A DNA stretch of 64,000 nt from a phage. Numbering within the stretch: the first letter of the stretch is position 1; each line of letters begins with the position of its first letter. The stretch is taken from assembly GCA_017864995.1 (NCBI GenBank), contig GCA_017864995.1_4097.1; one strand, given 5' to 3'. The notes under the pieces were generated by a model. The model saw only the letters and a list, made by a program, of their open reading frames with translations. It had not been told where the DNA came from and made no database searches. Both the position numbers and the translations under genes were made by a program. Below, in pieces: positions 1-64,000 of this stretch.

Positions 1-35
1 AAAAAAAAAGCCAGTATCAAGTACTGGCATTCAAT

Positions 36-1202
36 TTATTGTAAAAAGGACATATCTACTTCTGTATAATTAAGAACGTTCTGTCCAGAAATACCACCCA
101 TTACTACTATTGCAAGGCCACAATAATATAATTTTCCAGTATCCGTAAGTATAAGTGATCCAGATGAACTGCGTACCAAATCACACGAACTATTAAAAGA
201 AGTATAAGAAGGAGTATAGGAGTACTGATTATTATTATTACCAACACCTAATTGCCCAAACCCATTCGATCCAGAAGCATATAGAACTTCATCTGCTTTG
301 ACAATATGTGATGCCATGTTACCAACACAAGTATATAGAGTATAAACTCCTGAACTCAATAATGTCGGAGTTTTATATTGTATATCTGTAGATGTAGAAG
401 TACCACCTGTACCAAATTCGTTCCCATATTGTGCACCGAACTGTTTACCACAAGCGTACAAATTATTATCCGATTTGATAAAAAATGTACTCTGATAACT
501 TACATTAAAATCTATAACATCCGAAGAAATCATCGTCACCCCAGTAATAGAAGTTTGATTACCCGTGCCCAACTGGTAGTAATAGTTAAAACCACAACCC
601 CATAAAGTATTATCTTCTCGCAAATAAATGTTACCAACTGCCTTTTTAACCGAAGTTATAGTATCTACTCTTTTGAATGTGTTAAAAGAATTAATGTTTG
701 TGCCATCACCAAATGATGATATGTTCGATATATTGTTAGTTCCACAACAATACAATGTACCATCGTTTGTTATCAAATTCACCTTCATATCATAAAAACT
801 ACTCATGTATTTTATATCAGAAACATTAATACCACTTGATGTTATCCACGTAGTACAGTCCGTCCACAAAGTTTTTCTATCAGTTACACCAGTGAATGCC
901 TTCGTGTTACCAGTGATAAAAACTTTTCCAGTACCTTTCTCTTCATACAATTGACAATCACTACTGTTATCTTCCAATAGAACTCGTTTAACATTCTCCG
1001 CACAAAGAATAAATTTACTCGATGTTACACCTGTACCAGTACCCCAATTCGCCGCAGAAGATGCATACAACTTATCAGTATAAGTATCATGAAGATACAT
1101 AGAATCACTGGAATATATTTTAAAACGCCCAGAGTTGGTAGGTGCTTCATTCCCATAATCAAACATTCTAACAAAAGGTAACATATTTCCTCCTTTATTC
1201 AT
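36..1202 (-). CDS. RCC1-like repeat (beta-propeller) protein
   Basis: 388-aa ORF, only convincing minus-strand gene; repeated LYACG/LWGCG/LYCCG/LYYCG and G-x-G-QLG-x-G units; alternative start M7 at 1184 preceded by AAAGGAGG. Confidence 0.6.
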   Translation of the reverse strand: MNKGGNMLPFVRMFDYGNEAPTNSGRFKIYSSDSMYLHDTYTDKLYASSAANWGTGTGVTSSKFILCAENVKRVLLEDNSSDCQLYEEKGTGKVFITGNTKAFTGVTDRKTLWTDCTTWITSSGINVSDIKYMSSFYDMKVNLITNDGTLYCCGTNNISNISSFGDGTNINSFNTFKRVDTITSVKKAVGNIYLREDNTLWGCGFNYYYQLGTGNQTSITGVTMISSDVIDFNVSYQSTFFIKSDNNLYACGKQFGAQYGNEFGTGGTSTSTDIQYKTPTLLSSGVYTLYTCVGNMASHIVKADEVLYASGSNGFGQLGVGNNNNQYSYTPSYTSFNSSCDLVRSSSGSLILTDTGKLYYCGLAIVVMGGISGQNVLNYTEVDMSFLQ

Positions 1203-1232
1203 TATATCATATTTACCCCATAAACAAAACCC

Positions 1233-1261
1233 TTGACATCCTTTCAGTACTGGTGTACTAT
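1233..1261 (+). promoter_or_regulatory. sigma70-like promoter for Fam1 array
   Basis: TTGACA-17nt-TACTAT, then AAGGAG RBS and ATG at 1287. Confidence 0.45.
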
Positions 1262-1286
1262 AGAAGGAATATAAGGAGAACTGTAC

Positions 1287-1514
1287 ATGACAACTACACT
1301 TAAGTACTACATTAATACTCTAAATGAACTAGAGTACGCGAAGTTTCTCGCGGATAGTTCGTGGCTAATTGAGCTAAAAACACATAACAGTACTGGATGT
1401 AACCTTATGCTGAACAATGCACTTGATACCCTTGTAGTGAGTATTTTACACAGCAACATCTGCGGGGATAGAAACAAACAATTATCAAAAATCTTAGTAC
1501 TGGTAGCTCTATGA
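1287..1514 (+). CDS. Fam1 small protein
   Basis: 75 aa; LKYYINTL N-term; first gene of tandem array. Confidence 0.5.
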   Translation: MTTTLKYYINTLNELEYAKFLADSSWLIELKTHNSTGCNLMLNNALDTLVVSILHSNICGDRNKQLSKILVLVAL

Positions 1515-1723
1515 ACACTATGAACATTGAACAGTACTACATTGATGCACTACCAACAAAAGGTCTACGAGAAAGCCTACTGTATACACAAAATAATTAT
1601 ATAAACCTCAAACATTGTCCTAAACTCTTGAACTCGTACAGGAATAATAAAATAAGAAATGCTGTACAAGGGGTAGAAAGTATGCAATACTATTACATCC
1701 TAACCCTTTTAATCGAACACTAA
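1511..1723 (+). CDS. Fam1 small protein
   Basis: MNTMNIEQYYIDAL; ATGA stop/start overlap with upstream gene. Confidence 0.55.
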   Translation: MNTMNIEQYYIDALPTKGLRESLLYTQNNYINLKHCPKLLNSYRNNKIRNAVQGVESMQYYYILTLLIEH

Positions 1724-1724
1724 T

Positions 1725-1910
1725 ATGTATAAAGAATTCTACTGTAGTAAGCTGCACAAACAATACAGAGATTCATTTCCCAATGAACCTATGGATATGA
1801 ATAGTCCCTTTTATAAATTTGACTTCAGACTGGAGACACGTTATGCAATAGAACATCAATTTCCTGAAACTAAGTACTTATCTATCATGAACCTCATCTT
1901 TAAGTTCTAA
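1725..1910 (+). CDS. Fam1 small protein
   Basis: MYKEFYCSKL; C-term MNLIFKF. Confidence 0.55.
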   Translation: MYKEFYCSKLHKQYRDSFPNEPMDMNSPFYKFDFRLETRYAIEHQFPETKYLSIMNLIFKF

Positions 1911-1921
1911 AAGAGTACTAT

Positions 1922-2134
1922 ATGAAAACAATGAACATACACCAGTACTACTTAGATATTCTCCCTAAAGATGTACAGTTCATCCTTAAACAAGAATACA
2001 GTACTTTAAAAAACCTTAAAAGAACCGCACCGAATGTATTAATCCTGCACCAAGAAAATGTAGTTGATAATATTCTACAAGGTGTACCAGGGACCGAGTA
2101 CTTTAACATAATCAGGCTAATTACATTACCATGA
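1922..2134 (+). CDS. Fam1 small protein
   Basis: MKTMNIHQYYLDIL; paralog of 1511. Confidence 0.55.
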   Translation: MKTMNIHQYYLDILPKDVQFILKQEYSTLKNLKRTAPNVLILHQENVVDNILQGVPGTEYFNIIRLITLP

Positions 2135-2316
2135 ATCATATATTATACTATTACCAAAATCTATCCGACAGGGACAAGTACACCCACAACTCCAATGTAT
2201 GGTACTACAAACGCGGTAGTATAAGAGACAAACAACATTACTTCTGTATTGCTATAAAAGAAGCACTAACAACTAAGTACACGTACAGAGCAGTACTGAA
2301 ACTTATTGATATGTAA
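2131..2316 (+). CDS. Fam1 small protein
   Basis: MNHILYYYQNL; C-term AVLKLIDM. Confidence 0.5.
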   Translation: MNHILYYYQNLSDRDKYTHNSNVWYYKRGSIRDKQHYFCIAIKEALTTKYTYRAVLKLIDM

Positions 2317-2326
2317 AGAGAATACT

Positions 2327-2509
2327 ATGAGCATTGAATTGTACTTAAGTAAATTACAGCCTGGCGATAGATTCATCTACAATAAGTTCGAATTCAACTA
2401 CAAGAACGGGAGCAACAAATATCGTCGAGGATACCTATATACAAGCACAAGAGATGCACAAAACGAAAAGTACACATACAGAGAAGTACTTAAACTAATC
2501 TCTATTTGA
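2327..2509 (+). CDS. Fam1 small protein
   Basis: start moved to internal Met MSIELYLSKL (track 2306); C-term EVLKLISI. Confidence 0.5.
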   Translation: MSIELYLSKLQPGDRFIYNKFEFNYKNGSNKYRRGYLYTSTRDAQNEKYTYREVLKLISI

Positions 2510-2517
2510 GGTAATAT

Positions 2518-2703
2518 ATGAATACATTTGAGTACTATACAAATAAACTATCTATGCCTGAAAGATCTCACCTCTATGTGTGGAGAAATGCGTATAAAAG
2601 CGGCAATAAACGTATACAAAGAAATTCCCTTACAGTGTGTACAAATTTAATTAAAGCAGAGTACCGCACATATATTGAAGTACTCAAACTGATAGCAATC
2701 TAA
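2518..2703 (+). CDS. Fam1 small protein
   Basis: MNTFEYYTNKL; C-term EVLKLIAI. Confidence 0.55.
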   Translation: MNTFEYYTNKLSMPERSHLYVWRNAYKSGNKRIQRNSLTVCTNLIKAEYRTYIEVLKLIAI

Positions 2704-2711
2704 GGTACTCT

Positions 2712-2891
2712 ATGCAAGAATTCTATATCTATAACCTCCAGCACAAAGATAGATACAACTATAATAAATTCCAAAGGTACTACACAGTCGGGAACAAAAG
2801 AGATAAAAAACGTTATCTACTCTCGTGTACAGTAGAAGCACAAAACGAAAAGTACACGTACAGAGAAGTACTTAAACTAATCTCAATCTAA
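2712..2891 (+). CDS. Fam1 small protein (59 aa, below track cutoff)
   Basis: hand-translated MQEFYIYNL...EVLKLISI; fills gap in array. Confidence 0.5.
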   Translation: MQEFYIYNLQHKDRYNYNKFQRYYTVGNKRDKKRYLLSCTVEAQNEKYTYREVLKLISI

Positions 2892-2898
2892 GGTAGAC

Positions 2899-3087
2899 AT
2901 GAACACTTTTGAGTACTACTTCAATAAACTAAACCACATAGAACAAAGTATGCACAACTCATTTATTCAGCACCATCAATCATCTGCACATGGAATTAAA
3001 AATATATCGATTGAGATTATCACTACCCGTGTACTGTCATCTGAACGTTATATGTATATTGATGTACTGAAACTCATCTCTATGTAA
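2899..3087 (+). CDS. Fam1 small protein
   Basis: MNTFEYYFNKL; C-term DVLKLISM. Confidence 0.55.
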   Translation: MNTFEYYFNKLNHIEQSMHNSFIQHHQSSAHGIKNISIEIITTRVLSSERYMYIDVLKLISM

Positions 3088-3095
3088 GGAATAAT

Positions 3096-3275
3096 ATGCA
3101 AGAATACTATATAGAACACATAAGCATTAAAGACCGTTTCATGTACGACACCTTCGTGAAGTACTACAACCTGGCAACTAACAGTACTAAAAATATTAAT
3201 CTCAATAGCTGCATTCATCACGCACTAACAAAAGATAATCCCTTCAGGGAAATCCTCGCACTAGCATCTGTATAA
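3096..3275 (+). CDS. Fam1 small protein (59 aa, below track cutoff)
   Basis: hand-translated MQEYYIEHISIKD...; fills gap in array. Confidence 0.5.
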   Translation: MQEYYIEHISIKDRFMYDTFVKYYNLATNSTKNINLNSCIHHALTKDNPFREILALASV

Positions 3276-3286
3276 AGGAAAACCAA

Positions 3287-3946
3287 ATGAAACTTAATGC
3301 ACACAGCAAACAATACCTTAAGCACTTTAAGTACCTCAACAGTATTCAAGCAGAATCTTTTACACCAGTATATACTTACGACCCGAATGTACTAAAGAAA
3401 CGAAATAAAAAGAAAAAATCCAGAAATGTTCTCGTATCTAAGAACCTCAAATCGTACTTGAAGAAAAATAATATAGCTCTTGCTTTTATTAATATCTATA
3501 ATACTGATTTAAAAGTATTGAGTACTAATACCAGCACAAAAGCACTAAAGAATGCATCTATCTATATACACATGGATAATATCCCGTGCACTATAATTCT
3601 ATCTTTCGGGAATGTATACTTCTTCGGGAATTGTAATAGCACCCATGATATCAGTACTGCACAATTCCAAATCGGAGATATGTACTGCATGGGTTCAGAA
3701 AAAATACACGATAACATGCACTTCTTCCAAAAGCAACGTACTAACGAAACTGATACAGTACTGCAATTCCTCAAAGAACTAGAACACAAAGAATTATCCG
3801 ACGAAGAAGAATTCATGTACAGTACTGTAATCGATAATCCAGGACTCTATAAAAACGCGTACAAACTAACAAAACATGTACAGGAACTTATCAGTACTGA
3901 TAAGAAATTTCATCACCTCATTACGTATATTACAAACTATGTATAA
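3287..3946 (+). CDS. hypothetical protein (219 aa) embedded in Fam1 array
   Basis: long ORF, RBS AAAGGA upstream; Lys-rich N-terminal region; no family motif. Confidence 0.5.
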   Translation: MKLNAHSKQYLKHFKYLNSIQAESFTPVYTYDPNVLKKRNKKKKSRNVLVSKNLKSYLKKNNIALAFINIYNTDLKVLSTNTSTKALKNASIYIHMDNIPCTIILSFGNVYFFGNCNSTHDISTAQFQIGDMYCMGSEKIHDNMHFFQKQRTNETDTVLQFLKELEHKELSDEEEFMYSTVIDNPGLYKNAYKLTKHVQELISTDKKFHHLITYITNYV

Positions 3947-4124
3947 AGAATACTACATAGATAAACTCCCAATGCATCTACAATACCTTGTACCAACAGA
4001 ACCATTGGGTATAGAAAAAGACTACGAAAAAGACTACTTCGTTAAGTGCACTAAATCCTCGATAGATATTGACGACTATAATCGAGTACTGTATCACATC
4101 ATTTTACTAATATATAAGTACTAA
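3939..4124 (+). CDS. Fam1 small protein
   Basis: start at internal Met MYKEYYIDKLPMHL (track 3876); ATGTATAA overlap with upstream stop. Confidence 0.55.
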   Translation: MYKEYYIDKLPMHLQYLVPTEPLGIEKDYEKDYFVKCTKSSIDIDDYNRVLYHIILLIYKY

Positions 4125-4125
4125 T

Positions 4126-4305
4126 ATGCACAAACATAAAGAATTCTACTTGTCGTACCTTAATTCCGATATAGTAACATCCAATACCTTCAGTACTAAA
4201 ATTATCTATAATGAATTAATGAAAGAATGTATTAAAGGTGCTATTAACCCTAAAGATACGTATGACTTGTACTATGCAGTACTAACCCTTGTTTTCACGA
4301 AATAA
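4126..4305 (+). CDS. Fam1 small protein (59 aa, below track cutoff)
   Basis: hand-translated MHKHKEFYLSYL... Confidence 0.5.
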   Translation: MHKHKEFYLSYLNSDIVTSNTFSTKIIYNELMKECIKGAINPKDTYDLYYAVLTLVFTK

Positions 4306-4313
4306 CACATAAT

Positions 4314-4502
4314 ATGAATAACCACAAAGAATACTACATAGAGAAACTCCCAATGTATCTCCAGAGCCAGATACCAAACGTTGCATTGGGCATAAAAGAT
4401 GACGCAAAAACAATGTTCCAAGAATGTACTAAGTACACCCTAATGTACGAGGATAGAACATATAAACTGTATTACATCCTCGCCCTAATATTCAAGTACT
4501 AA
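4314..4502 (+). CDS. Fam1 small protein
   Basis: MNNHKEYYIEKLPMYL; C-term YYILALIFKY. Confidence 0.55.
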   Translation: MNNHKEYYIEKLPMYLQSQIPNVALGIKDDAKTMFQECTKYTLMYEDRTYKLYYILALIFKY

Positions 4503-4512
4503 AGAGAACAAT

Positions 4513-4701
4513 ATGAATAACCACAAAGAATACTACACACAATTTCTCCCCAGTATTTTTGAACACTACGCCAGATATAAAGTCCCCCTGGATAACGATT
4601 TGGCAGTACTGGGATTCAATAATTGCATAGAACGCAGTATAGAAAATAGTAGTAGCTATGACCAATTATATAACACTATCCTACTTATATTCAGGTACTA
4701 A
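4513..4701 (+). CDS. Fam1 small protein
   Basis: MNNHKEYYTQFL; C-term ILLIFRY. Confidence 0.55.
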   Translation: MNNHKEYYTQFLPSIFEHYARYKVPLDNDLAVLGFNNCIERSIENSSSYDQLYNTILLIFRY

Positions 4702-4702
4702 T

Positions 4703-4891
4703 ATGCATAAAGAATACTACACAAAATATTTCCCAATGTACCTCAGTACTAATCTATTAGATAAACCTCGCGGTATCAATGCTCAAAACGATAAAGTGTA
4801 CTTTACTATGTGCACTAAAGCATGTATACTAGATTTTGATAGCTATCATCGAGTACTGTATCATACACTGTACCTAGCTTTCGTGTACTAA
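4703..4891 (+). CDS. Fam1 small protein
   Basis: start at internal Met MHKEYYTKYFPMYL (track 4658). Confidence 0.55.
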   Translation: MHKEYYTKYFPMYLSTNLLDKPRGINAQNDKVYFTMCTKACILDFDSYHRVLYHTLYLAFVY

Positions 4892-4901
4892 AGAGGCCAA
4901 T

Positions 4902-5108
4902 ATGAACGAACAGAAAGAATTTTACACCAAACACCTCAGTGCATCAGAACAAATGTTTCTAAGGAGTGTATCACCTTTACGTTTAGATACACCTCACGCC
5001 AGAGATTGCTTTAATAATTGTATACGTATTACTCTAGAAGCTTTAGAAAACAATAACAAAAATATTCAGTACTCAGGCGTAATGGGACTAATATTCTTCT
5101 ATGAATAA
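4902..5108 (+). CDS. Fam1 small protein
   Basis: MNEQKEFYTKHLSASEQMFL. Confidence 0.55.
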   Translation: MNEQKEFYTKHLSASEQMFLRSVSPLRLDTPHARDCFNNCIRITLEALENNNKNIQYSGVMGLIFFYE

Positions 5109-5289
5109 CAAAGAATTCTACTTAAACCATCTGGAACTAAACTCCCAAATGCTTATACCACTAAACCCAATAGATATCAAGGATAAGAAAAATACCAAAC
5201 AATTCCACTATCACACACTATGTGCTATCAACCCAGATTATAATACATATAAACTGTACTACATTCTCGCCCTAATATATAGGTACTAA
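5101..5289 (+). CDS. Fam1 small protein
   Basis: MNNKEFYLNHL; C-term ALIYRY. Confidence 0.55.
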   Translation: MNNKEFYLNHLELNSQMLIPLNPIDIKDKKNTKQFHYHTLCAINPDYNTYKLYYILALIYRY

Positions 5290-5290
5290 C

Positions 5291-5476
5291 ATGCATAGAG
5301 AATACTACACACAATTTGTTAAAGGGAACTACAAACACGCCGTCCCCGTAAACCCCTTAAATTCTAATGACCCAAGTACTATATTCTTGTTCCATGACGC
5401 AATACGTACAGTACTCAATACTAAAGATGAACAGGTGCAGTACGTATTCTTACTATTACTTATATACAGACACTAA
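5291..5476 (+). CDS. Fam1 small protein
   Basis: MHREYYTQFV; C-term LLLIYRH. Confidence 0.55.
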   Translation: MHREYYTQFVKGNYKHAVPVNPLNSNDPSTIFLFHDAIRTVLNTKDEQVQYVFLLLLIYRH

Positions 5477-5481
5477 CTAAT

Positions 5482-5691
5482 ATGAATAAAGAACATAAAG
5501 AATTCTACTCCAAACACCTCAGCCCCACAGAACAAATGTTTCTAAGGACTACAGCACCTTTAAGTACTGATACATATTTCGGCAGAGTATGCTACAATAA
5601 TTGTATTCAAATGACTTTAAACGCAAACGACAATAATAACAGTACTAATATGTACTCCGGCATCATAGGTATACTATTTCTATATGAATAA
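5482..5691 (+). CDS. Fam1 small protein
   Basis: MNKEHKEFYSKHLSPTEQMFL; close paralog of 4902. Confidence 0.55.
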   Translation: MNKEHKEFYSKHLSPTEQMFLRTTAPLSTDTYFGRVCYNNCIQMTLNANDNNNSTNMYSGIIGILFLYE

Positions 5692-5866
5692 AGAACATAA
5701 AGACTTCTACATAAGAAAACTAACATTCGTCCCCGTAAAAATATATAAAGAATGCGACCCAAGATTATACCTATGGCACTTCAATGAGTGCATAAAAGAT
5801 TCTATATACCCTAAGAACTATAAAGAACATTTGTTCTCAGTACTAACACTAGTACTATCATATTAA
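5684..5866 (+). CDS. Fam1 small protein
   Basis: MNKEHKDFYIRKL. Confidence 0.55.
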   Translation: MNKEHKDFYIRKLTFVPVKIYKECDPRLYLWHFNECIKDSIYPKNYKEHLFSVLTLVLSY

Positions 5867-5879
5867 TAGAGATAATACT

Positions 5880-6062
5880 ATGTATAAAGACTTCTATATA
5901 AGTAAACTCAAAGAGAATGAACAAGCATGGGTTAACAATTTAATCCCCCTGGCAATGACTCAATACGAATTTAATATGTGTACAAAGATTGTTTTAACTA
6001 CTAATGATATCTCTAATACGTACTACTTCCTATTAAGAGTACTATATGGTACTTTGAAATAA
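5880..6062 (+). CDS. Fam1 small protein
   Basis: MYKDFYISKLKENEQAWV. Confidence 0.55.
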   Translation: MYKDFYISKLKENEQAWVNNLIPLAMTQYEFNMCTKIVLTTNDISNTYYFLLRVLYGTLK

Positions 6063-6073
6063 TAAGGTATACT

Positions 6074-6280
6074 ATGCAGAACATAAAAAACTATAAAGAG
6101 TACTATATAAGTAAACTACCACCGACTGACCAAGCATGGATTAGATCTATAATAGTACTGGCATTTAATAGATATGCATTTAACAGATGTACCGAGATTG
6201 CTATAGACCCTTATAATATTAAAGAGAATGTACAGCATAATCAGTACTACTATATGTTAATGCTTATATATAGGAAGTAA
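6074..6280 (+). CDS. Fam1 small protein
   Basis: MQNIKNYKEYYISKLPPTDQAWI; last member. Confidence 0.55.
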   Translation: MQNIKNYKEYYISKLPPTDQAWIRSIIVLAFNRYAFNRCTEIAIDPYNIKENVQHNQYYYMLMLIYRK

Positions 6281-6289
6281 TTCAACATA

Positions 6290-8230
6290 TAGACAGGGGA
6301 AGCTCCGCAGGGAAAGCATTGGACAGGCTTTAACATATGTTATATATGTTAAAATTCAGCCTGGACAAATGCGATCACTAGGATTCTCCCCAGGCTAAAC
6401 CCCGTAATCATATGTAGTCATAAGTAATCATATATAAACATTTATATGAGCACCGTAGAATCACAGAATGATTATATATGATTCAGTACTGATTATTATA
6501 GACAAGATTACTCAAGAATGCTAGGGAAGGATTCAGTACTGCCCCAAAAGTATTCAGTACTGAAGGTGTCGATATGCCACTAAGTAGGCAGAGGAAGTCT
6601 GCCGTACTTTGTAGTTTCCAAGCTCCTTTTCCAATTTGCAAATTACATCAAATGTAATCAAAAGTAATCACGCAATGATTAGTACTGAATTATTACTTTC
6701 ACCTTAATTACAATTACCCTTTTACCCTTCGGGGTAAAATTCAATTACCCCTTGAGGCTCCAGCAAAAAGTTGGTTAGTACTCCATCCTAAATCTCGATC
6801 CTAAAAATTTTGGAGTACCTATGAAATAAAAGTTGGATCTTCGAAAGTTGAAATTTACGTTGGGACGTTTATGATTTGTGGGATATAATGATGTTTGTAG
6901 TCGGGTAGTTCTCAAGAATATCAGTACTGAAAGATGAAAGAAAGTTATTGACTTTATGATTCAGTACTGTATAATGTTCTACATAGGGTGATGAGTTGCT
7001 GCGAACAATTCATTTACTCTACCTCCTGTCGTGAGACAGTACAGAAAAGATAGTTCCTCCTGTGGTGGTGGTACATCTTTTTGAACCTCATATGAAAATC
7101 GTAATAACAGTACTGATATTAACAGAATGGTGTCAGTACTGATTTTAATCTAAAGCATTATGCCACCAGCTTGTGCTGGTGGATTCCCTCTAACAGTATT
7201 CAGTACTACATGATGGTCTTCATCCTCCTAGGGTAACATAGTGAGGGCTATGATGGCAGTACTGAATACTCCCTTTCAAAAGATAGATCTATGGTATAGT
7301 ACTGACGGATTTTGGGTGTAGTTACCCTGGATGGATTTTGGACGTAGATATGTCTAGCCCTCCAGAAGTCTGGAAGTAAAGATGGCTATCCATCTAGACG
7401 GCTAAACGGCTAGATTTCTGGATGGCTGGATGGCTAGACGTTTGGACGGCTAAACGGCTAGATGGTTACACGTCTGGAAGTATAGACGGCTAAATCAAAA
7501 TTTTATTTTGTTTTTTCCAATAGTTCCCCTACCGCGTGGGGATAGTTTCCCCGCAGTATCTGGTGTTAGATTTTTCTGAATCTGGAATCATTATCTTATA
7601 AACTGGGGGCAATGTCAACGACCTGGACGGATATTTTTAAAAATTTTTTCAGTACTGAATTTTGGGCGTAACTATGCACCCGGTGGGCTTGAGTCTTTCT
7701 CGACTTGATGGAACTATTATACAGTACTGAAAAAATAAAGCAATACCCTGGAAGCAAAAAAGTTTTAATTAATTTGCTTGCTATCCTGGGCCGGACTATG
7801 GTACTATATTTCAGTACTGAGAAAGTGCGTTTACCTGCTAGGGTGCGGGAGTGTATCCTTTTTTTATATCTTGAATTTTGGGCGTAATTCCGCACCCTCT
7901 GGGGTTTCCGCTTTCTCGCGTCTATGTAGTAATTATACGCTTTTTCAGGATCAAGTCAATACCTAAAAACAAAATAATTGAAAATAATTTAACGCGTTTA
8001 AACTGCCCGTAACGCCCTGGAATGATTGGAATGGTGCAAATGTATAGCTTAGGTGTACTAATGCGTTAGAATGCGTCTGAGGCCGTTTTACGGGGTATAG
8101 GGATGATTTAGTGGATTGATTCAGTACTGAATAATAGTACTACTATATAGAAAGATAGTTCCCCTGGATGGTTGCAGTACTGAATGATAGTTTCCCTATA
8201 TAGAAAGAAAACTATTTTAAAAGTATTTGT
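6290..8230. other. ~2 kb non-coding hub with dense palindromes and repeats
   Basis: no RBS-supported ORF; many CAGTACTG palindromes; hairpins incl. TTTTACCC-ttcg-GGGTAAAA at 6720-6739; track ORFs here rejected. Confidence 0.5.
7360..7500. repeat. iteron-like direct repeats (GGCTA core)
   Basis: about 8 copies of r-GA-y-GGCTA-r incl. ACGGCTAAACGGCTAGAT x2 and GTCTGGAAGTA-A/T-AGA-y-GGCTA x2. Confidence 0.5.
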
Positions 8231-8239
8231 AGAAAGTAC

Positions 8240-8267
8240 TTGCACCGTACTGATAAAAGCGTATAAT
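8240..8267 (+). promoter_or_regulatory. class I promoter (TTGCAC-16-TATAAT, then GTTTTACATC)
   Basis: near-consensus hexamers; same cassette recurs upstream of many genes. Confidence 0.6.
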
Positions 8268-8281
8268 GTTTTACATCGAGA

Positions 8282-8298
8282 GCGGGAACTCTTCCCGC
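8282..8298 (+). promoter_or_regulatory. 5'-UTR hairpin GCGGGAA-ctc-TTCCCGC
   Basis: perfect 7-bp inverted repeat ~15 nt after -10; no U-run; RBS follows. Confidence 0.5.
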
Positions 8299-8322
8299 TA
8301 CACTTTAAGAGAGATTAAAACG

Positions 8323-8685
8323 ATGGCAACTCAAATCACCAAAATTATTGCTAACCTGGTTAACTTCCGCGACGAGATGAAAGATCTTCCGGCGGTAACG
8401 GTTAAAACTCACATTGACGCATACCGCGAACTGATTAAAATGCTGCCGCTTAAGCGTGAACAATACGCCGCTACCGTGATGCTTGATGCGATGATCCATA
8501 AGATGATCTCCCATGATTTAACGATGGTTTATCAGTACATGGGCGAAAATTTCGCGGTGTGTAGTACGCCAGTACCAGGGATGGCAACAACTGAGGAATT
8601 GCACGGTTTAAATTTAAAACAAGATGCATGGGATAATATGCCTCGTTTCCTGGTATGGGCTGACAGTGGCAAAATTTACAAATAA
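8323..8685 (+). CDS. hypothetical protein (120 aa)
   Basis: start MATQITK after RBS TAAGAGAG (track start 8266 lies in hairpin). Confidence 0.6.
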   Translation: MATQITKIIANLVNFRDEMKDLPAVTVKTHIDAYRELIKMLPLKREQYAATVMLDAMIHKMISHDLTMVYQYMGENFAVCSTPVPGMATTEELHGLNLKQDAWDNMPRFLVWADSGKIYK

Positions 8686-8699
8686 GTTTAATAAAGTAC

Positions 8700-8727
8700 T
8701 TGCAAACTATGTTTAAAAGCGTATAAT
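8700..8727 (+). promoter_or_regulatory. class I promoter (TTGCAA-16-TATAAT)
   Basis: followed by hairpin GGGGAA-tag-TTCCCC at 8742-8756. Confidence 0.6.
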
Positions 8728-8779
8728 GTTTTACATCAGGTGGGGAATAGTTCCCCACTATAATTAAGAGATTAATTGT

Positions 8780-9013
8780 ATGAGTACTATTTTAACTGTT
8801 TCTCAATCCGTTGCACTGACTGACCTATTAAACGCTTTAAGCCGTTGCACTGAGGTTGGCTTGTTTGATGCGGTTGACGTTGCACCGGACGTTATTAATC
8901 ATTTTTGTGATGCGATGGAAGAATGTAAGGAAGATGATAGCCGTATGATGGCGGTCGCCTTTGAGGAAGTACAGCCAGGTGAGATCAAAGGTTTACCAGT
9001 ACTGAAAAAATAG
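8780..9013 (+). CDS. hypothetical protein (77 aa)
   Basis: MSTILTVSQ; RBS AAGAG; Cys/acidic-rich. Confidence 0.6.
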   Translation: MSTILTVSQSVALTDLLNALSRCTEVGLFDAVDVAPDVINHFCDAMEECKEDDSRMMAVAFEEVQPGEIKGLPVLKK

Positions 9014-9016
9014 TAC

Positions 9017-9044
9017 TTGCAAACTATGTTTAAAGGCGTATAAT
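9017..9044 (+). promoter_or_regulatory. class I promoter (TTGCAA-16-TATAAT)
   Basis: followed by hairpin GGGGAA-tag-TTCCCC at 9059-9073. Confidence 0.6.
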
Positions 9045-9095
9045 GTTTTACATCAGGTGGGGAATAGTTCCCCACTATATAAGAGGATTAAAAAA

Positions 9096-9335
9096 ATGGC
9101 TAAATCAAAAATGTTCTTAGGTCACAAAAACAAAACTCATTGGAATGTAAGCCTTTGGATTAATAACGATGAGGGATTGTATCGGTTGGCCCTGGATTTT
9201 ATTAACGATAACACTAATCGCAATGATGCGGCCCGTCATATGATGTTATTTTTAGAACAGACTGGACAAGATAAAACACCGGACGGATTCAAATATAGCA
9301 CTACTGCGATCCGTGCGGCGATGGTTGGAATGTAA
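9096..9335 (+). CDS. hypothetical protein, paralog of 11133-11372
   Basis: MAKSKMFLGHKNKTHWNVSLWINN...TPDGFKYSTTAIRAAMVGM shared with 11133 gene. Confidence 0.6.
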   Translation: MAKSKMFLGHKNKTHWNVSLWINNDEGLYRLALDFINDNTNRNDAARHMMLFLEQTGQDKTPDGFKYSTTAIRAAMVGM

Positions 9336-9349
9336 TAGAATTTATTTAA

Positions 9350-9383
9350 AGTACTATCATTTTTTGCGATAGTACTTTATAAT
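9350..9383 (+). promoter_or_regulatory. class II promoter (AGTACT...AGTACT-tt-TATAAT)
   Basis: two AGTACT hexamers 21 bp apart, second abutting TATAAT; weak -35. Confidence 0.4.
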
Positions 9384-9420
9384 AGTGTTTTATTCATACA
9401 CCAACGATAAGGGCAACAGC

Positions 9421-9687
9421 ATGAATATTAAGTATTTTGCGACGCGTGAACAAGCTCGGATCGCCGCACGCCAGGACGGGGCAACGTTTAAAGATATGGG
9501 CGTACAATCGGAACGTGGTAAACGTTGGGCCATTGTAAAGCGTAGTACCGCCAGATCATTACAGTACTGGTTAGCGGCCTTAAAAAGTCCCGATAGTGTA
9601 TCGCGTCGAGTGGTAGAAATAAAGCTCGACCGAAAGGGCAACCGCGTGACCGTGTACCGTACTAAAAAGATTGCAGTACTTGAATAA
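9421..9687 (+). CDS. hypothetical protein, paralog of 21258-21653
   Basis: MNIKYFATREQARIAARQDGATFKDMG...RKGNRVTVYRTKK shared with 21258 gene. Confidence 0.6.
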   Translation: MNIKYFATREQARIAARQDGATFKDMGVQSERGKRWAIVKRSTARSLQYWLAALKSPDSVSRRVVEIKLDRKGNRVTVYRTKKIAVLE

Positions 9688-9694
9688 AAAGTAC

Positions 9695-9722
9695 TTGCAA
9701 ACTATGTTTAAAGGCGTATAAT
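9695..9722 (+). promoter_or_regulatory. class I promoter (TTGCAA-16-TATAAT)
   Basis: followed by hairpin GCGGGAA-ctc-TTCCCGC at 9737-9753. Confidence 0.6.
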
Positions 9723-9774
9723 GTTTTACATCGAGAGCGGGAACTCTTCCCGCCTATAACCTGGAGTAATAAAA

Positions 9775-10005
9775 ATGACTAATATGTATATGACTGAAGT
9801 TAAAACCGTAAAAGATACTACCACGAATAAAACTACTTACTTACAGCGGATCTGTGGTGTATGGCAACGTATCAGCAAATCAAAGTACTTTAAATTAACA
9901 TCATATGCAAATCGTTCGGATTCATTCAGTACTGAAATAAAAGGTAATAAAGTACACCAATACGGCACTTATTATTATTATAGCCTGGACGCGATTGCAG
10001 TATAA
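9775..10005 (+). CDS. hypothetical protein (76 aa)
   Basis: MTNMYMTEVK; RBS CTGGAG. Confidence 0.55.
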   Translation: MTNMYMTEVKTVKDTTTNKTTYLQRICGVWQRISKSKYFKLTSYANRSDSFSTEIKGNKVHQYGTYYYYSLDAIAV

Positions 10006-10252
10006 GCAGTTTACAAATCTTTACAATTGCCGGTATTGACTTATTTTGTCAGTACTGGCATAATGTATTCATTGGCAGATAAGCCGTAGCCCATAGGGTG
10101 CGGGAGTGTATCTATAGCAAAATTAGTTTAGTATAGTTACAATTGTGCACCCGGTGGGTTAGCTGTTGTCATGGGGTATATTATGCCAGTACTTGATAAT
10201 GCTGTCAATACTTTTTTACTATTCAGTACTGAAAACTATTTTTAAAAAGTAC

Positions 10253-10280
10253 TTGCAAACTATGTTTAAAGGCGTATAAT
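10253..10280 (+). promoter_or_regulatory. class I promoter (TTGCAA-16-TATAAT)
   Basis: drives conserved leader element 10291-10369. Confidence 0.5.
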
Positions 10281-10290
10281 GTTTTACATC

Positions 10291-10369
10291 AGGACGGGGA
10301 ACGAAATAAGTAACTTCCCGTTAAGTAGCCCAGGAGTAAGGCACACGAAAAACTCCCCTGATAAAATAG
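10291..10369 (+). ncRNA. candidate structured leader/sRNA element (copy 1)
   Basis: AGGACGGGGAACGAAATAAGTAAC..CCCGTTAAGTAG..CAGGAGTAAG..ACGAAAAACTCCCCTG; near-identical copy at 20066-20143. Confidence 0.3.
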
Positions 10370-10370
10370 T

Positions 10371-10398
10371 TTGACAATAGAAAGTAAAAGCGTATAAT
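10371..10398 (+). promoter_or_regulatory. promoter TTGACA-16-TATAAT
   Basis: second promoter immediately upstream of 10431 gene. Confidence 0.5.
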
Positions 10399-10430
10399 AC
10401 TTACATCAACTACTGAATGAGGGTTACAAA

Positions 10431-11042
10431 ATGAAAACTATCACTACTACTACTTTTGTTATGGCTTTTTCTGAACTGAACGCAGAACAAAAAACGGCGG
10501 CTATCGAACTGGTTCGGGATCGTGAGCGTTCATGTGAGGATAATTTCTTTGCTGAGGGCGTTATCGAGTACTATAAAGAAACAGTACTACCAGAATACGG
10601 CATAGATGAAGCTGAATTGCAATACAGTGGTTTTTGGTCGCAAGGTGACGGTGCATCAATCAGTACTGACCACGTTGACGCAGTGAAGTTTTTACGCAAG
10701 GTAAGAGCATTAACTAAGTATCGCTCAATCCGTCACTTGCTGAATGAAGATGATTTGGCGATGAGTGTAGAACGTTCACACTCTCGCTACGCACACGAAA
10801 ACACGGTAAGCGGGTACATTGAATCGGCTTACACTGATTTAACCGCAAAACAAGAAACGTTAGTTAATGAGCTTGAGGAACTACTCACTGATACTATTCG
10901 TGAATTGTCCCGCAAGTTGTACCGTGATTTAGAGAATGCATATGAGGATCAATTCACTACTGAAAACATTACGGCACTGATTGAGGGTAACGAATATCAA
11001 TTCAATGTTATTGATGGCGTAGTGGAATCAATCGAATATTAA
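10431..11042 (+). CDS. hypothetical acidic protein (203 aa)
   Basis: MKTITTTTFVMAF; largest gene in this block; function unknown. Confidence 0.6.
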   Translation: MKTITTTTFVMAFSELNAEQKTAAIELVRDRERSCEDNFFAEGVIEYYKETVLPEYGIDEAELQYSGFWSQGDGASISTDHVDAVKFLRKVRALTKYRSIRHLLNEDDLAMSVERSHSRYAHENTVSGYIESAYTDLTAKQETLVNELEELLTDTIRELSRKLYRDLENAYEDQFTTENITALIEGNEYQFNVIDGVVESIEY

Positions 11043-11054
11043 TTTAAAAAGTAC

Positions 11055-11082
11055 TTGCAAACTAAGTTTAAAAGCGTATAAT
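11055..11082 (+). promoter_or_regulatory. class I promoter (TTGCAA-16-TATAAT)
   Basis: followed by hairpin GGCGGGGA..TCCCCGC. Confidence 0.6.
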
Positions 11083-11132
11083 ACTTTACATCAAGGCGGG
11101 GAGTGGTTCCCCGCTCAAACGAGGATTTAAAA

Positions 11133-11372
11133 ATGGCTAGTACTAAAACTTACAACGGACACAAAAACAAAACTCATTGGAATGTAAGCCTTTGGATTAA
11201 TAACGGTGAGTCATTGTATCGGCTTGCTCAAAGTTGCATCGCACAAAGTAGAACTAAAGATATTGCTGCGGAATGTATGTACCGCAGATTAAAAGCCAAC
11301 GGTACTACTACAACGCCGGACGGCTTTAAGTATAGCACTACTGCGATCCGTGCTGCAATGGTTGGAATGTAA
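11133..11372 (+). CDS. hypothetical protein, paralog of 9096-9335
   Basis: MASTKTYNGHKNKTHWNVSLWINN...; start at RBS-supported internal Met. Confidence 0.6.
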   Translation: MASTKTYNGHKNKTHWNVSLWINNGESLYRLAQSCIAQSRTKDIAAECMYRRLKANGTTTTPDGFKYSTTAIRAAMVGM

Positions 11373-11392
11373 TATTCAGTACTGAGATAATG

Positions 11393-11415
11393 GCGGGTAA
11401 TAGTTCCCGCCTTTA
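11393..11415 (+). terminator. intergenic hairpin GGCGGG-N7-CCCGCC (weak terminator or processing site)
   Basis: same hairpin type as the 5'-UTR hairpins but no promoter; weak T-run. Confidence 0.3.
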
Positions 11416-11429
11416 CTGAGGGTTATCTA

Positions 11430-11690
11430 ATGAGTAAAGTAATTAGCTATACAGCACTAAGCAAGACATTATCTATTAGCCAGTGCACCGATGGTTATTG
11501 GCTATTTGATGAAACGCGTGGCATGAATTTAGCCATGCGTGCAAAAACTGCTGAGGCGGCGTATCTTGAAGCATTGGAATACTACCAGGAACGTTTAAAG
11601 GAAGTAGAAGAAGATTATAAAAGCCTCAAAGCGAAAGTAGATCATTTCGTCGGTCAATTCATCGAGGAAGACGACGACAAACAATATTGA
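11430..11690 (+). CDS. hypothetical protein (86 aa)
   Basis: MSKVISYTALSK; RBS GAGGG. Confidence 0.55.
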   Translation: MSKVISYTALSKTLSISQCTDGYWLFDETRGMNLAMRAKTAEAAYLEALEYYQERLKEVEEDYKSLKAKVDHFVGQFIEEDDDKQY

Positions 11691-11776
11691 AAAAGTACTT
11701 GCAATTAGTTTTCAGTACTGTATAATGGTTTACATCAAAGGGAGAAATGGTTCTCCCTGGTAATGAGGAAAATACA

Positions 11777-11998
11777 ATGGCTAATATCACTACTCTTTCC
11801 CAACTGGAAGCACTGGTTAAATCTATGCGGGAACATGCCGACAAAATCGGCGTACAAGATCCAGCCGTTTGCTTCTGCGACGAATTGAATGATGATACCC
11901 TGGTAATAGCAGAAGTCCAGGACGTTTCTAACTATTCCTCGCGTTACACTGGCGGCGTAGCAAATAAAGGCGACTTCTGTTTATACCTTACAAAATAA
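11777..11998 (+). CDS. hypothetical protein (73 aa)
   Basis: start MANITTLSQ after class I promoter plus hairpin GGGAGAA..TTCTCCC. Confidence 0.55.
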   Translation: MANITTLSQLEALVKSMREHADKIGVQDPAVCFCDELNDDTLVIAEVQDVSNYSSRYTGGVANKGDFCLYLTK

Positions 11999-12002
11999 CA
12001 AC

Positions 12003-12035
12003 GCGGGGAGATAATAACTCCCCGTTACTTTTTCA
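12003..12035 (+). terminator. rho-independent terminator
   Basis: GGGGAG-ataataa-CTCCCC followed by TTACTTTTT. Confidence 0.5.
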
Positions 12036-12240
12036 GTACTGAATCATTTAATAGACGGATCTCGGCACCCGGTGGGTTAGTGACTGTTTCGTCTTGATGT
12101 AGTAATTATGCCAGTACTGGATGCACTTGTCAACAACTATTTTTCAAATACTTTTTATTAAAATACTTGCAATTAGTTTTTAAACGCGTATAATGTTTTG
12201 CATAGGGGGAGCGGTTCCCCTGGTAACTAAGGATAATCAA

Positions 12241-12540
12241 ATGAAAATTACAATCATCGCCCTGGCTTTATCTGTTTCCTCTTTCGCTGTTAATGCGTCA
12301 TTAGATGTAAGTAGTGAAAAATTCATTCAGTGCACTGTTGCAATGACCGATGAAAGTACTGGCGAGATTGTATTAAAGGATCTGGAGATTCAGCCGGAAG
12401 CATTTAAAAACGGCCCGTTCCATGAAGAAGACGAAAACGGTAGCACGACAATTTATTATGATGCCAGTACTAAACGCGGTTCGGTCACTGTCATGGATAC
12501 TGAGAAAGTAACTCATACCGGCGTTATTAATTGCCGTTGA
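12241..12540 (+). CDS. small secreted/periplasmic protein (signal peptide)
   Basis: start MKITIIALALSVSSFAVNA-SLD, typical signal peptide; class I promoter plus hairpin upstream. Confidence 0.55.
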   Translation: MKITIIALALSVSSFAVNASLDVSSEKFIQCTVAMTDESTGEIVLKDLEIQPEAFKNGPFHEEDENGSTTIYYDASTKRGSVTVMDTEKVTHTGVINCR

Positions 12541-12561
12541 TAGATACTACGGGGTAACATC

Positions 12562-12792
12562 ATGACTAAGCGAATTGTTTTACTTAACGAAAGCAGTACT
12601 ACACAACTACTTAACGCCGTGCATTATGATATTGAAACGAGCGTTAATCTTATCAGTACTGTAGTACTGTTGGACACTGGAAAGGTCGCCAATGATAAAG
12701 CGATTGCAGGTATATTAACGGATCTTGAGCCTGGTCGCAGTGCACCAATAACGTTAAATTGTAAAGTGTTTAATATTTTACTCACTGATTAA
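12562..12792 (+). CDS. hypothetical protein (76 aa)
   Basis: MTKRIVLLNESS; followed by strong terminator. Confidence 0.5.
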   Translation: MTKRIVLLNESSTTQLLNAVHYDIETSVNLISTVVLLDTGKVANDKAIAGILTDLEPGRSAPITLNCKVFNILLTD

Positions 12793-12798
12793 GTACAT

Positions 12799-12826
12799 AG
12801 CCCACCTGGTGGGCTTTTTTGTTTTT
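12799..12826 (+). terminator. rho-independent terminator
   Basis: AGCCCACC-t-GGTGGGCT then TTTTTTGTTTTT. Confidence 0.7.
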
Positions 12827-12874
12827 GTAGTATCGTAGTACTGAGATACTTTGAAAATAGTTTTAAGAAAGTAG

Positions 12875-12902
12875 TTGACATTACCGCAGAAAAGCGTAGA
12901 AT
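12875..12902 (+). promoter_or_regulatory. promoter TTGACA-16-TAGAAT
   Basis: followed by ~110-nt leader related to the 10291/20066 elements. Confidence 0.45.
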
Positions 12903-13031
12903 GTATTACATCAAGACGGGGAGCACTAAGTAGACCGCCAGTAAGTCGAACGAAAAACTGGACACGTCGAGAAAACTTTGATACACTAATAAACGTAAAC
13001 GTAAACTTAACTTTAATTGAGGATTTATAAA

Positions 13032-13514
13032 ATGGCTAATGTAAAATCATTCATCAAAGCACTGGTAGCAAATGAAACTAACGTCGCGGCTGAGATCCTG
13101 GCTGAACTGGATAACGATACCATGAAAGCGGTACGCAATAATTTTAACATCGCGTACAGTACTGCGAAAGAACTACAAGCAAATAAAGCGGCAGAAATTG
13201 AAGCGGCAAAGGCGGCCCGTGAAGCAGAACTAAAAGCAACAATTGAAAGTATCCAGGCGGCAGTAGTTGGATTGGATCTGGAAGTAGTTACAGAGATGGC
13301 ACAAAAAGCCCTGGCGGTTAAGTATGGGGAAGACAAGCCAGAAGTAAAAGCCAAAAAATGGATTCAGGAACGCGTAGCGGTAGTACTGGACAACGGGGAA
13401 GAATATCTGATTCCGGTGCGTGGTAACTGCATTGCGGTAGTACTGGACGCGATTAACTCCAGTGGTATGACTCGCGAGGAATGGATCGAAGCTCATCGCA
13501 AAGTTGAAGCATAA
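13032..13514 (+). CDS. hypothetical Ala/Glu/Lys-rich coiled-coil-like protein
   Basis: MANVKSFIKAL...AAEIEAAKAAREAELKATIESIQAA; RBS GAGGA. Confidence 0.6.
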   Translation: MANVKSFIKALVANETNVAAEILAELDNDTMKAVRNNFNIAYSTAKELQANKAAEIEAAKAAREAELKATIESIQAAVVGLDLEVVTEMAQKALAVKYGEDKPEVKAKKWIQERVAVVLDNGEEYLIPVRGNCIAVVLDAINSSGMTREEWIEAHRKVEA

Positions 13515-13535
13515 CAATTAAAGTACTGAATCACT

Positions 13536-13566
13536 AGCCCACCTTAAACGGTGGGCTTTTTTGTGT
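13536..13566 (+). terminator. rho-independent terminator
   Basis: AGCCCACC-ttaaac-GGTGGGCT then TTTTTTGTGTTT. Confidence 0.7.
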
Positions 13567-13716
13567 TTATCGTTTACCAGGCCACCAGCACCGCCTAGAA
13601 ACGATTCTAACGCATTAAACTGATTATCTGATGCATTGCCCTAGCTGGTGGCGGTAAGGTCGTTGTAATGCGATTGAGAGCGTTTAAAGTATTTTGCAAA
13701 AAGTAATAAAAAGTAC

Positions 13717-13744
13717 TTGCACGATTAAGAGATTAGCGTATAAT
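13717..13744 (+). promoter_or_regulatory. class I promoter (TTGCAC-16-TATAAT)
   Basis: followed by hairpin GAGAGGGGGAA..TTCTCC. Confidence 0.55.
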
Positions 13745-13799
13745 GTTTTACATCGAGAGGGGGAAACGGTTCTCCTTCCAAATCAAAGGAATCAAAACA

Positions 13800-14027
13800 A
13801 TGGCTATTATCATTACTCGCGTATCTGGTACTACTGGCAACGAACAAGTAGTTGCAGTCATTACCATCAAGGAAGGTGCGGAATTGCAAAATGCAATGAA
13901 TACCTGGGCCGTTAATGAGTTCGGTCAGTGGGCAAGTGTAGCATACATTGAAACCTATCAAGTGCCGTCGATTAGTTTAACTGATTTGGGCGTTGAGCGT
14001 ATCCTTTGCCTTGATGAATTAAATTAA
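13800..14027 (+). CDS. hypothetical protein (75 aa)
   Basis: start MAIIITRVSG (track start 13743 lies in promoter/hairpin). Confidence 0.55.
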   Translation: MAIIITRVSGTTGNEQVVAVITIKEGAELQNAMNTWAVNEFGQWASVAYIETYQVPSISLTDLGVERILCLDELN

Positions 14028-14112
14028 AAAGTACTTGCAAAGTAAATCGAATAAAGTATAATACATTACATCAAGGGGAGAAAATGGTTCTCCCCACTAC
14101 AAGGAAACTAAA

Positions 14113-14256
14113 ATGAAAACTTGTCAATGTGGTCAGAAATCTATTACTGGTTTAAAGCGGGGCGTTGCACTTTGCCAGTACCATTATAATTTACAAGTAT
14201 GGGGTAAAGAATGGGCCGACCAGGTGGAAGCAGCAAAGAAAGCAAAAAGTAAGTAA
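14113..14256 (+). CDS. tiny Cys-containing protein (47 aa, below track cutoff)
   Basis: MKTCQCGQKS...LCQYHYN; own class I promoter plus hairpin upstream. Confidence 0.45.
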   Translation: MKTCQCGQKSITGLKRGVALCQYHYNLQVWGKEWADQVEAAKKAKSK

Positions 14257-14275
14257 AAATATTATCACAGTACTA

Positions 14276-14304
14276 TTGACATAGTTTGATAGTACTGGCA
14301 TAAT
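14276..14304 (+). promoter_or_regulatory. class II promoter (AGTACTaTTGACA-N9-gatAGTACTGg-CATAAT)
   Basis: TTGACA-17-CATAAT flanked by two AGTACT; near-identical copies at 17116 and 25293. Confidence 0.5.
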
Positions 14305-14345
14305 AGATTTTATCAAGACAACATATTAATTTAAGGAATACTAAA

Positions 14346-14669
14346 ATGGCTAAAACTATCATTAACACCGTTTCCCTGGCTGCAATCCGTGCAATCAATG
14401 TTGACGGTAAACGTTGGACTGATTCATATGGCAATACTTATCATTCTTGTCATGTAAGCGTCGAACTGGATAACGGTTTGAATGATCTGGCGGTTGAATC
14501 ATTTACTTATGGCTATGAAGATGCATATCAACAAACGGCGTTAGATCTATTAAAGGAATCAGTAGACGGGCTTAATACTGATGAAACCTCCCTTACTCGT
14601 TTGTGCAATGATCTTAATATCCCGTTGCATTGTACTGTACATAATGTTAAACGCAAAAAAGATCTTTAA
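14346..14669 (+). CDS. hypothetical protein, paralog of 20839-21162
   Basis: shared RWTDSYGNTYHSC..FTYGY..VKRKKD with 20839 gene. Confidence 0.6.
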   Translation: MAKTIINTVSLAAIRAINVDGKRWTDSYGNTYHSCHVSVELDNGLNDLAVESFTYGYEDAYQQTALDLLKESVDGLNTDETSLTRLCNDLNIPLHCTVHNVKRKKDL

Positions 14670-14749
14670 TTAGCTTTACTTTATGCAGATACTTTGATAT
14701 AGTGTCTGCATAGGGGAAAGAAATTAAATTAACTTAAGAGGAACGTATA

Positions 14750-15019
14750 ATGAAAAATATCAGTACTTTAATCGATGCAGGTACTCATGTTCGTCGGTCT
14801 ATGGTTGCAACCAGTACTACAAAACAAGTACCAAGCGGTTATCTTGTATTTGTGTACGATGGTAAACTCCTGGAACGTTCAATCAATTTTGATGTTAAAA
14901 ACAATTGCCGTTTTATTATCTTTAAGCGTGAACAATATAAAATTGATTTACCAGCAAAGCCCATAAGCGGGGCGTACAACGTGCAATCATTGTTTGAACG
15001 TCAACCATACACCTATTAA
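14750..15019 (+). CDS. hypothetical protein (89 aa)
   Basis: MKNISTLIDAG; RBS AAGAGGAA. Confidence 0.55.
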   Translation: MKNISTLIDAGTHVRRSMVATSTTKQVPSGYLVFVYDGKLLERSINFDVKNNCRFIIFKREQYKIDLPAKPISGAYNVQSLFERQPYTY

Positions 15020-15070
15020 TCAAAACATCGTTAGCGGTCGATTTAGGCCGCTTATATTGGGGATTATACC

Positions 15071-15343
15071 ATGAACGTTAATCAAGTACTGAATGAAGTT
15101 GAAAGCATCATTAAACCAATGAAACGCATTGATGCTATGTTAACACCGGAAGAATGCCGCCTTTATGAGCGTTACAGCGTCGAACAAGTCCAGGCGATGG
15201 CTATGGCTACCCCAGCCGTTAAACCGCCTGAGAATGCGTTACAGGACGTTACAGGGGATTATATCATCAATCCAGTACTAGGGAAGATGGCTGCAATCAC
15301 CGAAGATCAACAAGACTACTTAAGCCAGTACTTAAAAGGTTAA
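15071..15343 (+). CDS. hypothetical protein (90 aa)
   Basis: MNVNQVLNEVES; RBS GGGGA. Confidence 0.55.
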   Translation: MNVNQVLNEVESIIKPMKRIDAMLTPEECRLYERYSVEQVQAMAMATPAVKPPENALQDVTGDYIINPVLGKMAAITEDQQDYLSQYLKG

Positions 15344-15348
15344 TTAAT

Positions 15349-15558
15349 ATGCTTACTGTACAGGATAAGATCGACATCTTAAAGGTTAATATGTATGTGA
15401 TTGATGCAGTACCTGGTAAAGTATTTGCATACGATGACACCACTGTAAGCGATTTCTACTATAGCCAGGACGTGGGGGATCTTTCTGTACAGTCGGTTAT
15501 TGAAAACGTAGTTAATGCAGCGTATGAGCATTTACTTTCAAATAGTACTTGCAATTAG
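15349..15558 (+). CDS. hypothetical protein (69 aa)
   Basis: MLTVQDKIDILK; closely follows upstream gene. Confidence 0.5.
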   Translation: MLTVQDKIDILKVNMYVIDAVPGKVFAYDDTTVSDFYYSQDVGDLSVQSVIENVVNAAYEHLLSNSTCN

Positions 15559-15627
15559 TTTTTAAACGCGTATAATGTTTTACATGAAGGGGAGAAATGA
15601 TTCTCCCCACTAATTAAGGAATATGAA

Positions 15628-15774
15628 ATGAAAGCATCAAAAAAGAGTAATACTAAGAAAGCACGTTCACCTTTCGCTGGGGTATTCCCTTTACGTTTCG
15701 TTGATGAAGTAGTTTCCTACCCGCCGGGCCTTACTCCTGAGATGGTAGAAAGTTTGCGTAAATCTAAAAAATAG
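15628..15774 (+). CDS. small basic protein (48 aa, below track cutoff)
   Basis: MKASKKSNTKKARSPFAG...; class I promoter plus hairpin GGGGAGAA..TTCTCCCC upstream. Confidence 0.45.
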   Translation: MKASKKSNTKKARSPFAGVFPLRFVDEVVSYPPGLTPEMVESLRKSKK

Positions 15775-15855
15775 TACTTGCAATTAGTTTTTAGTACTGT
15801 ATAATGTTTTACATGAAGGGGAGAAATGATTCTCCCCAATAACAGGAGAATCAAA

Positions 15856-16008
15856 ATGAAACAATACAACGCTCGGTTTGATGTTACTATCGGTAACGGC
15901 AAAGGTCAATTCTCTTTCAGTACTCGCAAAAGTTATACAGAAAACTTCCTGCGTAATTGTGCACTGACCGCCGCACAAATTAAACATTATTTTCAGGCTA
16001 AAAAATGA
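15856..16008 (+). CDS. hypothetical protein (50 aa)
   Basis: start MKQYNARFD after RBS CAGGAGAA; class I promoter plus hairpin upstream. Confidence 0.5.
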   Translation: MKQYNARFDVTIGNGKGQFSFSTRKSYTENFLRNCALTAAQIKHYFQAKK

Positions 16009-16094
16009 AAACATTAGCTTACTATAGTTCGGCCCTGGTCGGTGCATTGATCGCGGCGTTGTTAGTAACCTATCTATTCTTTATGGTGATTTAA
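16005..16094 (+). CDS. candidate 29-aa single-pass membrane peptide
   Basis: MKTLAYYSSALVGALIAALLVTYLFFMVI; ATGA overlap with upstream stop. Confidence 0.35.
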   Translation: MKTLAYYSSALVGALIAALLVTYLFFMVI

Positions 16095-16238
16095 ATGAAT
16101 CCAACAGGTTTAAACTATAAAAGTTGTTCGGCATTTACGAAAGCAAATAAAGCGAATGCACGTAAAGCGAAAGTACAAGAATACATCAAGCAAGGCATGA
16201 CGCGAAAGGCGGCGATTCTAAAAGCTAAAAATAAATGA
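16095..16238 (+). CDS. small basic protein (47 aa)
   Basis: MNPTGLNYKSCSAFTKANKANARKAKVQEYIKQG; abuts upstream ORF. Confidence 0.4.
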   Translation: MNPTGLNYKSCSAFTKANKANARKAKVQEYIKQGMTRKAAILKAKNK

Positions 16239-16459
16239 AAAAAGTGGTTGACTCCGGTCAGCCATTTTGCTATTATATATTCATTGAGAGATAGCTCACT
16301 AGCCCACAGGGTGCATAAGTGTATCTATTATATAAGTATTGAGTACTGAAAACTATTTTAAAAGTATTTGTAGAAAGTACTTGCAAACTATCTCAATAAG
16401 CGTATAATGTTTTACATCGAAAGGGGAAACGGTTTCCCCTGGTAATAAGGAAACGAATC

Positions 16460-16801
16460 ATGACTATCTCAATTGCTCAATCTAACTTTGAAAATGAAAT
16501 CATCGCCCAGGCACTGCGTTTAAATGATGGTCGGGCCGAAATTAATTACGGTTTCAATTCAGGCGGTTGCGAAAACTATCAGTACTTTGTAACGGCTGAT
16601 GGCGGTGTCCTGGGTATCAATACAGTTATTGTAAACATCCAAAAAATTAATTTCAATGATCCAGACGATAGCCAGTTTTACATCACTGGCGTAGACGTGA
16701 ACTATGAGGATGACTCACTAACTGATGATTACACTGGCGAGCGGTTAGAAAGTGCATACGGTGAAGATGATTATCAGTCCGGTCCAGAAGATTTCGAATA
16801 A
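16460..16801 (+). CDS. hypothetical acidic protein (113 aa)
   Basis: MTISIAQSNF; Asp/Glu-rich C-term; class I promoter plus hairpin upstream. Confidence 0.6.
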   Translation: MTISIAQSNFENEIIAQALRLNDGRAEINYGFNSGGCENYQYFVTADGGVLGINTVIVNIQKINFNDPDDSQFYITGVDVNYEDDSLTDDYTGERLESAYGEDDYQSGPEDFE

Positions 16802-16897
16802 TATAAAAAAATAGTTTGACAATAGATTATAGTACTGTATAATAGTTTACATCAAGGGGAGAGATGATTCTCCCCACTAACAGAGAGAGAAAACAAA

Positions 16898-17110
16898 ATG
16901 GCTAATATCTGCACTGTACTGAAAAATGCAAAACAAGTTTTATTTTCTGATCACGATCATTTAAACAAGGATATTACTGGCGTTCGGAATATCAAAGATG
17001 TAAAAAGTGTTATGGGTATCTATTGCAATATGAAACGTGTTGGAACGTTCGGCGACAAAGTACTATACCAGGCAGGGGATTACAATTTTACACTGACTAT
17101 CATTAACTAA
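16898..17110 (+). CDS. hypothetical protein (70 aa)
   Basis: MANICTVLKNAK; promoter TTGACA-16-TATAAT plus hairpin upstream. Confidence 0.55.
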   Translation: MANICTVLKNAKQVLFSDHDHLNKDITGVRNIKDVKSVMGIYCNMKRVGTFGDKVLYQAGDYNFTLTIIN

Positions 17111-17193
17111 AAATATTATCACAGTACTATTGACATAGTTTGATAGTACTGACATAATAACTTTTATCAACTACACTACTAAGGAATTAAAAA

Positions 17194-17373
17194 ATGGCTA
17201 TCATCGCAAAAACTGAAATCGTTGGTCTGGATTCTATCATCATGACGTTTGAAGATCAAAAAGGTATGTATGTAGTTTCATATGGTGATTATGTTCGGGA
17301 GTATGAAACGGTAGACGAAGCCTTTGAAAGTTATATTCGCCAGGTGAATAAAGCATACGACGACTACCGCTAA
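17194..17373 (+). CDS. hypothetical protein (59 aa, below track cutoff)
   Basis: MAIIAKTEIVGLD; class II promoter upstream; RBS AAGGAA. Confidence 0.5.
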   Translation: MAIIAKTEIVGLDSIIMTFEDQKGMYVVSYGDYVREYETVDEAFESYIRQVNKAYDDYR

Positions 17374-17463
17374 AATATATTACCAGTACTATTGACAACG
17401 TTTGATAGTACTGTATAATAAGTTTTATAAACAGTAGTTAACTTAACCTAAGAGAGAAATAAA

Positions 17464-17607
17464 ATGATCGCACTGGATTCATTCATCGACGCAGTACTGG
17501 CAAAAACTGGCGAGGATCTGACCGCAGAACAATACGCGATGATCGAGCAATGTCAGCAAAACGGTAAATCGGTGAAAGATACTGTTAAGATTATCCGCAA
17601 GATGTAA
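17464..17607 (+). CDS. hypothetical protein (47 aa)
   Basis: MIALDSFIDAVLAK; class II promoter upstream; terminator downstream. Confidence 0.45.
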   Translation: MIALDSFIDAVLAKTGEDLTAEQYAMIEQCQQNGKSVKDTVKIIRKM

Positions 17608-17613
17608 TATTAT

Positions 17614-17643
17614 AGCCCACTGGTTAACGCTGGTGGGCTTTAA
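17614..17643 (+). terminator. terminator-like hairpin
   Basis: AGCCCAC-N12-GTGGGCT then TTTAATC; stem contains GCTGGTGG. Confidence 0.45.
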
Positions 17644-17706
17644 TCATTTACCCTATACAATGCCAGTACTCAACCGTTTATCTCGTTAGAATGCGTTACA
17701 GGACGT

Positions 17707-17919
17707 TTGACAATGATTAGCATGAAATCAGTACAAAAACAAATAGAAACATTATCAAAAATTAAACGTAAACAGTACTCGTTAGAATATACAATCAATG
17801 GTAACTATCATCTAATGAAAGAGAATAATTTCATTGTCATTGATGAATCATTGCAAGTTATTAGTATAGTACTGAAAGCATTAATCAATGACAGAAAAAA
17901 AATTAAAATAATCTATTGA
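17707..17919 (+). CDS. hypothetical protein (70 aa)
   Basis: ORF only; weak RBS and no clear promoter. Confidence 0.3.
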   Translation: MTMISMKSVQKQIETLSKIKRKQYSLEYTINGNYHLMKENNFIVIDESLQVISIVLKALINDRKKIKIIY

Positions 17920-18240
17920 CAATATCCTCCAGTACTGGCATAATACTTACATCAAGACGAGAACGTCACTAACCCATAGGGTGCACAAATGTAACTATAT
18001 AATATCGATCAATAAATGATCAAAAAAGTACTGGATCAATTTAGCATAAGGCGTATAATTCTGATCAATTCTTGATCAAAGGCAATATACGCAGTTGAAT
18101 TTATATAGACAGTACAAAGGCGTTACTATCCGTGGTAATGCTGGTGGATATGTAGTATCATGTGGTTTGAATAAGATTAGCACTAGTAGTATTATTGTAG
18201 CATTACAGTACTATAGTATTTTTATAATGAGGTTAAAATA

Positions 18241-18498
18241 ATGGCAGTAGGATACGCGAAAGACGGGGCCGAACAAGACGAGATTAACGCAGTGATTCAG
18301 GCAGCCGTTAACCACGCTAGAAAGCAAATTAACGCACAAAGAGAATCACTGGTACATTGCCTCGACTGCGGCGATAAAATCCCTGAGAATCGACGCCAGG
18401 CCGTTATAGGGTGCATGTATTGTATTACTTGCCAGGAGGATCATGATAGTACTTTTAAAAGAGATCCGCGTAATTGTTGGCATAGATCTATGAGATAA
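18241..18498 (+). CDS. TraR/DksA-family C4 zinc-finger protein
   Basis: RKQINAQ...CLDCGDKIPENRRQAVIGCMYCITCQ matches the TraR-type C-x2-C-G-x2-IPE-x-RR...C-x2-CQ pattern. Confidence 0.7.
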   Translation: MAVGYAKDGAEQDEINAVIQAAVNHARKQINAQRESLVHCLDCGDKIPENRRQAVIGCMYCITCQEDHDSTFKRDPRNCWHRSMR

Positions 18499-18505
18499 AA
18501 AGTAA

Positions 18506-18533
18506 TTGACAGTACTGAAAGATAGTGTATAAT
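18506..18533 (+). promoter_or_regulatory. promoter TTGACA-16-TATAAT
   Basis: AGTACTG in spacer; upstream of GNAT-like gene. Confidence 0.5.
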
Positions 18534-18562
18534 GTTTTATATCTTAACTGAGGATAGTAATC

Positions 18563-18919
18563 ATGGGAATACAACATATCACGCGTACTACTGACAATGG
18601 CGAGATCACTGGTTATCAGGTACAGGGCAAAGTAGCACAATTGCAGTACTGGTTTGTTAAACGTGGAATCATTGCACCGGATCTTGATTATGACCGTGTA
18701 GCGTTTATTGATTCTCTTTATGTTGATCCTGATAGTCGGGGCAATGGTGAAGGTAACGAATTAATGAATGCCTTTATTGATGCCGCCGATGATTCAGATT
18801 GTATCATCTTAGAATGCGATACGGGAGAAGATAACGCCTTTAATCTTAAAGAATGGTACGAAGGTTTCGGATTCGAGGTATTGATAGATAGTGAATATCC
18901 TATCATGATTTTATCATAG
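18563..18919 (+). CDS. putative GNAT-like acetyltransferase (small)
   Basis: LYVDPDSRGNGEGNELMNAFIDAA resembles GNAT motif A (R-x-x-G-x-G/A); weak call. Confidence 0.35.
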   Translation: MGIQHITRTTDNGEITGYQVQGKVAQLQYWFVKRGIIAPDLDYDRVAFIDSLYVDPDSRGNGEGNELMNAFIDAADDSDCIILECDTGEDNAFNLKEWYEGFGFEVLIDSEYPIMILS

Positions 18920-18996
18920 TACTTGCATTTAGTTTTCAGTACTGTTATAGTACTTGCATCAAGGGGAAATATCTTCCCCTACTAAGAGGAAATAAA

Positions 18997-19185
18997 ATGG
19001 AAAACTTATCAAGTATTTTAGTACAAGATGATTTCGGTAATCCTGGAAGTGCTATCATTGTTCGGGGCAATAAAGCAACGTTTGTTATTGCTGGTGGACC
19101 CGTACAGCGTAGCATTAAAAATAATGCTGTTACCATTAATAATGTACGCTATCGCTTAGATAAAGAATTAATTCATAAACTGTAA
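18997..19185 (+). CDS. hypothetical protein (62 aa)
   Basis: MENLSSILVQDD; promoter plus hairpin GGGGAAAT..TTCCCC upstream. Confidence 0.55.
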   Translation: MENLSSILVQDDFGNPGSAIIVRGNKATFVIAGGPVQRSIKNNAVTINNVRYRLDKELIHKL

Positions 19186-19270
19186 AAAAGTACTGGACAA
19201 TAGATTATAGTACTGTATAATAGTTTACATGAAGGGGAGAAATGATTCTCCCCACTAAGAGGAAAGAAAA

Positions 19271-19483
19271 ATGCAAGGTCAACTAATCGTTCGTAAATGG
19301 TCTGATACTAACGAAAAACCGTGGGATGTACAATACATCGCCCCCAATGGTGAATCCAGATATCAACCAGGTGTAACGCATAGTACTGAGCAATTCGCCG
19401 CCGCTCATCGCGAACGTCTGTTACAATCAATGCAGCAAGGTTCCGGTGAAAAATTCATTCAGGATCATTGGCTGAAAGATTAA
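19271..19483 (+). CDS. hypothetical protein (70 aa)
   Basis: MQGQLIVRKW; promoter plus hairpin upstream. Confidence 0.55.
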   Translation: MQGQLIVRKWSDTNEKPWDVQYIAPNGESRYQPGVTHSTEQFAAAHRERLLQSMQQGSGEKFIQDHWLKD

Positions 19484-19569
19484 AAAGTACTTGCACAGTA
19501 CTGAATAAAGTGTATAATGTTTTATATCGGAAGGGGAATAGTTCCCCTCCGAACAAAGAGGAAAGTATA

Positions 19570-19743
19570 ATGGTCCAGGTAGAATTAACAGTACTGAAAG
19601 ATCTGTTTTATCGGATTGGTACTACTGGCGAATATCCGAAGGGTGATAATGCAAAACTTTACGTATCACTCGACTTATGGCAACGCGAACAATTAGCAAC
19701 AGCCTGGCGTAAAGGCAAAGCAGATAGCGAGGTGAAAGCATGA
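19570..19743 (+). CDS. hypothetical protein (57 aa)
   Basis: start MVQVELTVLK after RBS AAAGAGGAAAG; track start 19468 lies in promoter. Confidence 0.5.
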   Translation: MVQVELTVLKDLFYRIGTTGEYPKGDNAKLYVSLDLWQREQLATAWRKGKADSEVKA

Positions 19744-19889
19744 AAGAATTCTTATTTGAAGTAGTGTTTCAAGGTGTCGGCAATAACCAACTGATTCGAT
19801 CAAGTGGTTATAATGTTAACCAGGCATGGAATAACATTAAACAAATGTACCCGAACGCTATCACATATCGCAACCCGAAAGAAGTTTAA
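19740..19889 (+). CDS. hypothetical protein (49 aa)
   Basis: MKEFLFEVVFQGVGNN; ATGA overlap with upstream stop. Confidence 0.4.
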   Translation: MKEFLFEVVFQGVGNNQLIRSSGYNVNQAWNNIKQMYPNAITYRNPKEV

Positions 19890-20204
19890 AAAATAATTGA
19901 AAAAGGGATTGACTCCGGTCAGTCCCTTTGCTATTATATACGCATAGAAACAAATCAGCCCACCGGGTGCATAAATGTATCTATTGTTTGCTGGTGGCTA
20001 GTACTGAAAACTATTTTTAAAAAGTACTTGCATTGTACTTATAATCAAGTATAATGTTTTACATCAGGACGGGGAACGAAATAAGTAACCCCGTTAAGTA
20101 GTCCAGGAGTAAGACATACGAAAAACTCCCCTGATAAAATAGTTTGACAATAGAAAGTAAACGAGTATAATACTTACATCAACCACTGATAAGGAAACAT
20201 AAAA

Positions 20205-20480
20205 ATGCGGATTCTACTGACAGCTAACGAAATCGAACAAGTACTGACTACTAACCTGGAAGACTGGAAACGTGAAGCAGATATCCAGGCGGTTCAATGG
20301 TTAAATGATAAGTTAACGCCGGATGACTTAAGCAAGATTGTAGATCCTCAATTCTACGAAGATATCCACGACACCGCGTTAAGCGTCGAGGATGTACTAG
20401 ATAAGCACTTTATTGATACTGATTTGCAGGTTTACGGTCGTAAAAACTTTATCACTATTCACGACATTTACAATAATTAA
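20205..20480 (+). CDS. hypothetical protein (91 aa)
   Basis: MRILLTANEIEQ; downstream of leader element copy 2 and a second promoter. Confidence 0.55.
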   Translation: MRILLTANEIEQVLTTNLEDWKREADIQAVQWLNDKLTPDDLSKIVDPQFYEDIHDTALSVEDVLDKHFIDTDLQVYGRKNFITIHDIYNN

Positions 20481-20567
20481 GTATTGACAAAGTATCTTAG
20501 TACTGTATAATAGTTTACATCGAGAGGGGGGAATGGTTCCCCTCCTAACTAAAAGAGAGAAATAAAA

Positions 20568-20750
20568 ATGGCTAAGTGCACTATCTGCAAGAAAGAAATA
20601 GTATTAGTTCCAAGTGCCCGTGAACGTGCCGCTCGGTTCGGTGGCAAAGCGTCAGACTATACAAAAATGTTTACTACCCATACAGCTTGCCAGGTAGCAA
20701 AACGTTCACAAGAAAGCGTAGAATTAATGCGTAAACTTTCCAAAAAATAA
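20568..20750 (+). CDS. small Cys-containing protein (possible zinc ribbon)
   Basis: MAKCTICKKE...HTAC; promoter plus hairpin upstream. Confidence 0.5.
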   Translation: MAKCTICKKEIVLVPSARERAARFGGKASDYTKMFTTHTACQVAKRSQESVELMRKLSKK

Positions 20751-20838
20751 GTATTGACAAAGTATCTTAGTACTGTATAATAGTTTACATCAAGTGAGGG
20801 GAAACGGTTCCCCTCCTAACAAAGAGAGAGAAATAAAA

Positions 20839-21162
20839 ATGGCTATGATCCTTGCCCAGAAAGTAGAATTGAAAATTGTAACCTCCTTTGACATTAACGT
20901 TAATCGGTGGACTGATTCACACGGCAATACTTACCACTCTTGCTACGTGTCTGCGTTAATTGGCGACCGCTGGGAAGACCTGGGACACGAAACCTTTACA
21001 TACGGTTACGGTACACAAGGCGAATACACGGGCTTGGAGATCATTAAAGAAACCGTTATAGGTTTCAACCCGAAAGAAAAAGTTATTCACCGCATCGAGG
21101 AAGAGATCAACAAAGAAATAACAGTTCGCTACCACGATGTAAAACGTAAGAAAGACATGTAA
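20839..21162 (+). CDS. hypothetical protein, paralog of 14346-14669
   Basis: MAMILAQKVEL..NRWTDSHGNTYHSC..FTYGYG..VKRKKDM. Confidence 0.6.
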   Translation: MAMILAQKVELKIVTSFDINVNRWTDSHGNTYHSCYVSALIGDRWEDLGHETFTYGYGTQGEYTGLEIIKETVIGFNPKEKVIHRIEEEINKEITVRYHDVKRKKDM

Positions 21163-21257
21163 TAGAATCCATTTAAAGTACTATTTGACATTGCCCAGAT
21201 AGTACTTTATAATAGACTCTAACTTGTAGTACTAACTCAACCAATAGGATGTATACC

Positions 21258-21653
21258 ATGATTACTAAATTCTACGCTACCCGTGAAGCTGCCCGTATTG
21301 TTGCACGCGAGGAAGGAGCAGCATTTAAAGACATGGGAACGACAGCACCGAAAGGTCAACGCTGGGCCGTACAGTTCAAAGAAATCTCTGATATTGTGAA
21401 TTCACCTGAGCCAGTACTAACAGCAGCAGAACTAAAACGAGCGGATATGCTGGCGGCAATACTTGACGCACAAGATGAGTTTATCGCTGATTCTGATATC
21501 AAAGTACAGGTAAACCACACCGCATGGACTCACGCGGATCACCTGGCAAACCTTAAGCGTCCAAGTGAACTGATTCGCAACCAGAAAGAGATCCGACATG
21601 ATCGTAAGGGTAATCGTGTAACAGTATACAGTAAACGCCGCCAGGTTATCTAA
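21258..21653 (+). CDS. hypothetical protein, paralog of 9421-9687
   Basis: MITKFYATREAARIVAREEGAAFKDMG...RKGNRVTVYSKRR. Confidence 0.6.
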   Translation: MITKFYATREAARIVAREEGAAFKDMGTTAPKGQRWAVQFKEISDIVNSPEPVLTAAELKRADMLAAILDAQDEFIADSDIKVQVNHTAWTHADHLANLKRPSELIRNQKEIRHDRKGNRVTVYSKRRQVI

Positions 21654-21675
21654 TAACTTGCAGTACTAACAACAC

Positions 21676-21700
21676 GGCGGGATCAGTTCCCGCCTTTTTT
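21676..21700 (+). terminator. rho-independent terminator
   Basis: GGCGGG-atcagtt-CCCGCC then TTTTTT. Confidence 0.65.
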
Positions 21701-21714
21701 ATAGGACAAACAAA

Positions 21715-21969
21715 ATGATTAAGGTTCAACTATATAAAGATAACATCTTACGGGTACACTATAAAGCACCGAAGAGAATCATCACAAAGGCCGTACAGCT
21801 TGCTAATGAGTTTATTAATGGTAACCTATTACCTAGGAAGTTAAGCAACGGGAAACTGCGTGTAATCGACGTGGACACTAACAACAGGATAGTAATCGAG
21901 AACACAGGAAAGATAAACCTTTATGAGCATCAACAATACAATAAGAAAATAAAACTAATATCACGTTGA
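21715..21969 (+). CDS. hypothetical basic protein (84 aa)
   Basis: MIKVQLYKDN; RBS AGGA. Confidence 0.5.
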   Translation: MIKVQLYKDNILRVHYKAPKRIITKAVQLANEFINGNLLPRKLSNGKLRVIDVDTNNRIVIENTGKINLYEHQQYNKKIKLISR

Positions 21970-22022
21970 CAGTACTCAATTGTTTTAGTACTATGTACAC
22001 ATACCAACACGGGAGAAACAAA

Positions 22023-22241
22023 ATGAAATTATCTAAAATCGAAAAGAAAACTATTGATGAAGCAGTTAAGCACGGTTATACCTTTCGTAATGATTCACAT
22101 TTTACCAATTTTCAACAAGGGTATCGTACTATTAAAAAACTAATTGACAAAGGTTTATTAGTTGAAGTCAATAACGGTAACGGTATCGAGTATCAACCAA
22201 CACAGGACGCATTTTATTTTAAGAAATATAATATTATCTAA
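22023..22241 (+). CDS. hypothetical protein (72 aa)
   Basis: start MKLSKIEKK; shares a duplicated ~60-nt promoter/leader with 22299 gene. Confidence 0.5.
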   Translation: MKLSKIEKKTIDEAVKHGYTFRNDSHFTNFQQGYRTIKKLIDKGLLVEVNNGNGIEYQPTQDAFYFKKYNII

Positions 22242-22298
22242 TTGACAGTACTCAAATGTTTTAGTACTATATGTACATACCAACACGGGGGAAACAAA

Positions 22299-22541
22299 AT
22301 GATTACTTTAGAAAAACGTATCAAAGAAACTACATCGCTGGTGGAACTGTTAACAGTACTCAAATGTAAAACAACACCATTCAGCACGCCGGACTTTATT
22401 AATATGGTTGATGTTAATGGTCGCTATCGTATCACGGTCGAACAAGGAGCGGCGAAAGTATTCAGTACTAAAAACACGAAGGAAGTGATCCACGCCGTTA
22501 ATGTTAAAAAAGTAGTTGCCATTGATAGTAAAGTACTGTAA
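22299..22541 (+). CDS. hypothetical protein (80 aa)
   Basis: start MITLEKRIKE; promoter/leader 22243-22301 near-identical to 21966-22025. Confidence 0.5.
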   Translation: MITLEKRIKETTSLVELLTVLKCKTTPFSTPDFINMVDVNGRYRITVEQGAAKVFSTKNTKEVIHAVNVKKVVAIDSKVL

Positions 22542-22572
22542 TATAGTTTCATTAACTCAAGGAGAACATGCA

Positions 22573-23157
22573 ATGCGTAATTATACAAAATTCATCCGTA
22601 CACTGTCAGAAATGGAAACCAACAAAGAGATCCTTTCAGCTTGTCGGTTAGCTGACCTGGAGATCATCGGTGCTGGTTCTTCCCGTATAGTTTTCGCTTT
22701 AAATGATCGGTTAGTGATTAAGGTCGCGAATTGTGATGCGGGTGTCGAACAAAATGAAACTGAATGTAAGGTATGGAATTTTTTAGACTATGACCGCCCT
22801 CAGTTGAAACAGTACTTTGCAAAGGTGCATATGCATTTATGCGATCCTGATAATATGTTTATCGTTATGGATCGGTTGAGTACTGCAAGCAAAGGCAGTG
22901 TGAAGCACGTAAACGCGTGCAATGAATTAAAGTACAATATTAAACGTAATGCAATCGAACGCCAGCACCGCTTTGCTGATGCACTACAACACGTTGATGA
23001 TACATTATCAACACTAACGATAAGAGATATCAGAAAACAGAATATCGGCCAGGATCGTAATGGACTTATTAAAGTACTTGATTACGGTTTAACCAGCAAT
23101 ATCTGGAATCAGTACTATAAAAAGCGTGATGTGGCAGCAAGTAAAGTAACACGATAA
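22573..23157 (+). CDS. putative protein-kinase-like protein
   Basis: IGAGSSRIVF (Gly-rich loop), VIKVA (Lys), IRDIRKQNIG (HRD-like loop), LDYG (DFG-like); RBS AAGGAGAA. Confidence 0.4.
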   Translation: MRNYTKFIRTLSEMETNKEILSACRLADLEIIGAGSSRIVFALNDRLVIKVANCDAGVEQNETECKVWNFLDYDRPQLKQYFAKVHMHLCDPDNMFIVMDRLSTASKGSVKHVNACNELKYNIKRNAIERQHRFADALQHVDDTLSTLTIRDIRKQNIGQDRNGLIKVLDYGLTSNIWNQYYKKRDVAASKVTR

Positions 23158-23378
23158 AAAAGATTAAAAAAGGGATTGACTTCGGTCAGTCCCTTTGCTA
23201 TTATATATTCATTGAGAGATAACTCACTGACCCATAGGGTGCGGAAGTGTATCTATTATATAAGTATTCAGTACTGAAAACTATTTTTAAAAAAGTACTT
23301 GCATTGTACTTAGAATCAAGTATAATGTTTTATATCGAGAGGGGGAAATGGTTCTCCCTGGCAATAAGGAATAAAATC

Positions 23379-23600
23379 ATGACTACAATGACTTGCATTT
23401 ACGCTTCCAATCGTCTGAATGATGCGGCCTTTAATGTTGATTCAGAATATCAATGTTATCGGGATGAAAATAAAAAAGTTTTTGTAGTTGATAATAATGG
23501 TTTCCATATTGAATTGCAATCCGGCTTCACTGGCGTTGATGGTAAATCAGTATGGGGCGTACAGGATGATAAAGGTACATATCATTTTAAACGTAATTAA
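23379..23600 (+). CDS. hypothetical protein (73 aa)
   Basis: start MTTMTCIYASN after promoter plus hairpin. Confidence 0.5.
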   Translation: MTTMTCIYASNRLNDAAFNVDSEYQCYRDENKKVFVVDNNGFHIELQSGFTGVDGKSVWGVQDDKGTYHFKRN

Positions 23601-23683
23601 GTATTGACAAAGTATCTTAGTACTGTATAATAGTTTACATCAAGGGGAGAATAGTTCTCCCCAATACAATAAGGAATAAAATC

Positions 23684-24091
23684 ATGTCTACTACTACTAA
23701 TCTCGCTCGGAACATCACTAACGATAAAAATCATGCTGCAATGGTCGCTGGTTACATTGAAGCTATGCAATTCAGTACTGTACATAATGATAACGGCGAT
23801 TACCTGGAAGATTATGAGTTATCTGATGAAGCACGTCAAGCGGCGGTGATTGCATGTTCTCGCTTCATTGAGAAACACGGTAATGATCTGGAAGTAGTTC
23901 GCGGTATGTTTATTGATTACGGTTATGAGCAAGCTGGTCATGATCTGTTCCTTACCCGCGAAGGTCACGGAACTGGTTTTTGGGATCGTGGTTTAGGTCA
24001 CTATGGCGATGTATTCACGAAGTACTGCGAAGAAATCAACGTTTGCGATCCCTATGTAGGCGATGATAACTTAATCTATATGGGCGAATAA
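23684..24091 (+). CDS. hypothetical acidic protein (135 aa)
   Basis: MSTTTNLARN; promoter plus hairpin GGGGAGAA..TTCTCCCC upstream. Confidence 0.6.
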   Translation: MSTTTNLARNITNDKNHAAMVAGYIEAMQFSTVHNDNGDYLEDYELSDEARQAAVIACSRFIEKHGNDLEVVRGMFIDYGYEQAGHDLFLTREGHGTGFWDRGLGHYGDVFTKYCEEINVCDPYVGDDNLIYMGE

Positions 24092-24178
24092 AAGTATTTG
24101 ACAAAGTATATCAGTACTGTATAATAGTTTACATCAAGGGGAGAACTATTCTCCCCACCAATAAAAGGAAACAAAATT

Positions 24179-24451
24179 ATGTCCAGCTACTCCGCTACTA
24201 TGATCATTAAAGATATGAACGGTAATCCTACTTCTGCTGGTGGATCATTTGGAAATATTAACTTAGATGGGCGGTTATCCATGCAATCAGCCATCGATGC
24301 AGCGAAAGAAGTTTTTAAGAATGAATGTACTGTTAGTAAGCTGGATTATATGGGATTCGCTATCGAGAAAACTACTCGTTTTGTGAACTACAAAAATCCA
24401 CTGATGATTGATACTAACCTGAAAGCTAACGAAGTGGGGTACTTATTATGA
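24179..24451 (+). CDS. hypothetical protein (90 aa)
   Basis: MSSYSATMIIKD; promoter plus hairpin upstream. Confidence 0.55.
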   Translation: MSSYSATMIIKDMNGNPTSAGGSFGNINLDGRLSMQSAIDAAKEVFKNECTVSKLDYMGFAIEKTTRFVNYKNPLMIDTNLKANEVGYLL

Positions 24452-24639
24452 CAGTAGAAGAAGTTAAAAAAGTACTGGCAGTACTACGATATCATAATCA
24501 TTGCAAGGTGAAGAATGATCCTGATTATCTTGATTCATCCCTGGAGGAAGACACCTTGAACGCTATAAGCCATATGCAGACATTAGCAAAGCGTATGACT
24601 GAAAAGAACATGCCGGACTATATCGGAAATAAAATTTAA
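24448..24639 (+). CDS. hypothetical protein (63 aa)
   Basis: MTVEEVKKVLAV; ATGA overlap with upstream stop. Confidence 0.5.
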   Translation: MTVEEVKKVLAVLRYHNHCKVKNDPDYLDSSLEEDTLNAISHMQTLAKRMTEKNMPDYIGNKI

Positions 24640-24726
24640 AAAGTACTTGCATTGTAGTTAGATTAACGTATAATGTTTTATATCGAGAGGGGGAAATGGT
24701 TTCCCCTCAAGTCCAGGAGATACACC

Positions 24727-24990
24727 ATGAACACTATCGAAATCACTATCAATGCACACGTATACGACAACGTAGTACTGCAAACTACTATGACCGCCAA
24801 TGATACCAGTACTTTGCGGAATACTGTTATTAGTGCCGTATGTGCCGCTATCGGTGATGTCGCCCTGGAAAATGCAAAACACGTAAACGATGGTTTCACT
24901 ATGTGCAAACGTGATAACGCAAAACATATCATCGTGGAAGGTTACGGCGGTGTAGAATTTAATGTTTATATGAAAAAAGTACTTGCATAA
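24727..24990 (+). CDS. hypothetical protein (87 aa)
   Basis: start MNTIEITINAH after RBS CAGGAGA; track start 24673 lies in promoter. Confidence 0.55.
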   Translation: MNTIEITINAHVYDNVVLQTTMTANDTSTLRNTVISAVCAAIGDVALENAKHVNDGFTMCKRDNAKHIIVEGYGGVEFNVYMKKVLA

Positions 24991-25057
24991 TAACTAAAAC
25001 AAAGTATAATGTTTTGCATAGGGGGAGATATCCTCCCCCACTAAAAGGAGTAATAAA

Positions 25058-25282
25058 ATGGCTAACTTTGATGAACTGATGCGGGAAGTAGCTAACCTGG
25101 CAGAAGAGAAGAAATCATTCGATTCTATCTATAACACCGCTCACCGTGATTCAGTACTGGCATGTAACCAGGAACAAAAAGATGAACTAATCGCCACCTA
25201 TCATGAAGCATGGAAGTACTACCGACAATGGGAGAAAGAAGAAAGTGAGTCTACCATTGACGGCCTCAATAATCTAATCTAA
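25058..25282 (+). CDS. hypothetical protein (74 aa)
   Basis: MANFDELMREVA; promoter plus hairpin GGGGGAGATATCCTCCCCC upstream. Confidence 0.55.
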   Translation: MANFDELMREVANLAEEKKSFDSIYNTAHRDSVLACNQEQKDELIATYHEAWKYYRQWEKEESESTIDGLNNLI

Positions 25283-25358
25283 AAGTTTTATTTCAGTACT
25301 ATTGACATAGCTTGATAGTACTGATGTAATAACTTTACTAACTACAAGGGGAAACATA

Positions 25359-25616
25359 ATGGATCAGTTCACACAATATCGGGTAAATCCTCAAGCTATG
25401 GCCTACGTAGAAGACCATAAAACGTTACCAGTACTGCAACCAGTTAAAGGCCATATCTATCGTGCAATGTCGTGGTGTACGGCCCAGGATGGCTATAAAA
25501 CCGTAGCCGTTGGTATGTATTGCGGTAATGGTGAATGGTTTGATCCAAATAATCCGGTAGCCATTGACAGTACTGAAAAAATGAAATGGGCCGACTACAT
25601 CGAAGATATTTCATAA
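25359..25616 (+). CDS. hypothetical protein (85 aa)
   Basis: MDQFTQYRVNPQ; class II promoter upstream. Confidence 0.55.
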   Translation: MDQFTQYRVNPQAMAYVEDHKTLPVLQPVKGHIYRAMSWCTAQDGYKTVAVGMYCGNGEWFDPNNPVAIDSTEKMKWADYIEDIS

Positions 25617-25706
25617 AAACTATTTGACAGTACTAACCAGTAATGTATAATGTTTTACATAGAGCGGGGGAATAGTTCTCCCGCCAATAGTTTGGAGTAA
25701 AACATT

Positions 25707-25907
25707 ATGTCTATCGCTATCGCCCTGGTTGAAGTACTGAAAGAAGCTAAAGCCAACCAGATCGACGTAAAGATCCAGGAACTACAAAACGGCTTAATCG
25801 GCTGTACTTGTACCGCTGGTGGAGCGGCAGACTATCGAGAACACGAATCACTCGAATCACTGGTTCGGTATCTTACCATGATCGTTGATGATTGGAGAAT
25901 CATCTAA
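25707..25907 (+). CDS. hypothetical protein (66 aa)
   Basis: MSIAIALVEVLK; promoter plus hairpin GCGGGGGAA..TTCTCCCGC upstream. Confidence 0.55.
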   Translation: MSIAIALVEVLKEAKANQIDVKIQELQNGLIGCTCTAGGAADYREHESLESLVRYLTMIVDDWRII

Positions 25908-26152
25908 CAAAAAAGAATAAAAAAAGGGATTGACTCCGGTCAGTCCCTTTGCTATTATATACGCATAGACAAAAACTAGCCCACAGGGTGCATAGGTGTA
26001 TCCAAAATATATAGTTAATAACGGTGAGTAACTATCTGCTGGTGGAGTGAAAACTATTAATAAAAAAGTATTGACAAAGTATATCAGTACTGCGATAATG
26101 TATCTCGTAGGGCGGCAATGGTGCGACGGCCCACAAAGTTAGGAGATTCACC

Positions 26153-26488
26153 ATGAGTACTTCAATCGCTATCGTTAAAGCTTTCATCCGTACCAATGAT
26201 TCATCTGTATACTGCGACGGCCTTGATCGTAAAGTATCATTCTCATTCATTGTCGCACAAACGGCTGACGGTTCTCGGTATATCCTTAACGATAGCGAAG
26301 TAAATCATTACTACTTCACTAAAGCTACTGGCTTTAAACGCATCGATGCTGATGTAGTATACGCTAAGATGAATAAGCTGGTAGATAAGATTAACGCTAA
26401 AGGGACTATCGATTTACTGTACTGGACCGAAACCGATCCAGAATACGGCTCTCACCGTTACCTGAATCCAGGTATTAAAATGAAATAG
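26153..26488 (+). CDS. hypothetical protein (111 aa)
   Basis: MSTSIAIVKAF; RBS AGGAGA. Confidence 0.55.
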   Translation: MSTSIAIVKAFIRTNDSSVYCDGLDRKVSFSFIVAQTADGSRYILNDSEVNHYYFTKATGFKRIDADVVYAKMNKLVDKINAKGTIDLLYWTETDPEYGSHRYLNPGIKMK

Positions 26489-26573
26489 TACTTGCATAGT
26501 ACTTAGATTCATGTATAATGTTTTACATAGAGAGGGGGAAATGGTTCTCCCTCCTAAATTAAGGAGTTTTATC

Positions 26574-26975
26574 ATGACCTTCTCAATCACTTCCTTCGCT
26601 GACGTTTTAGTACTGGCCCGGACTTTTGGTAAAGCTGGCCTTGAACACGCTGTAAGTAATGGTCATATGCACCCTGAATATTGCCGCATCATTGGAAGCT
26701 GCAAACGTTGGGCAGTGTCCCGTAATATTGAGATTGAAAACTTCAATGACGGCAACAACGAATATACAGTTGATGCAGTATTCGAAGCCGTTGATCTCGG
26801 CGGTATCTATAACACTAACCTGAATGATGTGCGTATCGTTCGCACGGGGTTCGGTGCTTATGATGTATCTATCCGTGACGCTATGGACAAGGGATACATT
26901 AGCAAGGACCAGTTAGCTTACATCATGCAGCAAACTAAGGAGCGTAATGAAGCACGTACTATCTTAGGGTTGTAA
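26574..26975 (+). CDS. hypothetical protein (133 aa)
   Basis: start MTFSITSFADV after RBS AAGGAG; promoter plus hairpin upstream. Confidence 0.55.
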   Translation: MTFSITSFADVLVLARTFGKAGLEHAVSNGHMHPEYCRIIGSCKRWAVSRNIEIENFNDGNNEYTVDAVFEAVDLGGIYNTNLNDVRIVRTGFGAYDVSIRDAMDKGYISKDQLAYIMQQTKERNEARTILGL

Positions 26976-27033
26976 GCGTTACACATCATAGGCCGCTCTC
27001 TAGCGGCCTTAACTATATCAGGAGTACATACAC

Positions 27034-27243
27034 ATGATCTATACAGTATATAGCGTTCTAGGCACTATTACAGGCGTACATGATAACGTCGATGGTGCTA
27101 TGCGTACAGTACTGCAACAGGTTCCACTAAAGCCTAAGACCATTAAGCAGATGACAGCACGACTAACCAGGGCGACGGCTGGCGTGGAAGTATGGCAGGA
27201 CTATGGGGATACACAGATAATCGTAAGCGTAACGAAGGATTAA
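27034..27243 (+). CDS. hypothetical protein (69 aa)
   Basis: MIYTVYSVLGTI; RBS CAGGAG. Confidence 0.5.
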   Translation: MIYTVYSVLGTITGVHDNVDGAMRTVLQQVPLKPKTIKQMTARLTRATAGVEVWQDYGDTQIIVSVTKD

Positions 27244-27271
27244 TGCGTAAAGGGATTTAGTACTGAATCAT

Positions 27272-27335
27272 AAAAAAGTCAAGGCATTTTTAAACTTCAG
27301 CGTTAAAAAAATGCATAGGTAATCCCTTGACTTTT
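27272..27335. repeat. nested inverted repeat (large palindrome)
   Basis: AAAAAGTCAAGG..GCATTTTTAAAC-ttcagc-GTTAAAAAAATGC..CCTTGACTTTT. Confidence 0.45.
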
Positions 27336-27434
27336 ATGAATAAAAAGGGATTGGACTATGGCAAAATGCGTAGGGGGCTAAAGGGCGGGTAACCTTAGCG
27401 ACTTCGATAAAGGGGTATTACTAATAAAATGTTA

Positions 27435-27462
27435 TTGACTTTTTATACGAATCGTATATTAT
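27435..27462 (+). promoter_or_regulatory. promoter TTGACT-16-TATTAT for Fam2 array
   Basis: only clear promoter between 27250 and the first Fam2 gene. Confidence 0.5.
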
Positions 27463-27492
27463 AGGATTGATATTATTTTTAATGGAGTCCCT

Positions 27493-27690
27493 ATGCGTAT
27501 TTTAACTCAAGAAGAGCACAACCACACACTCATATCCAACATGGCATATATCCTACATATGTCACATATCCGTGGTATTGCATATAAGCGTGAATTGGTT
27601 ATGAAACTTTTCATAGGAACTAACTATCAAGAAAAGTATATCGAACTATACTTACAAGAATTACGAAGGGACATAAAAGGTAGACTATGA
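27493..27690 (+). CDS. Fam2 small protein
   Basis: motif FIGTNYQEKYI; first of tandem array. Confidence 0.55.
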   Translation: MRILTQEEHNHTLISNMAYILHMSHIRGIAYKRELVMKLFIGTNYQEKYIELYLQELRRDIKGRL

Positions 27691-27881
27691 TAATTTTAAA
27701 TAAAGAAGAATATCAAGAACTGTTACGTAAAAACTACGTAAAGATTTACAATACAGACACACACGTAGAACGAATGGAGTTATACCTTTTGATTACTTTG
27801 GGAACTAACTATCAGGAAAGATGGGTGATTCAATATATGGATACATTGAAAAATAAAATATTGTCCACGAGGAAACAATGA
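27687..27881 (+). CDS. Fam2 small protein
   Basis: ITLGTNYQERWV; ATGA overlap. Confidence 0.55.
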   Translation: MIILNKEEYQELLRKNYVKIYNTDTHVERMELYLLITLGTNYQERWVIQYMDTLKNKILSTRKQ

Positions 27882-28087
27882 AAACTATAACACGAACCCA
27901 ATCATTCGGTCTTATCTTGAAATACATGGACTTAATGTTTGATATCAGCAAAGACCTTTCTAAAACTGAAATCCAAGTTGCAAGAGCAGAGATCCGCATG
28001 TTGGCTGTACTGAACACAAACCATCAGGAAGAGTATGTTGACGATTGGATTCATTTTTTAATAGAAGATATTAAGAGTAAACTATGA
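27878..28087 (+). CDS. Fam2 small protein
   Basis: AVLNTNHQEEYV. Confidence 0.55.
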   Translation: MKTITRTQSFGLILKYMDLMFDISKDLSKTEIQVARAEIRMLAVLNTNHQEEYVDDWIHFLIEDIKSKL

Positions 28088-28296
28088 TTTTTTTAACACC
28101 AGAAGAATATAAGATACGTTTTGTTTCTGTCCAGAATAAAATCTTAATTATATACAATTCAAATGCAGACCTTAACTTATCAAGGGTATTAGAAAAAGAT
28201 TTACTTATGGGTGCATTTTTGGATACAGACTTTCAGGAGTATTATGTAGGGGAATACTTAATTGCACTCCAGAATTACATTAAGAGTAAACTATGA
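28084..28296 (+). CDS. Fam2 small protein
   Basis: GAFLDTDFQEYYV. Confidence 0.55.
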   Translation: MIFLTPEEYKIRFVSVQNKILIIYNSNADLNLSRVLEKDLLMGAFLDTDFQEYYVGEYLIALQNYIKSKL

Positions 28297-28505
28297 ATAG
28301 CATTAACTCAAATCTATATACCGAACGCGTCGCTGCAAGACAACTTGAAATTCTCATAGTATATGAAGAGACTGATGATTTAAACTTAGCATTAGTATTG
28401 GAAAATGATATACTATTGGGTGCATTCCTCGGCACAGATTATCAGGAGCACTTCTTGAATGAGTATATAATTGCACTCCAGAAATACATTAAGAGCAAAC
28501 TATGA
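28293..28505 (+). CDS. Fam2 small protein
   Basis: GAFLGTDYQEHFL; close paralog of 28084. Confidence 0.55.
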   Translation: MNSINSNLYTERVAARQLEILIVYEETDDLNLALVLENDILLGAFLGTDYQEHFLNEYIIALQKYIKSKL

Positions 28506-28720
28506 AACATTTAAGTAATTCCGAGAAGAATAAAATTATCATTGCTGCAATAAACAAATATTTTACACTTCCTCACACAGAAGGTTTATGTGTAAGGGAA
28601 CACAGGATAAACACCACCGATATACGCATGATGGCTGTACTGGGGACGAACTTTCAGGAAGAGTATGTTGTTGCACACATAGTTGCCCTCACTGATCTAA
28701 TAAGGGACAAATGTAAATGA
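28502..28720 (+). CDS. Fam2 small protein
   Basis: AVLGTNFQEEYV. Confidence 0.55.
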   Translation: MKHLSNSEKNKIIIAAINKYFTLPHTEGLCVREHRINTTDIRMMAVLGTNFQEEYVVAHIVALTDLIRDKCK

Positions 28721-28974
28721 AACACTTAACTGATGATGAATTTGAAACTATAATTCGTAAACTAACCCCCATCACAAGGATAGTCTACGGTGACCCCAGC
28801 CTTACATGGAACCAAATGCGAGCTAAAGTTAATGAGCTATGGTTGCTGTACTTTATGGGGACTCAATATCAAGATAAGTTTTGCACAGAATATATCGAAC
28901 AATTAACGAATGTTATACAGGATAAACTAGATGATTATTTGCTCACAAAACATGAAGACTTTATCAGGAGTTGA
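28717..28974 (+). CDS. Fam2 small protein
   Basis: YFMGTQYQDKFC. Confidence 0.55.
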   Translation: MKHLTDDEFETIIRKLTPITRIVYGDPSLTWNQMRAKVNELWLLYFMGTQYQDKFCTEYIEQLTNVIQDKLDDYLLTKHEDFIRS

Positions 28975-29203
28975 GTATCAAACTGCCCTATTCTCTTTAA
29001 TCCATGCCCTTAGAAAAAACAATGCCTTATATGGTGCACCTGAAGTGGATGTTATCAACGGTGAACTTTATCTTATGAAATTCATTGGAACAAACTATCA
29101 AGATCTGTTCATTCAACGATACTTATCAGCATTAAGAAACCAAATCCAATATAAAACCATCAAGGCAAAAAAAGAATGGAATAAACAATGCGACACAGAC
29201 TAA
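28931..29203 (+). CDS. Fam2 small protein
   Basis: KFIGTNYQDLFI; alternative start at 28952. Confidence 0.5.
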   Translation: MIICSQNMKTLSGVEYQTALFSLIHALRKNNALYGAPEVDVINGELYLMKFIGTNYQDLFIQRYLSALRNQIQYKTIKAKKEWNKQCDTD

Positions 29204-29439
29204 ATCACAAAATGTATTGTAAACTATTGCAGACACTGGCACAGAAACACTATGACACGGTATCTGGAATATTACCCTATGATATCATGCGTTTACTTCA
29301 CTGTGAGGCCGAGATGCTTGTACTGATGACAGGCACAGATAAAAAAGCAATTGCCAAATCAATAGATATGTTCATCGAAGCACAATGTCAACACATTAGA
29401 ACCGAGATATGGAGGCGAGAGAATGATAACACTAAATGA
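29188..29439 (+). CDS. Fam2-like small protein (degenerate motif)
   Basis: LMTGTDKKAI in motif position. Confidence 0.45.
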   Translation: MRHRLNHKMYCKLLQTLAQKHYDTVSGILPYDIMRLLHCEAEMLVLMTGTDKKAIAKSIDMFIEAQCQHIRTEIWRRENDNTK

Positions 29440-29638
29440 GTATCAGTATCATTGGAGGTTACAAGCTATAAGAAGGAAAGTTGTTAGTATTTCTTTAGAC
29501 AAGTCTATTGCACAAGAGGACAAATGTGTTATAATAGCTGAAATGAAGTTGGGTGCTTTCGTAGGAACAAACTATCAAAACATCTACACTGACGTATTGT
29601 TAAGTGCCTTACGTAACAAGGTGATATCAAAAGAATGA
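29423..29638 (+). CDS. Fam2 small protein
   Basis: AFVGTNYQNIYT. Confidence 0.55.
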   Translation: MITLNEYQYHWRLQAIRRKVVSISLDKSIAQEDKCVIIAEMKLGAFVGTNYQNIYTDVLLSALRNKVISKE

Positions 29639-29853
29639 GAAAATTACAAGGCTTTGAATACATCAGACTCCTGAAAACATGTGCCAACAGAAGAGTAAAG
29701 ATTCAATCTGATAAGAGCATCCCTGCCAACCTAAAACATGCATTGATAGCTGAACTCTATGCAGGGGCACTCATAGGGACAAACTATCAACAAATGTATA
29801 TAGACATGTGGGTTGATGCATTAGTCAAGGAGGTCAAAAGTAAATGCAAATGA
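29635..29853 (+). CDS. Fam2 small protein
   Basis: ALIGTNYQQMYI. Confidence 0.55.
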   Translation: MRKLQGFEYIRLLKTCANRRVKIQSDKSIPANLKHALIAELYAGALIGTNYQQMYIDMWVDALVKEVKSKCK

Positions 29854-30062
29854 TTAATTTAAGTAAAGATGAATATTATGAACGTCTTGCAAAAACTTAT
29901 CCAGCACGTAACGCCGTTTATAATAGTAACATTATTGAACGCTCAAAGAAGTTGATTGTAGTAAATGAGATTAAGATGCTTTCAGTCTTAGGAACAAACT
30001 ATCAAGAGAATGCTGTACTGTTGTTAATTGATGCCCTCAAGAGAGAGATACAAAGTAAATGA
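29844..30062 (+). CDS. Fam2 small protein
   Basis: SVLGTNYQENAV; N-term MQMINLSKDEY. Confidence 0.55.
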   Translation: MQMINLSKDEYYERLAKTYPARNAVYNSNIIERSKKLIVVNEIKMLSVLGTNYQENAVLLLIDALKREIQSK

Positions 30063-30307
30063 TTAATTTATCTTTCCATGAATATCAAAAACGTTTAAAT
30101 GCATCAAGGGATATAAGGATTCAAATCTTTAATAACAAAAGATTGAAACCTGACACCAGAAGAATCAAAATAATAGAAGCAGAGTTATGCAACTTCCTGG
30201 GGACGAACCATCAGGAAGGTAAGATAAAAAACTATCTTAGAGAACTCATGATTTGTATCGAAAATAAATGTGAGGTTGATGAACATGCAAATGATCAATT
30301 TAAGTAA
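30059..30307 (+). CDS. Fam2 small protein
   Basis: NFLGTNHQEGKI. Confidence 0.55.
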   Translation: MINLSFHEYQKRLNASRDIRIQIFNNKRLKPDTRRIKIIEAELCNFLGTNHQEGKIKNYLRELMICIENKCEVDEHANDQFK

Positions 30308-30548
30308 AGATGAATATACCGAGCGTATGACAAAAATTACACACAAACGTAATACAATCTATCACGACCAAAAAATTCAACACAGTAAGAAAATGATTAT
30401 GATGCGTGAGTTAAAGATGGGTGTATTCTTGGGAACAAACTATCAAGAGCCAGAAGTAAATCGCTTAATCGCGGAGTTACTACTGGAAATCAGAGGTAAG
30501 CTGTACTTTCATCAAATGACCCAACCACTGAGGTGTACTGATCGATGA
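30285..30548 (+). CDS. Fam2 small protein
   Basis: VFLGTNYQEPEV; start MQMINLSKDEY as in 29844 gene (track 30270). Confidence 0.5.
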   Translation: MQMINLSKDEYTERMTKITHKRNTIYHDQKIQHSKKMIMMRELKMGVFLGTNYQEPEVNRLIAELLLEIRGKLYFHQMTQPLRCTDR

Positions 30549-30796
30549 ATGCGATGAATAAAATTAATAACATCAGAATAGCAGAAAGATTTGATAGACT
30601 TGGGGAAGCTCTGAGACGATACGATAAGGAATATGGTCATTTGAGCTTTTCTATAGAAAAGAGATATGAACTTGAAGCAGAGTTTAAAATGCAGTTCCTT
30701 TTAGGTACACAGTATCAAAACCAATATGTAGAAAAATGGATTTCACTTTTAATCCAGACAATTTACGTAAGGAACATTAAATGCAAAATGAAATGA
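30545..30796 (+). CDS. Fam2 small protein
   Basis: FLLGTQYQNQYV. Confidence 0.55.
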   Translation: MNAMNKINNIRIAERFDRLGEALRRYDKEYGHLSFSIEKRYELEAEFKMQFLLGTQYQNQYVEKWISLLIQTIYVRNIKCKMK

Positions 30797-31017
30797 TATA
30801 CTTAACACATGATGAGTTAACAGAAAGACTAGATAAATCCAAAAAACTTACAAAATATCTTCCACACAACCCAAACCAAACCCCAGCAGAAAGGAGTGCA
30901 GAAGTTTTATTTCATCAACTATCATACCTTCTTGGAACTGATAGACAAGAGTATCACATTGAACGTATAATTAAATATCTTAAAATTACTATTATGGAAA
31001 AAGTAAATGCAAAGTGA
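30781..31017 (+). CDS. Fam2 small protein
   Basis: YLLGTDRQEYHI; N-term MQNEMIYLTHDE. Confidence 0.55.
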   Translation: MQNEMIYLTHDELTERLDKSKKLTKYLPHNPNQTPAERSAEVLFHQLSYLLGTDRQEYHIERIIKYLKITIMEKVNAK

Positions 31018-31237
31018 AATGATATACTTAACGAATGAAGAATTTCAAGAGAAGATGTTAAAAGCCAATAACATTACTCTTAAGTTCGTTCCAAATCAAT
31101 CAATATATGAAATGTCTGCGAATGTATTGTTTCAGAAGCTACCATACGTTCTTGGAACTGATAAACAAGAATTTATGGTTCAAAATATGATTGAACATCT
31201 TGTAATGAGTATTAAGGAAAAAGTAAATGCAAAATGA
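31007..31237 (+). CDS. Fam2 small protein
   Basis: YVLGTDKQEFMV; N-term MQSEMIYLTNEE. Confidence 0.55.
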   Translation: MQSEMIYLTNEEFQEKMLKANNITLKFVPNQSIYEMSANVLFQKLPYVLGTDKQEFMVQNMIEHLVMSIKEKVNAK

Positions 31238-31484
31238 AATGAAATACTTAACAGACGATGAGTTAAAAGAACGATTAATTAAATCCAGAAAACTTACAAA
31301 TCAACTTCCAAACGACACAAACAAGTCACATGCCGAAAGGAGTGCAGAAGTTTTATACATTCAACTCCTGTACTTTCTTGGAACTGACAGACAAGAGTAT
31401 TACATTGAAAGTATGCTTCGATATCTTAAATTCTCTATAAAGGAAAAGATACATGCTCAAGAATTTAAAAATCCTAACAGTTAA
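31227..31484 (+). CDS. Fam2 small protein
   Basis: YFLGTDRQEYYI; N-term MQNEMKYLTDDE. Confidence 0.55.
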   Translation: MQNEMKYLTDDELKERLIKSRKLTNQLPNDTNKSHAERSAEVLYIQLLYFLGTDRQEYYIESMLRYLKFSIKEKIHAQEFKNPNS

Positions 31485-31695
31485 TGAATATCATAAGATT
31501 GTAATGAAAACTAATAGTGCAATTTCTAAAAAATCAAACCCAAAGTACATACTGGAACACACATTTGAAGAACGTCAATTAGCTTTAGTTGAAGCAAAAC
31601 TTCTTGCACTCCTAGGAACAAACTACCAAGAAGAATACATCAGAAAACTAATATACCTTTTAACTAAACACATCAGGAAAAGAAAAAAAGCATGA
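31453..31695 (+). CDS. Fam2 small protein
   Basis: ALLGTNYQEEYI. Confidence 0.55.
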   Translation: MLKNLKILTVNEYHKIVMKTNSAISKKSNPKYILEHTFEERQLALVEAKLLALLGTNYQEEYIRKLIYLLTKHIRKRKKA

Positions 31696-31922
31696 AGCAC
31701 TTGACAGATGATGAACATGGGCTTATAGTAATGGATGTAATCAACATCGAATACAAAAAGTTGATACGCTACCGTTGTTATGAAGATAAGCAACTCGTTC
31801 TAGCAGAACAGAAGTTGTTTCGACTCTTAAACACAAACTTCCAAGCACAATACGAAGAATCGTATATGTACCTTTTGGCGAGGAAAGCAAAAAGAGATTA
31901 TGAAAATTTTAAACCACAGTGA
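31692..31922 (+). CDS. Fam2 small protein
   Basis: RLLNTNFQAQYE. Confidence 0.5.
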   Translation: MKHLTDDEHGLIVMDVINIEYKKLIRYRCYEDKQLVLAEQKLFRLLNTNFQAQYEESYMYLLARKAKRDYENFKPQ

Positions 31923-32115
31923 ACAAACAGAATTGTTAATCTTTAATACAAGTAAATTCTTAAACATAACATTGTCTGATATAGATGAGGATGAAAAAGA
32001 GTTACTTAGAGCAGATTTAAGAGTTCTTTTATATGTTGGAACTAACTTCCAAGAGCAATTCGTTGAGGACTACATCGATGAACTTAAAGAATCTGTACTG
32101 AGAACATGCAAATGA
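31900..32115 (+). CDS. Fam2 small protein
   Basis: LYVGTNFQEQFV. Confidence 0.55.
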   Translation: MKILNHSEQTELLIFNTSKFLNITLSDIDEDEKELLRADLRVLLYVGTNFQEQFVEDYIDELKESVLRTCK

Positions 32116-32321
32116 AAATCCTTTCACCAAGTGAATACCACGAACTATTAAGTAGTTTAATTCTAAAATTGTATATAGCAAAGACCACAGATTTACCTGA
32201 TGAAGAAAAAAATATTCTAATGAGTGAAATCTATGTTCAAGCTACCCTAGGGACTAACTATCAAGAATGTAATATTAATGATTACATCAAAGAACTAAAA
32301 AGGTTTATCCAATGCAAATGA
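32106..32321 (+). CDS. Fam2 small protein
   Basis: ATLGTNYQECNI. Confidence 0.55.
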   Translation: MQMKILSPSEYHELLSSLILKLYIAKTTDLPDEEKNILMSEIYVQATLGTNYQECNINDYIKELKRFIQCK

Positions 32322-32563
32322 AAATCATTACCGAAGCAGAATACCTAACAATCATAAATGGACTGTTTTCGAAGTTATTTGCCATTAACACATCAAAACT
32401 TCCAGATACTGATAAAATTATTAAGTTAAATGAAATCTACGTTCAAGCAACTCTAGGAACAAACTATCAAGAAGCCAATGTGTATAATTACATTAATACA
32501 CTCAAAAGGGTAATACAATTAAAATGCACAGACAGCACAAACAGCCAATACACAAACCCCTAG
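32312..32563 (+). CDS. Fam2 small protein
   Basis: ATLGTNYQEANV; close paralog of 32106. Confidence 0.55.
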   Translation: MQMKIITEAEYLTIINGLFSKLFAINTSKLPDTDKIIKLNEIYVQATLGTNYQEANVYNYINTLKRVIQLKCTDSTNSQYTNP

Positions 32564-32763
32564 GAACAGCAGAATACATTGAACTAATGGCTGCAAACTT
32601 CTCATCCTTTAAGAAACTGATGCAAGAATCAAATAATGATTTAGAATATCATATCAAAAGTTCAGATTTAAGATTACTACTCACTCTAGGAACAGACAGT
32701 CAGTACAAATTCGTACAGGAACATATTAGAGCACTTTTAAATGGCATCAGGGATAAACTATGA
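32524..32763 (+). CDS. Fam2 small protein
   Basis: LTLGTDSQYKFV. Confidence 0.5.
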   Translation: MHRQHKQPIHKPLGTAEYIELMAANFSSFKKLMQESNNDLEYHIKSSDLRLLLTLGTDSQYKFVQEHIRALLNGIRDKL

Positions 32764-32975
32764 AGGAAATATCAAATCAAGAGTACTTGGCACTATTCAG
32801 GAAGAATAATCACAAATATATGGCACTTGATTCAAGAACTGATATAAGTGAACTTGAAAAAAATCTTTTGCGTTCAGAGATGATAGTACTGACACTCTTA
32901 GGAACACAGCATCAAGAGAGAACTGTTAATTCACACATAGGTATTCTTATACAGATAGTACAGGAAAAGATATGA
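32760..32975 (+). CDS. Fam2 small protein
   Basis: LLGTQHQERTV. Confidence 0.55.
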   Translation: MKEISNQEYLALFRKNNHKYMALDSRTDISELEKNLLRSEMIVLTLLGTQHQERTVNSHIGILIQIVQEKI

Positions 32976-33193
32976 GAATCATAACACAACAAGATATTCT
33001 TAAGTTCACAAGGGTTCATGCATCTGAATTTGATGCTATATTATCAAAAAGTTACAACAACCCTTATACAGAAGATGTACACTACAATGAATTATGGATG
33101 TATATACTTTTAGGTACAGATCATCAAGAGCAAGCAGTACAGAAGTATTTGTTAGCTTTACGTGATGCTACTGCTAATGGAGTACGTGTTTAA
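32972..33193 (+). CDS. Fam2 small protein
   Basis: ILLGTDHQEQAV. Confidence 0.55.
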   Translation: MRIITQQDILKFTRVHASEFDAILSKSYNNPYTEDVHYNELWMYILLGTDHQEQAVQKYLLALRDATANGVRV

Positions 33194-33194
33194 T

Positions 33195-33446
33195 ATGAAA
33201 GTACTGACAGAACTAGAAATGTATCATAGATTTAATAAGTACTATCATTTACTTAAGCCTATACAGAGAATTAAATGTCCATTTGAAGAGAAACAGGTTT
33301 TAATCTATGAGCACAAGTTCTTTGTATCATTAGGTACAGATCAACAAGAGTACTATTTGACGTTGTACTTGATTACATTAATAGATTTCATTCACTATAA
33401 AACCACACAATCTAAACAAGCTAAGAAAGAGCAATATGAAAACTAA
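33195..33446 (+). CDS. Fam2 small protein
   Basis: VSLGTDQQEYYL; start MKVLTELEMY (track 33162). Confidence 0.5.
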   Translation: MKVLTELEMYHRFNKYYHLLKPIQRIKCPFEEKQVLIYEHKFFVSLGTDQQEYYLTLYLITLIDFIHYKTTQSKQAKKEQYEN

Positions 33447-33774
33447 TATAAAACTCAAGGTATATAAATCATTTGCAAGTACATACATCAAATGCCATAC
33501 ATGTAACTCTGTAATGGACTACAAAGGTAAGCCATTTGCACTTACTTATGATAATACAAGAGGTTTTTATATATCTTTTGCTGATTACAAATATAACATA
33601 TACGAACACATTGACATTGAAGATTTAAGTACTTTATCCGAAGAGGAATACTTTCAAGAATCATTAGTATGGGATTTGGAGTTTCCTATGCCATTAGTAC
33701 ATAAGATGATAGTACTAATAAAAGAAACTAAACCTGTACCTAATGGTTATGAAGAACACATTATTGAGTATTAA
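33436..33774 (+). CDS. Fam3 protein (E-E-x-Y-F-Q motif family)
   Basis: motif LSEEEYFQESLVWD; N-term MKTNIKLKVY. Confidence 0.6.
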   Translation: MKTNIKLKVYKSFASTYIKCHTCNSVMDYKGKPFALTYDNTRGFYISFADYKYNIYEHIDIEDLSTLSEEEYFQESLVWDLEFPMPLVHKMIVLIKETKPVPNGYEEHIIEY

Positions 33775-33788
33775 TATATAAGGTAACT

Positions 33789-34130
33789 ATGAAAACTAAT
33801 ATACAACTCAATGTATACAGTTCAGAAGAACATACATATATCAAATGTAGTCTATGTAAAGATGTAATGGACTACAAAGGTAAGCCATTCACAATTACCT
33901 ATGATTCTGATGTTAATGATTTATATATATCATTTCTTAATTACGAAAATAAAATATACAAGCACGTTGATATTAAAGATTTAAGTACTTTATCACCAGA
34001 GGAATACTTTCAGGAATCGTTAGTATGGGATTTGGAGTTTCCTATGTCATTAGTACATAAAATGGTAGTCCAAATGAAAGAAGCTAAACCAGAGTTTAAC
34101 GGTTATGAAGAACACACAATTGAGTATTAA
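33789..34130 (+). CDS. Fam3 protein
   Basis: SPEEYFQESLVWD; close paralog of 33436. Confidence 0.6.
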   Translation: MKTNIQLNVYSSEEHTYIKCSLCKDVMDYKGKPFTITYDSDVNDLYISFLNYENKIYKHVDIKDLSTLSPEEYFQESLVWDLEFPMSLVHKMVVQMKEAKPEFNGYEEHTIEY

Positions 34131-34133
34131 ACC

Positions 34134-34349
34134 ATGAAAAGATTATCATACGAAGATTATCGCAAGATTCGCGGTATGTTGCGACCAGAAATTCAAAGAA
34201 TTAATTCACTTCCTATATCTAATGCAGAATGTTCAGTACTGAAAGATGAGTTAATATTAAAACACACAGTAGGAACTAACTATCAAGCTGATAGTGTTCG
34301 ATATCTAATTTGGGGATTAATATGCATAATAAAGTCCAGACAAGCTTGA
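34134..34349 (+). CDS. Fam2 small protein (dispersed copy)
   Basis: HTVGTNYQADSV. Confidence 0.5.
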   Translation: MKRLSYEDYRKIRGMLRPEIQRINSLPISNAECSVLKDELILKHTVGTNYQADSVRYLIWGLICIIKSRQA

Positions 34350-34374
34350 CAGTACTTTTCATTACTGATATAGT
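34346..34374 (+). promoter_or_regulatory. promoter TTGACA-17-TGaTATAGT
   Basis: extended -10; upstream of 34404 ORF. Confidence 0.5.
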
Positions 34375-34403
34375 ACCTGTACGTTAATCATGGGGTAAAA
34401 ATT

Positions 34404-34649
34404 ATGTTGAATTTTTTAAATTTCCTTATCGTCTTGTGTATTGTTCTTGGGATTGCACCATTTGTATTGTATTTCATGGAGTCCGATGAAATGCAAAAGA
34501 TGAATTGCACAAGGACAGGACAGAGTAGAGAAGAGACGATTCTTATGCCTGTTACCGTTATTGTTAATAATATGCCCATTACAAACATGGTCCCTACCCT
34601 AACGACAACGTACCAGTACTCTTGTACAGACGGAGAGAGGTGGAGATAA
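34404..34649 (+). CDS. small membrane protein (N-terminal TM helix)
   Basis: MLNFLNFLIVLCIVLGIAPFVLYF hydrophobic segment; own promoter. Confidence 0.45.
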   Translation: MLNFLNFLIVLCIVLGIAPFVLYFMESDEMQKMNCTRTGQSREETILMPVTVIVNNMPITNMVPTLTTTYQYSCTDGERWR

Positions 34650-34972
34650 TGCGTAAGTTCAATTGTATTGTACGTAAGAATTCATGTTACATTGTAGTAG
34701 CTGATTTTAATACAGGTTCTGGGTTGAAGATATTTGAGTACAGAAAATGCAATAATTCTTTTCATTGGAAATTGGGTGCAAGAAAAGCAAAAACAATTTC
34801 AGTACCGAATTTATGTTCTATCTCTGAAGAAGAAGAGTTTCAGTACTTGTTAGTACATGATGATTCTTTAGGATTTACATTCGAAGACATGAAGGAAGTA
34901 CAAAAGCAGATGATTGCACATTGTCATCTTCCAAAGAATTTTGTTCAACACGTATGTGAATTCTACATATAA
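34649..34972 (+). CDS. Fam3 protein
   Basis: SEEEEFQYLLVHDD; start MRKFNCIV after RBS GAGAGAGGTGGAG (track 34622). Confidence 0.55.
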   Translation: MRKFNCIVRKNSCYIVVADFNTGSGLKIFEYRKCNNSFHWKLGARKAKTISVPNLCSISEEEEFQYLLVHDDSLGFTFEDMKEVQKQMIAHCHLPKNFVQHVCEFYI

Positions 34973-34981
34973 GAGAAGAAT

Positions 34982-35293
34982 ATGAAATTTAATATAGCAA
35001 AAACATCGAGTATATGTATTTTTGGTTATGCAGAAGAGTTAGGTGATATTGACATTCTTTTGTACAAAAAAGATGGTGTTATGCATTTCAAGTACCAGGA
35101 TGAAGAGGCAGACAATTATCTTTTACCTAATTTAGTACAAATGCAGGAAGAGGAATTATTCCAGTACAGCTTAATATACGACATTGATATTTGCACGATG
35201 CCAGTATTAATTAGTATTCAAAAAGTGATGCTCGATATGTATGATAAGCTAATACAAGGTATGTCAGGGAGGATCATTGAAATCGATATATAA
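34982..35293 (+). CDS. Fam3 protein
   Basis: QEEELFQYSLIYD. Confidence 0.55.
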   Translation: MKFNIAKTSSICIFGYAEELGDIDILLYKKDGVMHFKYQDEEADNYLLPNLVQMQEEELFQYSLIYDIDICTMPVLISIQKVMLDMYDKLIQGMSGRIIEIDI

Positions 35294-35312
35294 GAATATA
35301 CCTAATGCATAT

Positions 35313-35489
35313 ATGTTGAAGTACAAAGAGTTTATTAAAGATGTATATGTAGATCCTTTCAATATAAAATTATCAGAGTTCGAAGTATCATTTTATCTAG
35401 GGACAATAGTACAGGATCAATACGTTGATAATCTAATAAGGTGCATGAAAAAGGAGATACAATGCAGACCCAAAGGTATAAAAAGATAG
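35313..35489 (+). CDS. Fam2-like small protein
   Basis: FYLGTIVQDQYV; track start 35277 is TTG, ATG at 35313 preferred. Confidence 0.4.
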   Translation: MLKYKEFIKDVYVDPFNIKLSEFEVSFYLGTIVQDQYVDNLIRCMKKEIQCRPKGIKR

Positions 35490-35725
35490 ATGCTTATTTG
35501 TATGCTTCAAAGTACAGGGATTTTTGTTTACGAGGGGGAGAGGAAGATTTCGCTCTGAGATTATCTGAATTTAATATGTTATTTTATCTTGGTACAAAAG
35601 AACAAGAAGATACAGTACAGAAATTTCTCAATCATCTTGTACAAAAAATTAATATGCAAATTTTGATGCATAAGTTACAGAATGAGATAAATGAATATGA
35701 ATCCAGAAATAGTTCAGGATCTTAA
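35462..35725 (+). CDS. Fam2-like small protein
   Basis: FYLGTKEQEDTV; start MQTQRYKK after RBS AAGGAGA (track 35441 is GTG). Confidence 0.45.
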   Translation: MQTQRYKKIDAYLYASKYRDFCLRGGEEDFALRLSEFNMLFYLGTKEQEDTVQKFLNHLVQKINMQILMHKLQNEINEYESRNSSGS

Positions 35726-36101
35726 AAAAGTAATATTTCTTTTGAATACAAGAAGCTCTTTATATAAGGAGTTCAAGGATATTAAAACATCGTGTAATAT
35801 AGATTTTTTTGAAACCATACATGCGGAGTTTCGTGATTTAATTGCAGATGCATTGTTTGAATTTTCCGAGAAATATCAAGGTACAGTCTTCGGTGTTAAG
35901 AATGTTCTTCGTCCAAGTACAGGTACAAGGAAGATTGAGTTATCACATTTTACAATTGGTAACAACGATTTATTCAGTTATAACCCCAGTACATCTTTAT
36001 ATTTTATTCCTGTTTCAGACAAAAATCATCCTATTCATTACGGATGGATTATATCTTATACAATAAATGGAACGGAGTATCCTATTAAATGGCACGATTA
36101 G
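35691..36101 (+). CDS. hypothetical protein (136 aa)
   Basis: MNMNPEIVQDLK; no family motif. Confidence 0.5.
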   Translation: MNMNPEIVQDLKKVIFLLNTRSSLYKEFKDIKTSCNIDFFETIHAEFRDLIADALFEFSEKYQGTVFGVKNVLRPSTGTRKIELSHFTIGNNDLFSYNPSTSLYFIPVSDKNHPIHYGWIISYTINGTEYPIKWHD

Positions 36102-36240
36102 GGTGTGAAGATTATAATATGAATATATTATTAAGAAATATTAATGCAGATTATTGTGTATGGGTTAAGAATAGAGATATGATGTATTATGATTTTTATT
36201 TAGATTGTGCCATTAAGCGTTTTTTAAGAGAAGAACATTA

Positions 36241-36423
36241 ATGAAAACCGTTAATACAAAAGCAATAAATGATTTAAATGATTCTTTATTAGTAAGTATC
36301 AAGATGTATTACAATATACATTTAAAGGGTGGTATAGATAATTACAATTATTATCTTTCATTAGTTACAATAGAACATTTAAATTATATAGATCAGTTAT
36401 TACATCCAAATCCACCAAATTAA
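36241..36423 (+). CDS. hypothetical protein (60 aa)
   Basis: MKTVNTKAINDL; no motif. Confidence 0.4.
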   Translation: MKTVNTKAINDLNDSLLVSIKMYYNIHLKGGIDNYNYYLSLVTIEHLNYIDQLLHPNPPN

Positions 36424-36434
36424 GGAATACCAAT

Positions 36435-36995
36435 ATGAATGATATTGAGTTATTGGTACATAAGATTTGCACAATATCGTTAGTGCTGAACAATGCGAAT
36501 ACAGTACAGAGTTCCCTTTTAAGAATTAATAAAGTTGGGAGTAGTTTATATTTGGAAGTAAAAGCTGGTTTTGCAGGACAGTACAATGATAAAATCAAAG
36601 AAGAAGTTAAGGGAAATGAAGATGCTTACATTGAGGTTTGTGCAACAGTTGGTTCAAATCCAATTTCAGTATCACCTTTAATGCGAAATGAAAATCCAGA
36701 ATTTGATTCCAGTTTTGAAGGTTATTTGTGGTACAATTATGGTGATGATTATTTTATATATCAGAATTCCAAAACGGATTATAGTGAAGAAGGTATAAAA
36801 TTCATTGATCCTTACAATGAAGCAGAAGTATTTCAGACATCCCTAATATACAATACAAATCAAATGAAGTATCTTATGTTGTTTAGTACAATGCATTTGA
36901 ATCCATTGAAAGATAATTTAAAATTTTTCATTCGTTTAGAATTAGTTGATATTGCTTATGATCTTTTAATGCAAGGATATAGTTATGAAGTATAA
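36435..36995 (+). CDS. Fam3 protein
   Basis: NEAEVFQTSLIYN; C-term DLLMQGYSYEV shared with 37072 gene. Confidence 0.6.
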   Translation: MNDIELLVHKICTISLVLNNANTVQSSLLRINKVGSSLYLEVKAGFAGQYNDKIKEEVKGNEDAYIEVCATVGSNPISVSPLMRNENPEFDSSFEGYLWYNYGDDYFIYQNSKTDYSEEGIKFIDPYNEAEVFQTSLIYNTNQMKYLMLFSTMHLNPLKDNLKFFIRLELVDIAYDLLMQGYSYEV

Positions 36996-37065
36996 AATGC
37001 TTTATACAAAAGATATGATTTATGTTGAATTAGAAGACAATGACGATGTATCCATCAATAGGTAA
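36985..37065 (+). pseudogene. truncated remnant of MKYKxLYT..IYVELE-type Fam3 gene
   Basis: 26-aa ORF MKYKMLYTKDMIYVELEDNDD matches N-termini of 37568 and 37885 genes, then stops. Confidence 0.35.
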
Positions 37066-37071
37066 TAATAT

Positions 37072-37578
37072 ATGAATGAGATAGAATTATTAGCACACAA
37101 GATTAGTACAGTAATGCTTATGCTCAAGAATAATCATTCTATGCATAAGTACATTTTTATAGGTGATTTACGCATAGAAGATAGATATGATAAATTATCG
37201 TTTATGTTTAAAGATGAAAGTAATGCAAAAGTTTGTTTTGCAGCATTTGCCCAAGGCAATCCAGAACAAGCATCTCCTGTTATATACGAAAATAGTGAAG
37301 GGTATTTGTGGGTCAACACAAACGATTATTTCTTTTATGTTTTGAAACAAGATGATGAAGTAGAAGCACGAATTGATTTAATTGATATTAGTTCAGATTG
37401 TAGTGCTGAATTATTTCAGAAATCGTTATTATACAGTCCTCGTCAAATACATTATCTAAAGTTATTCAGTTCATTGTACGCGAATCCTTTAATTAAGGGT
37501 TTTAAATTTTATATCAAAATTCCGCACCTTTCAAACGTTTATGATTTATTAATGCAAGGATATAGTTATGAAGTATAA
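37072..37578 (+). CDS. Fam3 protein
   Basis: SAELFQKSLLYS; paralog of 36435. Confidence 0.6.
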   Translation: MNEIELLAHKISTVMLMLKNNHSMHKYIFIGDLRIEDRYDKLSFMFKDESNAKVCFAAFAQGNPEQASPVIYENSEGYLWVNTNDYFFYVLKQDDEVEARIDLIDISSDCSAELFQKSLLYSPRQIHYLKLFSSLYANPLIKGFKFYIKIPHLSNVYDLLMQGYSYEV

Positions 37579-37879
37579 AATTCTTTATACATTAACATTA
37601 ATATATGTAGAATTAGAATCCGATTCAGATGCATGGAATTTGGTTAAAGAGGTCGATACCAATCAATGGTACATGGCAAATTTAGACGAACATGTTGTTA
37701 CGGATTATTTTATAGATTTTAATACATTATCTGAAGAAGAATTTTTCCAAATGCAATTGGTGGTTGACATGTACGGACATGACATGGTAACATTAAGAAA
37801 TATACAGAAAGTCGTTAATGAATTCCAAAGCAAGAAAGATTATGAGGTAGGAGCGTATTATGACATCGACGTACAGTGA
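37568..37879 (+). CDS. Fam3 protein
   Basis: SEEEFFQMQLVVD; N-term MKYKILYTLTLIYVELE. Confidence 0.6.
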   Translation: MKYKILYTLTLIYVELESDSDAWNLVKEVDTNQWYMANLDEHVVTDYFIDFNTLSEEEFFQMQLVVDMYGHDMVTLRNIQKVVNEFQSKKDYEVGAYYDIDVQ

Positions 37880-37884
37880 AAGCA

Positions 37885-38226
37885 ATGAGTACAATAGTTA
37901 TGATATATAAAATGCTTTATACAGTATCGGGGATATATGTAGAATTAGAACCCGATTATCCAGATGGATGGAATTTTATTAAACGCTCCGAAAGAAATAC
38001 ATGGCACATGGCACATTTGGATAATGACGTAATATTAGACAATTTTGTGGATTTTAATACATTATCAGAAGAAGAATTCTTCCAAATGCAATGTGTGCTT
38101 GACACAAAAGGATTTGATGTGCTATTATTAAAGAATATACAGAAAGCTGTTAACGAATTAATATCCAATGACGAGTTAGGCAAAGTGAGGCTGTTCCATG
38201 ATCTCGAAGTACAGTACCAGCAATGA
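37885..38226 (+). CDS. Fam3 protein
   Basis: SEEEFFQMQCVLD; paralog of 37568; track start 37876 is GTG, ATG 37885 or 37900 likely. Confidence 0.55.
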   Translation: MSTIVMIYKMLYTVSGIYVELEPDYPDGWNFIKRSERNTWHMAHLDNDVILDNFVDFNTLSEEEFFQMQCVLDTKGFDVLLLKNIQKAVNELISNDELGKVRLFHDLEVQYQQ

Positions 38227-38767
38227 AATTCAGTACACCTACGCTAATGCAATCCTAATGGGACAAAAGTTAGCTTGTATTGTTGCAGCCTTATATAATG
38301 TACAAAAAGCAGCACATAATAAAAAACCATATACAAGAATCATTAACGCATTCATGGGGTTTAAACCATCTGATTTTGATTCACATATTGCGTGCACAAG
38401 TTATTTTGACAAACGATTCAATACACCTGATACCCCAAATGCCCGTAGTGTTATTAGTCTTTTACAGTTTAATCCAACACCAGTTATATCAAAGAATGAT
38501 TTGGATTACACTTGGTACAATTCAAATCAAGATTCATTTTATTCTAATGATCAATCGATTGAATATAATAAAATTAAATCAGAGGAAGCATTTTTTCAGG
38601 AATCATTATTTACACATGAACGTTCTTTGTTTTATAGTGTTATGTTGAGTACAGTATACAATAGTCCATTACACAAGAATAACAAAATTAATTTCAGTTT
38701 TTGTGCTTATGCGATTGATGGTGTTTATGAGTGCTTAATGGAGGTATTGAGTTATGAAGCTGAATAA
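38198..38767 (+). CDS. Fam3 protein
   Basis: SEEAFFQESLFTHE. Confidence 0.55.
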   Translation: MISKYSTSNEIQYTYANAILMGQKLACIVAALYNVQKAAHNKKPYTRIINAFMGFKPSDFDSHIACTSYFDKRFNTPDTPNARSVISLLQFNPTPVISKNDLDYTWYNSNQDSFYSNDQSIEYNKIKSEEAFFQESLFTHERSLFYSVMLSTVYNSPLHKNNKINFSFCAYAIDGVYECLMEVLSYEAE

Positions 38768-39095
38768 TACATTTGATATTAAGAAGTTAAGAGAATGGTT
38801 TTATAGTATTGAAATTGAAGCCATTCCTTATCATAGATATGAACAAAGTGATTTACAAAGTATTGATATCAGAGAGTTGTACAAATATTATCAGAGTGCA
38901 TTAGAGATGCATAAGTTATTTTTGAGTACAAATTTCATTCTAAATTACAATTTTGAGGAATTTAATAATTATAATTTAGTACAGAAATATGTAGTAGCAA
39001 AGTACATGTACAATCAAGGTATCAAAGGTTGCATCGAATTCAATACCGTTCTTATTTTAGTTGAGGTAATTTTATGCACCGCATGTCTGATTTAG
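38754..39095 (+). CDS. hypothetical protein (113 aa)
   Basis: MKLNNTFDIKKL; no clear motif. Confidence 0.5.
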   Translation: MKLNNTFDIKKLREWFYSIEIEAIPYHRYEQSDLQSIDIRELYKYYQSALEMHKLFLSTNFILNYNFEEFNNYNLVQKYVVAKYMYNQGIKGCIEFNTVLILVEVILCTACLI

Positions 39096-39571
39096 AGTTC
39101 AGTTTAGATGCAGCCTTTAAATTTGTTCACAAAATAGAAACAATATATCGTACATTATGTGCAATAACATCAGTATCAAAAGAGTTTGATGTTGGTGAAA
39201 GGTATCAGGTGTGGAATAATTCATTTTATAATAAAGAACATTCTGCGACGGCATTTTATATTTTAGCATTTAATCCCAGCAATTGTTACCCAGAGAAGCA
39301 TGAACGTTATCCAAATGACGACATGTGGTTTGAGTACAAAGAAGATGCTGATATGTCGTCAATTGTAGTTCCTGATGATTTTAATGCACAAGATTTAACA
39401 GAAGAGTGGTGGTTCCAGCAGAATTTAGTACATGATGATATTGATTTATTTTTCTATATTGCATTTAAAATGCTTTATCACAACAATATAGTTAAAGAAA
39501 GTTTATCGTTTTCATGTCTATATATTGATGATTTGTACAATGAAATTCAAATAAACATGCCTGTATCGTAA
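39074..39571 (+). CDS. Fam3 protein
   Basis: TEEWWFQQNLVHDD. Confidence 0.55.
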   Translation: MHRMSDLEFSLDAAFKFVHKIETIYRTLCAITSVSKEFDVGERYQVWNNSFYNKEHSATAFYILAFNPSNCYPEKHERYPNDDMWFEYKEDADMSSIVVPDDFNAQDLTEEWWFQQNLVHDDIDLFFYIAFKMLYHNNIVKESLSFSCLYIDDLYNEIQINMPVS

Positions 39572-39589
39572 GATATGGGCTTTTTTTGT

Positions 39590-39618
39590 TTGACACGAGT
39601 ACAAATGCATGGTACAAT
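39590..39618 (+). promoter_or_regulatory. promoter TTGACA-17-TACAAT (internal to Fam3 array)
   Basis: follows G/C segment plus T-run (possible terminator) at 39575-39588. Confidence 0.5.
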
Positions 39619-39643
39619 GTGTAATCATTTTAAGGAGATACCT

Positions 39644-40219
39644 ATGGAAAATTTTAAAATACCAGATGATTTCAATTCAGTACAAGAGATTGTACACAAG
39701 GTTCATTATATTTTTAATGAATTAATTATTGCCAATTCATCCGGTATGCAAATTGAGTTAAAGGATATTGATAGAGAAGAAGTTTTTTTGGGTTCCCCAA
39801 ATTCAATCATTCCTTTTTATGGACAAGATCGTTTATGGTTCATGAGAGATATCCCAATTGACAAATACAAAATACAAACAAAATCAGATTTTTATTCTAT
39901 TTTTGAATATCTTAATATTACATTACAAACACAAGATATAAGTGCAATAAATGCAATGAGTGCAGAGGAATATTTTCAGTACAGTACATTGCATAGTCCA
40001 GAAGAAATCTTTGTTGTTATGCTCGTTGCAAAATTGAGTACAGTTGATTTTGGGACGTACCCAAATAAATCATTCAAGATTATTATTCCTGCATTCGTCG
40101 ATCTTTATGATTTCATTGTGCACAAGAAAGAAAGTACAGTGTACGATATGTATCGTTCAAATATCAGTTTATTTGCATCAAGTGCAGTAAATGCAGTGAT
40201 TACAGGGGAATTAAAATGA
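39644..40219 (+). CDS. Fam3 protein
   Basis: SAEEYFQYSTLHSPEE; start MENFKIPDD after RBS TAAGGAGA (track 39575 lies in promoter). Confidence 0.6.
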   Translation: MENFKIPDDFNSVQEIVHKVHYIFNELIIANSSGMQIELKDIDREEVFLGSPNSIIPFYGQDRLWFMRDIPIDKYKIQTKSDFYSIFEYLNITLQTQDISAINAMSAEEYFQYSTLHSPEEIFVVMLVAKLSTVDFGTYPNKSFKIIIPAFVDLYDFIVHKKESTVYDMYRSNISLFASSAVNAVITGELK

Positions 40220-40824
40220 ACATAGATCAATTAATGAAGTACAGTACAAATACAATTCCAGTGCTAAGTAAAGCATTAGATGCATTCAATGCTAAGTACC
40301 CTGAAGGTTCAGAGTTAAATATTCCTTTTACCACAGAAGGGATTGTTGATACGTACATTGTAAACATTAGTAGTACAGGTATTGTTTTGAAGCAAAAGTA
40401 CGGCGAAAGTGAATATTATGGATTGAAGCTGGATAATATTTCAGGAGAGAAGACACCTTATGAGTTTTGGGTTCCGAATAACATTGAGTCATGGAAAACA
40501 AATATTAATAAGAGAGACGAAAGAAATTTACCTCTTGTACAAAATAATGAAAAAAGAATTGACGTATTTTATTATTACAGTACAGCCCAGTTTCCAGAAG
40601 AGATTTATTTAAATTCAGAGGTGCATGAAGATATTGAATCATTTTTCTTTCAGTTATCATTGGTACAGGATATCATGCCTGTGCAAATGTTCAGGGATGA
40701 AATAAATTTAGCGAAAGAGATTTCGGATATGTTACCTGAATTTAGTGTTCTTTATGGTAGTAGAGCTTTACCTGAAAATGTTTACAAAGAATTTATTTCC
40801 ATTGTTAAAGGGTTGAATATATAA
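40216..40824 (+). CDS. Fam3 protein
   Basis: ESFFFQLSLVQD. Confidence 0.55.
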   Translation: MNIDQLMKYSTNTIPVLSKALDAFNAKYPEGSELNIPFTTEGIVDTYIVNISSTGIVLKQKYGESEYYGLKLDNISGEKTPYEFWVPNNIESWKTNINKRDERNLPLVQNNEKRIDVFYYYSTAQFPEEIYLNSEVHEDIESFFFQLSLVQDIMPVQMFRDEINLAKEISDMLPEFSVLYGSRALPENVYKEFISIVKGLNI

Positions 40825-40825
40825 T

Positions 40826-41020
40826 ATGACCGCCTATGATATCAAACAAAGGCATACGAAGTTTGATTTGTTCACATACCAATTCCACAATGATATAGTG
40901 AATTTTAACATCAATGCGTCCTTGCATCCTACATCACAAGATGATTTTGACAACAGAGTGCTTAACATAGTGGTGCTTTTGTGTTATAATCATTTCAGTG
41001 AATATTTTAACACAAGATAA
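40826..41020 (+). CDS. hypothetical small protein (64 aa)
   Basis: MTAYDIKQRHTK; no motif. Confidence 0.4.
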   Translation: MTAYDIKQRHTKFDLFTYQFHNDIVNFNINASLHPTSQDDFDNRVLNIVVLLCYNHFSEYFNTR

Positions 41021-41033
41021 GGTTGAGGCACAC

Positions 41034-41552
41034 ATGTATCAGGCCAAGTACAATACATCATATGCATTTGCACACAACATTTTGAAGATCATCAAAGCGT
41101 TAGAGGGTGGATTGCTTAGTCATAAGTACACCAAAGTAGGTGACAATTGGTTCAGAAATGATGATGAGTTCAGAAGTCATAAGATTGTTTACAGCAATAA
41201 TTACAGTGCAAATTACCTTCAGGATGTTGCTATGTGCTTCGAATACGTGTTACAGTTCAGGGGTTCCATCAGTTCTGAGCTAAGAGAACACATGTACATT
41301 CGATACCTACCAATGCTTAAGGATGAGAAATCAATATTCAATTCAGTACACCACAGAGTACGAGAGAGAACATTCAGGGATATTTTAGAAGATGAAGCTG
41401 CATATTTCCAGCAATCATTGATTGATGCTCCTGATGTGTTACAGATGCAGAATTTGTATAATGTATTAGATGTGAACATCGATACGGATATCTTTTTTTC
41501 CTTAAGTGATTATGAAACATTTTTGGAAGATTTAAAGGAAATAGGATTATGA
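41034..41552 (+). CDS. Fam3 protein
   Basis: DEAAYFQQSLIDAPD; start MYQAKYNTSY after RBS AAGGTTGAGG (track 40998). Confidence 0.55.
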   Translation: MYQAKYNTSYAFAHNILKIIKALEGGLLSHKYTKVGDNWFRNDDEFRSHKIVYSNNYSANYLQDVAMCFEYVLQFRGSISSELREHMYIRYLPMLKDEKSIFNSVHHRVRERTFRDILEDEAAYFQQSLIDAPDVLQMQNLYNVLDVNIDTDIFFSLSDYETFLEDLKEIGL

Positions 41553-41893
41553 GTAGATTTTCAGTTTATATAGTAAACGTCAGTAAAGATGGTAGTTTAA
41601 TTGAATTTGATGTAGTTGATAACAATGATAATTCATATGGTATTAAGGTACAGGACAATGATGTACAGTTCAGTACAAGGACAAATTTTGAGAATCCAGT
41701 CCAAGTTCCGCATTTCATAGAAGATGAAGCTGCACGATTCCAACACGAAACGGCCTTTGATAATTTAGCGATGCATATTATTATGCAACAGAGTTTAGTT
41801 CAATTGCTTCAGGTATTCAGACAAAATATATATGTACATGAAGTGTCGATTAATGGCATTCAAAGTTCCGTTTTATTCGGTACAAATATGTAA
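41549..41893 (+). CDS. Fam3 protein
   Basis: DEAARFQHETAFDN. Confidence 0.5.
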   Translation: MSRFSVYIVNVSKDGSLIEFDVVDNNDNSYGIKVQDNDVQFSTRTNFENPVQVPHFIEDEAARFQHETAFDNLAMHIIMQQSLVQLLQVFRQNIYVHEVSINGIQSSVLFGTNM

Positions 41894-41903
41894 GGAAAGT
41901 ACA

Positions 41904-42458
41904 ATGAGTTCAATGAGTTTATTAGATACATTAGAAAAAGACAGAAGTGCCATTAAGAGATTAAAAAATCTTGTCCAGAGCATTGCGAACAATGCTGAGA
42001 AGTTCAGTGACAATCTTAGTATAGGTGATATAACCAGTACAGGAATAAAATCCCTGAAGTCAGATTTATTAATTCATAAGGAAGATAAATTATTATTTGT
42101 ATTGAGTTCAGATTTAATGGTTGCAAGTAATGGTTTCAATTCGATATCAACACAAGATGGTAGCACAGGATTATATCTATCACAGGGTGTCCAGACGAAC
42201 GAACAAAAGTGTTTTAGTTCAGGAGTACAGAATCCCTTTAAGTTCAGTACAGAACAAGCTACAGAGCTTTTAGATGCTTCAGAAGAGATGTTATTTCAGT
42301 ACAAAACGGTTCATACAGATTTTGAATTACGATGCATGTACGCTGTTAAGCATTATGTTCAGGAGTTCGAGGATTTAAGTTATCTTTTAGTTCGAACGAA
42401 TACAAAGAACATTGGTGCATTAGAAGATTACATTTCAAAAGTTGTTAAAGGGTGCTAA
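41904..42458 (+). CDS. Fam3 protein
   Basis: SEEMLFQYKTVHTD; start MSSMSLLD after RBS AAGGAAAG (track 41832). Confidence 0.55.
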   Translation: MSSMSLLDTLEKDRSAIKRLKNLVQSIANNAEKFSDNLSIGDITSTGIKSLKSDLLIHKEDKLLFVLSSDLMVASNGFNSISTQDGSTGLYLSQGVQTNEQKCFSSGVQNPFKFSTEQATELLDASEEMLFQYKTVHTDFELRCMYAVKHYVQEFEDLSYLLVRTNTKNIGALEDYISKVVKGC

Positions 42459-42621
42459 AGTGTGCTGATGAAAGAGTTATTTGAAGAACAGTTCGATACA
42501 TATGTGGATAATATTCTTTATTCTAGTCGTGCTAGTCAACGAGGAAATCGTGCTTACAACATAGATTACCTATTAACGGTGCTGAGTTCACAGTACACCT
42601 ACGCTGTGCAGAGGACATATT

Positions 42622-42825
42622 ATGGATAATTTTAGAGATGTTGCAAAGGAGAAGTTCAAGTGCAGTTTAGATTACGGTTTAAATGATTTTCTTACATGCA
42701 CAATGTACAGGAATGATGATTATGAGCAATCCGTAATTTCGTTGCACAGATATTTCGAAATAATTTACGCAAGATATCTTAGAAGGTTAGATGGGATAGG
42801 GGATTGGAATTATGATTACGTTTGA
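42622..42825 (+). CDS. hypothetical small protein (67 aa)
   Basis: MDNFRDVAKEKF; no motif. Confidence 0.45.
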   Translation: MDNFRDVAKEKFKCSLDYGLNDFLTCTMYRNDDYEQSVISLHRYFEIIYARYLRRLDGIGDWNYDYV

Positions 42826-43027
42826 AGAGCCGGAAGTGGTATATTGCTATAGTGTGAAAGGTTTTGAATACATGATGGATTCGATTTTGAAGGATACATA
42901 TTTGGTTCAGATTGCAGTTGCAGATGATGCAGTACAACGAGTATTGAATATATACGAGAAGACGAGTCGAAGGCTTTGTGCGATGAAAAGGATTGAAGAA
43001 ATCAAGCTTTCTAGGCTGAATAAATAG
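42812..43027 (+). CDS. hypothetical small protein (71 aa)
   Basis: MITFEEPEVVYC; no motif; followed by ~190 nt non-coding stretch. Confidence 0.45.
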   Translation: MITFEEPEVVYCYSVKGFEYMMDSILKDTYLVQIAVADDAVQRVLNIYEKTSRRLCAMKRIEEIKLSRLNK

Positions 43028-43222
43028 AGACGTTTCGTTTTCACAGGCCGCAGGGGGGGTCAAAAAAATTTTCGCTGAAAAACATGTTAAGGTATATGTT
43101 TAATATAAAGTTTTAAAATGTGTTTTCAGAGTACAGTTCATGTTTCCTGAAACAAAAAATACCCCGCCGCGAACGTTCTCCTTATATTGGAGTTTACCTT
43201 ATTAATTACAGTAGAGATTATT

Positions 43223-43600
43223 ATGGAAATAAAATATAAAGAATTTAGTATAGGGACATGGATGTACACGGGTGAGTTGATTACGTGTTGTAATTTGTAC
43301 AAAGGTGATTTAAACTACACAAGGGGCAAGGTTATAAAGTTCTGGAATTCACAATTTTATTTAATGGATCTTGGTACTGGATTTAGTTGTAAAGCAACCG
43401 ATATGCTGGACTATACCTTAATGGATGATGCTGCACTATTTCAGGAGTCATTAGTATTTGACAAGAAGTACATCTGTACATTAGAAGAGATTGTTGAAAT
43501 CCAGCGTAGAATTAAATGCATTCACAGGGAATGTATAGATAAATGGTGTAAAACTGGTGAAACTAATTTTAGTAATCATTTCAATCTAGGGGAAGAGTGA
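43223..43600 (+). CDS. Fam3 protein
   Basis: DDAALFQESLVFDKKY; start MEIKYKEF (track 43187). Confidence 0.55.
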   Translation: MEIKYKEFSIGTWMYTGELITCCNLYKGDLNYTRGKVIKFWNSQFYLMDLGTGFSCKATDMLDYTLMDDAALFQESLVFDKKYICTLEEIVEIQRRIKCIHRECIDKWCKTGETNFSNHFNLGEE

Positions 43601-43956
43601 TGGAATTTGATTTTGTAATATCAGTACATTCTTTTAAGAACAGTTTTCAGTACTTTTGTAATTTAAACAAAGGTGATTTGATGCACAGTGCGAATGAGTA
43701 TATTCATTACACTCAGGGTAAATTTACATTCATTGATTACAGTTCATTACAGTATCCACACCAAGATATGCCGGACTATACATTAATGGATACCGCAGAA
43801 CTATTCCAAGAATCATTAGTATTTGATAAGAAGTACTTGTGTACATTTGAAGAAGTTATTGCAATACAAAATGAAATGAAAGAGTATGCTGCTTTGCATA
43901 AACCCAATGCAAGTATTAATCAAGAATACAAATTCAATTTAGGAATTCAAGAATGA
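43597..43956 (+). CDS. Fam3 protein
   Basis: DTAELFQESLVFDKKY; paralog of 43223. Confidence 0.6.
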   Translation: MMEFDFVISVHSFKNSFQYFCNLNKGDLMHSANEYIHYTQGKFTFIDYSSLQYPHQDMPDYTLMDTAELFQESLVFDKKYLCTFEEVIAIQNEMKEYAALHKPNASINQEYKFNLGIQE

Positions 43957-44312
43957 CATATGATTATTCTATGTACTATTATAAGTTACCTAAAGGATGG
44001 GACTTGTGCTGTAATCTTATTAAGGGCGACTCGGAACATGAGTTGAGTTTATATATGCATTACAAAGATTCTTGTTTTAAATTTATTCATGTATCACATG
44101 ATGACTATGACTATGAATCTGAGAGTCTTATAGATTATACAGTACTGGACGATGGTGAACTATTTCAGGCTGCATTAGTGTTTGATAAGAATAAGTACTC
44201 CTGTACATTTGAAGAAATGGTTTCTTTGCAAAATGAAATGAAGAGATTTGAAAAAGAAAACGTATTTAATCCATCCCCATCAAGAACGAATAATTATTAT
44301 TTCAATATATGA
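43953..44312 (+). CDS. Fam3 protein
   Basis: DDGELFQAALVFDKNKY; paralog of 43223. Confidence 0.6.
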   Translation: MTYDYSMYYYKLPKGWDLCCNLIKGDSEHELSLYMHYKDSCFKFIHVSHDDYDYESESLIDYTVLDDGELFQAALVFDKNKYSCTFEEMVSLQNEMKRFEKENVFNPSPSRTNNYYFNI

Positions 44313-44321
44313 GATTATAAA

Positions 44322-44813
44322 ATGACATTACAGAGTTCATTGGAAAAAGCAAAGAAGATTCATGAGTACATGAATATGGCAAAAGAAGGTTCAGTTTACG
44401 GTGTTTTCAAAGACACAAGTACTCAATATTATGTACCGGATAACCTCCTTTATAATGACTGCTCAGATACAGAAACGTGCGTACTGGATACAGAAACGTG
44501 CATACTAGATACCGACCCTAATGATTATGAATGCTACATTAATATGCATAATGAGTACATGGTCTATATTAATGATACAAATACCATCTACAGTACTGAC
44601 AGCGATTCCGATGACATTATAATTCCGAGTGAAGTACTGGAAGGTCCGTGGGATAGTGAAGAGTATTACTTCCAACAAAGTACTGTTTACGATGATGAAG
44701 TACTTGATGTTATTATAATTATGTGGTACTTTAAAAGTATTGGTTCTGGGAACTTCTATTTCGATTACAAATACGTAAAGAAAACTGTAGATAACGGTAT
44801 TAACAGGGGTTAA
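44322..44813 (+). CDS. Fam3 protein (MSLxSAL subfamily)
   Basis: WDSEEYYFQQSTVYDDE; N-term MTLQSSLEKAKKIHEYM. Confidence 0.6.
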   Translation: MTLQSSLEKAKKIHEYMNMAKEGSVYGVFKDTSTQYYVPDNLLYNDCSDTETCVLDTETCILDTDPNDYECYINMHNEYMVYINDTNTIYSTDSDSDDIIIPSEVLEGPWDSEEYYFQQSTVYDDEVLDVIIIMWYFKSIGSGNFYFDYKYVKKTVDNGINRG

Positions 44814-44814
44814 A

Positions 44815-45285
44815 ATGAGTTTAGAAAGAGCATTAGAGATTGCGAAGTTAATTGATTTATGTAAAAAGGAAATAGTACTCAATCAACTCAATGGGTATCT
44901 ATTCAAGGAAGGTAAAGCTTATTGTCGAATGATATACGATGACAGTAGTGAGTACATTCACATGTACGAAGAAAACTTAGATTCTTCTGAAACAACACTC
45001 ACTGGGTGTGATGTTAATCTGGAAGATAATTACATGTACTTCTGTCGTGATGCTGATATTTTAATACAATATACTGACATTATAACTGGTGCAGCAGAGA
45101 AACATCTTCCGTATTCAGTACTGGATAATGACTGGGGAAGTGAAGAGTTCTACTTCCAGCAGAATACTATCTACGAGGAATATGTGCTTGACAAGCTTGT
45201 CATTCTGTGGTACTTTAATAATACCGATTGTCCTAGCTTCTATCTGGACTTGGATCTACTACGAGTTATTAAAGAGGATATATGA
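44815..45285 (+). CDS. Fam3 protein (MSLxSAL subfamily)
   Basis: WGSEEFYFQQNTIYEEY. Confidence 0.6.
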   Translation: MSLERALEIAKLIDLCKKEIVLNQLNGYLFKEGKAYCRMIYDDSSEYIHMYEENLDSSETTLTGCDVNLEDNYMYFCRDADILIQYTDIITGAAEKHLPYSVLDNDWGSEEFYFQQNTIYEEYVLDKLVILWYFNNTDCPSFYLDLDLLRVIKEDI

Positions 45286-45722
45286 GTTTAGCAAGTGCAC
45301 TTAAACTGGCACACAAAATACATCACTTCCACGATAACATAAAAAGTGGTTTCTATGGTGATAAAGTAAGTGCATTTGGTAATGAGTATTATCTATCAGG
45401 TATAAAGACATACTCTGATGATATTTTACTTATGGGCCATGATAAAGACAATACTATACAGTACTCTTCATGTAGTCAATATACTAGTTTTTTTGTATAT
45501 ATTCCAGGTACTAAGATTACTTTTGACACATCAAATACACCTGTTGACTTCGGGGTACTTGATGGGCCGTGGGGTACTGAAGAGTATTACTTCCAACAGA
45601 GTCTTATTTTTAACCAAGAAATGCTTGATTCCTTGGTTGTTTTGTGGTACTTTAAGGAATTGAATTTTGAACCCTTCTTCCTTGACTGGGGAGCATGTGA
45701 ATATTTAAGTACAGGGGATTAG
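45282..45722 (+). CDS. Fam3 protein (MSLxSAL subfamily)
   Basis: WGTEEYYFQQSLIFNQE. Confidence 0.6.
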   Translation: MSLASALKLAHKIHHFHDNIKSGFYGDKVSAFGNEYYLSGIKTYSDDILLMGHDKDNTIQYSSCSQYTSFFVYIPGTKITFDTSNTPVDFGVLDGPWGTEEYYFQQSLIFNQEMLDSLVVLWYFKELNFEPFFLDWGACEYLSTGD

Positions 45723-45724
45723 TA

Positions 45725-46213
45725 ATGTCATTAGAAAGTGCATTGAAAGAAGCAAAGAAGATTCATGAGTACATGATTATGGTACAAGAAGGTTCAGTGC
45801 CTGGTGTGTATAAAACATCTGATACTGAATTTTTTGTAAAAGACCGCGACGATTATGATGAGTCAGAGATATGTGCAGAAACGTTAGTACTACACACTGA
45901 TACGGGTGATACTGATGACTGTGAATATCATATGTACAATCAGTACATTAGTTATTGTAGAGATGAAGATATTATAATTTACAGCCCTGATTACGATGAT
46001 GATGACACAATCATTCCGTATTCAGTACTGGAAGGTCCGTGGGATAGTGAAGAATATTACTTCCAGAACAGTACTGTGTACAATGAAGAAGAATTAGATG
46101 TTATTGTAATTATGTGGTACTTTAAAAGTATTGGTTCTTGTAGTTTCTATTTCGATTATGAATACGTAGAGAATACTGTAGGGGAAGATAATGTCATTAC
46201 GAAGTGCTCTTGA
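45725..46213 (+). CDS. Fam3 protein (MSLxSAL subfamily)
   Basis: WDSEEYYFQNSTVYNEE; close paralog of 44322. Confidence 0.6.
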   Translation: MSLESALKEAKKIHEYMIMVQEGSVPGVYKTSDTEFFVKDRDDYDESEICAETLVLHTDTGDTDDCEYHMYNQYISYCRDEDIIIYSPDYDDDDTIIPYSVLEGPWDSEEYYFQNSTVYNEEELDVIVIMWYFKSIGSCSFYFDYEYVENTVGEDNVITKCS

Positions 46214-46634
46214 TAAAGCAAAAGAACTACAGGCATATATTGAAGATATTAAGGCTGGGAAGTTCGAAGAAGTATACAAAGCCGAGAATGGTAACTACTA
46301 CAAGGATTGTGATTTTGCTACAACTACAGTTATTCTTGGGTTGAATTCCAAAAGTCCCGCAGATTTTTCACAATACAATCCAGATGCAGAATTTATCAGT
46401 TATGCTTATGGTGGTGAAATCCGTTTTTATAATCGCAGCAGACCTTTAAAATTGAACTTTGAAGTACTGAAAGGTCCGTGGGATAGTGAAGAGTATTACT
46501 TTCAGAATAGTACTTTGTATGATGATGAAGTACTAGATACTTTAGTTATTATGTGGTACTTTAAAAGTATTGATAGCACAAGATTTTATTTGGATTATGA
46601 ATATGTACGTGCAGCACATAAGGGTAAACGATGA
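46191..46634 (+). CDS. Fam3 protein (MSLxSAL subfamily)
   Basis: WDSEEYYFQNSTLYDDE. Confidence 0.6.
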   Translation: MSLRSALDKAKELQAYIEDIKAGKFEEVYKAENGNYYKDCDFATTTVILGLNSKSPADFSQYNPDAEFISYAYGGEIRFYNRSRPLKLNFEVLKGPWDSEEYYFQNSTLYDDEVLDTLVIMWYFKSIDSTRFYLDYEYVRAAHKGKR

Positions 46635-46945
46635 AATTATTATACAGTATTCAGTACATTCCAGGTACAATTAGTTTAATGTATTTCTTCGATCATGATA
46701 ATTTCCAGCACCTTGCCGTTAGAAGATGTAATGAATCTTTAATGATTGAATATCTTCACGATTGTGATTATATTCCTGACTTCCTTGAATGTGATTACAG
46801 AGATGATCATGAAACATTTCTTTTTCAGGAATCACTTGTATGGGATAAGAGAATTAATTTTTATGCTTTACTTGAGATACAAAAACAAGTGAAGTACTAC
46901 TGGGATTACTTAATTACCCAAAAATATATAGAGATTGAAATATAA
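46631..46945 (+). CDS. Fam3 protein
   Basis: DHETFLFQESLVWDKR. Confidence 0.55.
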   Translation: MKLLYSIQYIPGTISLMYFFDHDNFQHLAVRRCNESLMIEYLHDCDYIPDFLECDYRDDHETFLFQESLVWDKRINFYALLEIQKQVKYYWDYLITQKYIEIEI

Positions 46946-47394
46946 TGTACGAAAGTGATCTTAAGCACGCTGAAGAATTAGTTAATATAGTAAAGTTCTT
47001 TCAAAATAATGTAAAGTACTTAGACTATAAAGGGGCATATATTAGTACTATAAGTGTTGGTACAGATATACTAGGATTAGGTAATGAATATAAGTACGAG
47101 TCCCATGATTATGATTTGGAATTCAAGTACTTCGTATGGGATTCTGGAACTTTCTATTCTATAGAGGAAGATGGCAAATATTTTGAATTCACAGAAGAAG
47201 AAGTACTATTTTTAAATTCAGAAGATGCTTACTTCCAGTACAGTACTATATACCCAAATGGGGCGTTAAGAGCTTTAGTAGTTTTTAATGCATTCCTGAA
47301 AGAGAACTTTAATAATTCTATATTCATTGATTTAGATTATGTATATGAACTAAATCAGGTAATATATATGGAGTCCAGAAAAAATGAGTTATGA
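46945..47394 (+). CDS. Fam3 protein
   Basis: SEDAYFQYSTIYPNG. Confidence 0.55.
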   Translation: MYESDLKHAEELVNIVKFFQNNVKYLDYKGAYISTISVGTDILGLGNEYKYESHDYDLEFKYFVWDSGTFYSIEEDGKYFEFTEEEVLFLNSEDAYFQYSTIYPNGALRALVVFNAFLKENFNNSIFIDLDYVYELNQVIYMESRKNEL

Positions 47395-47830
47395 AAGTGC
47401 AATCAAGAAAGCAAATGATATTCTAAAAGTTGTTAAGTTCTTCAAAGAAAATCCTGAATACGTAGATGATGAACGAAGAGAAGTTTCTAATGGCACGAAG
47501 ATTACAATTGATTCTTTATTTGACACTAGCAACAACAACTGTAGTACTATTGAATTAGCATACGATTATATTTCATTGAACAGAAAATATGATGAAGTTA
47601 CGATAGAGCATCATGAGAATGAAGAATCTTTTAAAATTTCTGATATTTTATCTCTGAGTACAGAAGAAGGGTACTTCCAGGGAAGTACTGTTTATAATGA
47701 AGGAACACTTGACAATCTATGTACATTTAGTGTACTATATCAGAAGTCAGTACTGGATATATTTTATCTAGACACTGAAAAACTTGATAGGTTAGTTGAT
47801 TTCGTTACTATAGAAGAGGCATCCTTTTGA
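47384..47830 (+). CDS. Fam3 protein
   Basis: STEEGYFQGSTVYNEG (closest instance to E-x-x-Y-x-Q-G). Confidence 0.55.
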   Translation: MSYESAIKKANDILKVVKFFKENPEYVDDERREVSNGTKITIDSLFDTSNNNCSTIELAYDYISLNRKYDEVTIEHHENEESFKISDILSLSTEEGYFQGSTVYNEGTLDNLCTFSVLYQKSVLDIFYLDTEKLDRLVDFVTIEEASF

Positions 47831-48363
47831 GAAAAATTAACATTAATGATTATGATGCATTACAAGATTTATCAAAAAAGATTCGCACTATCGTACCAGT
47901 ACTGAAGAAATGCAGTACTGGATTAATCGATCCTAGTACTGTTGTTAATGAGAAGTACAATTTTCATTATGTATTACAGGGTACTGGGGCATTCCAGAAG
48001 TGTGAGGTGCGTGAGAAACACGTAATTGATACATCATTGTTTTCTATTGGTGCACCTATGTCGAATAATACTATTTTCCTGGATGACGCAGGAAATATTC
48101 AACAATTAACATTTAAGAAAAGGAAAAAGAACAATAACATTGGTGTGTACGCGATGAAGTGGGGTCAACCTGATTTGAAGCGTGAAATTCACATCCCTAA
48201 GTACAATTACAATTCATTTGAAGAACAGTGTTTTCAACTATCGTGTACTGACCCTGACTATGCTATCATTCAGTTCTATATGGAATTGCAGATTGCATTT
48301 AACAGTAATTTGTATATTAACTTATTGGCGATGAACATCGATGAAGTATTCAAAAACATTTAA
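47827..48363 (+). CDS. Fam3 protein
   Basis: FEEQCFQLSCTDPDY. Confidence 0.5.
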   Translation: MRKININDYDALQDLSKKIRTIVPVLKKCSTGLIDPSTVVNEKYNFHYVLQGTGAFQKCEVREKHVIDTSLFSIGAPMSNNTIFLDDAGNIQQLTFKKRKKNNNIGVYAMKWGQPDLKREIHIPKYNYNSFEEQCFQLSCTDPDYAIIQFYMELQIAFNSNLYINLLAMNIDEVFKNI

Positions 48364-48559
48364 TCGAATTGAATACATGAGAACTGTGAGTGCAGTGTGG
48401 GACATATGGTTCACTACTAAACCAAAAATGGATTACCATGACTTTAAGCTATTGTTCTTCGTTGGCTCTAACAAACAGGATGTTGCAATGAAGGGTTATA
48501 TTCAGCACTTACAGGAACTAATCCAGAAGAGAATATATGAAAATAATAGACCAAGATGA
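48341..48559 (+). CDS. Fam2-like small protein (dispersed copy)
   Basis: FFVGSNKQDVAM. Confidence 0.4.
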   Translation: MKYSKTFNRIEYMRTVSAVWDIWFTTKPKMDYHDFKLLFFVGSNKQDVAMKGYIQHLQELIQKRIYENNRPR

Positions 48560-48728
48560 TATTGCCAAACTATTCAATATATATTCTTCTAAAATGATGC
48601 AAATTGACTCATATAGTACTGAATTCAAAGAATTAAAAGTACTGATGTATTTGGGTACACAGTATCAGGAACAAGTTGTTAAAGAATATATTGATTCTTT
48701 ACAGAAGGATATCCGTTATGTACAATGA
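48537..48728 (+). CDS. Fam2 small protein (dispersed copy)
   Basis: MYLGTQYQEQVV. Confidence 0.5.
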   Translation: MKIIDQDDIAKLFNIYSSKMMQIDSYSTEFKELKVLMYLGTQYQEQVVKEYIDSLQKDIRYVQ

Positions 48729-49272
48729 ACTTGACTTAGCATTTGAGCGTGTAAAAATCTTCATTGAAACTTATCTTATGCATGAAACTATACTGAAAAC
48801 AAAAGGAATATGGTTCACTGATAAATTTCTTACTCTATCTATGAGAGGTGGAATGAAACATCTGTACTGCACAGATAATGCAAGAATTTCAGTACTGAAT
48901 TATGATGAAAGTGTAGCATCCAGTACCAGTTTAATTTCTACATACAATGATAATGTTATTAGTATTATGTTCAATATGAATGTCCCATCTATTTCTGTAT
49001 ATAAAAACTGTGATAGTTCATTGGAGTACAAGATTGAGCAGTACTTATATCCTAACACAGAAGAAAACATCTTTCAAAATAGTCTTATGTGGGATGATAC
49101 ATCTACTAAGTGCATATATCTTTATAATAAATTAAAAGAGTACATTGTTGATAGTTCAATTAGTACTGCTGTATTCAGTGTTACTGTTTTTAATGATAAT
49201 CGTGAAGATATGAGTTATTACAGAGACATTGTAAGAATACATGCAATGTATAAGGATCTACTATGTTATTAA
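48718..49272 (+). CDS. Fam3 protein
   Basis: TEENIFQNSLMWDD; start MYNELDLAFERV (track 48676). Confidence 0.55.
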   Translation: MYNELDLAFERVKIFIETYLMHETILKTKGIWFTDKFLTLSMRGGMKHLYCTDNARISVLNYDESVASSTSLISTYNDNVISIMFNMNVPSISVYKNCDSSLEYKIEQYLYPNTEENIFQNSLMWDDTSTKCIYLYNKLKEYIVDSSISTAVFSVTVFNDNREDMSYYRDIVRIHAMYKDLLCY

Positions 49273-49865
49273 ATGCAAATAAATGTTGTAGTACTGAGGT
49301 TCATTTGTATTTTAAGAAATTAGTAAATGATATTATCTATATGCAAGAAATCATTTATCACAAAAGAATGGACTTAGAAAAAGCATTAGTTCAGTTCTCT
49401 TTTAATCTCGATGGTGATATATCGTTAGATGGTGATGGATTGCGTATAGCATTTGACGGTAATACAAATAGGGTTTTCTTTTGGATAGATAATAAATTAT
49501 GTTCATCAATATGTCGTACTTTTTATAACCCTATTTCGGACTTATATCAATTGGTGTATTCTAAAGGTGCAGTTGAAGCATCATACGGTGATAGCTTTGC
49601 CCTAGGGAAGAGTATCCCATATATGCAATCATTTGATATTGAATTGGTCAGTACTGATGAAGATGCGATGTTCACAAATGATATAACAATGCAGCGTGAA
49701 TCTGCAATGAGATATATTACAAATTCTATGCATACATTCTTCGAAAGAACAGAATTTGATAATGTGTATATAGCAAATGTAAATATTTTTACTGACCTTT
49801 GTCAGTTCTTGAGAAGTATTTTTGATTTCGATGAAAGCTATTGTAAGCTTTATACTGAGGTTTAA
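49263..49865 (+). CDS. Fam3-like protein (degenerate motif)
   Basis: DEDAMFTNDITMQ in motif position. Confidence 0.45.
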   Translation: MLLNANKCCSTEVHLYFKKLVNDIIYMQEIIYHKRMDLEKALVQFSFNLDGDISLDGDGLRIAFDGNTNRVFFWIDNKLCSSICRTFYNPISDLYQLVYSKGAVEASYGDSFALGKSIPYMQSFDIELVSTDEDAMFTNDITMQRESAMRYITNSMHTFFERTEFDNVYIANVNIFTDLCQFLRSIFDFDESYCKLYTEV

Positions 49866-49870
49866 ATGCC

Positions 49871-50230
49871 ATGAATACCATTAGTATTACGTACTACACA
49901 ACGAAAAAATACGTTTGTTGTTTACTTTCGTTAAAGACAAATGATGATATGTTTGAAATGGCGGCATATACATTAGAATTATCAGAAGATGGTTTTCAAT
50001 GTCATGAAGCGTACTCAAATACACGTGAAGATACAATTGATACTACGCTAATGCAAGAAGATGAGTTATTTCAAGAAAGTTTAGTATGGGATAAAAAATA
50101 CTATTGTGATTTTGATTTTCTTTGTTTAATCCAGAAAGAAATGAAAAGGATCTTCGACAATTATCCGGTGAAGAGATTGAGTACTAAGCCGGAGCAGTAC
50201 AGGAGAATTTTATTCCGTTATGAAGACTGA
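49871..50230 (+). CDS. Fam3 protein
   Basis: QEDELFQESLVWDKKYYC. Confidence 0.55.
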   Translation: MNTISITYYTTKKYVCCLLSLKTNDDMFEMAAYTLELSEDGFQCHEAYSNTREDTIDTTLMQEDELFQESLVWDKKYYCDFDFLCLIQKEMKRIFDNYPVKRLSTKPEQYRRILFRYED

Positions 50231-50558
50231 ATTAGTAAAAATAATGTACGCAACTCACACTAAGTTATTATTGGTTAAAATGAATTATAACAGAAAACAT
50301 AATGAATTCTGTACATTAATCCGAAATGAGGAATCATTTACATTGCGTACCAATGATAAGCCAATGCTAACTATAAATGATTTTTCATGTTTAGATACAG
50401 GTGAATTGTTCCAGGAGTCATTAGTACTGGATAGTAGTATACATTTGGAAATTGAAGTACTACAACAGTACCAGATACTTTTGAATCGTATTATGGAAAA
50501 TTATCCATGTGAAGTTGGTGGACCAATGCAATTCAAATCAAAGATGTATGAACTATGA
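50220..50558 (+). CDS. Fam3 protein
   Basis: DTGELFQESLVLDSS. Confidence 0.55.
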   Translation: MKTELVKIMYATHTKLLLVKMNYNRKHNEFCTLIRNEESFTLRTNDKPMLTINDFSCLDTGELFQESLVLDSSIHLEIEVLQQYQILLNRIMENYPCEVGGPMQFKSKMYEL

Positions 50559-50565
50559 GGTTAGT

Positions 50566-51099
50566 ATGTTAGATAAAATAAAGAACGAGGGAACTCTATA
50601 CAATCATCTTAAGTTGGATACGTTCGAGGCAGCTATCAGTACTGCACAAGATATAATTGATATTATCAAGTACATTAAAGAAAATAAGATAAAATGTTTA
50701 AAAAAGATAAATCATTCAATGTACAAAGATGACGACATTCATGTATCAGTTCTAAAGCCAAAAGATAAAGTAAATGGGAGAGATTTCTATAATAACAGTG
50801 GACAGTATGAATGTGAATATGATCCCGAATTTAGAGGTGGATTCATGTGCTTCAGTAAAACAGATACTTCACATGTTGAGATACGTACATTAAAAGGTCT
50901 AGGTAGATTTGAGTTCATGGATATAGAACTAAATGAAGAAAACTACTTCCAACAATCATTACTTAATACTGAATACAATTTAGGTGTACTATTCATGTAC
51001 AAGTACTTATATGAGCACTTAAATGAAGACTTCTATCTGGACTTAGAAGATTACCATTTAGTATGGAAAGAAATGGTAGAACTTCGTGAGAACTCTTGA
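50566..51099 (+). CDS. Fam3 protein
   Basis: NEENYFQQSLLNTEY; start MLDKIKNEG (track 50509). Confidence 0.5.
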   Translation: MLDKIKNEGTLYNHLKLDTFEAAISTAQDIIDIIKYIKENKIKCLKKINHSMYKDDDIHVSVLKPKDKVNGRDFYNNSGQYECEYDPEFRGGFMCFSKTDTSHVEIRTLKGLGRFEFMDIELNEENYFQQSLLNTEYNLGVLFMYKYLYEHLNEDFYLDLEDYHLVWKEMVELRENS

Positions 51100-51125
51100 C
51101 ACCCTCCAAATCTTTGTGATATAAT
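51096..51125 (+). promoter_or_regulatory. promoter TTGACA-18-TGaTATAAT (internal to Fam3 array)
   Basis: consensus -35, extended -10; upstream of 51159. Confidence 0.55.
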
Positions 51126-51158
51126 CTCTTTATATTAATTGTAAAGGGTTATATCACA

Positions 51159-51638
51159 ATGTCCAAAGACCTATCATTTAGCAATGCACAAAAAATCGCA
51201 CAAAATATCATTAAACTTCATAAGTTCTTTGTAACAGTTAAAGAGAATATAATTCTCCCACGATGCACACTTTATGCGTACAAAAATTATTTGTCAATGA
51301 ATAGCAATTTGTTGCATACTACAGATGAGAATTTCTGTGGTATTCGTGTACTTGACGATGCACCATCAGGGGATTTTATCTCATATTGTTTCCATACATC
51401 TGATAGTTTTAAGTACTATCATCCTAGATCTGATGATGATGATGAATATGACACATTTAATGTTAGATCAGAAGAAGAATTCTTCCAGTACAGTACTTTG
51501 TACAATGAGAGAATCGTGTTTAGTTCTACAATTTTTACAGTACTTAAAGATGAACTCAATGACGCAAATGATAGATTCTATATGGATTTAAACTTCGTAG
51601 ATGAAATCATTGAGTACATGGAGAAAAATGGTCTATGA
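51159..51638 (+). CDS. Fam3 protein
   Basis: SEEEFFQYSTLYNER. Confidence 0.6.
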   Translation: MSKDLSFSNAQKIAQNIIKLHKFFVTVKENIILPRCTLYAYKNYLSMNSNLLHTTDENFCGIRVLDDAPSGDFISYCFHTSDSFKYYHPRSDDDDEYDTFNVRSEEEFFQYSTLYNERIVFSSTIFTVLKDELNDANDRFYMDLNFVDEIIEYMEKNGL

Positions 51639-52117
51639 TTACAACAGAATATGATTACGATGGTGTTTTAGAATTTGCATCTAACATTCATCGCATTGCA
51701 AAGGAGTTCAGAAGTCCCCAACCTTTCGGTGGAATGCCTTTTGGTGGAATGTTCCAATATGACCAATTCAGTTCAACCAAAGGAAGACTTGCCTTTAAAA
51801 ATAATAAGGGCAATCAAGTATATGCTGAGTTCTTTGACGATAATGACTTTCACTACAGAGCTGAATATATTTCATATTGCCAAGGGTCTGATTTGAAGAT
51901 TAACATTGATACATTTAGAGATTCAGTGTTTATCCCTTATAGTGAGTTAGTTTTCATGACAGAAGAAATGTACTTCCAAGGGTCTTGTATTCATGATGCA
52001 AAAGTACTTAATGCTATATTACTTTATGGTGCACTACTTCATCATTACAAATACAAACAACGATTCTTTATAGATTTAGTTGTATACCATCAATGCGTGG
52101 ATTATTTGAATGCATAA
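51635..52117 (+). CDS. Fam3 protein
   Basis: TEEMYFQGSCIHDAK. Confidence 0.55.
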   Translation: MITTEYDYDGVLEFASNIHRIAKEFRSPQPFGGMPFGGMFQYDQFSSTKGRLAFKNNKGNQVYAEFFDDNDFHYRAEYISYCQGSDLKINIDTFRDSVFIPYSELVFMTEEMYFQGSCIHDAKVLNAILLYGALLHHYKYKQRFFIDLVVYHQCVDYLNA

Positions 52118-52472
52118 TACAACAACAATTCAGTACATGACGGATGGCAATGATTGCTTTGCTTCAAGATATGAATTCATCAAGAACCATTTCGTAACCT
52201 ATATCCCTGAATATAATCAGTTTTATCTACAGATTTACCAAAATGATTCATATATGAATGAGATATATTCTGAAATAAAAATCCCTGATTATAGTACTTT
52301 ATCAGAAGAGGAATTGTTTCAGGAGAGCACTGTCAATACTGAAGATGTGTACGAACTAATGGAATACCAGAAGGTACTTAAATATTTCCATGAAGTTCAG
52401 GATATACAAATGGATAGTGTTAAAACGTGGAATTATAACACATACGAGGTAAATTATGTTCGAAATGATTAA
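52110..52472 (+). CDS. Fam3 protein
   Basis: SEEELFQESTVNTED. Confidence 0.55.
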   Translation: MHNTTTIQYMTDGNDCFASRYEFIKNHFVTYIPEYNQFYLQIYQNDSYMNEIYSEIKIPDYSTLSEEELFQESTVNTEDVYELMEYQKVLKYFHEVQDIQMDSVKTWNYNTYEVNYVRND

Positions 52473-52869
52473 AATTATGCAACGATGCATTGTTGACCAA
52501 CATGGAATATATGGATATAGTTTAAGTGCAGCTATTGACAAAAACAAAACAACATATGTAAGCTATAATGCAGTACTTGGATTTGATATATTCATTAATG
52601 CCAACAATAAAATCAAACAAGCCAAGGATGTATCTATAATGACCCCTGATGAGCTATTTCAGTACAGCTTAGTTCTGCCGGGCTGTATTGATTTACAACG
52701 TCTAGGAGCTATACAGAAGGTTTTACGCGAACATAAAGTACAACCAAATAAAATCACACACATTCCAGAAACATTCTACAAACCCATAGAAGTAGAAACA
52801 CCTGATTATATGTTAAGTGATGATGAGTTCTACAAGAAACACTTCCCTGGTAAAGTTTGGAGAGACTAA
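52456..52869 (+). CDS. Fam3 protein
   Basis: TPDELFQYSLVLPG. Confidence 0.55.
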   Translation: MFEMIKIMQRCIVDQHGIYGYSLSAAIDKNKTTYVSYNAVLGFDIFINANNKIKQAKDVSIMTPDELFQYSLVLPGCIDLQRLGAIQKVLREHKVQPNKITHIPETFYKPIEVETPDYMLSDDEFYKKHFPGKVWRD

Positions 52870-53351
52870 TGAACCGAAAGTACAGAGAAACTATGAAGTT
52901 CGCTAAGGAGTGTTTAGAGACAGTTGATTTCATTTTCGATAACAAAGACTCATTGGGTCGCCACTTCGTAATTACAAAGAAAGAAGATAAGAGATACAAA
53001 TGTCAACGATTAGGATACAGTATTGAGTTCTCCTTAATGATTGATGGTATGATAAACTCCTTATATGAATGTGGTAAGACTGATTACATTTCATTTAGAT
53101 CTTGGAGTGAACGTGTCATGTTCTTGACTCCAAATGGAGTTGTATATCCTTTTCTTGATGATTTATCAGAAGAAAGTTACTTTCAAAATAGTTTAATTTA
53201 CACAGAAAAAGAACTCAAAATGCTATTCATTATGTCGTACTTTAAAAAGTACTGCAAATTTAAATCATTAGCTTTTGAGATTTCTGCAATGAAAGTATTC
53301 ATTAAAAATGTAAAAGAATTAAAGAGGATTTACGATGTACATAGAAAATGA
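52869..53351 (+). CDS. Fam3 protein
   Basis: SEESYFQNSLIYTEK; start MNRKYRE in TAATG overlap (track 52857). Confidence 0.55.
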   Translation: MNRKYRETMKFAKECLETVDFIFDNKDSLGRHFVITKKEDKRYKCQRLGYSIEFSLMIDGMINSLYECGKTDYISFRSWSERVMFLTPNGVVYPFLDDLSEESYFQNSLIYTEKELKMLFIMSYFKKYCKFKSLAFEISAMKVFIKNVKELKRIYDVHRK

Positions 53352-53877
53352 TAATGTAAAATGCATTGCCGACATTTGTATAAAATTAATGAAAATTTTC
53401 ATTAACCCAAAATACAAGACTCGTTCTTTACGTCATGACATTGATGAACATTGTGTAATTACTATTCTAGGTGGTATGCTTGATGTAAAGTACGATGGTA
53501 AATTGTTATTCGGTATACGAGAAGAGAAGATAGATGATGTCTTCTTTTCGCCTAAAGATAAGTTTGAACCTTCTGATTATAAAGTAATTATTCGTGATGA
53601 TAGCATCTACATTAGTAGTGATCATTCAAATTACGTCGAACAGATATACACTGAAAATGTTGACTACAACCATGAACTACTAGATTTACCAAAATCAGAC
53701 ATAGATATGGAGAGAATCAAATTTTCATTATCAAATAATGAGTACTTAGGTATACAAACATATTATGCACTTCAGGGAAAGATTCCACCTGCGATGTATA
53801 TAAGAATTGAGATTGGTAATGTATTCAGTGATAAGGTTATATCAATTGCTGATAAAATATTGAAGGTACAATTATGA
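53335..53877 (+). CDS. Fam3-like protein (motif not clear)
   Basis: MYIENDNVKC; in array, same orientation. Confidence 0.45.
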   Translation: MYIENDNVKCIADICIKLMKIFINPKYKTRSLRHDIDEHCVITILGGMLDVKYDGKLLFGIREEKIDDVFFSPKDKFEPSDYKVIIRDDSIYISSDHSNYVEQIYTENVDYNHELLDLPKSDIDMERIKFSLSNNEYLGIQTYYALQGKIPPAMYIRIEIGNVFSDKVISIADKILKVQL

Positions 53878-54440
53878 ATTTTATGAATTTTACTAATTAT
53901 AATTTCCATAGACTTGAATTACGTCATTGTATTGCATTTGCAAAAACATTAATGTGCATCATTGATACACTATCATCTAAAACTTTTCGAAAGGATAATG
54001 ATTTATGCCTTAAAAAAGGTAAAGTACAAAAATACGATTATACAGATGAAACGTATTTTTATATCTTTTTGGGAACAAATGATAGTACAAGAGTAGGATG
54101 TTTGGGAACAGTTGGAACACATTGCTTTACATGGAATCCAAATTCAAGTACAGTACGAATTGACACCAACGATACATGTTATGCTGACCTTAGTACTGAA
54201 TCTGATTTAGAATCAGTTATGTTCCAACACATGTTAATTCATAAACCAAATGAAATTCTTTATCTTGTTGCTTTTAGTTATCTCTTACAAAATTATAAAT
54301 CAGGTTTTACTATTGAAACTGATATCGATGAGATTATGGATGAGATTCCTAGTTTAAAAGATATTCTTGAAGAAAAAGATTTCTATCAGGACTTTAGAGA
54401 TTTATACAACATGCACAGGGAGTTATCTGATAATGAATAA
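53874..54440 (+). CDS. Fam3 protein
   Basis: DLESVMFQHMLIHKPN. Confidence 0.5.
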   Translation: MNFMNFTNYNFHRLELRHCIAFAKTLMCIIDTLSSKTFRKDNDLCLKKGKVQKYDYTDETYFYIFLGTNDSTRVGCLGTVGTHCFTWNPNSSTVRIDTNDTCYADLSTESDLESVMFQHMLIHKPNEILYLVAFSYLLQNYKSGFTIETDIDEIMDEIPSLKDILEEKDFYQDFRDLYNMHRELSDNE

Positions 54441-54951
54441 AGATGATATTCTAATCAGACTAATCAACAGTCTGTTAAAATTCGTGAATAGTGATAGCGA
54501 TACACACAATGTAGGTGACATTGAATTCAAATCATTTGGAATGTACGGTGAGGACAAAACATATTATGCATCAATGAAATTCCAAGATTATTATGAAATG
54601 TTAATTGCGTTAACATACGAAGATGTGGACCCAAGATGGAGTTCCAGTATTTCTCTGTCGAGAATGGTAATTCGTAGTAAACATCGTTACATTTCGTCAA
54701 AGAATACTCCTAATTTGTTTGATATTGTTTTGAATGAAAATACCAACCCCCCATCTAAACATGATATCGTACCTTTAACTGATGAAGTACAGTTTCAATT
54801 GAGTACCATTTGTGATGAAGATGTGATATCATGTATGAAAATTTACGAGAAGATTGGTAGTGATATCCCTAAGAACTATTACATAACAATAGATGGAACG
54901 TACCTCCGAGATGAGGCTCTAGCGTACATTGACAGCGTTTTACCAAAATAA
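54433..54951 (+). CDS. Fam3 protein
   Basis: TDEVQFQLSTICDED; start MNKDDILIRL (track 54367). Confidence 0.5.
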   Translation: MNKDDILIRLINSLLKFVNSDSDTHNVGDIEFKSFGMYGEDKTYYASMKFQDYYEMLIALTYEDVDPRWSSSISLSRMVIRSKHRYISSKNTPNLFDIVLNENTNPPSKHDIVPLTDEVQFQLSTICDEDVISCMKIYEKIGSDIPKNYYITIDGTYLRDEALAYIDSVLPK

Positions 54952-54972
54952 AGACCCTTATGGGTCTTTTTG
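54952..54972 (+). terminator. rho-independent terminator
   Basis: AAGACCC-ttat-GGGTCTT then TTTTGTGTTT. Confidence 0.65.
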
Positions 54973-54982
54973 TGTTTAGTGC

Positions 54983-55011
54983 TTTACAGGAGCATTCAGG
55001 TGTGTTATAAT
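54983..55011 (+). promoter_or_regulatory. promoter TTTACA-17-TGtTATAAT
   Basis: extended -10; RBS CAGGAGAAG then ATG 55039. Confidence 0.5.
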
Positions 55012-55038
55012 CGCTTTTAACAGAGTACAGGAGAAGAT

Positions 55039-55602
55039 ATGAGTACTGAATTAATTAAAGAAATCACATTGTTGGTAAAGCATTGTTTTAAGTTCATTGA
55101 TGATAATGGTTCACGCCAGTACATTAAAGTTAATGAGAAATATAACATTAACGTCCTAAAGAATGAAACCGTTAACAGTTATGCAAACATTGAGTTAGAT
55201 GTTGAGGACAAATACACAGCATTACACATCATTTCGTCCGGCGATAGAAAACAAGATTATCGTTCTACATTTTATGATGATAGTGTTACTGTTGGTTATA
55301 AATTTCATAAAAATAAAATTGCTTATAAGAATACATACACACATGAAGTAATTGAAGAGTACAATTATAAAATTAAAAAAGACGAGTACGATGTACTTTT
55401 ATTCAATGCGAACCTCATACACAACGCTGGAACTGTTCGCAATCTTATGTTAGCATATGAAATTCCAAAGATTATAGAAAGAAATGAATTGATAATCTTT
55501 AAAACTATATTAAAATTCAGTACGGAAGAATTAGAAGATCTAGTACTGGCTCTTAAGACGTTCATCAATGAACATGTACCTGTTAAATTAGAGGACTTAT
55601 AA
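55039..55602 (+). CDS. Fam3-like protein (degenerate motif)
   Basis: MSTELIKEITLL; KDEYDVLLFNANLIHN in motif position. Confidence 0.45.
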   Translation: MSTELIKEITLLVKHCFKFIDDNGSRQYIKVNEKYNINVLKNETVNSYANIELDVEDKYTALHIISSGDRKQDYRSTFYDDSVTVGYKFHKNKIAYKNTYTHEVIEEYNYKIKKDEYDVLLFNANLIHNAGTVRNLMLAYEIPKIIERNELIIFKTILKFSTEELEDLVLALKTFINEHVPVKLEDL

Positions 55603-56186
55603 TGCAAGCTGAACACATTCAAATTATGAAATTGATGCATGACATTGCAGAACTATCTGAAAAGCACAACATTACTGAACATGAGCCTATTGGAAATTAT
55701 CGTCTTAAAGTTGAATGCAAATCACCATATCGTTTTGGTTCAGTAGTACTGGAGTCTTATAAAGTTTACGATTATGGAACGACGAAAAAAGGTTCATGGG
55801 ATACTATGGCAATGTATATCCGCACATCAAGGCATAGTGAGCGAATCGGTTCCATTACCCCAAACATGATATTTGTCAATGCTTTACATGAAGATATTAA
55901 TCGAATTGTCGAATCCAATTTTGATGACGTAGAGAATGATACATATTTGGAAATTCCACCAGAACTAGATCAATGTGAAGACATTCGCGAAGGATACATT
56001 TTTCAGAGATCAGTACTTGACAACTTCAAGGAGTTTGAGTACATGATGCTTTGCTATGAAACTGCAAAAGCTATTGACACTGGTGAATTGGTAATGTATA
56101 GTAAGTTCATTAACTGTGAATCCGATACATTAAAAGAGCTACACACGGCAATCAAAAACATCAAGGATACATATGAACGCTTATAG
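55602..56186 (+). CDS. Fam3 protein
   Basis: REGYIFQRSVLDNFKE. Confidence 0.5.
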   Translation: MQAEHIQIMKLMHDIAELSEKHNITEHEPIGNYRLKVECKSPYRFGSVVLESYKVYDYGTTKKGSWDTMAMYIRTSRHSERIGSITPNMIFVNALHEDINRIVESNFDDVENDTYLEIPPELDQCEDIREGYIFQRSVLDNFKEFEYMMLCYETAKAIDTGELVMYSKFINCESDTLKELHTAIKNIKDTYERL

Positions 56187-56751
56187 TTATATGACAGCCC
56201 GACACCAACAGCTATATGATATCAGTACAAAGATGCTACACATTGTTGGTAGTGCCAAAGAAATTAACAAACATTACCTCATCCGTGATGTGTCATTTTC
56301 ATCTAAATGTATGTCCAAAGAATATTACGATCACGGTATTCTTACTATTTCTGGTGCCAGGAATATTTGTATTGTAAAAAATAATAGTAAAAGTAATGAA
56401 GAGTGCGAGATTAGATCCGATATCCAAATTAATGATGATGGAAGTTTTTCACACCATCCATTTCATATTAGTACTGTTGGTGTTTTATATAATATTAAAG
56501 TACTATTCGGTGATAAAGAGTATGAGTTAAAAGCTATCAATCCAGAATCAAGTACAGTTGATGAAGAACTGTTTCAGATGAGCACCGTTATACCGGAAGA
56601 GGTTCTTAGTACTGTTGTTTTTTGTAGTTTAATTTATCACACATACAAAAAGAACCAGTTCGATTTCCACATTTTAGGAACGTACATCTTCAATACTTTG
56701 AATGTTGATCGTTTAAAAGCATTAAATGCAGCAATGGACAAGGTGCTATAA
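56173..56751 (+). CDS. Fam3 protein
   Basis: VDEELFQMSTVIPEE. Confidence 0.55.
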   Translation: MNAYSYMTARHQQLYDISTKMLHIVGSAKEINKHYLIRDVSFSSKCMSKEYYDHGILTISGARNICIVKNNSKSNEECEIRSDIQINDDGSFSHHPFHISTVGVLYNIKVLFGDKEYELKAINPESSTVDEELFQMSTVIPEEVLSTVVFCSLIYHTYKKNQFDFHILGTYIFNTLNVDRLKALNAAMDKVL

Positions 56752-57179
56752 TGACAAGAGATGAATGCTTATACATATGGGATATAATTGAAACTACACT
56801 TTCAAATCCAGAAAATTATAAAACAAAAAAAAGACAACGACACAAAATATGGATAGATTTGTTCGTTGAGGGCACACACGCAGTGACTATTTGGGATTCA
56901 CCGAGGGCATCATCATCTACTCTGTTGGACAATGAATGCATTGATTGCATTAATTCCAATTTTCATCTCCACGGTACTACATATTTCGGCACATTTCTGG
57001 ATATTGAAAGTAAAGATGATATTGATTCACTTGCTTTACAATACGGAGTACTGTATGATACTAAATTAATTTACGATTTAGTACTAGCTTCTTATGTGTA
57101 TAAATTAATGATGAAATACAATCACATTTCTGTATCAGTTTATACTAAGGATATTCTTTCATTAAGAGACAAAACATGA
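56751..57179 (+). CDS. Fam3-like protein (degenerate motif)
   Basis: IDSLALQYGVLYDTK. Confidence 0.45.
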   Translation: MTRDECLYIWDIIETTLSNPENYKTKKRQRHKIWIDLFVEGTHAVTIWDSPRASSSTLLDNECIDCINSNFHLHGTTYFGTFLDIESKDDIDSLALQYGVLYDTKLIYDLVLASYVYKLMMKYNHISVSVYTKDILSLRDKT

Positions 57180-57682
57180 GTTTATTAAATGCACGAGAAT
57201 TAGTTGAGATGTATGAGATCTTATCTTCATATAAAAATTCCCCAAAAGATGTAATTCTAAACAAAAAGTTCCATGTCAATGTTGATCATATGAAAAATAT
57301 AGATATGATTTCTTTAGTGGAAAGTCGTAAATCGGGTATTGAGCGTGATATCATGCGTTTGATTTATATTACCAAACCATCATATACTAATGATAGTTCA
57401 ATTAGTAATGAGACGTTTTTGTACACTCCTTATACTGATTGTACTTTAGTTTCAATGTCTAATCAGAAACAAGATACTATCCAATTCATCAATACCAGTA
57501 CTGATAACATTGAAGAAAATGAATTCCAAAACAATACATTAAGTTCATGTAGTAGTGTTATAACCTTTATGTCATATCTGTGGTCAATCAAATCAAATGC
57601 AATTGTATATAGTTCTAATTACACACAAGATTGTATTGTTGAATCATTTAAAGTTCTAAAGGAATACTATGAAAATAACTAA
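57176..57682 (+). CDS. Fam3 protein
   Basis: IEENEFQNNTLSSCS. Confidence 0.5.
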   Translation: MSLLNARELVEMYEILSSYKNSPKDVILNKKFHVNVDHMKNIDMISLVESRKSGIERDIMRLIYITKPSYTNDSSISNETFLYTPYTDCTLVSMSNQKQDTIQFINTSTDNIEENEFQNNTLSSCSSVITFMSYLWSIKSNAIVYSSNYTQDCIVESFKVLKEYYENN

Positions 57683-58250
57683 TGATTTTATTAGAAGCTT
57701 AGTGCACCCTATGCTTGGTGTTATGAAAAAACTACAGACTCTACCTGAAGACAACGATTACAAGTTTAATCGTTTTGATTCGGATGTGTTTTGTATTGAA
57801 ATGGAAATTAATAACAATCGTTATTTTCATTTAAAATTCAAAGAATCGTCGAGTTCGCACTACAACTTTGACATGAATTTTAAAATAAGCAATGATATTG
57901 AAGAAAACGCAATATCAAATCATATTAGCAGAAATGGTTTCATGCATAGAACTAATATGTTCAATAATAAAAACAGTATTATATCTAAATGGAATCATCA
58001 ATTCACTAAAATTTGTGATATTGATTGCAGTACATTTGGTGAAGAACAATACTTTCAGTTAAGTACAATACATGAACTTCCACCATATGATTGTGTAAAA
58101 ACATGGTTTGATATTCATAATATAATTGATGATGCAATCGTACTTCCATTTGGGTTGTCAATATCATATACTGCACCTAAAACGTTTGTTTTTACTGAAG
58201 ATATGATTATGAAAAAGATATGGGCGATGATGCCACTTATGCTTGATTAA
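57669..58250 (+). CDS. Fam3 protein
   Basis: GEEQYFQLSTIHELP. Confidence 0.55.
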   Translation: MKITNDFIRSLVHPMLGVMKKLQTLPEDNDYKFNRFDSDVFCIEMEINNNRYFHLKFKESSSSHYNFDMNFKISNDIEENAISNHISRNGFMHRTNMFNNKNSIISKWNHQFTKICDIDCSTFGEEQYFQLSTIHELPPYDCVKTWFDIHNIIDDAIVLPFGLSISYTAPKTFVFTEDMIMKKIWAMMPLMLD

Positions 58251-58261
58251 CGGAGAACTAC

Positions 58262-58813
58262 ATGAATCAAAGTCATGATCTTTTTAAATTATGTGCATCC
58301 AAAGATGTGGAAGGATGGGCAGATAAAATCAATACAATTATCAACCGTTATCTTGGCTTCTGTGCACGATCACGAAGTGAAGGTTCAATGCGTTTCCAAA
58401 TAACCATGACAATCGATGGTGTTACGATTTATGTCAACGAAGAGCGTCTTGGTATTAATCTCTATGATAGTTGTGTCTTTGCTATTCACCAGAAAATGGG
58501 GGCAGGTTGGGGTTGTAATAATATGAACACCAATGCTTTTTTCTGGGTAGGTCATAGCAACACAGTACTTGATCCTTCAACTAAATCAAACCTATTAGAT
58601 GATAATATCGTATATGATTTAGCTTACTCTGAAGAACAACATTTTCAGTTAAGTACATTGCATAATTTAGTCAAATATGAAGATTGTATCAAAGCATTAG
58701 AATTATGTCATTCACTTGAACTTAAAGAAAAATTGATACAAATTTACCCGTTGTTCTTCCATGAAGAAGTTCAATGCACTTTAGATCATATTTTATATGG
58801 GTACGACAAATGA
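58262..58813 (+). CDS. Fam3 protein
   Basis: SEEQHFQLSTLHNLV; paralog of 57669. Confidence 0.55.
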   Translation: MNQSHDLFKLCASKDVEGWADKINTIINRYLGFCARSRSEGSMRFQITMTIDGVTIYVNEERLGINLYDSCVFAIHQKMGAGWGCNNMNTNAFFWVGHSNTVLDPSTKSNLLDDNIVYDLAYSEEQHFQLSTLHNLVKYEDCIKALELCHSLELKEKLIQIYPLFFHEEVQCTLDHILYGYDK

Positions 58814-59412
58814 GAAAAAGTTATCAAGAAGCTATTGACCTAATTCGAGAAGTTATTAAGGTGGCTCCTGATGCGATAGCATTCAAGAAGTCCCTATATA
58901 AAAAGTATGGTCCCATGTCAAGTATGTGCTGTCAAAAGAAACGTAGTAAATTCACTACGCAGTACTGGCATGATTCTATTATCCTGAGTAATGAACATCA
59001 GCGTATTTTAACAATCGAATCAGTAGATAATCAATATGGTGAAGGAATGATTTGTGTTCCTGACTATGATGAAATTAATTTCAATTGTGGAGATTATGAG
59101 ACTACATTATTATTACACGAGGGTTACCCTGAAGGTGATGTAATGGCAGAGTATAACCCAAAAACCAAAATACTGAAACGTGGTATGCAGTTCAAAATCA
59201 ATAACAAAGATGATGTGGAAGCAGCACTAATGCAACTTAGTACTAGTGAACCTATCACTATTGATGTAGAAGAGTTATGGGGCATCATTTCAGTACTTAA
59301 TGAGTGTTATAAAATTAAATCATTACACAAGTACGCTATCATTTTACATACTAATTGTGCAATGATAAAATGCAAGAACATACAAGAGATGGCGGTTCCA
59401 GATGAACTTTAA
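58810..59412 (+). CDS. Fam3-like protein (degenerate motif)
   Basis: VEAALMQLSTSEPI; start MRKSYQEAI (track 58774). Confidence 0.45.
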   Translation: MRKSYQEAIDLIREVIKVAPDAIAFKKSLYKKYGPMSSMCCQKKRSKFTTQYWHDSIILSNEHQRILTIESVDNQYGEGMICVPDYDEINFNCGDYETTLLLHEGYPEGDVMAEYNPKTKILKRGMQFKINNKDDVEAALMQLSTSEPITIDVEELWGIISVLNECYKIKSLHKYAIILHTNCAMIKCKNIQEMAVPDEL

Positions 59413-59986
59413 AGAAATAGAAAGTAAAATTAAGTACTTTAAAGATATTAAAAAACTTTGGGAAAAGTATAAAATTGATTATCAATTCCAAGATGATGAT
59501 ACTGTTCAAAACATTGATATTAATATTCGTGTAAAGTTCAAGAATGGCAATTATGGCGAAGTTAAATTGAATGCTATTGGTGTATTCCTTAAGGATTATG
59601 ATGGTTCTTCACTCGCTCAATTCGATTTCACACCTGATCCTGATGATATGTTATTGAGTGAAGTCAATGCATATGACCTTGAGATGTTTAATGGTAAACC
59701 TTTACTATTCCGCTTATCAGATGAATGGGATGAGATTTACTACACATACAAAGATGGTGTGATTCGAGACGCAAATGATGAAGTAGTAAATGATATGGAA
59801 GAACGTCTATTTCAAGAATCATGTGTGTCATCGGAGTCATATACATATCAATATCTACTTGACATGTTCGATTTGTATAGTAAAATAGATTCAGAAATGA
59901 GTACATTGGGTATTCATTATCTTACAATCAACGACTTTGCACAACTTGAAACAGCGGTTAAAGCCCTGGTCAAAGTACTGAAATAG
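59402..59986 (+). CDS. Fam3 protein
   Basis: MEERLFQESCVSSES. Confidence 0.55.
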   Translation: MNFKEIESKIKYFKDIKKLWEKYKIDYQFQDDDTVQNIDINIRVKFKNGNYGEVKLNAIGVFLKDYDGSSLAQFDFTPDPDDMLLSEVNAYDLEMFNGKPLLFRLSDEWDEIYYTYKDGVIRDANDEVVNDMEERLFQESCVSSESYTYQYLLDMFDLYSKIDSEMSTLGIHYLTINDFAQLETAVKALVKVLK

Positions 59987-59995
59987 GAATGAATT

Positions 59996-60409
59996 ATGAA
60001 ACTGTATCATGCGAGTACTGTAAAAATTGATAACTTTTATATCCCGTATGGTGGCCTTCATATGGGAGGTAAACACAGTGCTTTAGAAGCTGCATTACGC
60101 AAGCTGAGAAGCCCACTGAACGTTGTTGACGCTGATACAGTATACTTGCATACCTTAGAAGTTGATGTTGATAACGTGCTTCTGTGGACGGATATGGGCA
60201 GTGACGACGAATGGCGTGGAGTGATTGAGTACTGCGAAATTAACGGCTATGATGCAGTTCAGTACAAAAACGATTACGAACCAGATACAGTTCCTAGCTA
60301 TATGATTTGGGATACGTCTAAGGTTCGCATTGTTGAAGTTGATGCTATGCACATGGATGACGCAGAAATGATCATCGAAGATTTCCTTGATGAATATGAA
60401 GGTGTATAA
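59996..60409 (+). CDS. hypothetical acidic protein (137 aa)
   Basis: MKLYHASTVKID; no FQ motif; higher GC than neighbours. Confidence 0.55.
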   Translation: MKLYHASTVKIDNFYIPYGGLHMGGKHSALEAALRKLRSPLNVVDADTVYLHTLEVDVDNVLLWTDMGSDDEWRGVIEYCEINGYDAVQYKNDYEPDTVPSYMIWDTSKVRIVEVDAMHMDDAEMIIEDFLDEYEGV

Positions 60410-60927
60410 TGATTGAACCTATGACAGTACTAGCACGTACTAAATTATTATTGAAGATTGCTGAAATATTCACTGTTCTTATGTACAATAATAAAGACAT
60501 AAATGACTTAGATATTAAGCAACCGTGGCAAATTACAAAGTTCACGGCGTTCCACCGATTGTCATATAATGGTGAAACTGTTCTTGATTTTAATCCAAAA
60601 GCCAAGTTCGTGAATTACGCTGCATTATATGGATGTAATGGTGGATTAACAAATGACTTCACTAAAATAAAAGTACAATCAGAATCATTAGAATTTAATG
60701 ACTTACTATATCCAGAATTTAAGTTAACTGAAGAATCACTATTTCAGTACTCACTAATTATAAAAGATGTATATGATCTTGAGTACTACAAAGAGTTAGT
60801 AGATATTTTTAAGAATACTCGACTTTCAAAAGATATTGTGATATTCTGGTATGTTGAGTATGTTACAGAGGAATTGCTTGAAGAATTTCTTCTAAATATG
60901 ACAGCAATCAAGGAGAAGTTATGTTAG
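60409..60927 (+). CDS. Fam3 protein
   Basis: TEESLFQYSLIIKD. Confidence 0.55.
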   Translation: MIEPMTVLARTKLLLKIAEIFTVLMYNNKDINDLDIKQPWQITKFTAFHRLSYNGETVLDFNPKAKFVNYAALYGCNGGLTNDFTKIKVQSESLEFNDLLYPEFKLTEESLFQYSLIIKDVYDLEYYKELVDIFKNTRLSKDIVIFWYVEYVTEELLEEFLLNMTAIKEKLC

Positions 60928-61394
60928 ACATTTTAGGAAACATCGATACAGCAAATTATTTTATTCAAGATGCACTGTTCAATACAGTACAGAAAGGGTT
61001 GGATGTACGATGTAATATCCATCAGGGAGATGGGTATTTTGTTGATATCACTGAAACACGCAAGAACGTGTTCAATTTAAACATTACCACATTGACACGT
61101 CAGAACATTGCACGTATTTTGGTTAATAAAGATGAAATAGTTCTTCGTTATAATTCCAAATTCTTGTTCACATACAAGAAGAAGACTGACATGTTCAGTA
61201 CTAATTTGTTTGATGAACCCTTCAATCTGGAAGACTTAGAAGCAACTTTCTTTACACAGAACACTATGCTGAAATTCAATGATGTTGAATTTTCATCAGA
61301 AGTAATGTCTGAAACACTACAAATGGTTAAGGTAGTATTCTATGCTTTTCAACAGTTTAACGAAGAACGAAACAAGGTTAACAACAACAGATGA
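60921..61394 (+). CDS. Fam3-like protein (degenerate motif)
   Basis: LEATFFTQNTMLKFN. Confidence 0.45.
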   Translation: MLDILGNIDTANYFIQDALFNTVQKGLDVRCNIHQGDGYFVDITETRKNVFNLNITTLTRQNIARILVNKDEIVLRYNSKFLFTYKKKTDMFSTNLFDEPFNLEDLEATFFTQNTMLKFNDVEFSSEVMSETLQMVKVVFYAFQQFNEERNKVNNNR

Positions 61395-61755
61395 ACTAAT
61401 CGCGGCGATGGAAGCCAATGAGAAATACTTCAATGGGATTCATTTTTTTAAAACGGATCTTAGTGAAAGTAAAGTACTATATGTGTATGGCTCCCAGTAC
61501 TGCATTGTTACAAAGCACCCCGATGCGATTTCACTAAAATTTAATACTTATTCAAAAAACTTCTTGACGATTAATAAAAGCAATGTTACTATGTCTGGTA
61601 TAGGGAATCAGGTTGTTGAGATTCCTTTGGACTCAATTGATTCTATTGAGTTCTTTCAATACGAGTGCTTAGGTGTTGATTTTGGTACTGTCAGTACTGA
61701 ATCTATGCGAACATTAATTAATTTACTTAAAGGTAAAGTTCATGCTTTTAACTAA
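61342..61755 (+). CDS. Fam3 protein
   Basis: DSIEFFQYECLGVDF; start uncertain. Confidence 0.45.
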   Translation: MLFNSLTKNETRLTTTDELIAAMEANEKYFNGIHFFKTDLSESKVLYVYGSQYCIVTKHPDAISLKFNTYSKNFLTINKSNVTMSGIGNQVVEIPLDSIDSIEFFQYECLGVDFGTVSTESMRTLINLLKGKVHAFN

Positions 61756-62242
61756 TTCGATGAAGTATTCATTTAAAATTATCAAAGAAATACTAAATGG
61801 ATCTAAAAATCATAGTGGGTCTTCCTTTACTAGTGACCAGATCCAACACAGTACAAAGGATTGTACTGTAATCTTTGGGTTACATAGTCTGCGTTTGACA
61901 ATAGTAAATAATATTGATAACACAGCAATTGTAATCACCCCATGTCATATTCAGAATGATACTGGTGTATACTTACACCACATGGGGACTGTATTCTACA
62001 TCTTCAATACTGAAGAAAACATTGTTAAAGAATACAACACACTCAATGTTGATGCAGGTGAGTTATTCCAATTGAGTACTGTCAATGATTGTAACTTCAG
62101 TGACAATGCAGAAGTACTTCCATTGTTTCTAAGTCTTCTCAATAACATGGAAAAACTAACCACTGCATACAACAAAAGTGACGTACCGCAAGCAGTATTG
62201 AATATCACCGAAGCAATGGAGAAATACAAAGCTGTGACCTAA
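61742..62242 (+). CDS. Fam3 protein
   Basis: DAGELFQLSTVNDCN. Confidence 0.55.
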   Translation: MLLTNSMKYSFKIIKEILNGSKNHSGSSFTSDQIQHSTKDCTVIFGLHSLRLTIVNNIDNTAIVITPCHIQNDTGVYLHHMGTVFYIFNTEENIVKEYNTLNVDAGELFQLSTVNDCNFSDNAEVLPLFLSLLNNMEKLTTAYNKSDVPQAVLNITEAMEKYKAVT

Positions 62243-62284
62243 TATATGTGCACATGGAGTGCCTTTGAAGATCAAGGATAGATC

Positions 62285-62758
62285 ATGGAGATTAAAACTG
62301 TTGAGAATGGAAAGATAGATGACATTTTAGAGTTGGACGCATTCAAAGTTCATGATATAATGTTCAATGTAAAGGACATAATTCAGTGCTTGTTTTTATG
62401 CAGTAAAACTATGCACGACTTCTTTCACAATCCAAATACTAATGTTTTCATACTAACAATCAGTACTAGTAATTCGTTTATCATGGGTATGCCTATGAGT
62501 ACAAATGACGAGTACATTGATTGTGTTATTCGTAACAATGATAATATTACCCCACAATCTGAAGTACGTAAGAAAAAGAATACATACACCATCAAAGATG
62601 ATAAAATCATGATGTGTTGTAGTAAAGGGTTTATTTTGGATAATTTTAAAGTGAAAGATAGTTATCATGATTTTAAAGTATCAGAGACACAAACTAATGT
62701 AGTTCTTTACGCAAGTGATATTGAAAGCCTAACAGTTAAAGATCCCGATTTGGAGTAA
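62285..62758 (+). CDS. hypothetical protein (157 aa)
   Basis: MEIKTVENGKID; no clear motif. Confidence 0.5.
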   Translation: MEIKTVENGKIDDILELDAFKVHDIMFNVKDIIQCLFLCSKTMHDFFHNPNTNVFILTISTSNSFIMGMPMSTNDEYIDCVIRNNDNITPQSEVRKKKNTYTIKDDKIMMCCSKGFILDNFKVKDSYHDFKVSETQTNVVLYASDIESLTVKDPDLE

Positions 62759-62760
62759 GT

Positions 62761-62892
62761 ATGGCTAAAAATGTAAACAACTTTGTACAAAAGCATATGA
62801 ATGAGTTTAATAAACCTCAAACACATGTGGACCGTAAAAAAGCAATGAAGAATGGTAAAGTAAAACACAAGTCGAGATTTATTCTCGACTAA
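62761..62892 (+). CDS. small basic protein (43 aa, below track cutoff)
   Basis: MAKNVNNFVQKHMNEFNKPQTHVDRKKAMKNGKVKHKSRFILD; 2 nt after upstream stop. Confidence 0.35.
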   Translation: MAKNVNNFVQKHMNEFNKPQTHVDRKKAMKNGKVKHKSRFILD

Positions 62893-62925
62893 TTTTTTGT
62901 CCGAAATTTAGGAGATTGTATTACG

Positions 62926-63771
62926 ATGGATATCGCAGATTTTCGTAATTTCAAAAAGTATTCAGTACTTGAGCATATAAATGAATTTCTGAATTCCCCA
63001 ACACCGTTTGGTATCAGTTCATCAGATGTATACGATGGGTATACAATCTTCCCATGCAATGACTTTCAAATTTCTGTCAAAAAAGGTACTTCAAAAGAAG
63101 TTGCAATTCGTGATGTAGTACTGTATAGCGATTCTTCTATTTCTTACTGTCATGATGTGAACAAGTTTGAATCTCTTGCAACACCTAATTGTTCATACTA
63201 CAAATCACATGACACGATGATGTATAAAGAACAACATATCAATGGTGTTTCGTTCTATAAAACTAGCAGTGATAAATCATATACATCTAGAGATGATTTT
63301 GGAAAATACACATGTACTATGCACACGGATAATGAAAAAACAAATTACACTCATTCATTCGAGACAAAATTCCAAGAGAGTGAAGTTTCAAATATCACTA
63401 TACGAGAACAGGTTTCAGAAGGCATTGTATATCGTAGCACTGCATTCTTTCGCATGAAAGATATTGCCACAGGCAGACCAATGATGTACAATATTGAGAT
63501 ATACATGAAAGGTGATATATCCGAAGTAGTGATTAGTACTGGTTATCGTACCAACTACACATTTACAATGGAATCACCTGATGCATCGTTGGTACATCTA
63601 TTCAACAATTTATATACTTTCCAATTCGAACTTGGTTTCGAAACAAATGAATATCAAATATTTGAGATATTAAAAAGTAATATTATTAATAAATTGGAAT
63701 ATTACTTCAAGTTAGGTGGGAAGATGAACATAGTTAATACTATGTTACGCAACATAAAAGAAACAATGTAA
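62926..63771 (+). CDS. hypothetical protein (281 aa)
   Basis: MDIADFRNFKKY; RBS AGGAG; largest + strand gene in array. Confidence 0.6.
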   Translation: MDIADFRNFKKYSVLEHINEFLNSPTPFGISSSDVYDGYTIFPCNDFQISVKKGTSKEVAIRDVVLYSDSSISYCHDVNKFESLATPNCSYYKSHDTMMYKEQHINGVSFYKTSSDKSYTSRDDFGKYTCTMHTDNEKTNYTHSFETKFQESEVSNITIREQVSEGIVYRSTAFFRMKDIATGRPMMYNIEIYMKGDISEVVISTGYRTNYTFTMESPDASLVHLFNNLYTFQFELGFETNEYQIFEILKSNIINKLEYYFKLGGKMNIVNTMLRNIKETM

Positions 63772-63787
63772 TTATGGAGGATTTGGT

Positions 63788-64000
63788 ATGGATACTAAAT
63801 TCAAACTTATTTTCAAAACAGAGCCGTATATCCCTTATACTGGTGAACGTTTTATTCCACCTGGTGCAGTGGAGATTGAGCATCCTGATGGAACAAAATT
63901 GTATCTCAGCCCATGTTCGTATGAACGTGCAGTTGAAATGCTAATTATGAATAGCAAACATTGTAGTAATAAGTACATTAGCTACTTATACAATGAACAT
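63788..64000 (+). CDS. hypothetical protein, 3'-truncated by window end
   Basis: MDTKFKLIFKTEPYIPYTGE; RBS GGAGGA; open to 64000. Confidence 0.5.
   Translation, partial: MDTKFKLIFKTEPYIPYTGERFIPPGAVEIEHPDGTKLYLSPCSYERAVEMLIMNSKHCSNKYISYLYNEH

Follow-up and report, generated by a model that had tools for sequence, protein, structure and literature searches.

Putative Minimal Kinase of Family phrog_4301 Encoded in the Terminal-Repeat Region of an Asteriusvirus Jumbo Phage

Locus and gene content

The window, a 64,000-nucleotide stretch of phage DNA (GenBank assembly GCA_017864995.1, contig GCA_017864995.1_4097.1), belongs to Asteriusvirus (PBECO4/121Q/G17 group), an Escherichia coli jumbo phage. 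It carries a gene for a small protein with kinase motifs (called the kinase gene here, after the fold of its product) among the following features.

6583..27412, + strand, region homologous to the ~21-kb direct terminal repeat (DTR) of Asteriusvirus (blastn, vB_Ec-M-J 1-34271 against the window)
22242..22270, + strand, sigma-70-type promoter, TTGACA, 17-nt spacer, TACTAT (promoter scan, 10/12 match)
22299..22541, + strand, 80-aa open reading frame (ORF), function unassigned, 31-nt gap to the kinase gene
22559..22564, + strand, Shine-Dalgarno sequence AAGGAG, 8 nt before the kinase ATG (read from the sequence)
22573..23157, + strand, coding sequence of the putative minimal kinase, 194 aa, 22.4 kDa, pI 9.1
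23169..23204, + strand, terminator-like 12-bp hairpin AAAGGGATTGACTTCGGTCAGTCCCTTT, after the kinase stop codon

The ORF at 22573-23157 (+ strand) translates into 194 aa and a stop codon. Its start was set at ATG 22573 and not at an upstream TTG (22516) because the position of the Shine-Dalgarno sequence supports the ATG; all orthologues start with MRNY. The gene is real and constrained, with a dN/dS (versus two orthologues) of 0.04 to 0.07, that is, under purifying selection.

The promoter at 22242 probably drives a unit of two genes, the 80-aa ORF and, last, the kinase gene, which are apparently cotranscribed. Between this promoter and the kinase start, the scan of the + strand found no other good promoter (a site at 22516 scores 9/12). 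The 80-aa ORF matches Sharanji gp064 (243 nt). A weak homologue (E = 1.6e-5; 37% identity over 43 aa) lies directly upstream of the kinase gene in Munch and none was found in RaK2 or Kaldavass, so the ORF is not an obligate partner, and an obligate two-gene system was rejected. Terminator function of the hairpin is uncertain because no T-run follows it. The next promoter has its -35 box (TTGACT) inside the hairpin and its -10 box (TATTAT) after it, and this hairpin/promoter module is found again at 19902 and 25923.

The annotated DTR of vB_Ec-M-J spans positions 1-21525 (21.5 kb), and the kinase gene lies within the homologous region of the window, ~16 kb from the left physical end of the genome, which maps at about 6583. 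In phage fEgEco12, a DTR of 20,993 bp was confirmed by restriction digests (PMC13070987). Records that hold both terminal repeats contain the kinase gene twice. Seven perfect (12/12) sigma-70 promoters were found by the promoter scan on the + strand between 19 and 27 kb. An initial interpretation made from the letters and ORFs alone (here, the sequence-only reading) had placed the gene among early-type genes, and both the promoters and the location inside the DTR-homologous region agree with that context. Judged from this layout, early expression is likely, because the gene sits in the ~21-kb DTR among consensus sigma-70 promoters.

Kinase homology and predicted fold

Sequence comparison points to a kinase homology that is real but remote. 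In a Pfam scan of the single protein, Pkinase was the top match but fell below threshold (E = 0.0033; 17.3 bits versus a gathering threshold of 31.7), and HMMER aligned residues 31 to 181, a segment running from the Gly-loop to DFG, with positions 6 to 152 of the Pfam Pkinase model (263 positions). No Pfam family (at threshold) or NCBIfam family was found for the query in the copies searched, and NCBIfam also gave nothing for seven relatives. A single-sequence search of the PDB returned 17 weak matches, 17/17 of them protein kinases; the MKK4 alignment sets D152, N157, and D170 on the HRD-Asp, Asn, and DFG-Asp and the catalytic loop on RDIKPSN. With a 54-sequence family profile, MKK4 was matched at E = 1.9e-5 among 572 PDB matches at E ≤ 1, of which the best 60 were all protein kinases (ePKs). 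Pfam Pkinase was matched independently by 12/54 family members (best E = 5.7e-6), and other kinase-type Pfam families were matched by 5/54 (ABC1), 4/54 (PK_Tyr_Ser-Thr), and one member each (PIP49_C and AceK_kinase); APH, choline kinase, RIO, and Kdo were not among the 25 Pfam families listed for the 54 members.

The structure was modeled with AlphaFold2 from the 54-sequence alignment (pLDDT, 94.9; pTM, 0.90), which was used instead of an earlier, unusable input of 13 close homologues (pLDDT, 54). In order, the model comprises two N-terminal helices (residues 4 to 26), β1-3, αC, β4-5, αD, αE, the catalytic loop, β7-8, DYG, and one short C-terminal helix (residues 175 to 182). It is bilobal, with an ATP cleft between the N-lobe (including αC) and a helical lobe, as in the protein-kinase-like (PKL) fold. 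The sequence-only reading had proposed a minimal kinase, to be given up if no kinase-fold match and no bilobal model appeared; profile matches and a bilobal model were obtained, and together they place the protein in the PKL fold. Chance resemblance of motifs in an unrelated small phage protein would fit the low single-sequence Pfam score and the lack of an NCBIfam match, but it is ruled out, with a negligible residual probability, by the E value and number of the profile matches to PDB kinases, by the 12 independent Pkinase matches, and by the motifs, which are the very columns that the family keeps invariant (below).

The kinase domain is truncated. The protein stops 24 residues past D170 and 22 past G172, leaving Pfam Pkinase positions 153 to 263 without a counterpart, and the activation segment (DFG...APE), αF-αI, and subdomains IX-XI are absent from the protein in both the Pfam alignment and the AlphaFold2 model. 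Lengths of family members concentrate at 180 to 220 aa. Where modules occur in tandem, the next one begins anew directly past the [YH]Y that trails DYG, so the domain natively ends there, shortly past DYG. The possibility that a frameshift or split had cut a full-length kinase short was rejected, given the conserved family length, the identical tandem boundaries, and the hairpin and promoter beyond the stop codon. What is left is a core of ~165 residues that ends right after DFG, has no αF, and keeps its catalytic residues invariant.

Active-site conservation

The motifs lie as follows.

22666..22695, + strand, Gly-rich loop and β2, IGAGSSRIVF, residues 32 to 41 (family form, GxGSSRxV[FY])
22714..22764, + strand, β3 Lys K50 in VIKVA (residues 48 to 52) and αC G57-x-x-Q60-N61-x-x-E64
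23020..23049, + strand, catalytic loop IRDIRKQNIG, residues 150 to 159 (D152, catalytic-base equivalent; N157, metal-binding Asn)
23077..23088, + strand, LDYG, residues 169 to 172, DFG-equivalent metal-binding motif (D170)

The sequence-only reading had listed kinase motifs in canonical order, and every one is present, in the order it gave, within 194 aa; its acidic stretch is QNETE, which carries E64, and FIVMDRL covers residues 96 to 102. Conservation was counted over 217 family domains, every tandem-array copy included, and the motifs that had been picked out coincide exactly with the invariant columns of the family. In the Gly-loop, G35 is kept in 191/198 domains, S36 in 176/198, and R38 in 195/198. 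K50 (199/199), E64 (197/199), and G57 (192/194) are likewise conserved, as are Q60 and N61 (193/197 each), a pair in αC that the alignment marks as a family-specific signature. The catalytic loop keeps D152 (191/197) and G159 (193/196), and position 157 varies (N, 64; H, 64; S, 36; Q, 23). The query has I-R-D where the residue before the catalytic Asp is Gly in the family consensus (93/194), and no conserved Lys/Arg was seen at D+2 to D+4 of the loop in the family alignment. D170 (194/194) and G172 (192/192) are invariant, with Y or F at position 171 in 171/194 domains. The conserved β3 Lys, αC Glu, catalytic Asp, and metal-binding Asp of PKL proteins are all present.

The sequence-only reading had also allowed for a pseudokinase, and such a protein could be an ATP-binding/ATPase module that acts through binding (as a decoy or scaffold) or a Bud32-like ATPase. 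The truncation is severe and removes the central αF, the organizer of the ePK spines; in three quarters of family domains, H, S, or Q stands where the catalytic-loop Asn would be; and Bud32/PRPK was among the better Foldseek matches (TMq, 0.48). Pseudokinases, however, typically lose at least one of the residues needed for phosphotransfer, and here these residues, the catalytic base D152 included, are conserved at 97 to 100% across the 217 domains. The canonical N157 is kept in this orthologue, and the replacements elsewhere are still polar and able to coordinate metal or phosphate. We consider a pseudokinase very unlikely. Because K50, E64, D152, and D170 are essentially invariant across the 217 domains and the dN/dS is low (0.04 to 0.07), the alignment argues that the protein is very probably a working enzyme.

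Family phrog_4301

The query matches phrog_4301 (E = 1.1e-41; residues 2 to 188 against profile positions 12 to 185 of 225), as do all of the distant relatives tested (E = 2e-13 to 1e-46), and the family comprises 2,074 clusters at 50% identity. Orthologues with 90 to 100% identity occur in >30 Asteriusvirus genomes, and homologues with 36 to 40% identity occur in RaK2, K64-1, Munch, Kaldavass, and XbC2. PHROGs lists phrog_4301 as "unknown function" and does not record the kinase assignment, the active-site conservation, or the tandem and tape-measure architectures described here; some GenBank records and one paper already name the gene a putative kinase. A literature search on a "minimal phage kinase" family or a link to HopBF1 found nothing relevant. 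This is very probably a large phage kinase-type family with no characterized member.

The two extra N-terminal helices belong to the kinase module, which in some members is repeated in tandem arrays of two to four. A 3,248-aa tape-measure-type protein of another phage contains two modules; a protein of this type would enter the cell together with the DNA. In one member, the fusion partners are GNAT, 2H-phosphoesterase, and CCA/poly(A)-polymerase domains (RNA-repair-type enzymes). Across 18 longer members, Pfam fusions were limited to the tape-measure domain, this RNA-repair-type polyprotein, DUF5661, and a marginal sub-threshold Mga helix-turn-helix. Some family members are located among structural, not early, genes. 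Membership in a known defense system was rejected; PADLOC gave only weak, generic matches to the PD-T4-6 defense kinase (E = 7e-4).

Proposed activity and alternatives

On balance, and with modest confidence, we favor an active, constitutively "open" minimal PKL phosphotransferase that would be made early and phosphorylate host (possibly phage) proteins with little selectivity. Its core, the N-lobe plus only the αD/αE, catalytic-loop, and DFG part of the C-lobe, would be about the smallest workable. ATP-Mg would be held by the GxGSSR loop, the K50-E64 pair, N157, and D170, and D152 would serve as the catalytic base. Such an enzyme would have no canonical peptide-docking groove, and it would not be switched via activation-loop phosphorylation because it is without an activation segment, P+1 loop, and αF-αI platform. 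Host RNA polymerase would transcribe the gene from the sigma-70 promoter in the DTR, so that, as we propose, the kinase would be synthesized during the first minutes after infection. It would most likely phosphorylate host (possibly phage) proteins with low sequence selectivity, and host functions would be redirected or defenses disarmed. Position (DTR and sigma-70 promoters) and analogy make host takeover through phosphorylation of host proteins a candidate role.

Several observations count against this explanation. The catalytic-loop Lys/Arg is not conserved, the single-sequence Pfam score is sub-threshold, and some family members lie among structural genes. Depletion of Ser/Thr/Tyr in co-expressed early proteins is reportedly found in phages with the hyperpromiscuous T7 gp0.7 kinase (T7K); S+T+Y depletion is absent from the DTR proteins (17.1% versus 17.0 to 17.2% in adjacent blocks, a comparison of low power because late genes are not included in it). 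A second enzyme for the same job is also not obviously needed, because the phage already has a T7K-like kinase.

An active kinase-fold enzyme with a nonprotein substrate (a small molecule, nucleotide/second messenger, lipid/sugar, or RNA/DNA hydroxyl) is possible, though we hold it to be less probable. The phage would then modify a metabolite, immune signal, or nucleic acid early in infection; kinase-fold precedents with nonprotein substrates are the aminoglycoside phosphotransferases, Kdo kinase, and the archaeal tRNA 2'-kinase ArkI. The entire peptide-binding part of the C-lobe is missing, and the lack of a conserved catalytic-loop Lys/Arg and of S+T+Y depletion in early proteins points the same way. 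The family-specific invariant residues R38, N54, G57, Q60, and N61 line the cleft region and are kept in phages whose hosts differ widely, a pattern more easily reconciled with one universal small substrate than with a variety of host proteins. The fusion to RNA-repair-type enzymes also fits, but it is a single case. Against a nonprotein substrate, the sequence is nearest to true protein kinases: Pkinase, PK_Tyr_Ser-Thr, and ABC1 recur in Pfam, and neither the best 60 of the 572 PDB profile matches, all ePKs, nor the 25 listed Pfam families (no APH, choline kinase, RIO, or Kdo) lead elsewhere. T7K, moreover, is a protein kinase despite an equally truncated layout (PMC13645617).

More speculatively, phrog_4301 might be a second independent stripped-down phage kinase lineage whose conserved cleft (R38, N54, Q60, and N61) recognizes a universal nonprotein target, for which an immune signaling nucleotide, a nucleic-acid end, or tRNA would be candidates; we think this unlikely. 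The polyproteins of two to four modules and the tape-measure copies would deliver several activities at the moment of DNA entry. If true, phosphorylation of a universal nonprotein target would be a new kind of anti-defense or host-takeover chemistry.

Phage kinases have recently become important, and phrog_4301 is a family different from T7K and much larger. It shows how far the kinase fold can shrink while the catalytic residues stay invariant. The protein is a candidate host-takeover or anti-defense enzyme: its gene lies in the terminal repeat, the same jumbo phages carry a T7K-like kinase as well, and relatives occur as tandem and tape-measure copies. If it is one more promiscuous protein kinase, as in the explanation that we favor, the finding is a useful increment; a nonprotein substrate would make the mechanism new.

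Comparison with known kinase-fold proteins

Hanks-type kinases (PF00069) share with the protein the Gly-loop, β3 Lys, αC Glu, catalytic Asp/Asn, and DFG-type Asp, in canonical order and register, and the N-lobe and catalytic-loop architecture is identical in the predicted model. They differ in having the HRD His (IRD here; GD in the family consensus), an activation segment, APE, αF with its conserved Asp, and αG-αI, none of which is found here, whereas the two N-terminal helices are extra; the Pkinase score stays below the gathering threshold. The conserved catalytic-loop Lys/Arg of Ser/Thr and Tyr ePKs, a γ-phosphate contact, is missing in the phrog_4301 family.

Bud32/PRPK, RIO, ArkI/Ark1, and APH(2'') keep extra C-terminal helices that form substrate sites, act on tRNA, rRNA precursors, and antibiotics, and are not themselves early proteins of phages; none was matched at the sequence level among the 25 Pfam families listed for the 54 members. 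HopBF1 is a minimal effector kinase of about 200 aa that mimics an HSP90 client. It was not among the best 50 to 60 matches of any PDB search.

The parallel that the sequence-only reading had drawn with T7 gp0.7 needs correcting, as no homology was detectable and the genus has a separate T7K-like gene. BLASTP gave no alignment between the query and T7 gp0.7, and hhalign gave probabilities of 2.5% against T7 gp0.7 alone and 25% (E = 7.8e-4) against the T7K-like family profile. Their PHROGs are disjoint (phrog_4301 only for the query; phrog_2828, 15752, and 18305 for T7K and WNN14432.1). A precomputed Pfam column gives PF27024.1 for the T7K-like group and "-" for the phrog_4301 family; the Pfam copy scanned here lacks PF27024, and T7K itself has no match in it. 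Sequence comparison thus separates the phrog_4301 kinase family from that of T7 gp0.7. The genuine T7K-like gene of the genus is Sharanji WNN14432.1, and the Sharanji record holds it ~46 kb apart from the phrog_4301 kinase gene. T7K has DPV/DPL in place of DYG (T-D is invariant and P nearly invariant in the T7K-like group) and GxGxYS in place of GxGSSR, and it has no counterpart of the QNxxE αC; conversely, the DNA-binding shut-off (SO) domain of T7 gp0.7 is absent here.

By experiment, T7K is a promiscuous Ser/Thr/Tyr kinase with an anti-defense role (PMC13645617), and in 2026 T7 gp0.7 was shown to disarm many bacterial defenses through mass phosphorylation (PMC13645617). Both proteins are phage encoded and expressed from a leading or early portion of the genome (early timing being likely here), and both have a kinase-like fold in which a Gly-loop, a VxK Lys, a D-x4-N catalytic loop, and a DFG-equivalent Asp are found. 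The T7K-like jumbophage protein, which has no SO domain, likewise stops 20 residues past the DFG-equivalent Asp, and the profile-profile alignment with the T7K-like group is colinear over 147 columns. Among named kinases, T7K-type phage kinases (BFVD) are the best structural matches (TMq, 0.52 to 0.55, versus ≤0.48 for solved ePKs), and the phrog_4301 kinase may be a functional analogue of the T7 gp0.7 kinase domain, from a different family.

Kinase gene and homology

The kinase gene at 22573-23157 (+) translates into 194 residues plus stop and has a Shine-Dalgarno sequence (AAGGAG) 8 nt 5' of its ATG. The sequence-only reading had named a series of protein kinase motifs in canonical order; all were found in the translation, in that order:

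Residues 32-41, Gly-rich loop IGAGSSRIVF
Residues 48-52, VIKVA, containing K50
QNETE, containing E64
Residues 96-102, FIVMDRL
Residues 150-159, catalytic loop IRDIRKQNIG (D152, N157)
Residues 169-172, LDYG (D170)

In the profile search proposed with that reading, Pfam Pkinase aligned with the single protein colinearly (model positions 6-152 of 263) and below threshold (E = 0.0033, 17.3 bits, cutoff 31.7). All 17 weak phmmer matches in the PDB were protein kinases, with RDIKPSN...DFG of MKK4 aligned to RDIRKQN...DYG. The protein belongs to phrog_4301 (E = 1e-41; labeled "unknown function" in PHROGs), for which an exhaustive profile search retrieved 2,074 cluster representatives at E ≤ 1e-3, 247 of these at E ≤ 1e-10. 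The family was aligned using 54 single-domain members (identity down to 20%), among which R38, K50, G57, Q60, E64, D170, and G172 are invariant. This profile gave 572 PDB matches at E ≤ 1 (best, MKK4, E = 1.9e-5), and protein kinases made up 60/60 among the matches listed. Individually, 12 members matched Pkinase (best E = 5.7e-6), 5 matched ABC1, and 4 matched PK_Tyr_Ser-Thr; APH, RIO, and Kdo were absent from the 25 Pfam families listed for the 54 members. Because the family profile matches PDB kinases and 12/54 members match Pkinase on their own, homology to the protein-kinase-like superfamily is statistically supported at the sequence level.

Predicted structure and native truncation

AlphaFold with 13 close homologues reached a pLDDT of 54, and with the 54-sequence alignment gave a confident kinase-fold model (pLDDT 94.9, pTM 0.90), laid out as follows:

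Residues 4-12 and 17-26, two N-terminal helices
After these helices, three strands with the Gly-loop and K50
Residues 55-73, long alphaC carrying E64
Residues 96-100, beta5
Residues 109-120 and 130-145, two helices
After helix 130-145, catalytic loop and two short strands, then DYG
Residues 175-182, single last helix

About 120 residues were superposable in every structural comparison made, and Foldseek matches include OSR1, APH(2''), MEK1, Lpg2603, and PRPK (TMq 0.48). Since model, superpositions, and Foldseek agree, the result that was to count against a kinase, with neither a kinase-fold match nor a bilobal fold, did not occur.

The protein ends 24 residues past D170 and lacks the counterpart of Pkinase positions 153-263 (activation segment, P+1 loop, APE, central alphaF, and alphaG-alphaI). 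Family lengths cluster at 180-220 aa, the modules of the 2- to 4-copy tandem proteins each run from the N-terminal helices to just past DYG...[YH]Y, and 3' of the stop codon come a hairpin and then the next promoter; on these grounds, the truncation after DYG is native, and an artefact is ruled out.

Active site

Conservation was counted column by column over 217 domain instances, giving the signature L-x-x-[LI]-G-x-G-S-S-R-x-V-[FY] ... V-[LI]-K-[IVL]-A-x-N-x-x-G-x-x-Q-N-x-x-E ... [WFY]-[ILV]-[VI]-x-E ... D-[LIF]-x3-[HNSQ]-[WY]-G ... [LI]-D-[YF]-G-[LF]-[TS] ... [YH]-Y. K50 (199/199), E64 (197/199), D152 (191/197), and D170 (194/194) are near-invariant and kept in every tandem copy, and dN/dS against two orthologues is 0.04-0.07. 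The position of the catalytic-loop Asn holds N in the window's kinase and N, H, S, or Q across the family; the domain columns have neither the His of HRD nor a conserved Lys/Arg at D+2 to D+4. Given the near-invariant catalytic residues and low dN/dS, the pattern is that predicted of an active enzyme and contradicts the pseudokinase that the sequence-only reading had allowed. Active-site conservation and match statistics together make a pseudokinase or ATPase improbable and chance resemblance of the motifs exceedingly so. Thr or Ser occupies position 174 (DYG+2) in 125/191 domains; speculatively, this position coincides with the place of the inhibitory autophosphorylation site just past DPV in T7K, the T7 gp0.7 protein kinase (PMC13645617).

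Family architectures and prior records

All genomic contexts examined for family members were phage, including a single-domain member in a T4-like myovirus close to terminase and sheath genes. Among 160 retrieved proteins, about 25 are multimodule, with 2 to 4 complete tandem modules and intact catalytic residues in each. Tandem and fused members include (P numbers, retrieved proteins; L numbers, retrieved loci outside the window):

P0021, P0023, P0027, P0030, P0032, and others, and L011:1051-3132, metagenomic tandem-module polyproteins
L005:2318-12064, P0136, 3,248 aa, N-terminal PhageMin_Tail (tape-measure) and modules at 665-830 and 855-1035
L007:6001-12393, P0111, 2,130 aa, module at 16-213, then GNAT, 2'-5' RNA ligase/2H-phosphoesterase, and CCA/poly(A)-polymerase

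The two modules inside the tape-measure protein imply kinase delivery with the virion, and the P0111 fusion may connect the family with RNA repair or modification. The triple-tandem P0021 follows an array of 80- to 100-aa genes and adjoins a NUDIX gene (contigs up to 185 kb). In two places, a convergent Metallophos (calcineurin-like phosphoesterase) gene (L011:3118-3972, −) overlaps the 3' end of the P0021 gene, which makes it a potential phosphatase counterpart. In P0061, DUF5661 (residues 54-108) is joined N-terminally to a module; it is also encoded about 7 kb upstream of another member on a T4-like contig (L012:248-616).

Nearly all members are publicly named "hypothetical protein"; UniProt names those of PBECO4 and RP12 "Protein kinase domain-containing protein," and a few GenBank records use "putative protein kinase," "PknA," or "PRP4." As some database entries and one paper already have it, the kinase likeness itself is not new. 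In the libraries and papers searched, five points appear undocumented: that a large family outside Pfam and NCBIfam is carried by phages, that it natively stops right past DFG, that its active site is invariant, that it has tandem and tape-measure architectures, and that it is separate from the T7K family while coexisting with it.

Genome context and probable early expression

The window derives from an Asteriusvirus, one of the RaK2-related, ~350-kb Escherichia coli jumbo myoviruses that include PBECO4, 121Q, G17, Ecwhy_1, and Sharanji. The 6 kb around the kinase gene are 95-98% identical to Asteriusvirus genomes; the protein recurs at 90-100% identity in >30 records, and its counterparts in RaK2, K64-1, Munch, 7t3, SE_PL, Kaldavass, and XbC2 share 36-40% identity with it. 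The orthologue in the related phage vB_Ec-M-J is gene 42, within an annotated direct terminal repeat (1-21525); that of fEgEco12 (20,993 bp) was confirmed by restriction digests (PMC13070987). Aligning vB_Ec-M-J to the window places the left physical genome end at ~6583 and the inner repeat edge at ~27412. Positions 1-6582, which carry RCC1-like "chromosome condensation regulator" genes, correspond to the right-hand end of the unique region; the source assembly has therefore collapsed the repeat into a single copy. In Sharanji, gp106-gp117 (L002:2818-16855) form an array of twelve apparently paralogous ~380-aa genes, one annotated RCC1-repeat, with 26% Ser+Thr+Tyr versus 17% in adjoining genes.

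Between 19 and 27 kb, all genes are small and co-oriented, and seven + strand sigma-70 promoters match the consensus at 12/12 positions (TTGACA, 16- to 17-nt spacer, TATAAT). Elements of this stretch are:

20144, 20484, 20754, 21185, 23604, 24098, and 25624 (+), perfect sigma-70 promoters
22242-22270, promoter of the kinase unit
22299-22541, 80-aa ORF, first of the kinase unit
23169-23196, hairpin 3' of the kinase gene
19902-19939, 23169-23206, and 25923-25960 (+), repeated hairpin plus GCTATTATAT module

The kinase gene appears to be second in a short unit (promoter, 80-aa ORF, kinase, hairpin). Perfect promoters, small co-oriented genes, and this layout make early transcription by host RNA polymerase likely, bearing out the early-type setting first proposed; the CBB paper infers likewise for a related phage (PMC5259590).

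At roughly one per small gene, seven perfect promoters within 6 kb of the terminal repeat form an unusually strong and regular array. A perfect hairpin of 28 nt (AAAGGGATTGACTyCGGTCAGTCCCTTT), with GCTATTATAT directly after it, is present in three copies between early genes; a −35 box (TTGACT) sits inside the stem, a −10 box (TATTAT) follows, and a T-run is absent from these modules, which look like joint terminator/promoters. Near-identical promoter-plus-leader copies at 21966-22025 and 22242-22301 (+) precede different small ORFs and would translate to MTVLNCFSTMYTYQHGRNKM and MTVLKCFSTICTYQHGGNKM, with further leader copies at about 23320 and 24673; a second repeated leader translates to MFYIERGKWF. 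Duplicated leaders of both kinds suggest modular, recombining 5' regions.

Proposed role and comparison with the T7 kinase

We cautiously favor an active, unregulated minimal kinase that would be synthesized immediately upon DNA entry and whose phosphorylation of host proteins would, as with T7K, be poorly selective; poor selectivity is proposed because a substrate-docking lobe is missing. The main rival, possible if doubtful, gives the same active fold a non-protein substrate. It draws on the missing peptide-binding lobe, the absent catalytic-loop Lys/Arg, the invariant and family-specific R38, N54, Q60, and N61, the RNA-repair-type fusion, and co-expressed early proteins that show no Ser/Thr/Tyr depletion (17.1% versus 17.0-17.2% in adjacent gene blocks). 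Most likely, the gene will prove to be one more early phage protein kinase, and it is a good target for experiment.

The parallel drawn earlier with T7 gp0.7 holds as a functional analogy and not as homology, as neither BLASTP nor hhalign found significant similarity. A separate T7K-like gene occurs in the same genus (Sharanji WNN14432.1, 224 aa, L006:4183-4857, −), ~46 kb from the kinase orthologue in that record. Its product is a true homologue of T7 gp0.7 (BLASTP E = 4e-8; motif ITDPLS; phrog_15752) without the shut-off domain, and PF27024 is the precomputed Pfam assignment of its close homologues (P0161, 98% identical). Presumably this protein, rather than the window's kinase, is the "G17/Munch jumbophage T7K homologue" of a 2026 Nature paper (PMC13645617); the Sharanji paper lists the kinase orthologue, WNN14351.1, as a further protein kinase with function given as unknown (PMC11895373). 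Jumbo phages of this genus thus encode two unrelated stripped-down kinases. Compared profile to profile, the two families align colinearly across 147 columns, but weakly (E = 7.8e-4, probability 25%). Two resemblances still stand out: the jumbophage T7K-like protein also stops 20 residues past its DFG-equivalent Asp, and T7K-type proteins in BFVD match the kinase model at TMq 0.52-0.55, above any solved eukaryotic-like protein kinase. The kinase family and T7K are best seen as distinct families with a common stripped-down kinase layout.

Follow-up and report, generated by a model that had tools for sequence, protein, structure and literature searches.

Phages with T7-, T5- and SPO1-type fixed-end terminal repeats have genome ends that fall on the same base in every relative, with conserved sequence at the cut, and T5-like repeats are long and carry early genes and strong host-type promoters. 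In T7, the concatemer junction (CJ) is linked to packaging, a hairpin intermediate has been proposed to duplicate the repeat during concatemer processing, and RNase III-type processing between early genes leaves protected 3' ends. The CJ has also been named a natural class II terminator for T7 RNA polymerase (bioRxiv 10.64898/2026.02.12.705533); this transcription stop signal, which adjoins the terminal-repeat junction, is sequence-specific, hairpin-independent and read by the phage's own polymerase. The injection stop signal (iss) of T5 is a large untranslated, non-coding part of the left repeat that is rich in repeats, inverted repeats and palindromes, and it is defined by an array of eight DnaA boxes (bioRxiv 10.1101/866236). 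Finally, in intrinsic terminators (including bidirectional A-tract/U-tract terminators), the stem is flanked by an A-run on its 5' side and a U-run on its 3' side, and the structure persists through changes in sequence.

Here, we analysed a stretch of 64,000 nucleotides of phage DNA (contig GCA_017864995.1_4097.1; hereafter, the window) and found that it belongs to an Asteriusvirus, a 121Q/PBECO4-like jumbo coliphage with 95.5% identity to WPEC3. A preliminary description of this window had pointed to a palindrome and G-rich repeats upstream of an array of small open reading frames. By homology with relatives, these sequences sit at the right-hand boundary of a predicted 20.8-kb direct terminal repeat, and the presence of the right physical end of the repeat in this region is the main fact absent from that description. 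As in the T7, T5 and SPO1 types, the ends fall on the same bases in relatives and conserved sequence lies at the cut. The repeat differs from these types in its size (~20.8 kb in a roughly 350-kb genome), in its right-end element (GGACTATG ... AAAGG ... CT|TAGC) and in having junctions that share only ...[GC][AG]CTA^. As in T5-like repeats, early-type cargo is prominent: small + strand genes and consensus sigma-70 promoters crowd 6583..27395. The features of the locus are as follows, in window coordinates.

6576-6608, no strand assigned: left repeat boundary, ...GCCACTA|AGTAGGCAGAggaagTCTGCCgTACT, cut at 6582|6583; placed by record starts and invariant in 8 genomes.
6583-27395, + strand: predicted direct terminal repeat, one collapsed copy of 20,813 bp; placed by the record starts and ends of vB_Ec-M-J and fEgEco12.
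27034-27243, + strand: last repeat gene, 69 aa, function unknown; from the ORF list, with a match to phrog_17833 (E = 2e-35).
27249-27254, + strand: AAAGGG copy 1; not conserved (AAAAGG in 5/12 Asteriusvirus sequences).
27268-27340, + strand: long imperfect AU-rich hairpin of 73 nt (z = -5.28 as RNA and as DNA).
27332-27337, + strand: T-run at the hairpin's 3' foot, TTTTAT here and TTTTTT in the 121Q clade; part of the ACTTTT motif.
27344-27349, + strand: AAAGGG copy 2; part of AAAGGGATTGGACTATG, at the left edge of the terminus element.
27346-27408, no strand assigned: terminus element, conserved and unstructured, AGGGATTGGACTATG ... ATGCGT.GGGGG ... AAAGG.CGGGTAACCT|TAGCGACTTCGAT.
27380-27385, + strand: AAAGGG copy 3; inside the terminus element (AAAGTG in 121Q, ATGGTG in Turkey5).
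27395-27396, no strand assigned: inferred right-end cut, CT|TAGC, with T27395 as the last repeat base and T27396 as the first unique base.
27409-27414, + strand: AAAGGG copy 4; 14 nt outside the repeat and not conserved (AAAAGG or AAAGTT in relatives).
27435-27462, + strand: promoter of sigma-70 type, TTGACT-16-TATTAT; it precedes the small-ORF array and is the first in the unique region.

Because the records of relatives start at the homologue of 6583 and stop at the homologue of 27395, we read 6583-27395 as one collapsed copy of the repeat, with right-unique DNA preceding it in the window and left-unique DNA following it. Seven related GenBank records (Asteriusvirus) stop at the homologue of window position 27395 (...GGGTAACCT|TAGCGAC...); three of the seven were examined at the other end, and the two in the window's orientation start at the homologue of 6583. 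The first base of the vB_Ec-M-J record aligns to window position 6583 and its last base to 27395, and its annotated "Direct Terminal Repeats" feature (1..21525) ends in this spacer, where the aligned end, ...GGGCGGGTAACCT, is base 27395. fEgEco12, for which PhageTerm gave a 20,993-bp repeat that restriction digests confirmed (PMC13070987), starts and stops at the same homologous bases. The records of E9.1, BF17, CRJP21, G17 and WPEC3 terminate exactly 152 nt past the homologue of the 69-aa ORF and have identical last 40 bases; for G17, the repeat had been deduced from the depth of read coverage (PMC6563267). Several of the seven may follow the orientation of earlier records, without independent mapping.

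The same end is found in phages of other hosts. Klebsiella phage fENko-Kae01 has a 19,736-bp repeat defined by PhageTerm (PMC11218385) that ends at the homologous CCT|TAGC (...GTCATGCCT|TAGCCACC); upstream of this end lie a 69-aa gene homologue, an AAGTCA/TTGACTT hairpin and GATTGGACTATG. The record of Erwinia phage Kaldavass stops at the homologous ...AATGCT|, and those of Serratia BF and Xanthomonas XbC2 read on with TAGC. Thus, the ends of fEgEco12, fENko-Kae01, six further Asteriusvirus records and Kaldavass all lie, by homology, at CT|TAGC, and from these relatives we infer that the right physical end of the window genome is at 27395|27396.

The published termini of two further phages are in question. 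For JP4, PhageTerm is reported to give cos ends (PMC12648861), at odds with the repeat of its relatives; its record (PQ330092, 370.7 kb) contains this spacer twice, as do those of relatives with terminal repeats. The 8.3-kb repeat of UE-S1 is flagged as probably misassigned by the fEgEco12 paper (PMC13070987). We also observed that the internal junctions of vB_Ec-M-J (L001/L004) and BF17 (L013/L026) carry one extra A on the left and one extra T on the right, each a second copy of the base that ends the repeat. We rejected covariation between the cut sites as their source, since they duplicate that base and occur only in records with both repeat copies, and they are most simply explained by an off-by-one error in building two-copy records.

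At the other end of the repeat, the junction ...GATAT..CACTA|AGTAGGCAGAGGAAGTC is invariant in eight genomes, and a hairpin begins at the first base of the repeat, 6583 (z = -4.63). fENko-Kae01 (L028 500|501) also has a terminal hairpin at its repeat start, in unrelated sequence (TATCTTCTctgtataAGAAGATA, z = -2.47), and the IMG/VR contig L040 has, by eye, a similar terminal hairpin at ~2033 whose arm and loop differ from those of Kae01. L040 was the one useful contig from a scan with the inner left-end motif, which also returned two chance hits. Local alignments of the left junction with the right, in direct and in inverted orientation, scored no better than shuffles and gave no extended similarity. 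When read towards the repeat, the four mapped ends from two genera are all preceded by ...[GC][AG]CTA^, in register and inverted: the Asteriusvirus ends read CCACTA^AG (left) and TCGCTA^AG (right, bottom strand), and the Kae01 ends CCGCTA^TA (left) and TGGCTA^AG (right, bottom strand). This in-register match (P ~0.003, a rough estimate) is the only motif common to both junctions; it is suggestive of a cut-site preference, which would be inverted at the two boundaries as duplication of the repeat by staggered nicks would predict. In the repeat's first ~1.7 kb (6583-8265) there is no convincing ORF, and the first CDS of fEgEco12 starts at 1689; the three strongest + strand RNA folds of the window lie within this stretch, at ~7105-7430 (GC-corrected z ~-5.2 to -5.4).

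The spacer at the right end (27244-27492) separates the 69-aa ORF (27034-27243) from a long array of overlapping small ORFs (27493 onward). The region of interest within it comprises the last 150 bp of the repeat and the first 25 bp of unique DNA; the palindrome lies 55-127 bp inside the boundary, AAAGGG copies 1-3 lie inside it and copy 4 lies 14 bp outside. The 69-aa gene has a homologue at the same position in fENko-Kae01 (37% identity), and in Kaldavass, Serratia BF and XbC2 the element closely follows a CDS that is comparable by size and position.

An alignment of the spacer from 12 Asteriusvirus genomes (including Turkey5, at 69% identity over the spacer, PBECO4, BF17 and SD15) revealed an essentially invariant block, AGGGATTGGACTATG ... 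ATGCGT.GGGGG ... GCGGGTAACC|TTAGCGACTTCGA. Identity to the window was 0.95 for 27341-27395, 0.97 for 27396-27408 and 0.75 past 27408, and the most conserved non-coding bases are those flanking the cut, not the palindrome. The sequence across the cut is invariant despite a different downstream gene (PBECO4 and BF17), a deletion (SD15) and a replaced palindrome (Turkey5). Folding revealed no secondary structure in the terminus block (z = -0.01), and we thus consider it a sequence element. In Turkey5, the TTGACT palindrome is lost and an ~80-nt tandem duplication stands in its place, while the terminal block is kept; the two elements are therefore separable, and the hairpin is not needed for the boundary. 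The Turkey5 duplication (L014 421-640) takes in the last repeat gene's 3' end and the beginning of the spacer, and besides the terminal ACCTTAGCG there is another copy ~70 nt upstream of it. An upstream copy (CCTTAGTG or GCTTAGT) is also present in Kae01-type phages.

Nine lineages of Escherichia, Klebsiella, Erwinia, Serratia and Xanthomonas phages follow a common plan (i.e., last repeat gene, hairpin, terminus element). Their alignment reads hairpin 3' arm, ACTTTT(C/A)T..., GGACTATG, ~12 nt, GCT.A..AAAGG.C.G..A..CT|TAGC, in which GACTATG is kept in 9/9 lineages, seven of which read GGACTATG. An AAAGG-like block is likewise kept in 9/9, as is CT|TAGC, with only CT| visible in Kaldavass, where the record ends. 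The element order is the same in the IMG/VR contigs L030 and L031. A DNA search with the L031 element found matches in jumbo phages of Salmonella, Erwinia, Serratia, Yersinia and Xanthomonas, most of them at 13-20 kb from the record start, with the Kaldavass match at record positions 1-66; in IMG/VR, the only exact-pattern matches to the right core and to the Kae01 left hairpin were 121Q itself and chance hits. In several lineages (Asteriusvirus, Kae01, L030 and L031), a promoter follows the cut. Together, these data point to 27346-27408 as a candidate recognition and cleavage site for the right genome end, and the conserved block could alternatively serve the promoter that most lineages have after the cut. 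For a few relatives, repeat coordinates are already public; as far as we found, the literature on the termini of relatives does not describe the terminus element, the hairpin or the conservation of the element across genera.

The four AAAGGG copies of the preliminary description are present, at 27249, 27344, 27380 and 27409, and they do not form a conserved repeat family. Four copies compare with 0.37 expected (P = 0.0002 for that hexamer), yet 18% of dinucleotide shuffles of the 249-nt spacer hold some hexamer four times, which makes the repeat weakly remarkable. A functional repeat family was rejected on both counts, i.e., lack of conservation and lack of significance once any hexamer is allowed. 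The counterpart of copy 3 in other genera is AAAGGCC (or GAAGG/TAAGG variants). Copies 2 and 3 are pieces of the terminus element, and copies 1 and 4 drift.

The promoter-like site at 27435-27462 is the sole one in an intergenic gap ahead of the array, in line with its earlier description as the only promoter for the array. The array itself has no intergenic gaps, and it holds 38 promoter-like matches against a shuffle expectation of 47.5. The -35 box of this promoter is kept in most Asteriusvirus genomes (TTGATT in SP27), and the site is lost by deletion in SD15; PBECO4 and BF17 have TTGACT at the aligned position, with a diverged spacer and another gene downstream. On the repeat side, 6000-25900 holds 102 promoter-like sites against 68 expected, and perfect 12/12 matches (TTGACA-16/17-TATAAT) number 11 there and none in the small-ORF array (27396-36000). 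The repeat boundary thus doubles as a boundary of transcriptional organisation.

Two further repeat families accompany promoters in the window. The 8-bp palindrome CAGTACTG occurs 64 times against 0.71 expected (e.g., at 6484, 6534, 6555, 6922, 6962, 7108 and 7134), and AGTACTG occurs 131 times. Copies of CAGTACTG crowd 1-27114 and 44140-64000, and 27115-44139 has just one (34234). Consensus promoters often have it in their spacer, immediately ahead of the -10 box, and in most lineages the stop codon that precedes the hairpin is followed by AGTACT. In addition, four hairpin-plus-promoter modules, AAAGGGATTGACTCCGGTCAGTCCCTTT-GCTATTATAT, lie at 16241-16268, 19902-19929, 23169-23196 and 25923-25950. 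Their -35 box is within the stem, and a conserved stretch of ~50 nt (..GCCCACAGGGTGCATAAGTGTATC..) follows that could be a leader or small RNA. AAAGGGATT is common to these four modules and to AAAGGG copies 1 and 2.

The palindrome that was first described at 27272-27335 is real, with its sequence as quoted except for one G doubled at the AAGG/GCATT junction, and its folding energy stands clear of shuffled controls. Its outer arms (27274-27288 and 27321-27335; 15 nt) are 93% complementary and its inner arms (27284-27291 and 27307-27314; 8 nt) 100% complementary. The segment 27268-27340 folds at -21.2 kcal/mol as RNA and -14.7 kcal/mol as DNA, with z = -5.28 for both, and 0/200 dinucleotide shuffles fold as well. 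In an 80-nt scan of the whole window, the hairpin falls outside the top 25 + strand hairpins (GC-corrected residual z ~-2.8, an estimate), and + strand hairpins that are at least as stable occur in many of the repeat's intergenic regions. Searches of the whole window against Rfam families gave no hit at gathering thresholds (only a chance-level snoR74 below threshold, E = 0.5), and no tRNA or tmRNA was found in the spacer. Small ORFs in the spacer were rejected because they are only 21-22 aa long and unsupported. A promoter on the palindrome arms was also rejected, because their -35-like TTGACT boxes lack a usable -10 and a promoter scan found only a 9/12 match, on the - strand.

The hairpin starts 25 nt after the stop codon of the 69-aa gene (27241-27243) and is, as in a terminator, a stable stem-loop on the transcribed strand downstream of a co-oriented gene. 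The segment from stop codon to cut (137-165 nt; 225 nt in Turkey5) has a long hairpin in 9/9 lineages, although its sequence varies, and an ACTTTT motif is present in 8/9 lineages (GCGTTA in Turkey5). Tight folds gave + strand z-scores of -5.3 (window), -5.0 (121Q), -4.7 (Kae01), -3.6 (L030) and -6.1 (L031), compared with - strand z-scores of -4.2, -3.9, -3.7, +0.5 and -3.3, respectively. The + strand hairpin beats the - strand hairpin by 1.5 to 13.6 kcal/mol, and the + strand of the full stop-to-cut segment is also more stable in 9/9 lineages. G.U pairs number 2-5 on the + strand in 6/6 hairpins counted; the - strand has none in 5/6 and three in Kae01. Within Asteriusvirus, pair 10/75 changes from U-A to G.U (both sides changed) and pair 25/62 from A-U to G.U (one side), so that within-genus covariation is thin, with one double-sided change. 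This strand pattern argues for a structure read on the transcript strand, and against a dyad that a dimeric regulator would bind as double-stranded DNA; since DNA tolerates G.T as well, a hairpin in single-stranded top-strand DNA would also be compatible with the strand bias.

We favour, at a probability of roughly 60%, a composite locus in which a hairpin would form the RNA 3' end of the last early transcripts and a separate element, 27346-27408, would direct cleavage of the right end. The hairpin is most likely a terminator or processing hairpin for early repeat transcription, a putative role in which it would form the 3' end of repeat transcripts made early by host RNA polymerase, by intrinsic termination or by processing and stabilisation. 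In the left copy of the repeat, it would stop transcripts from entering the small-ORF array, which has its own promoter at 27435; in the right copy, it would stop transcripts from running off the DNA end 55 nt away. The packaging nuclease would cut the right end at 27395|27396, sequence-specifically, in the GGACTATG ... AAAGG ... CT|TAGC block. The preliminary description had proposed an operator or a terminator/attenuator gating the array, and its terminator half fits the + strand hairpin that persists in nine lineages, the G.U pairs and the T-run. As in intrinsic terminators, an A-run precedes and a U-run follows the stem, and structure is kept while sequence changes. The hairpin is nonetheless atypical for this class: its AU-rich stem is of unusual length and contains an internal loop, the outer arms are ~32 nt apart, and a consensus terminator scan made no call.

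The next most credible reading, to which we give a distinctly smaller chance, makes the hairpin an RNase III-type processing and mRNA-stabilising structure, such that read-through RNA is cut in the long stem and a protected 3' end is left. A stem of ~23-28 predicted pairs that is AU-rich and broken by internal loops suits this reading better than the compact GC-rich stems of terminators, and in L031 the stem does not adjoin the U-run, ending 7 nt before it. The strand bias suits any role at the RNA level. However, the ACTTTT T-run sits at or near the 3' foot in 8/9 lineages and would be unneeded for processing alone.

A more ambitious version of the composite reading is doubtful in our view. 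Here, the hairpin and terminus element would work as one unit, with a pause or stop of host RNA polymerase at the hairpin, 55 nt upstream, marking or opening CT|TAGC to the packaging nuclease, or top-strand hairpins at the two ends of the repeat would prime or delimit its duplication, and GGACTATG ... CT|TAGC would be a universal right-end signal of RaK2-like phages. The nearest parallel is the T7 CJ, which likewise places a transcription stop signal, putative here, beside a terminal-repeat junction; the CJ acts on the phage's own polymerase by sequence, whereas the hairpin described here would act on the host polymerase. That transcription stopping might be coupled to end formation in this phage, as at the CJ, is speculation by analogy.

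It is somewhat less probable still that the hairpin acts in single-stranded top-strand DNA to aid end formation, either in duplication of the repeat during concatemer processing or by halting DNA entry. Such a role would fit the location of the hairpin 55-127 bp inside the right end in every lineage, the tolerance of G.T wobble in DNA hairpins and the hairpin at the first base of the repeat in two genera (and, by eye, in L040). The locus also resembles the T5 iss in having repeats and palindromes in the non-coding DNA of a long repeat with pre-early-like genes. Against this, Turkey5 keeps the terminus element without this palindrome, and the element is short compared with the large untranslated region of T5. 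DnaA boxes (TTWTNCACA) number 9 in the window against 12 expected, with none within 6583-27395, whereas eight define the T5 signal; a T5-type injection stop signal is therefore unsupported as regards this defining array.

We consider it very improbable that the palindrome is a double-stranded DNA operator or cruciform through which a dimeric regulator gates the array promoter at 27435. The dyad does lie 95-165 bp upstream of that promoter, and both of its arms carry TTGACT-like boxes that resemble the -35 module of early promoters. Yet a dyad read in double-stranded DNA should be conserved in sequence and symmetric between strands, and this palindrome is neither: its sequence changes between lineages while hairpin potential persists, and the - strand is consistently weaker, its mismatches being G.T on the + strand. 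In addition, Turkey5 has promoter and terminus element without the palindrome, SD15 retains the palindrome although its promoter is deleted, and in PBECO4 and BF17 the palindrome and a TTGACT box remain, but the promoter spacer has diverged and another gene lies downstream. The operator half of the preliminary proposal is therefore unsupported, and the spacer should not carry an operator label in annotation. Finally, a functionless relic, i.e., an inverted duplication of promoter-like TTGACTTTT modules, might account for TTGACTTT at 27327, at 27435 and, in a real promoter, at 6948, as well as for its inverted copy at 27275, in a region prone to duplication (the ~80-nt tandem duplication of Turkey5), but it is just as improbable, since a hairpin at the same position outlives sequence turnover in nine lineages with consistent strand bias.

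Most RaK2-like jumbo phage genomes have been deposited with arbitrary start points, and by the count of the fEgEco12 paper only five have determined termini (PMC13070987). The signature described here (last repeat gene, hairpin, ACTTTT, GGACTATG, AAAGG block, CT|TAGC) would predict the right end and the extent of the ~20-kb repeat from sequence alone, with a reach that includes Escherichia, Klebsiella, Salmonella, Erwinia, Serratia, Yersinia and Xanthomonas phages. It also offers concrete bases to mutate in asking how very long terminal repeats are cut and duplicated, and it bears on where early transcription of the repeat separates from that of the rest of the genome.

Follow-up and report, generated by a model that had tools for sequence, protein, structure and literature searches.

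A densely packed, one-stranded gene block beside the terminal repeat of an Asteriusvirus jumbo phage and its two amplified protein families

A block of 96 plus-strand genes (positions 27493-62758) was identified in the window, the whole 64,000-nucleotide stretch of phage DNA analysed here (GenBank assembly GCA_017864995.1). A joint explanation of its features is considered fairly probable: a non-structural and probably early or delayed-early region, served by few sigma-70 promoters, transcribed into polycistronic mRNAs with translation linked through gene overlaps, and built up from two amplified gene families.

Megablast comparisons place the window in the genus Asteriusvirus, among jumbo coliphages resembling 121Q and PBECO4. 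The direct terminal repeat (DTR) annotated at 1-21525 in phage vB_Ec-M-J maps onto window positions 6583-27394. The end of the 20,993-bp DTR of phage fEgEco12, which PhageTerm and restriction digests established (PMC13070987), corresponds to position 27395, so that two independent determinations put the repeat edge at 27394/27395. The first gene of the block starts 98 nt past this edge, so that rightward of the left terminal repeat the block comes first among the gene regions of unique sequence (Table 1).

Gene packing beyond the terminal repeat

Genes were defined from the first ATG of every non-nested plus-strand ORF. Among the 95 junctions between them, 73 (77%) are overlaps: 21 of 4 nt (twenty ATGA and one TTGA), eight of 1 nt (seven TAATG and one TGATG) and 44 of 7-62 nt. 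Gaps of 1-14 nt occur at 15 more, so that 88 of the 95 junctions (93%) overlap or are separated by less than 15 nt, which confirms the near-continuity described in an earlier note on this DNA. Six gaps reach 40 nt or more (after 34349, 36995, 43027, 51099, 54951 and 62242). In vB_Ec-M-J (95-97% identical), as annotated independently by its depositors, 67 of 91 junctions overlap, twenty-six by 4 nt and seven by 1 nt, and 81 of the 91 overlap or lie less than 15 nt apart. The next 50 kb of vB_Ec-M-J, from the same annotator, are also one-stranded and dense, but less so (43% overlaps, 69% below 15 nt; Fisher p = 4e-5 against the block). The same-strand run goes on past 62758: in the window it reaches at least 63771, and in vB_Ec-M-J it spans a further 50 kb; packing of the block exceeds its background, but only by degree. 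Overlapping co-directional pairs average ~15% in cellular genomes (PMC6728339).

Also in line with the earlier note, four of five annotated relatives call no minus-strand gene here. A 66-aa minus-strand CDS of phage SP27 (window 34388-34588) was rejected, its protein being 82-94% conserved as against 88-98% for the overlapping plus-strand ORF. In the relative CBB, 34 of 554 ORFs lie on the minus strand (PMC5259590).

Gene packing changes at the DTR edge, from spaced genes inside to overlapping genes beyond, and G+C content shifts abruptly along with gene spacing. Within the DTR, 4 of 53 junctions overlap, the median gap is 83 nt and 25% of the sequence is non-coding. Most DTR genes possess their own near-consensus sigma-70 promoter (38 plus-strand sites matching at least 10/12 of the consensus, 4.8 expected), and terminators are few.

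Table 1. Features of the terminal repeat and the adjoining gene block, in window coordinates
Feature	Position	Strand	Description	Conservation in relatives
DTR equivalent	6583-27394	+	~21-kb direct terminal repeat; ~54 small genes	
P1, promoter-like	27435-27462	+	TTGACT-16-TATTAT; 40 nt past DTR edge, 31 nt before first gene	Hexamers unchanged in SP27 and 121Q
Gene array	27493-33446	+	27 consecutive small genes, 26 being FAM B paralogs (58-93 aa, LGTNYQE)	
FAM A pair and FAM B gene	33436-34349	+	Two FAM A genes (33436-33774, 33789-34130; 356-bp tandem duplicate, 80% DNA identity), then one FAM B (34134-34349)	
P2, promoter-like	34346-34374	+	TTGACA-17-TATAGT with TG; overlaps preceding gene's stop codon	Hexamers kept in SP27 and 121Q; ph0011 keeps -10, its -35 is TTGACG; spacer variable
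Gene group	34404-39571	+	~16 genes: small membrane protein (34404-34649), FAM A and FAM B members, unassigned ORFs; 76-nt gap 36996-37071 is a scar (paralog start, truncated copy)	
Intragenic promoter-like site	38099-38128	+	TTGACA-18-TATTAT with TG; 70 nt before gene start 38198	Hexamers kept in ph0011 and SP27 (flanks only 77-78% identical); 121Q -35 is TTGATA
T1, terminator-like hairpin	39559-39580	+	9-bp stem then TTTTTTT; overlaps stop of gene 39074-39571	Stem identical in ph0011, SP27 and 121Q
P3, promoter-like	39590-39618	+	TTGACA-17-TACAAT with TG; 39644 (AAGGAG SD) is the most likely start of the downstream gene	-35 kept; SP27 and 121Q keep a -10 (TATCAT) despite diverged spacer
Gene group	39644-51099	+	~27 genes, mostly FAM A; five consecutive FAM A paralogs 44322-46634; two FAM B 48341-48728; no recognisable terminator in this range	
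Largest non-coding gap	43028-43222	+	195 nt of AT-rich sequence flanked by two G+C-rich patches; RNA structure not in excess (z = -0.9)	Identity 92% with SP27 and 121Q, higher than in its flanks
P4, promoter-like	51096-51125	+	TTGACA-18-TATAAT with TG, 12/12	Hexamers conserved; spacer changed
Gene group	51159-54951	+	Eight genes, seven of them FAM A	
T2, terminator-like hairpin	54950-54969	+	8-bp stem then T run	Conserved in SP27 and 121Q
P5, promoter-like	54983-55011	+	TTTACA-17-TATAAT with TG	Among conserved sites
Gene group	55039-62892	+	Sixteen genes (137-212 aa): FAM A members and unassigned proteins; last is the DUF7230 ORF	
Intragenic promoter-like site	59859-59886	+	TTGACA-16-TAAAAT; 110 nt before gene start 59996	Conserved in SP27 and 121Q, flanks 81% identical
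DUF7230 ORF	62761-62892	+	43 aa; closes the preceding gene group	
T3, terminator-like hairpin	62870-62890	+	8-bp stem then T run; end of DUF7230 ORF	Conserved

Two amplified protein families

Two families, designated FAM A and FAM B, fill 26.1 of the 35.3 kb of the block (74%), and profile clustering assigns 74 of 99 proteins to families. FAM A has 41-46 copies with the motif EExxFQxS, whose F and Q are invariant (41 sequences), while FAM B has 31 copies with the motif LGTNYQE, whose G, T and Q are invariant or nearly so (31 sequences). Four relatives possess 26-33 copies of FAM B and 37-41 of FAM A. Both families have confidently predicted folds, the models reaching pLDDT values of 96 and 90; the AlphaFold model of FAM B is a three-helix bundle (pLDDT 96.4). 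Neither family showed a match in the PDB by sequence or by fold. None of the 96 proteins matched Pfam, NCBIfam gave no match and PADLOC no credible one, and the PHROGs matched by block proteins are all of unknown function. The two folds are otherwise seen only among uncharacterised proteins from RaK2, GAP32 and jumbo phages of Yersinia, Serratia and Erwinia. In phage phAPEC6 a FAM A homologue is gp442c; the virion proteome table of that phage, in the portion covered here (PMC7247149), passes from gp347 to gp549, so that such proteins are absent from the virion list of this one relative. The block may have a role in host takeover or anti-defence.

Identity among paralogs is 15-35% and dN/dS is 0.22-0.32, each paralog being maintained by purifying selection as an ortholog of its own, which would have retained every copy after amplification. 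Close relatives have gained or lost single genes relative to one another, precisely at gene junctions. Both families are best explained as lineage-specific, having presumably expanded through tandem duplication and through unequal recombination at junctions. The earlier proposal that the arrays evolve as units does not agree with these separate orthologs and single-gene changes.

Transcription and translation of the block

Matches of at least 11/12 to the sigma-70 consensus number 11 on the plus strand of the block and 0 on the minus strand, compared with 2.0 +/- 1.3 per strand in shuffles; at 10/12 or better there are 33 on the plus strand (20.9 +/- 4.1 in shuffles) and 13 on the minus strand. 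Seven promoter-like sites (P1-P5 and the two intragenic sites of Table 1) are conserved in relatives that are 82-88% identical, or approximately one per 5 kb as against one per 0.5 kb in the DTR. Four further near-consensus plus-strand sites are poorly conserved and may still be active in this phage. Three intrinsic terminator-like hairpins are conserved, their stems unchanged in relatives. The earlier note had counted only about five promoters and one strong terminator: its five sites in gaps (P1-P5) are real, but the conserved candidates number at least seven, the near-consensus sites eleven in total and the hairpins three, so that both counts were too low. Searches for the 'TGAAACG' motif of CBB and the T4-late-like TATAAATA found nothing useful. 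A Shine-Dalgarno (SD) duplex of -4 kcal/mol or stronger precedes 69% of starts, compared with 11% of internal control positions (mean energies -4.9 and -1.2 kcal/mol), and these SDs are embedded in the upstream gene.

Long polycistronic transcripts across the block are likely, judging by this arrangement of signals, and the interpretation given in the earlier note is thereby partly supported. Host sigma-70 RNA polymerase would read the block from left to right from the seven conserved sites, possibly joined by polymerases reading through from the promoter-rich DTR. Since there are only three intrinsic terminators, mRNAs of 4 to ~45 cistrons (1.5-15 kb) would be expected, the seven promoters and three terminators defining promoter-to-promoter units of 1.5-11.5 kb or terminator-bounded units of 8-15 kb; RNase processing could shorten them. 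Each cistron would carry its own SD in the 3' end of the gene upstream. With about three-quarters of stop and start codons overlapping, ribosomes could re-initiate on the next gene or unfold its start site, and re-initiation along an array would lead to roughly even expression of its genes. As most starts possess their own SD, coupling would not be required for translation. Early timing would accord with phage CBB, where RpoD-like promoters concentrate in a short-ORF region presumed to be early (PMC5259590), and with the distant relative PA5oct, whose strongly transcribed early genes are those of its DTR (PMC7318152).

It is conceivable, though we give it limited credence, that the overlaps arose passively as the genome was compacted and the arrays grew, with no selected role in coupling, duplication units carrying their junction with them and stop-codon loss extending genes into their neighbours. 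All 26 FAM B-FAM B junctions overlap and 12 share the ATGA type, which would follow if each duplicated unit brought its junction along, and the indels of close relatives at junctions, the long overlaps and the SDs at 69% of starts fit as well. Compaction is uneven, however, with the adjoining DTR one-quarter non-coding and the block significantly denser than the next 50 kb, and both overlaps and embedded SDs persist in relatives at 12-18% divergence. Translation was strictly coupled in 13 of 14 tested cellular overlapping gene pairs (PMC6728339).

Rather doubtful is the proposal that the block is expressed mainly from the ~40 strong DTR promoters, as the far end of very long early transcripts starting within the repeat. 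From the last DTR gene (27034-27243) to 27493 there is no terminator-like hairpin with a T run, the DTR itself has few terminators and all genes share a single orientation; but the conserved P1 lies just beyond the repeat ahead of the first gene, the break in G+C content and spacing suggests a separate regulatory unit, and Rho-dependent termination may occur in the 249-nt untranslated gap.

That transcripts are mostly short, through many internal promoters (host-type or phage-sigma) and RNase processing, appears unlikely. The plus-strand excess of sites at both thresholds would suit it, as would their position, mostly inside coding sequence and often 30-110 nt before the next start, the RpoD-like and gp55-like sigma factors of Rak2-like phages (PMC5259590, PMC11895373), and the conserved 195-nt gap, to which no signal is assigned. 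Yet of the seven near-consensus sites inside genes, just two (38099 and 59859) are conserved across relatives, and even all eleven sites would be spaced ~3 kb, or ~9 genes, apart. With three terminators only, any internal start would still yield a long co-terminal transcript, and the block has no repeated intergenic cassette of the DTR type. Finally, the idea that many small ORFs do not represent genes and that their tiling is an ORF-calling artefact of A+T-rich DNA, to which the missing Pfam matches and the many proteins below 90 aa might point, is highly improbable and already contradicted by the 44-55% of substitutions at codon position 3, the dN/dS values, profile-detectable families with invariant motifs, confident models, SDs ahead of starts and five independent annotations in agreement.

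As a separate observation on coupling, half of the overlaps (7-62 nt) are beyond the 1- and 4-nt overlaps with demonstrated termination-reinitiation, which speaks against it.

Comparison with known systems

Large lytic phages as a rule have early and middle operons of closely packed, co-directional genes, and the whole left arm of this genome is compact and one-stranded. The layout, previously held to be unusual for small accessory genes, is an extreme case of an ordinary phage gene layout. In phage T5, pre-early genes in the terminal repeat are followed by early genes. The block resembles T4 and T5 in its many small non-structural genes of one orientation near a genome end and in its frequent ATGA-type junctions; T4 prereplicative units and T5 early regions are transcribed by host sigma-70 RNA polymerase into overlapping polycistronic mRNAs, a likeness proposed here for the block. 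This comparison, based on established knowledge of both phages and on PMC2988021 for T4, covers layout. The block differs from both in its 96 genes over 35 kb, its 77% overlaps and the three-quarters of its sequence taken up by two paralog families.

PA5oct, a Pseudomonas jumbo phage distantly related within the Rak2-like group, possesses a 39-kb DTR of small uncharacterised genes with high early Watson-strand transcription; its infection is blocked by rifampicin, showing dependence on host RNA polymerase, and its promoters are of the TTGAC/TATAATA type (PMC7318152). Unlike that DTR, the block lies outside the repeat and differs from the repeat in architecture, and the PA5oct map, being made from short reads, gives no operon structure for a homologous region.

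In cells, gene pairs whose stop and start codons overlap frequently specify subunits of a single complex, whereas the block links dozens of paralogs. Termination-reinitiation systems are resembled at 29 junctions (ATGA or TAATG/TGATG) with the SD within the upstream gene (PMC6728339, PMC10666635); the 44 longer overlaps fall in a range where coupling is less well established. The PeSL (promoter-early stem-loop) cassettes of T4-type hyperplastic regions (PMC2839356, PMC4122927) resemble the neighbouring DTR, which has the look of many such cassettes in succession, with a near-perfect sigma-70 promoter and a conserved G+C stem-loop between small ORFs in each. In the block, by contrast, genes abut or overlap, and changes are junction-to-junction indels of units and not cassette-mediated shuffling. 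Bacillus phage G encodes ~35 zinc ribbon copies, and RaK2 has 'nearly 10% paralogues' (PMC7824862, PMC3622015). Like these expansions, FAM A and FAM B are large, phage-specific families of small proteins amplified within one genome; unlike the zinc ribbons of phage G, to which they are unrelated, they are without a known domain and form overlapping tandem arrays.

Genome position and gene packing of the block

All three parts of the window matched, by megablast, 36 Escherichia and Salmonella jumbo-phage records of the genus Asteriusvirus (121Q, PBECO4 and phAPEC6-like phages), whose genomes are 350-385 kb in size. The nearest relatives, at 95-99% identity, are phages vB_Ec-M-J, EC.P1, Ecwhy_1 and fEgEco12. 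The annotated direct terminal repeat (DTR) of vB_Ec-M-J is 21,525 bp, with its first and last bases mapping to window positions 6583 and 27394, respectively. The DTR of fEgEco12 was determined as 20,993 bp by PhageTerm with confirming restriction digests (PMC13070987), and its last base aligns to position 27395. The boundary is mapped from these two phages, whose termini are determined, and the block of 96 genes under study adjoins it, its first gene beginning 98 nt past the repeat. The coordinates of these regions and of the main features within them are given in the table. A stretch of approx. 1.9 kb without credible ORFs (6281-8183) spans the left DTR edge, and the G+C skew switches sign around it; a short hairpin (6584-6603) lies exactly where the first bases of the vB_Ec-M-J genome map. 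The G+C content falls from 36-41% in the DTR (8000-28000) to 29-35% in the block (28000-64000), coincident with the change in gene architecture.

Regions of the window, the packing of their genes, and the positions of families and predicted signals
Feature	Coordinates	Junctions	Overlaps	Overlap or gap <15 nt	Remarks
Right-end unique DNA	1-6582				genes all +
Right-end block	1287-6280	22	6	22	mostly 1-13 nt gaps
One collapsed DTR copy	6583-27394				genes all +
DTR block	8184-27243	53	4	6	median gap 83 nt; coding density 75%
Left-end unique DNA	27395 onward				genes all +
Block, own calls	27493-62758	95	73 (77%)	88 (93%)	median gap -4 nt
Block, vB_Ec-M-J annotation	27493-62758	91	67 (74%)	81 (89%)	
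Next 50 kb of vB_Ec-M-J		88	38 (43%)	61 (69%)	all + strand
FAM B, main array	27493-33446				26 of 27 consecutive genes
FAM B, other members	34134, 35313, 35462, 48341, 48537				
Right-end tandem family	1511-6280				21 paralogs
Conserved promoter-like sites, in or at gaps	27435, 34346, 39590, 51096, 54983				near-consensus
Conserved promoter-like sites, intragenic	38099, 59859				near-consensus
Terminator-like hairpins	39559-39580, 54950-54969, 62870-62890				stems unchanged in relatives
AAAGGGATTGACTCCGGTCAGTCCCTTT hairpins	16241-16268, 19902-19929, 23169-23196, 25923-25950				12-bp stem; in the DTR

Genes were called as non-nested + strand ORFs from the first ATG and were checked against deposited annotations. 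The earlier note had described the block as tiled almost without interruption on one strand, and this layout was confirmed in both our calls and the vB_Ec-M-J annotation. By our calls the overlaps comprise twenty-one of 4 nt (twenty of them ATGA), eight of 1 nt (seven TAATG) and forty-four of 7-62 nt, so that 29 of the 95 junctions are of the 4-nt or 1-nt type, while six gaps are of at least 40 nt. In the vB_Ec-M-J annotation there are 26 overlaps of 4 nt, seven of 1 nt and 34 of 7-35 nt. The block is denser than the following 50 kb of vB_Ec-M-J (Fisher p = 4e-5), a difference of degree. Overlapping co-directional pairs make up approx. 15% on average in cellular genomes (PMC6728339). The same note had called the very long transcripts implied by this layout unusual for small accessory genes, a view that was not supported; dense overlapping packing on a single strand is unsurprising for a phage. 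A single gene orientation is a genome-wide trait in this phage group; in phage CBB, the minus strand carries 34 of 554 ORFs (PMC5259590). The absence of minus-strand genes from the block was likewise upheld. The lone minus-strand CDS annotated there, in phage SP27 (window 34388-34588), was rejected, its protein conservation being below that of the overlapping + strand ORF (a small membrane protein), and the call is probably spurious; codon-position counts are uninformative for it because the third positions of both frames coincide.

The genes of the block show the substitution pattern of coding sequences. Compared with SP27 and 121Q, 44-55% of substitutions occur at third codon positions and the smallest share at second positions, with dN/dS values against SP27 of 0.25 for FAM A, 0.32 for FAM B (the two paralog families described below) and 0.22 for the remainder. 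The mean anti-Shine-Dalgarno (SD) duplex energy is -4.9 kcal/mol at starts and -1.2 kcal/mol at random internal positions, with 69% and 11%, respectively, at or below -4 kcal/mol. This signal is present at overlapping junctions, where 70% of starts reach -4 kcal/mol or lower and the SDs of downstream genes lie inside the upstream coding sequence. Ninety-five of the 96 genes start with ATG, which the first-ATG rule itself favours.

Two paralogous families and the evolution of their arrays

BLASTP followed by iterated profile/HMM clustering placed 74 of the 99 proteins encoded at 27493-64000 into families, two of which, FAM A and FAM B, span 26.1 of the 35.3 kb of the block. FAM B has 31 members of 58-93 amino acids that are 15-34% identical to the first member. 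They share an LGTNYQE motif with an invariant Q; at least 90% of the 31 sequences also have its G and T and an L downstream. Their AlphaFold model is a three-helix bundle (pLDDT 96.4). FAM A has 41 members of 103-214 amino acids, soluble and acidic (median pI 4.8), with F and Q invariant in the motif EExx(Y/L/F)FQxS; in three to five further proteins, this motif lies equally far from the C-terminus. Its model has an alpha/beta fold (pLDDT 89.8, pTM 0.84). No relationship between FAM A and FAM B was detected by hhalign.

Both families are restricted to this phage lineage. Profile searches of 5.8 billion proteins matched only approx. 350-kb Asteriusvirus-like contigs or E. coli assemblies, with no Pfam domains on the proteins matched, and tblastn matches were confined to 36 phage records. 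In a viral structure library, the FAM A fold was found in uncharacterised proteins of 121Q, SP27, GAP32, Yersinia phage fHe-Yen9-03, Serratia phage BF and Erwinia phages, as well as in five accessions of RaK2 (H6X4L9 to H6X4P6), its recurrence there being limited to Rak2-like jumbo phages. Foldseek comparison with the PDB gave a best E value of 3.5 for each model (TMq/TM-score 0.46 for FAM B and 0.19 for FAM A), and PDB sequence profiles gave E values above 0.2 throughout. The genes of the block are annotated as hypothetical proteins throughout in the five relatives inspected. Its 96 proteins had no matches to Pfam or NCBIfam and only chance-level, non-credible matches to PADLOC, and every PHROGs family matched is of unknown function. 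The sole Pfam match among the 99 proteins was DUF7230 (E = 6.6e-17), in a 43-amino-acid ORF (62761-62892) just outside the block end, the last codons of which contain the third terminator-like hairpin.

Two functional labels were considered and set aside. The ph0011 homologue of the protein encoded at 59996-60409 is annotated as a putative ADP-ribosyl transferase, a label unsupported here because Pfam gives no match at E values up to 0.1. Proteases of the TEV and 3C types recognise ENLYFQ/S or G and LEVLFQ/GP, respectively. As the FAM A motif resembles these sites, it was considered as a protease site; examples include residues 113-120 of the product of 44322-44813, EEGYFQGS in that of 47384-47830 and EEMYFQGS in that of 51635-52117. 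The motif lies in a short helix of the model, and the likeness may be coincidental.

The products of the block appear to be non-structural, a conclusion drawn from one relative and one mapped homologue. In the portion concerned of the phAPEC6 virion mass-spectrometry table, the entries pass straight from gp347 to gp549 (PMC7247149), and gp442c, a FAM A homologue and the only one mapped against this table, falls within that jump.

Across four relatives, copy numbers are similar (26-33 for FAM B and 37-41 for FAM A), and the expansions predate the diversification of the genus. The arrays are old, and recent tandem repeats are few: a 356-bp two-copy repeat at 33435-34130 (80% identity) and a few pairs at 70-84% were identified, with the FAM A cluster at 44322-46634 being the other recent set of paralogs. 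The earlier note had proposed that such arrays evolve as units, which the comparison with relatives does not support. The FAM B array aligns with that of EC.P1 as blocks of 97% identity broken by one-gene indels, whose breakpoints straddle gene junctions (window 28713-28729 and 29842-29899), and all 26 junctions between FAM B genes overlap. A 76-nt gap (36996-37071) is a truncated, degenerate copy of the 5' end of a neighbouring paralog (ATGAAGTATAA..., reading M-K-Y-stop), and ph0011, SP27 and 121Q lack a distinct counterpart of the FAM A gene that follows it (37072-37578). This pattern suggests that a single gene was inserted here recently, leaving a scar. As the indels are of single genes at junctions, the arrays change one gene at a time by unequal recombination at these points.

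A third tandem family was identified at the right end of the unique genome, directly before the DTR. Its members, of approx. 60 amino acids, possess an N-terminal KEYY motif with one invariant Y and are unrelated to FAM B by hhalign. Their genes are mostly separated by 1-13 nt gaps rather than overlapping, and the G+C skew of the region is -0.16 to -0.20 although they are on the + strand.

Predicted promoters and terminators, and the spacers of the DTR

A simple sigma-70 scan of the block yielded no overall excess of sites, with counts of 104 and 102 against expectations of 106 and 112, respectively. Sites matching at least 11 of the 12 consensus positions, however, number 11 on the + strand and none on the minus strand, against 2.0 +/- 1.3 in dinucleotide shuffles. 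Five near-consensus sites lie in or at the rare gaps, and these are the roughly five promoters counted in the earlier note together with one strong terminator. Both counts were too low: with two intragenic sites, seven promoter-like sites are largely conserved in ph0011, SP27 and 121Q (82-88% identical), and there are three terminator-like hairpins. In the seven sites the hexamers are mostly kept while spacers and flanks vary, with a few single-base changes, each in one relative. Near-consensus sites at 40962 and 56074 are lost in these relatives, and for those at 30942, 31701 and 44596 conservation is uninformative or weak. A promoter-like site follows each of the first two terminators within 30 nt. 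These are predictions from consensus scans over 35 kb, by which phage-specific promoters are not scannable. Units from one conserved promoter to the next would be 1.5-11.5 kb with 4-30 genes, and those bounded by terminators 12.1, 15.4 and 7.9 kb with 45, 36 and 16 genes; long operons across the block are plausible from these predicted signals. A search for the CBB motif TGAAACG...TATA gave just one to two matches and one for the T4-late TATAAATA none, and no Rfam families or tRNAs were found in the window. The largest non-coding gap of the block (43028-43222, 195 nt) is 92% identical in SP27 and 121Q, above its flanks, and consists of two G+C-rich patches (GGCCGCAGGGGGGGTC ... ACCCCGCCGCG) flanking an A+T-rich core; neither an excess of RNA structure nor a match in Rfam was seen for it.

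The DTR is organised differently, with approx. 54 small genes lying approx. 83 nt apart. On its + strand, 38 sites match at least 10 of the 12 consensus positions, against 4.8 expected, and TTGACA or TTGCAA, 16 nt and TATAAT occur in nearly every intergenic space. Nearly every spacer reads AGTACT, TTGACA/TTGCAA, 16 nt, TATAAT and GTTTTACATCAA, and approximately half add a conserved G+C hairpin (e.g. GGGGAGA-loop-TCTCCCC) between the predicted start and the SD. This series resembles a very long run of the T4-type promoter and stem-loop (PeSL) cassettes (PMC4122927). The repeated cassette, found in this neighbouring DTR block, is not present in the block under study, where 88 of the 95 junctions are without intergenic space for one and the few gaps have none in common. 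The AAAGGGATTGACTCCGGTCAGTCCCTTT hairpins contain a -35-like TTGACT within the stem and are followed by TATTAT. The DTR gaps in which the four copies lie are among the larger ones (167-315 nt), as though the hairpins delimited modules.

Throughout the window, the palindromic hexamer AGTACT is very strongly over-represented, with 140 sites in the DTR against 6.1 expected (23-fold), 94 at 27395-64000 against 9.4 (10-fold) and 47 at 1-6582 against 4.0. Another 50 kb of vB_Ec-M-J and three other relatives likewise showed an excess of approx. 10-fold. The runner-up palindromic hexamer reaches 2.7-fold in the DTR, 2.5-fold in the block and 5.7-fold (seven sites) in the short right-end segment. Sites within genes occupy all three reading frames, and their distribution is patchy, with none at 28-32 and 36-42 kb. 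AGTACT is preferentially conserved compared with matched hexamers (77% versus 52% in SP27 and 71% versus 40% in 121Q). No earlier report of its over-representation was found in the literature. The hexamer may be bound by a protein or serve as a site of modification.

Proposed early programme and comparison with known systems

A search for Asteriusvirus transcriptomes found none. In PA5oct, a distant relative, early transcripts are dominated by those of DTR genes and infection is sensitive to rifampicin (PMC7318152). The RpoD-like promoters of CBB are concentrated in a region of short ORFs that is presumed early (PMC5259590). For the block, host RNA polymerase would start at a few promoters and run through dozens of cistrons, with ribosomes handed on or recruited at SD-containing overlaps. 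Many paralogs would therefore be expressed together at an early stage, either with or following the DTR genes, which have promoters of their own. A role in host takeover or anti-defence is a guess from the position, the small size, the rapid protein evolution and the lineage restriction of these genes. A fuller reading, which we put forward tentatively and consider rather improbable, is that more than 70 individually conserved paralogs, with two jumbo-phage-specific folds that lack a solved relative, form a combinatorial arsenal made together early from a few coupled operons. Individual paralogs would be adapted to different host targets or defence variants, or would enter mixed oligomers; EExxFQxS and LGTNYQE would be shared functional sites; and the switch at the DTR edge, from one promoter per gene to long operons, would be a two-stage early programme.

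Several of these phages are under proposal for therapy. Of the genes of these 350-kb coliphages, approx. 83% are unannotated (PMC7247149). That a tenth of the genome (35 kb) reduces to two families with confident, unmatched folds offers a tractable entry point; one member each of FAM A and FAM B, once understood, would bear on more than 70 genes in every genome. From the change in architecture at the DTR edge comes a testable two-stage model of early expression. Two points seem to be undescribed in the literature searched: that this 35 kb reduces to two families, with the motifs and folds of these, and that the gene architecture changes at the DTR edge.

Nothing in the block falls outside known kinds. 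Its architecture is that of the early operons of phages such as T4 and T5 and of termination-reinitiation coupling, and its content is a lineage-specific multigene expansion like the families of RaK2, described in general terms as having "nearly 10% paralogues" (PMC3622015), and of phage G. The approx. 35 zinc ribbons of the latter were called an "unprecedented" expansion in a comparative survey (PMC7824862), a number that the 41-46 copies of FAM A and 31 of FAM B match or exceed.
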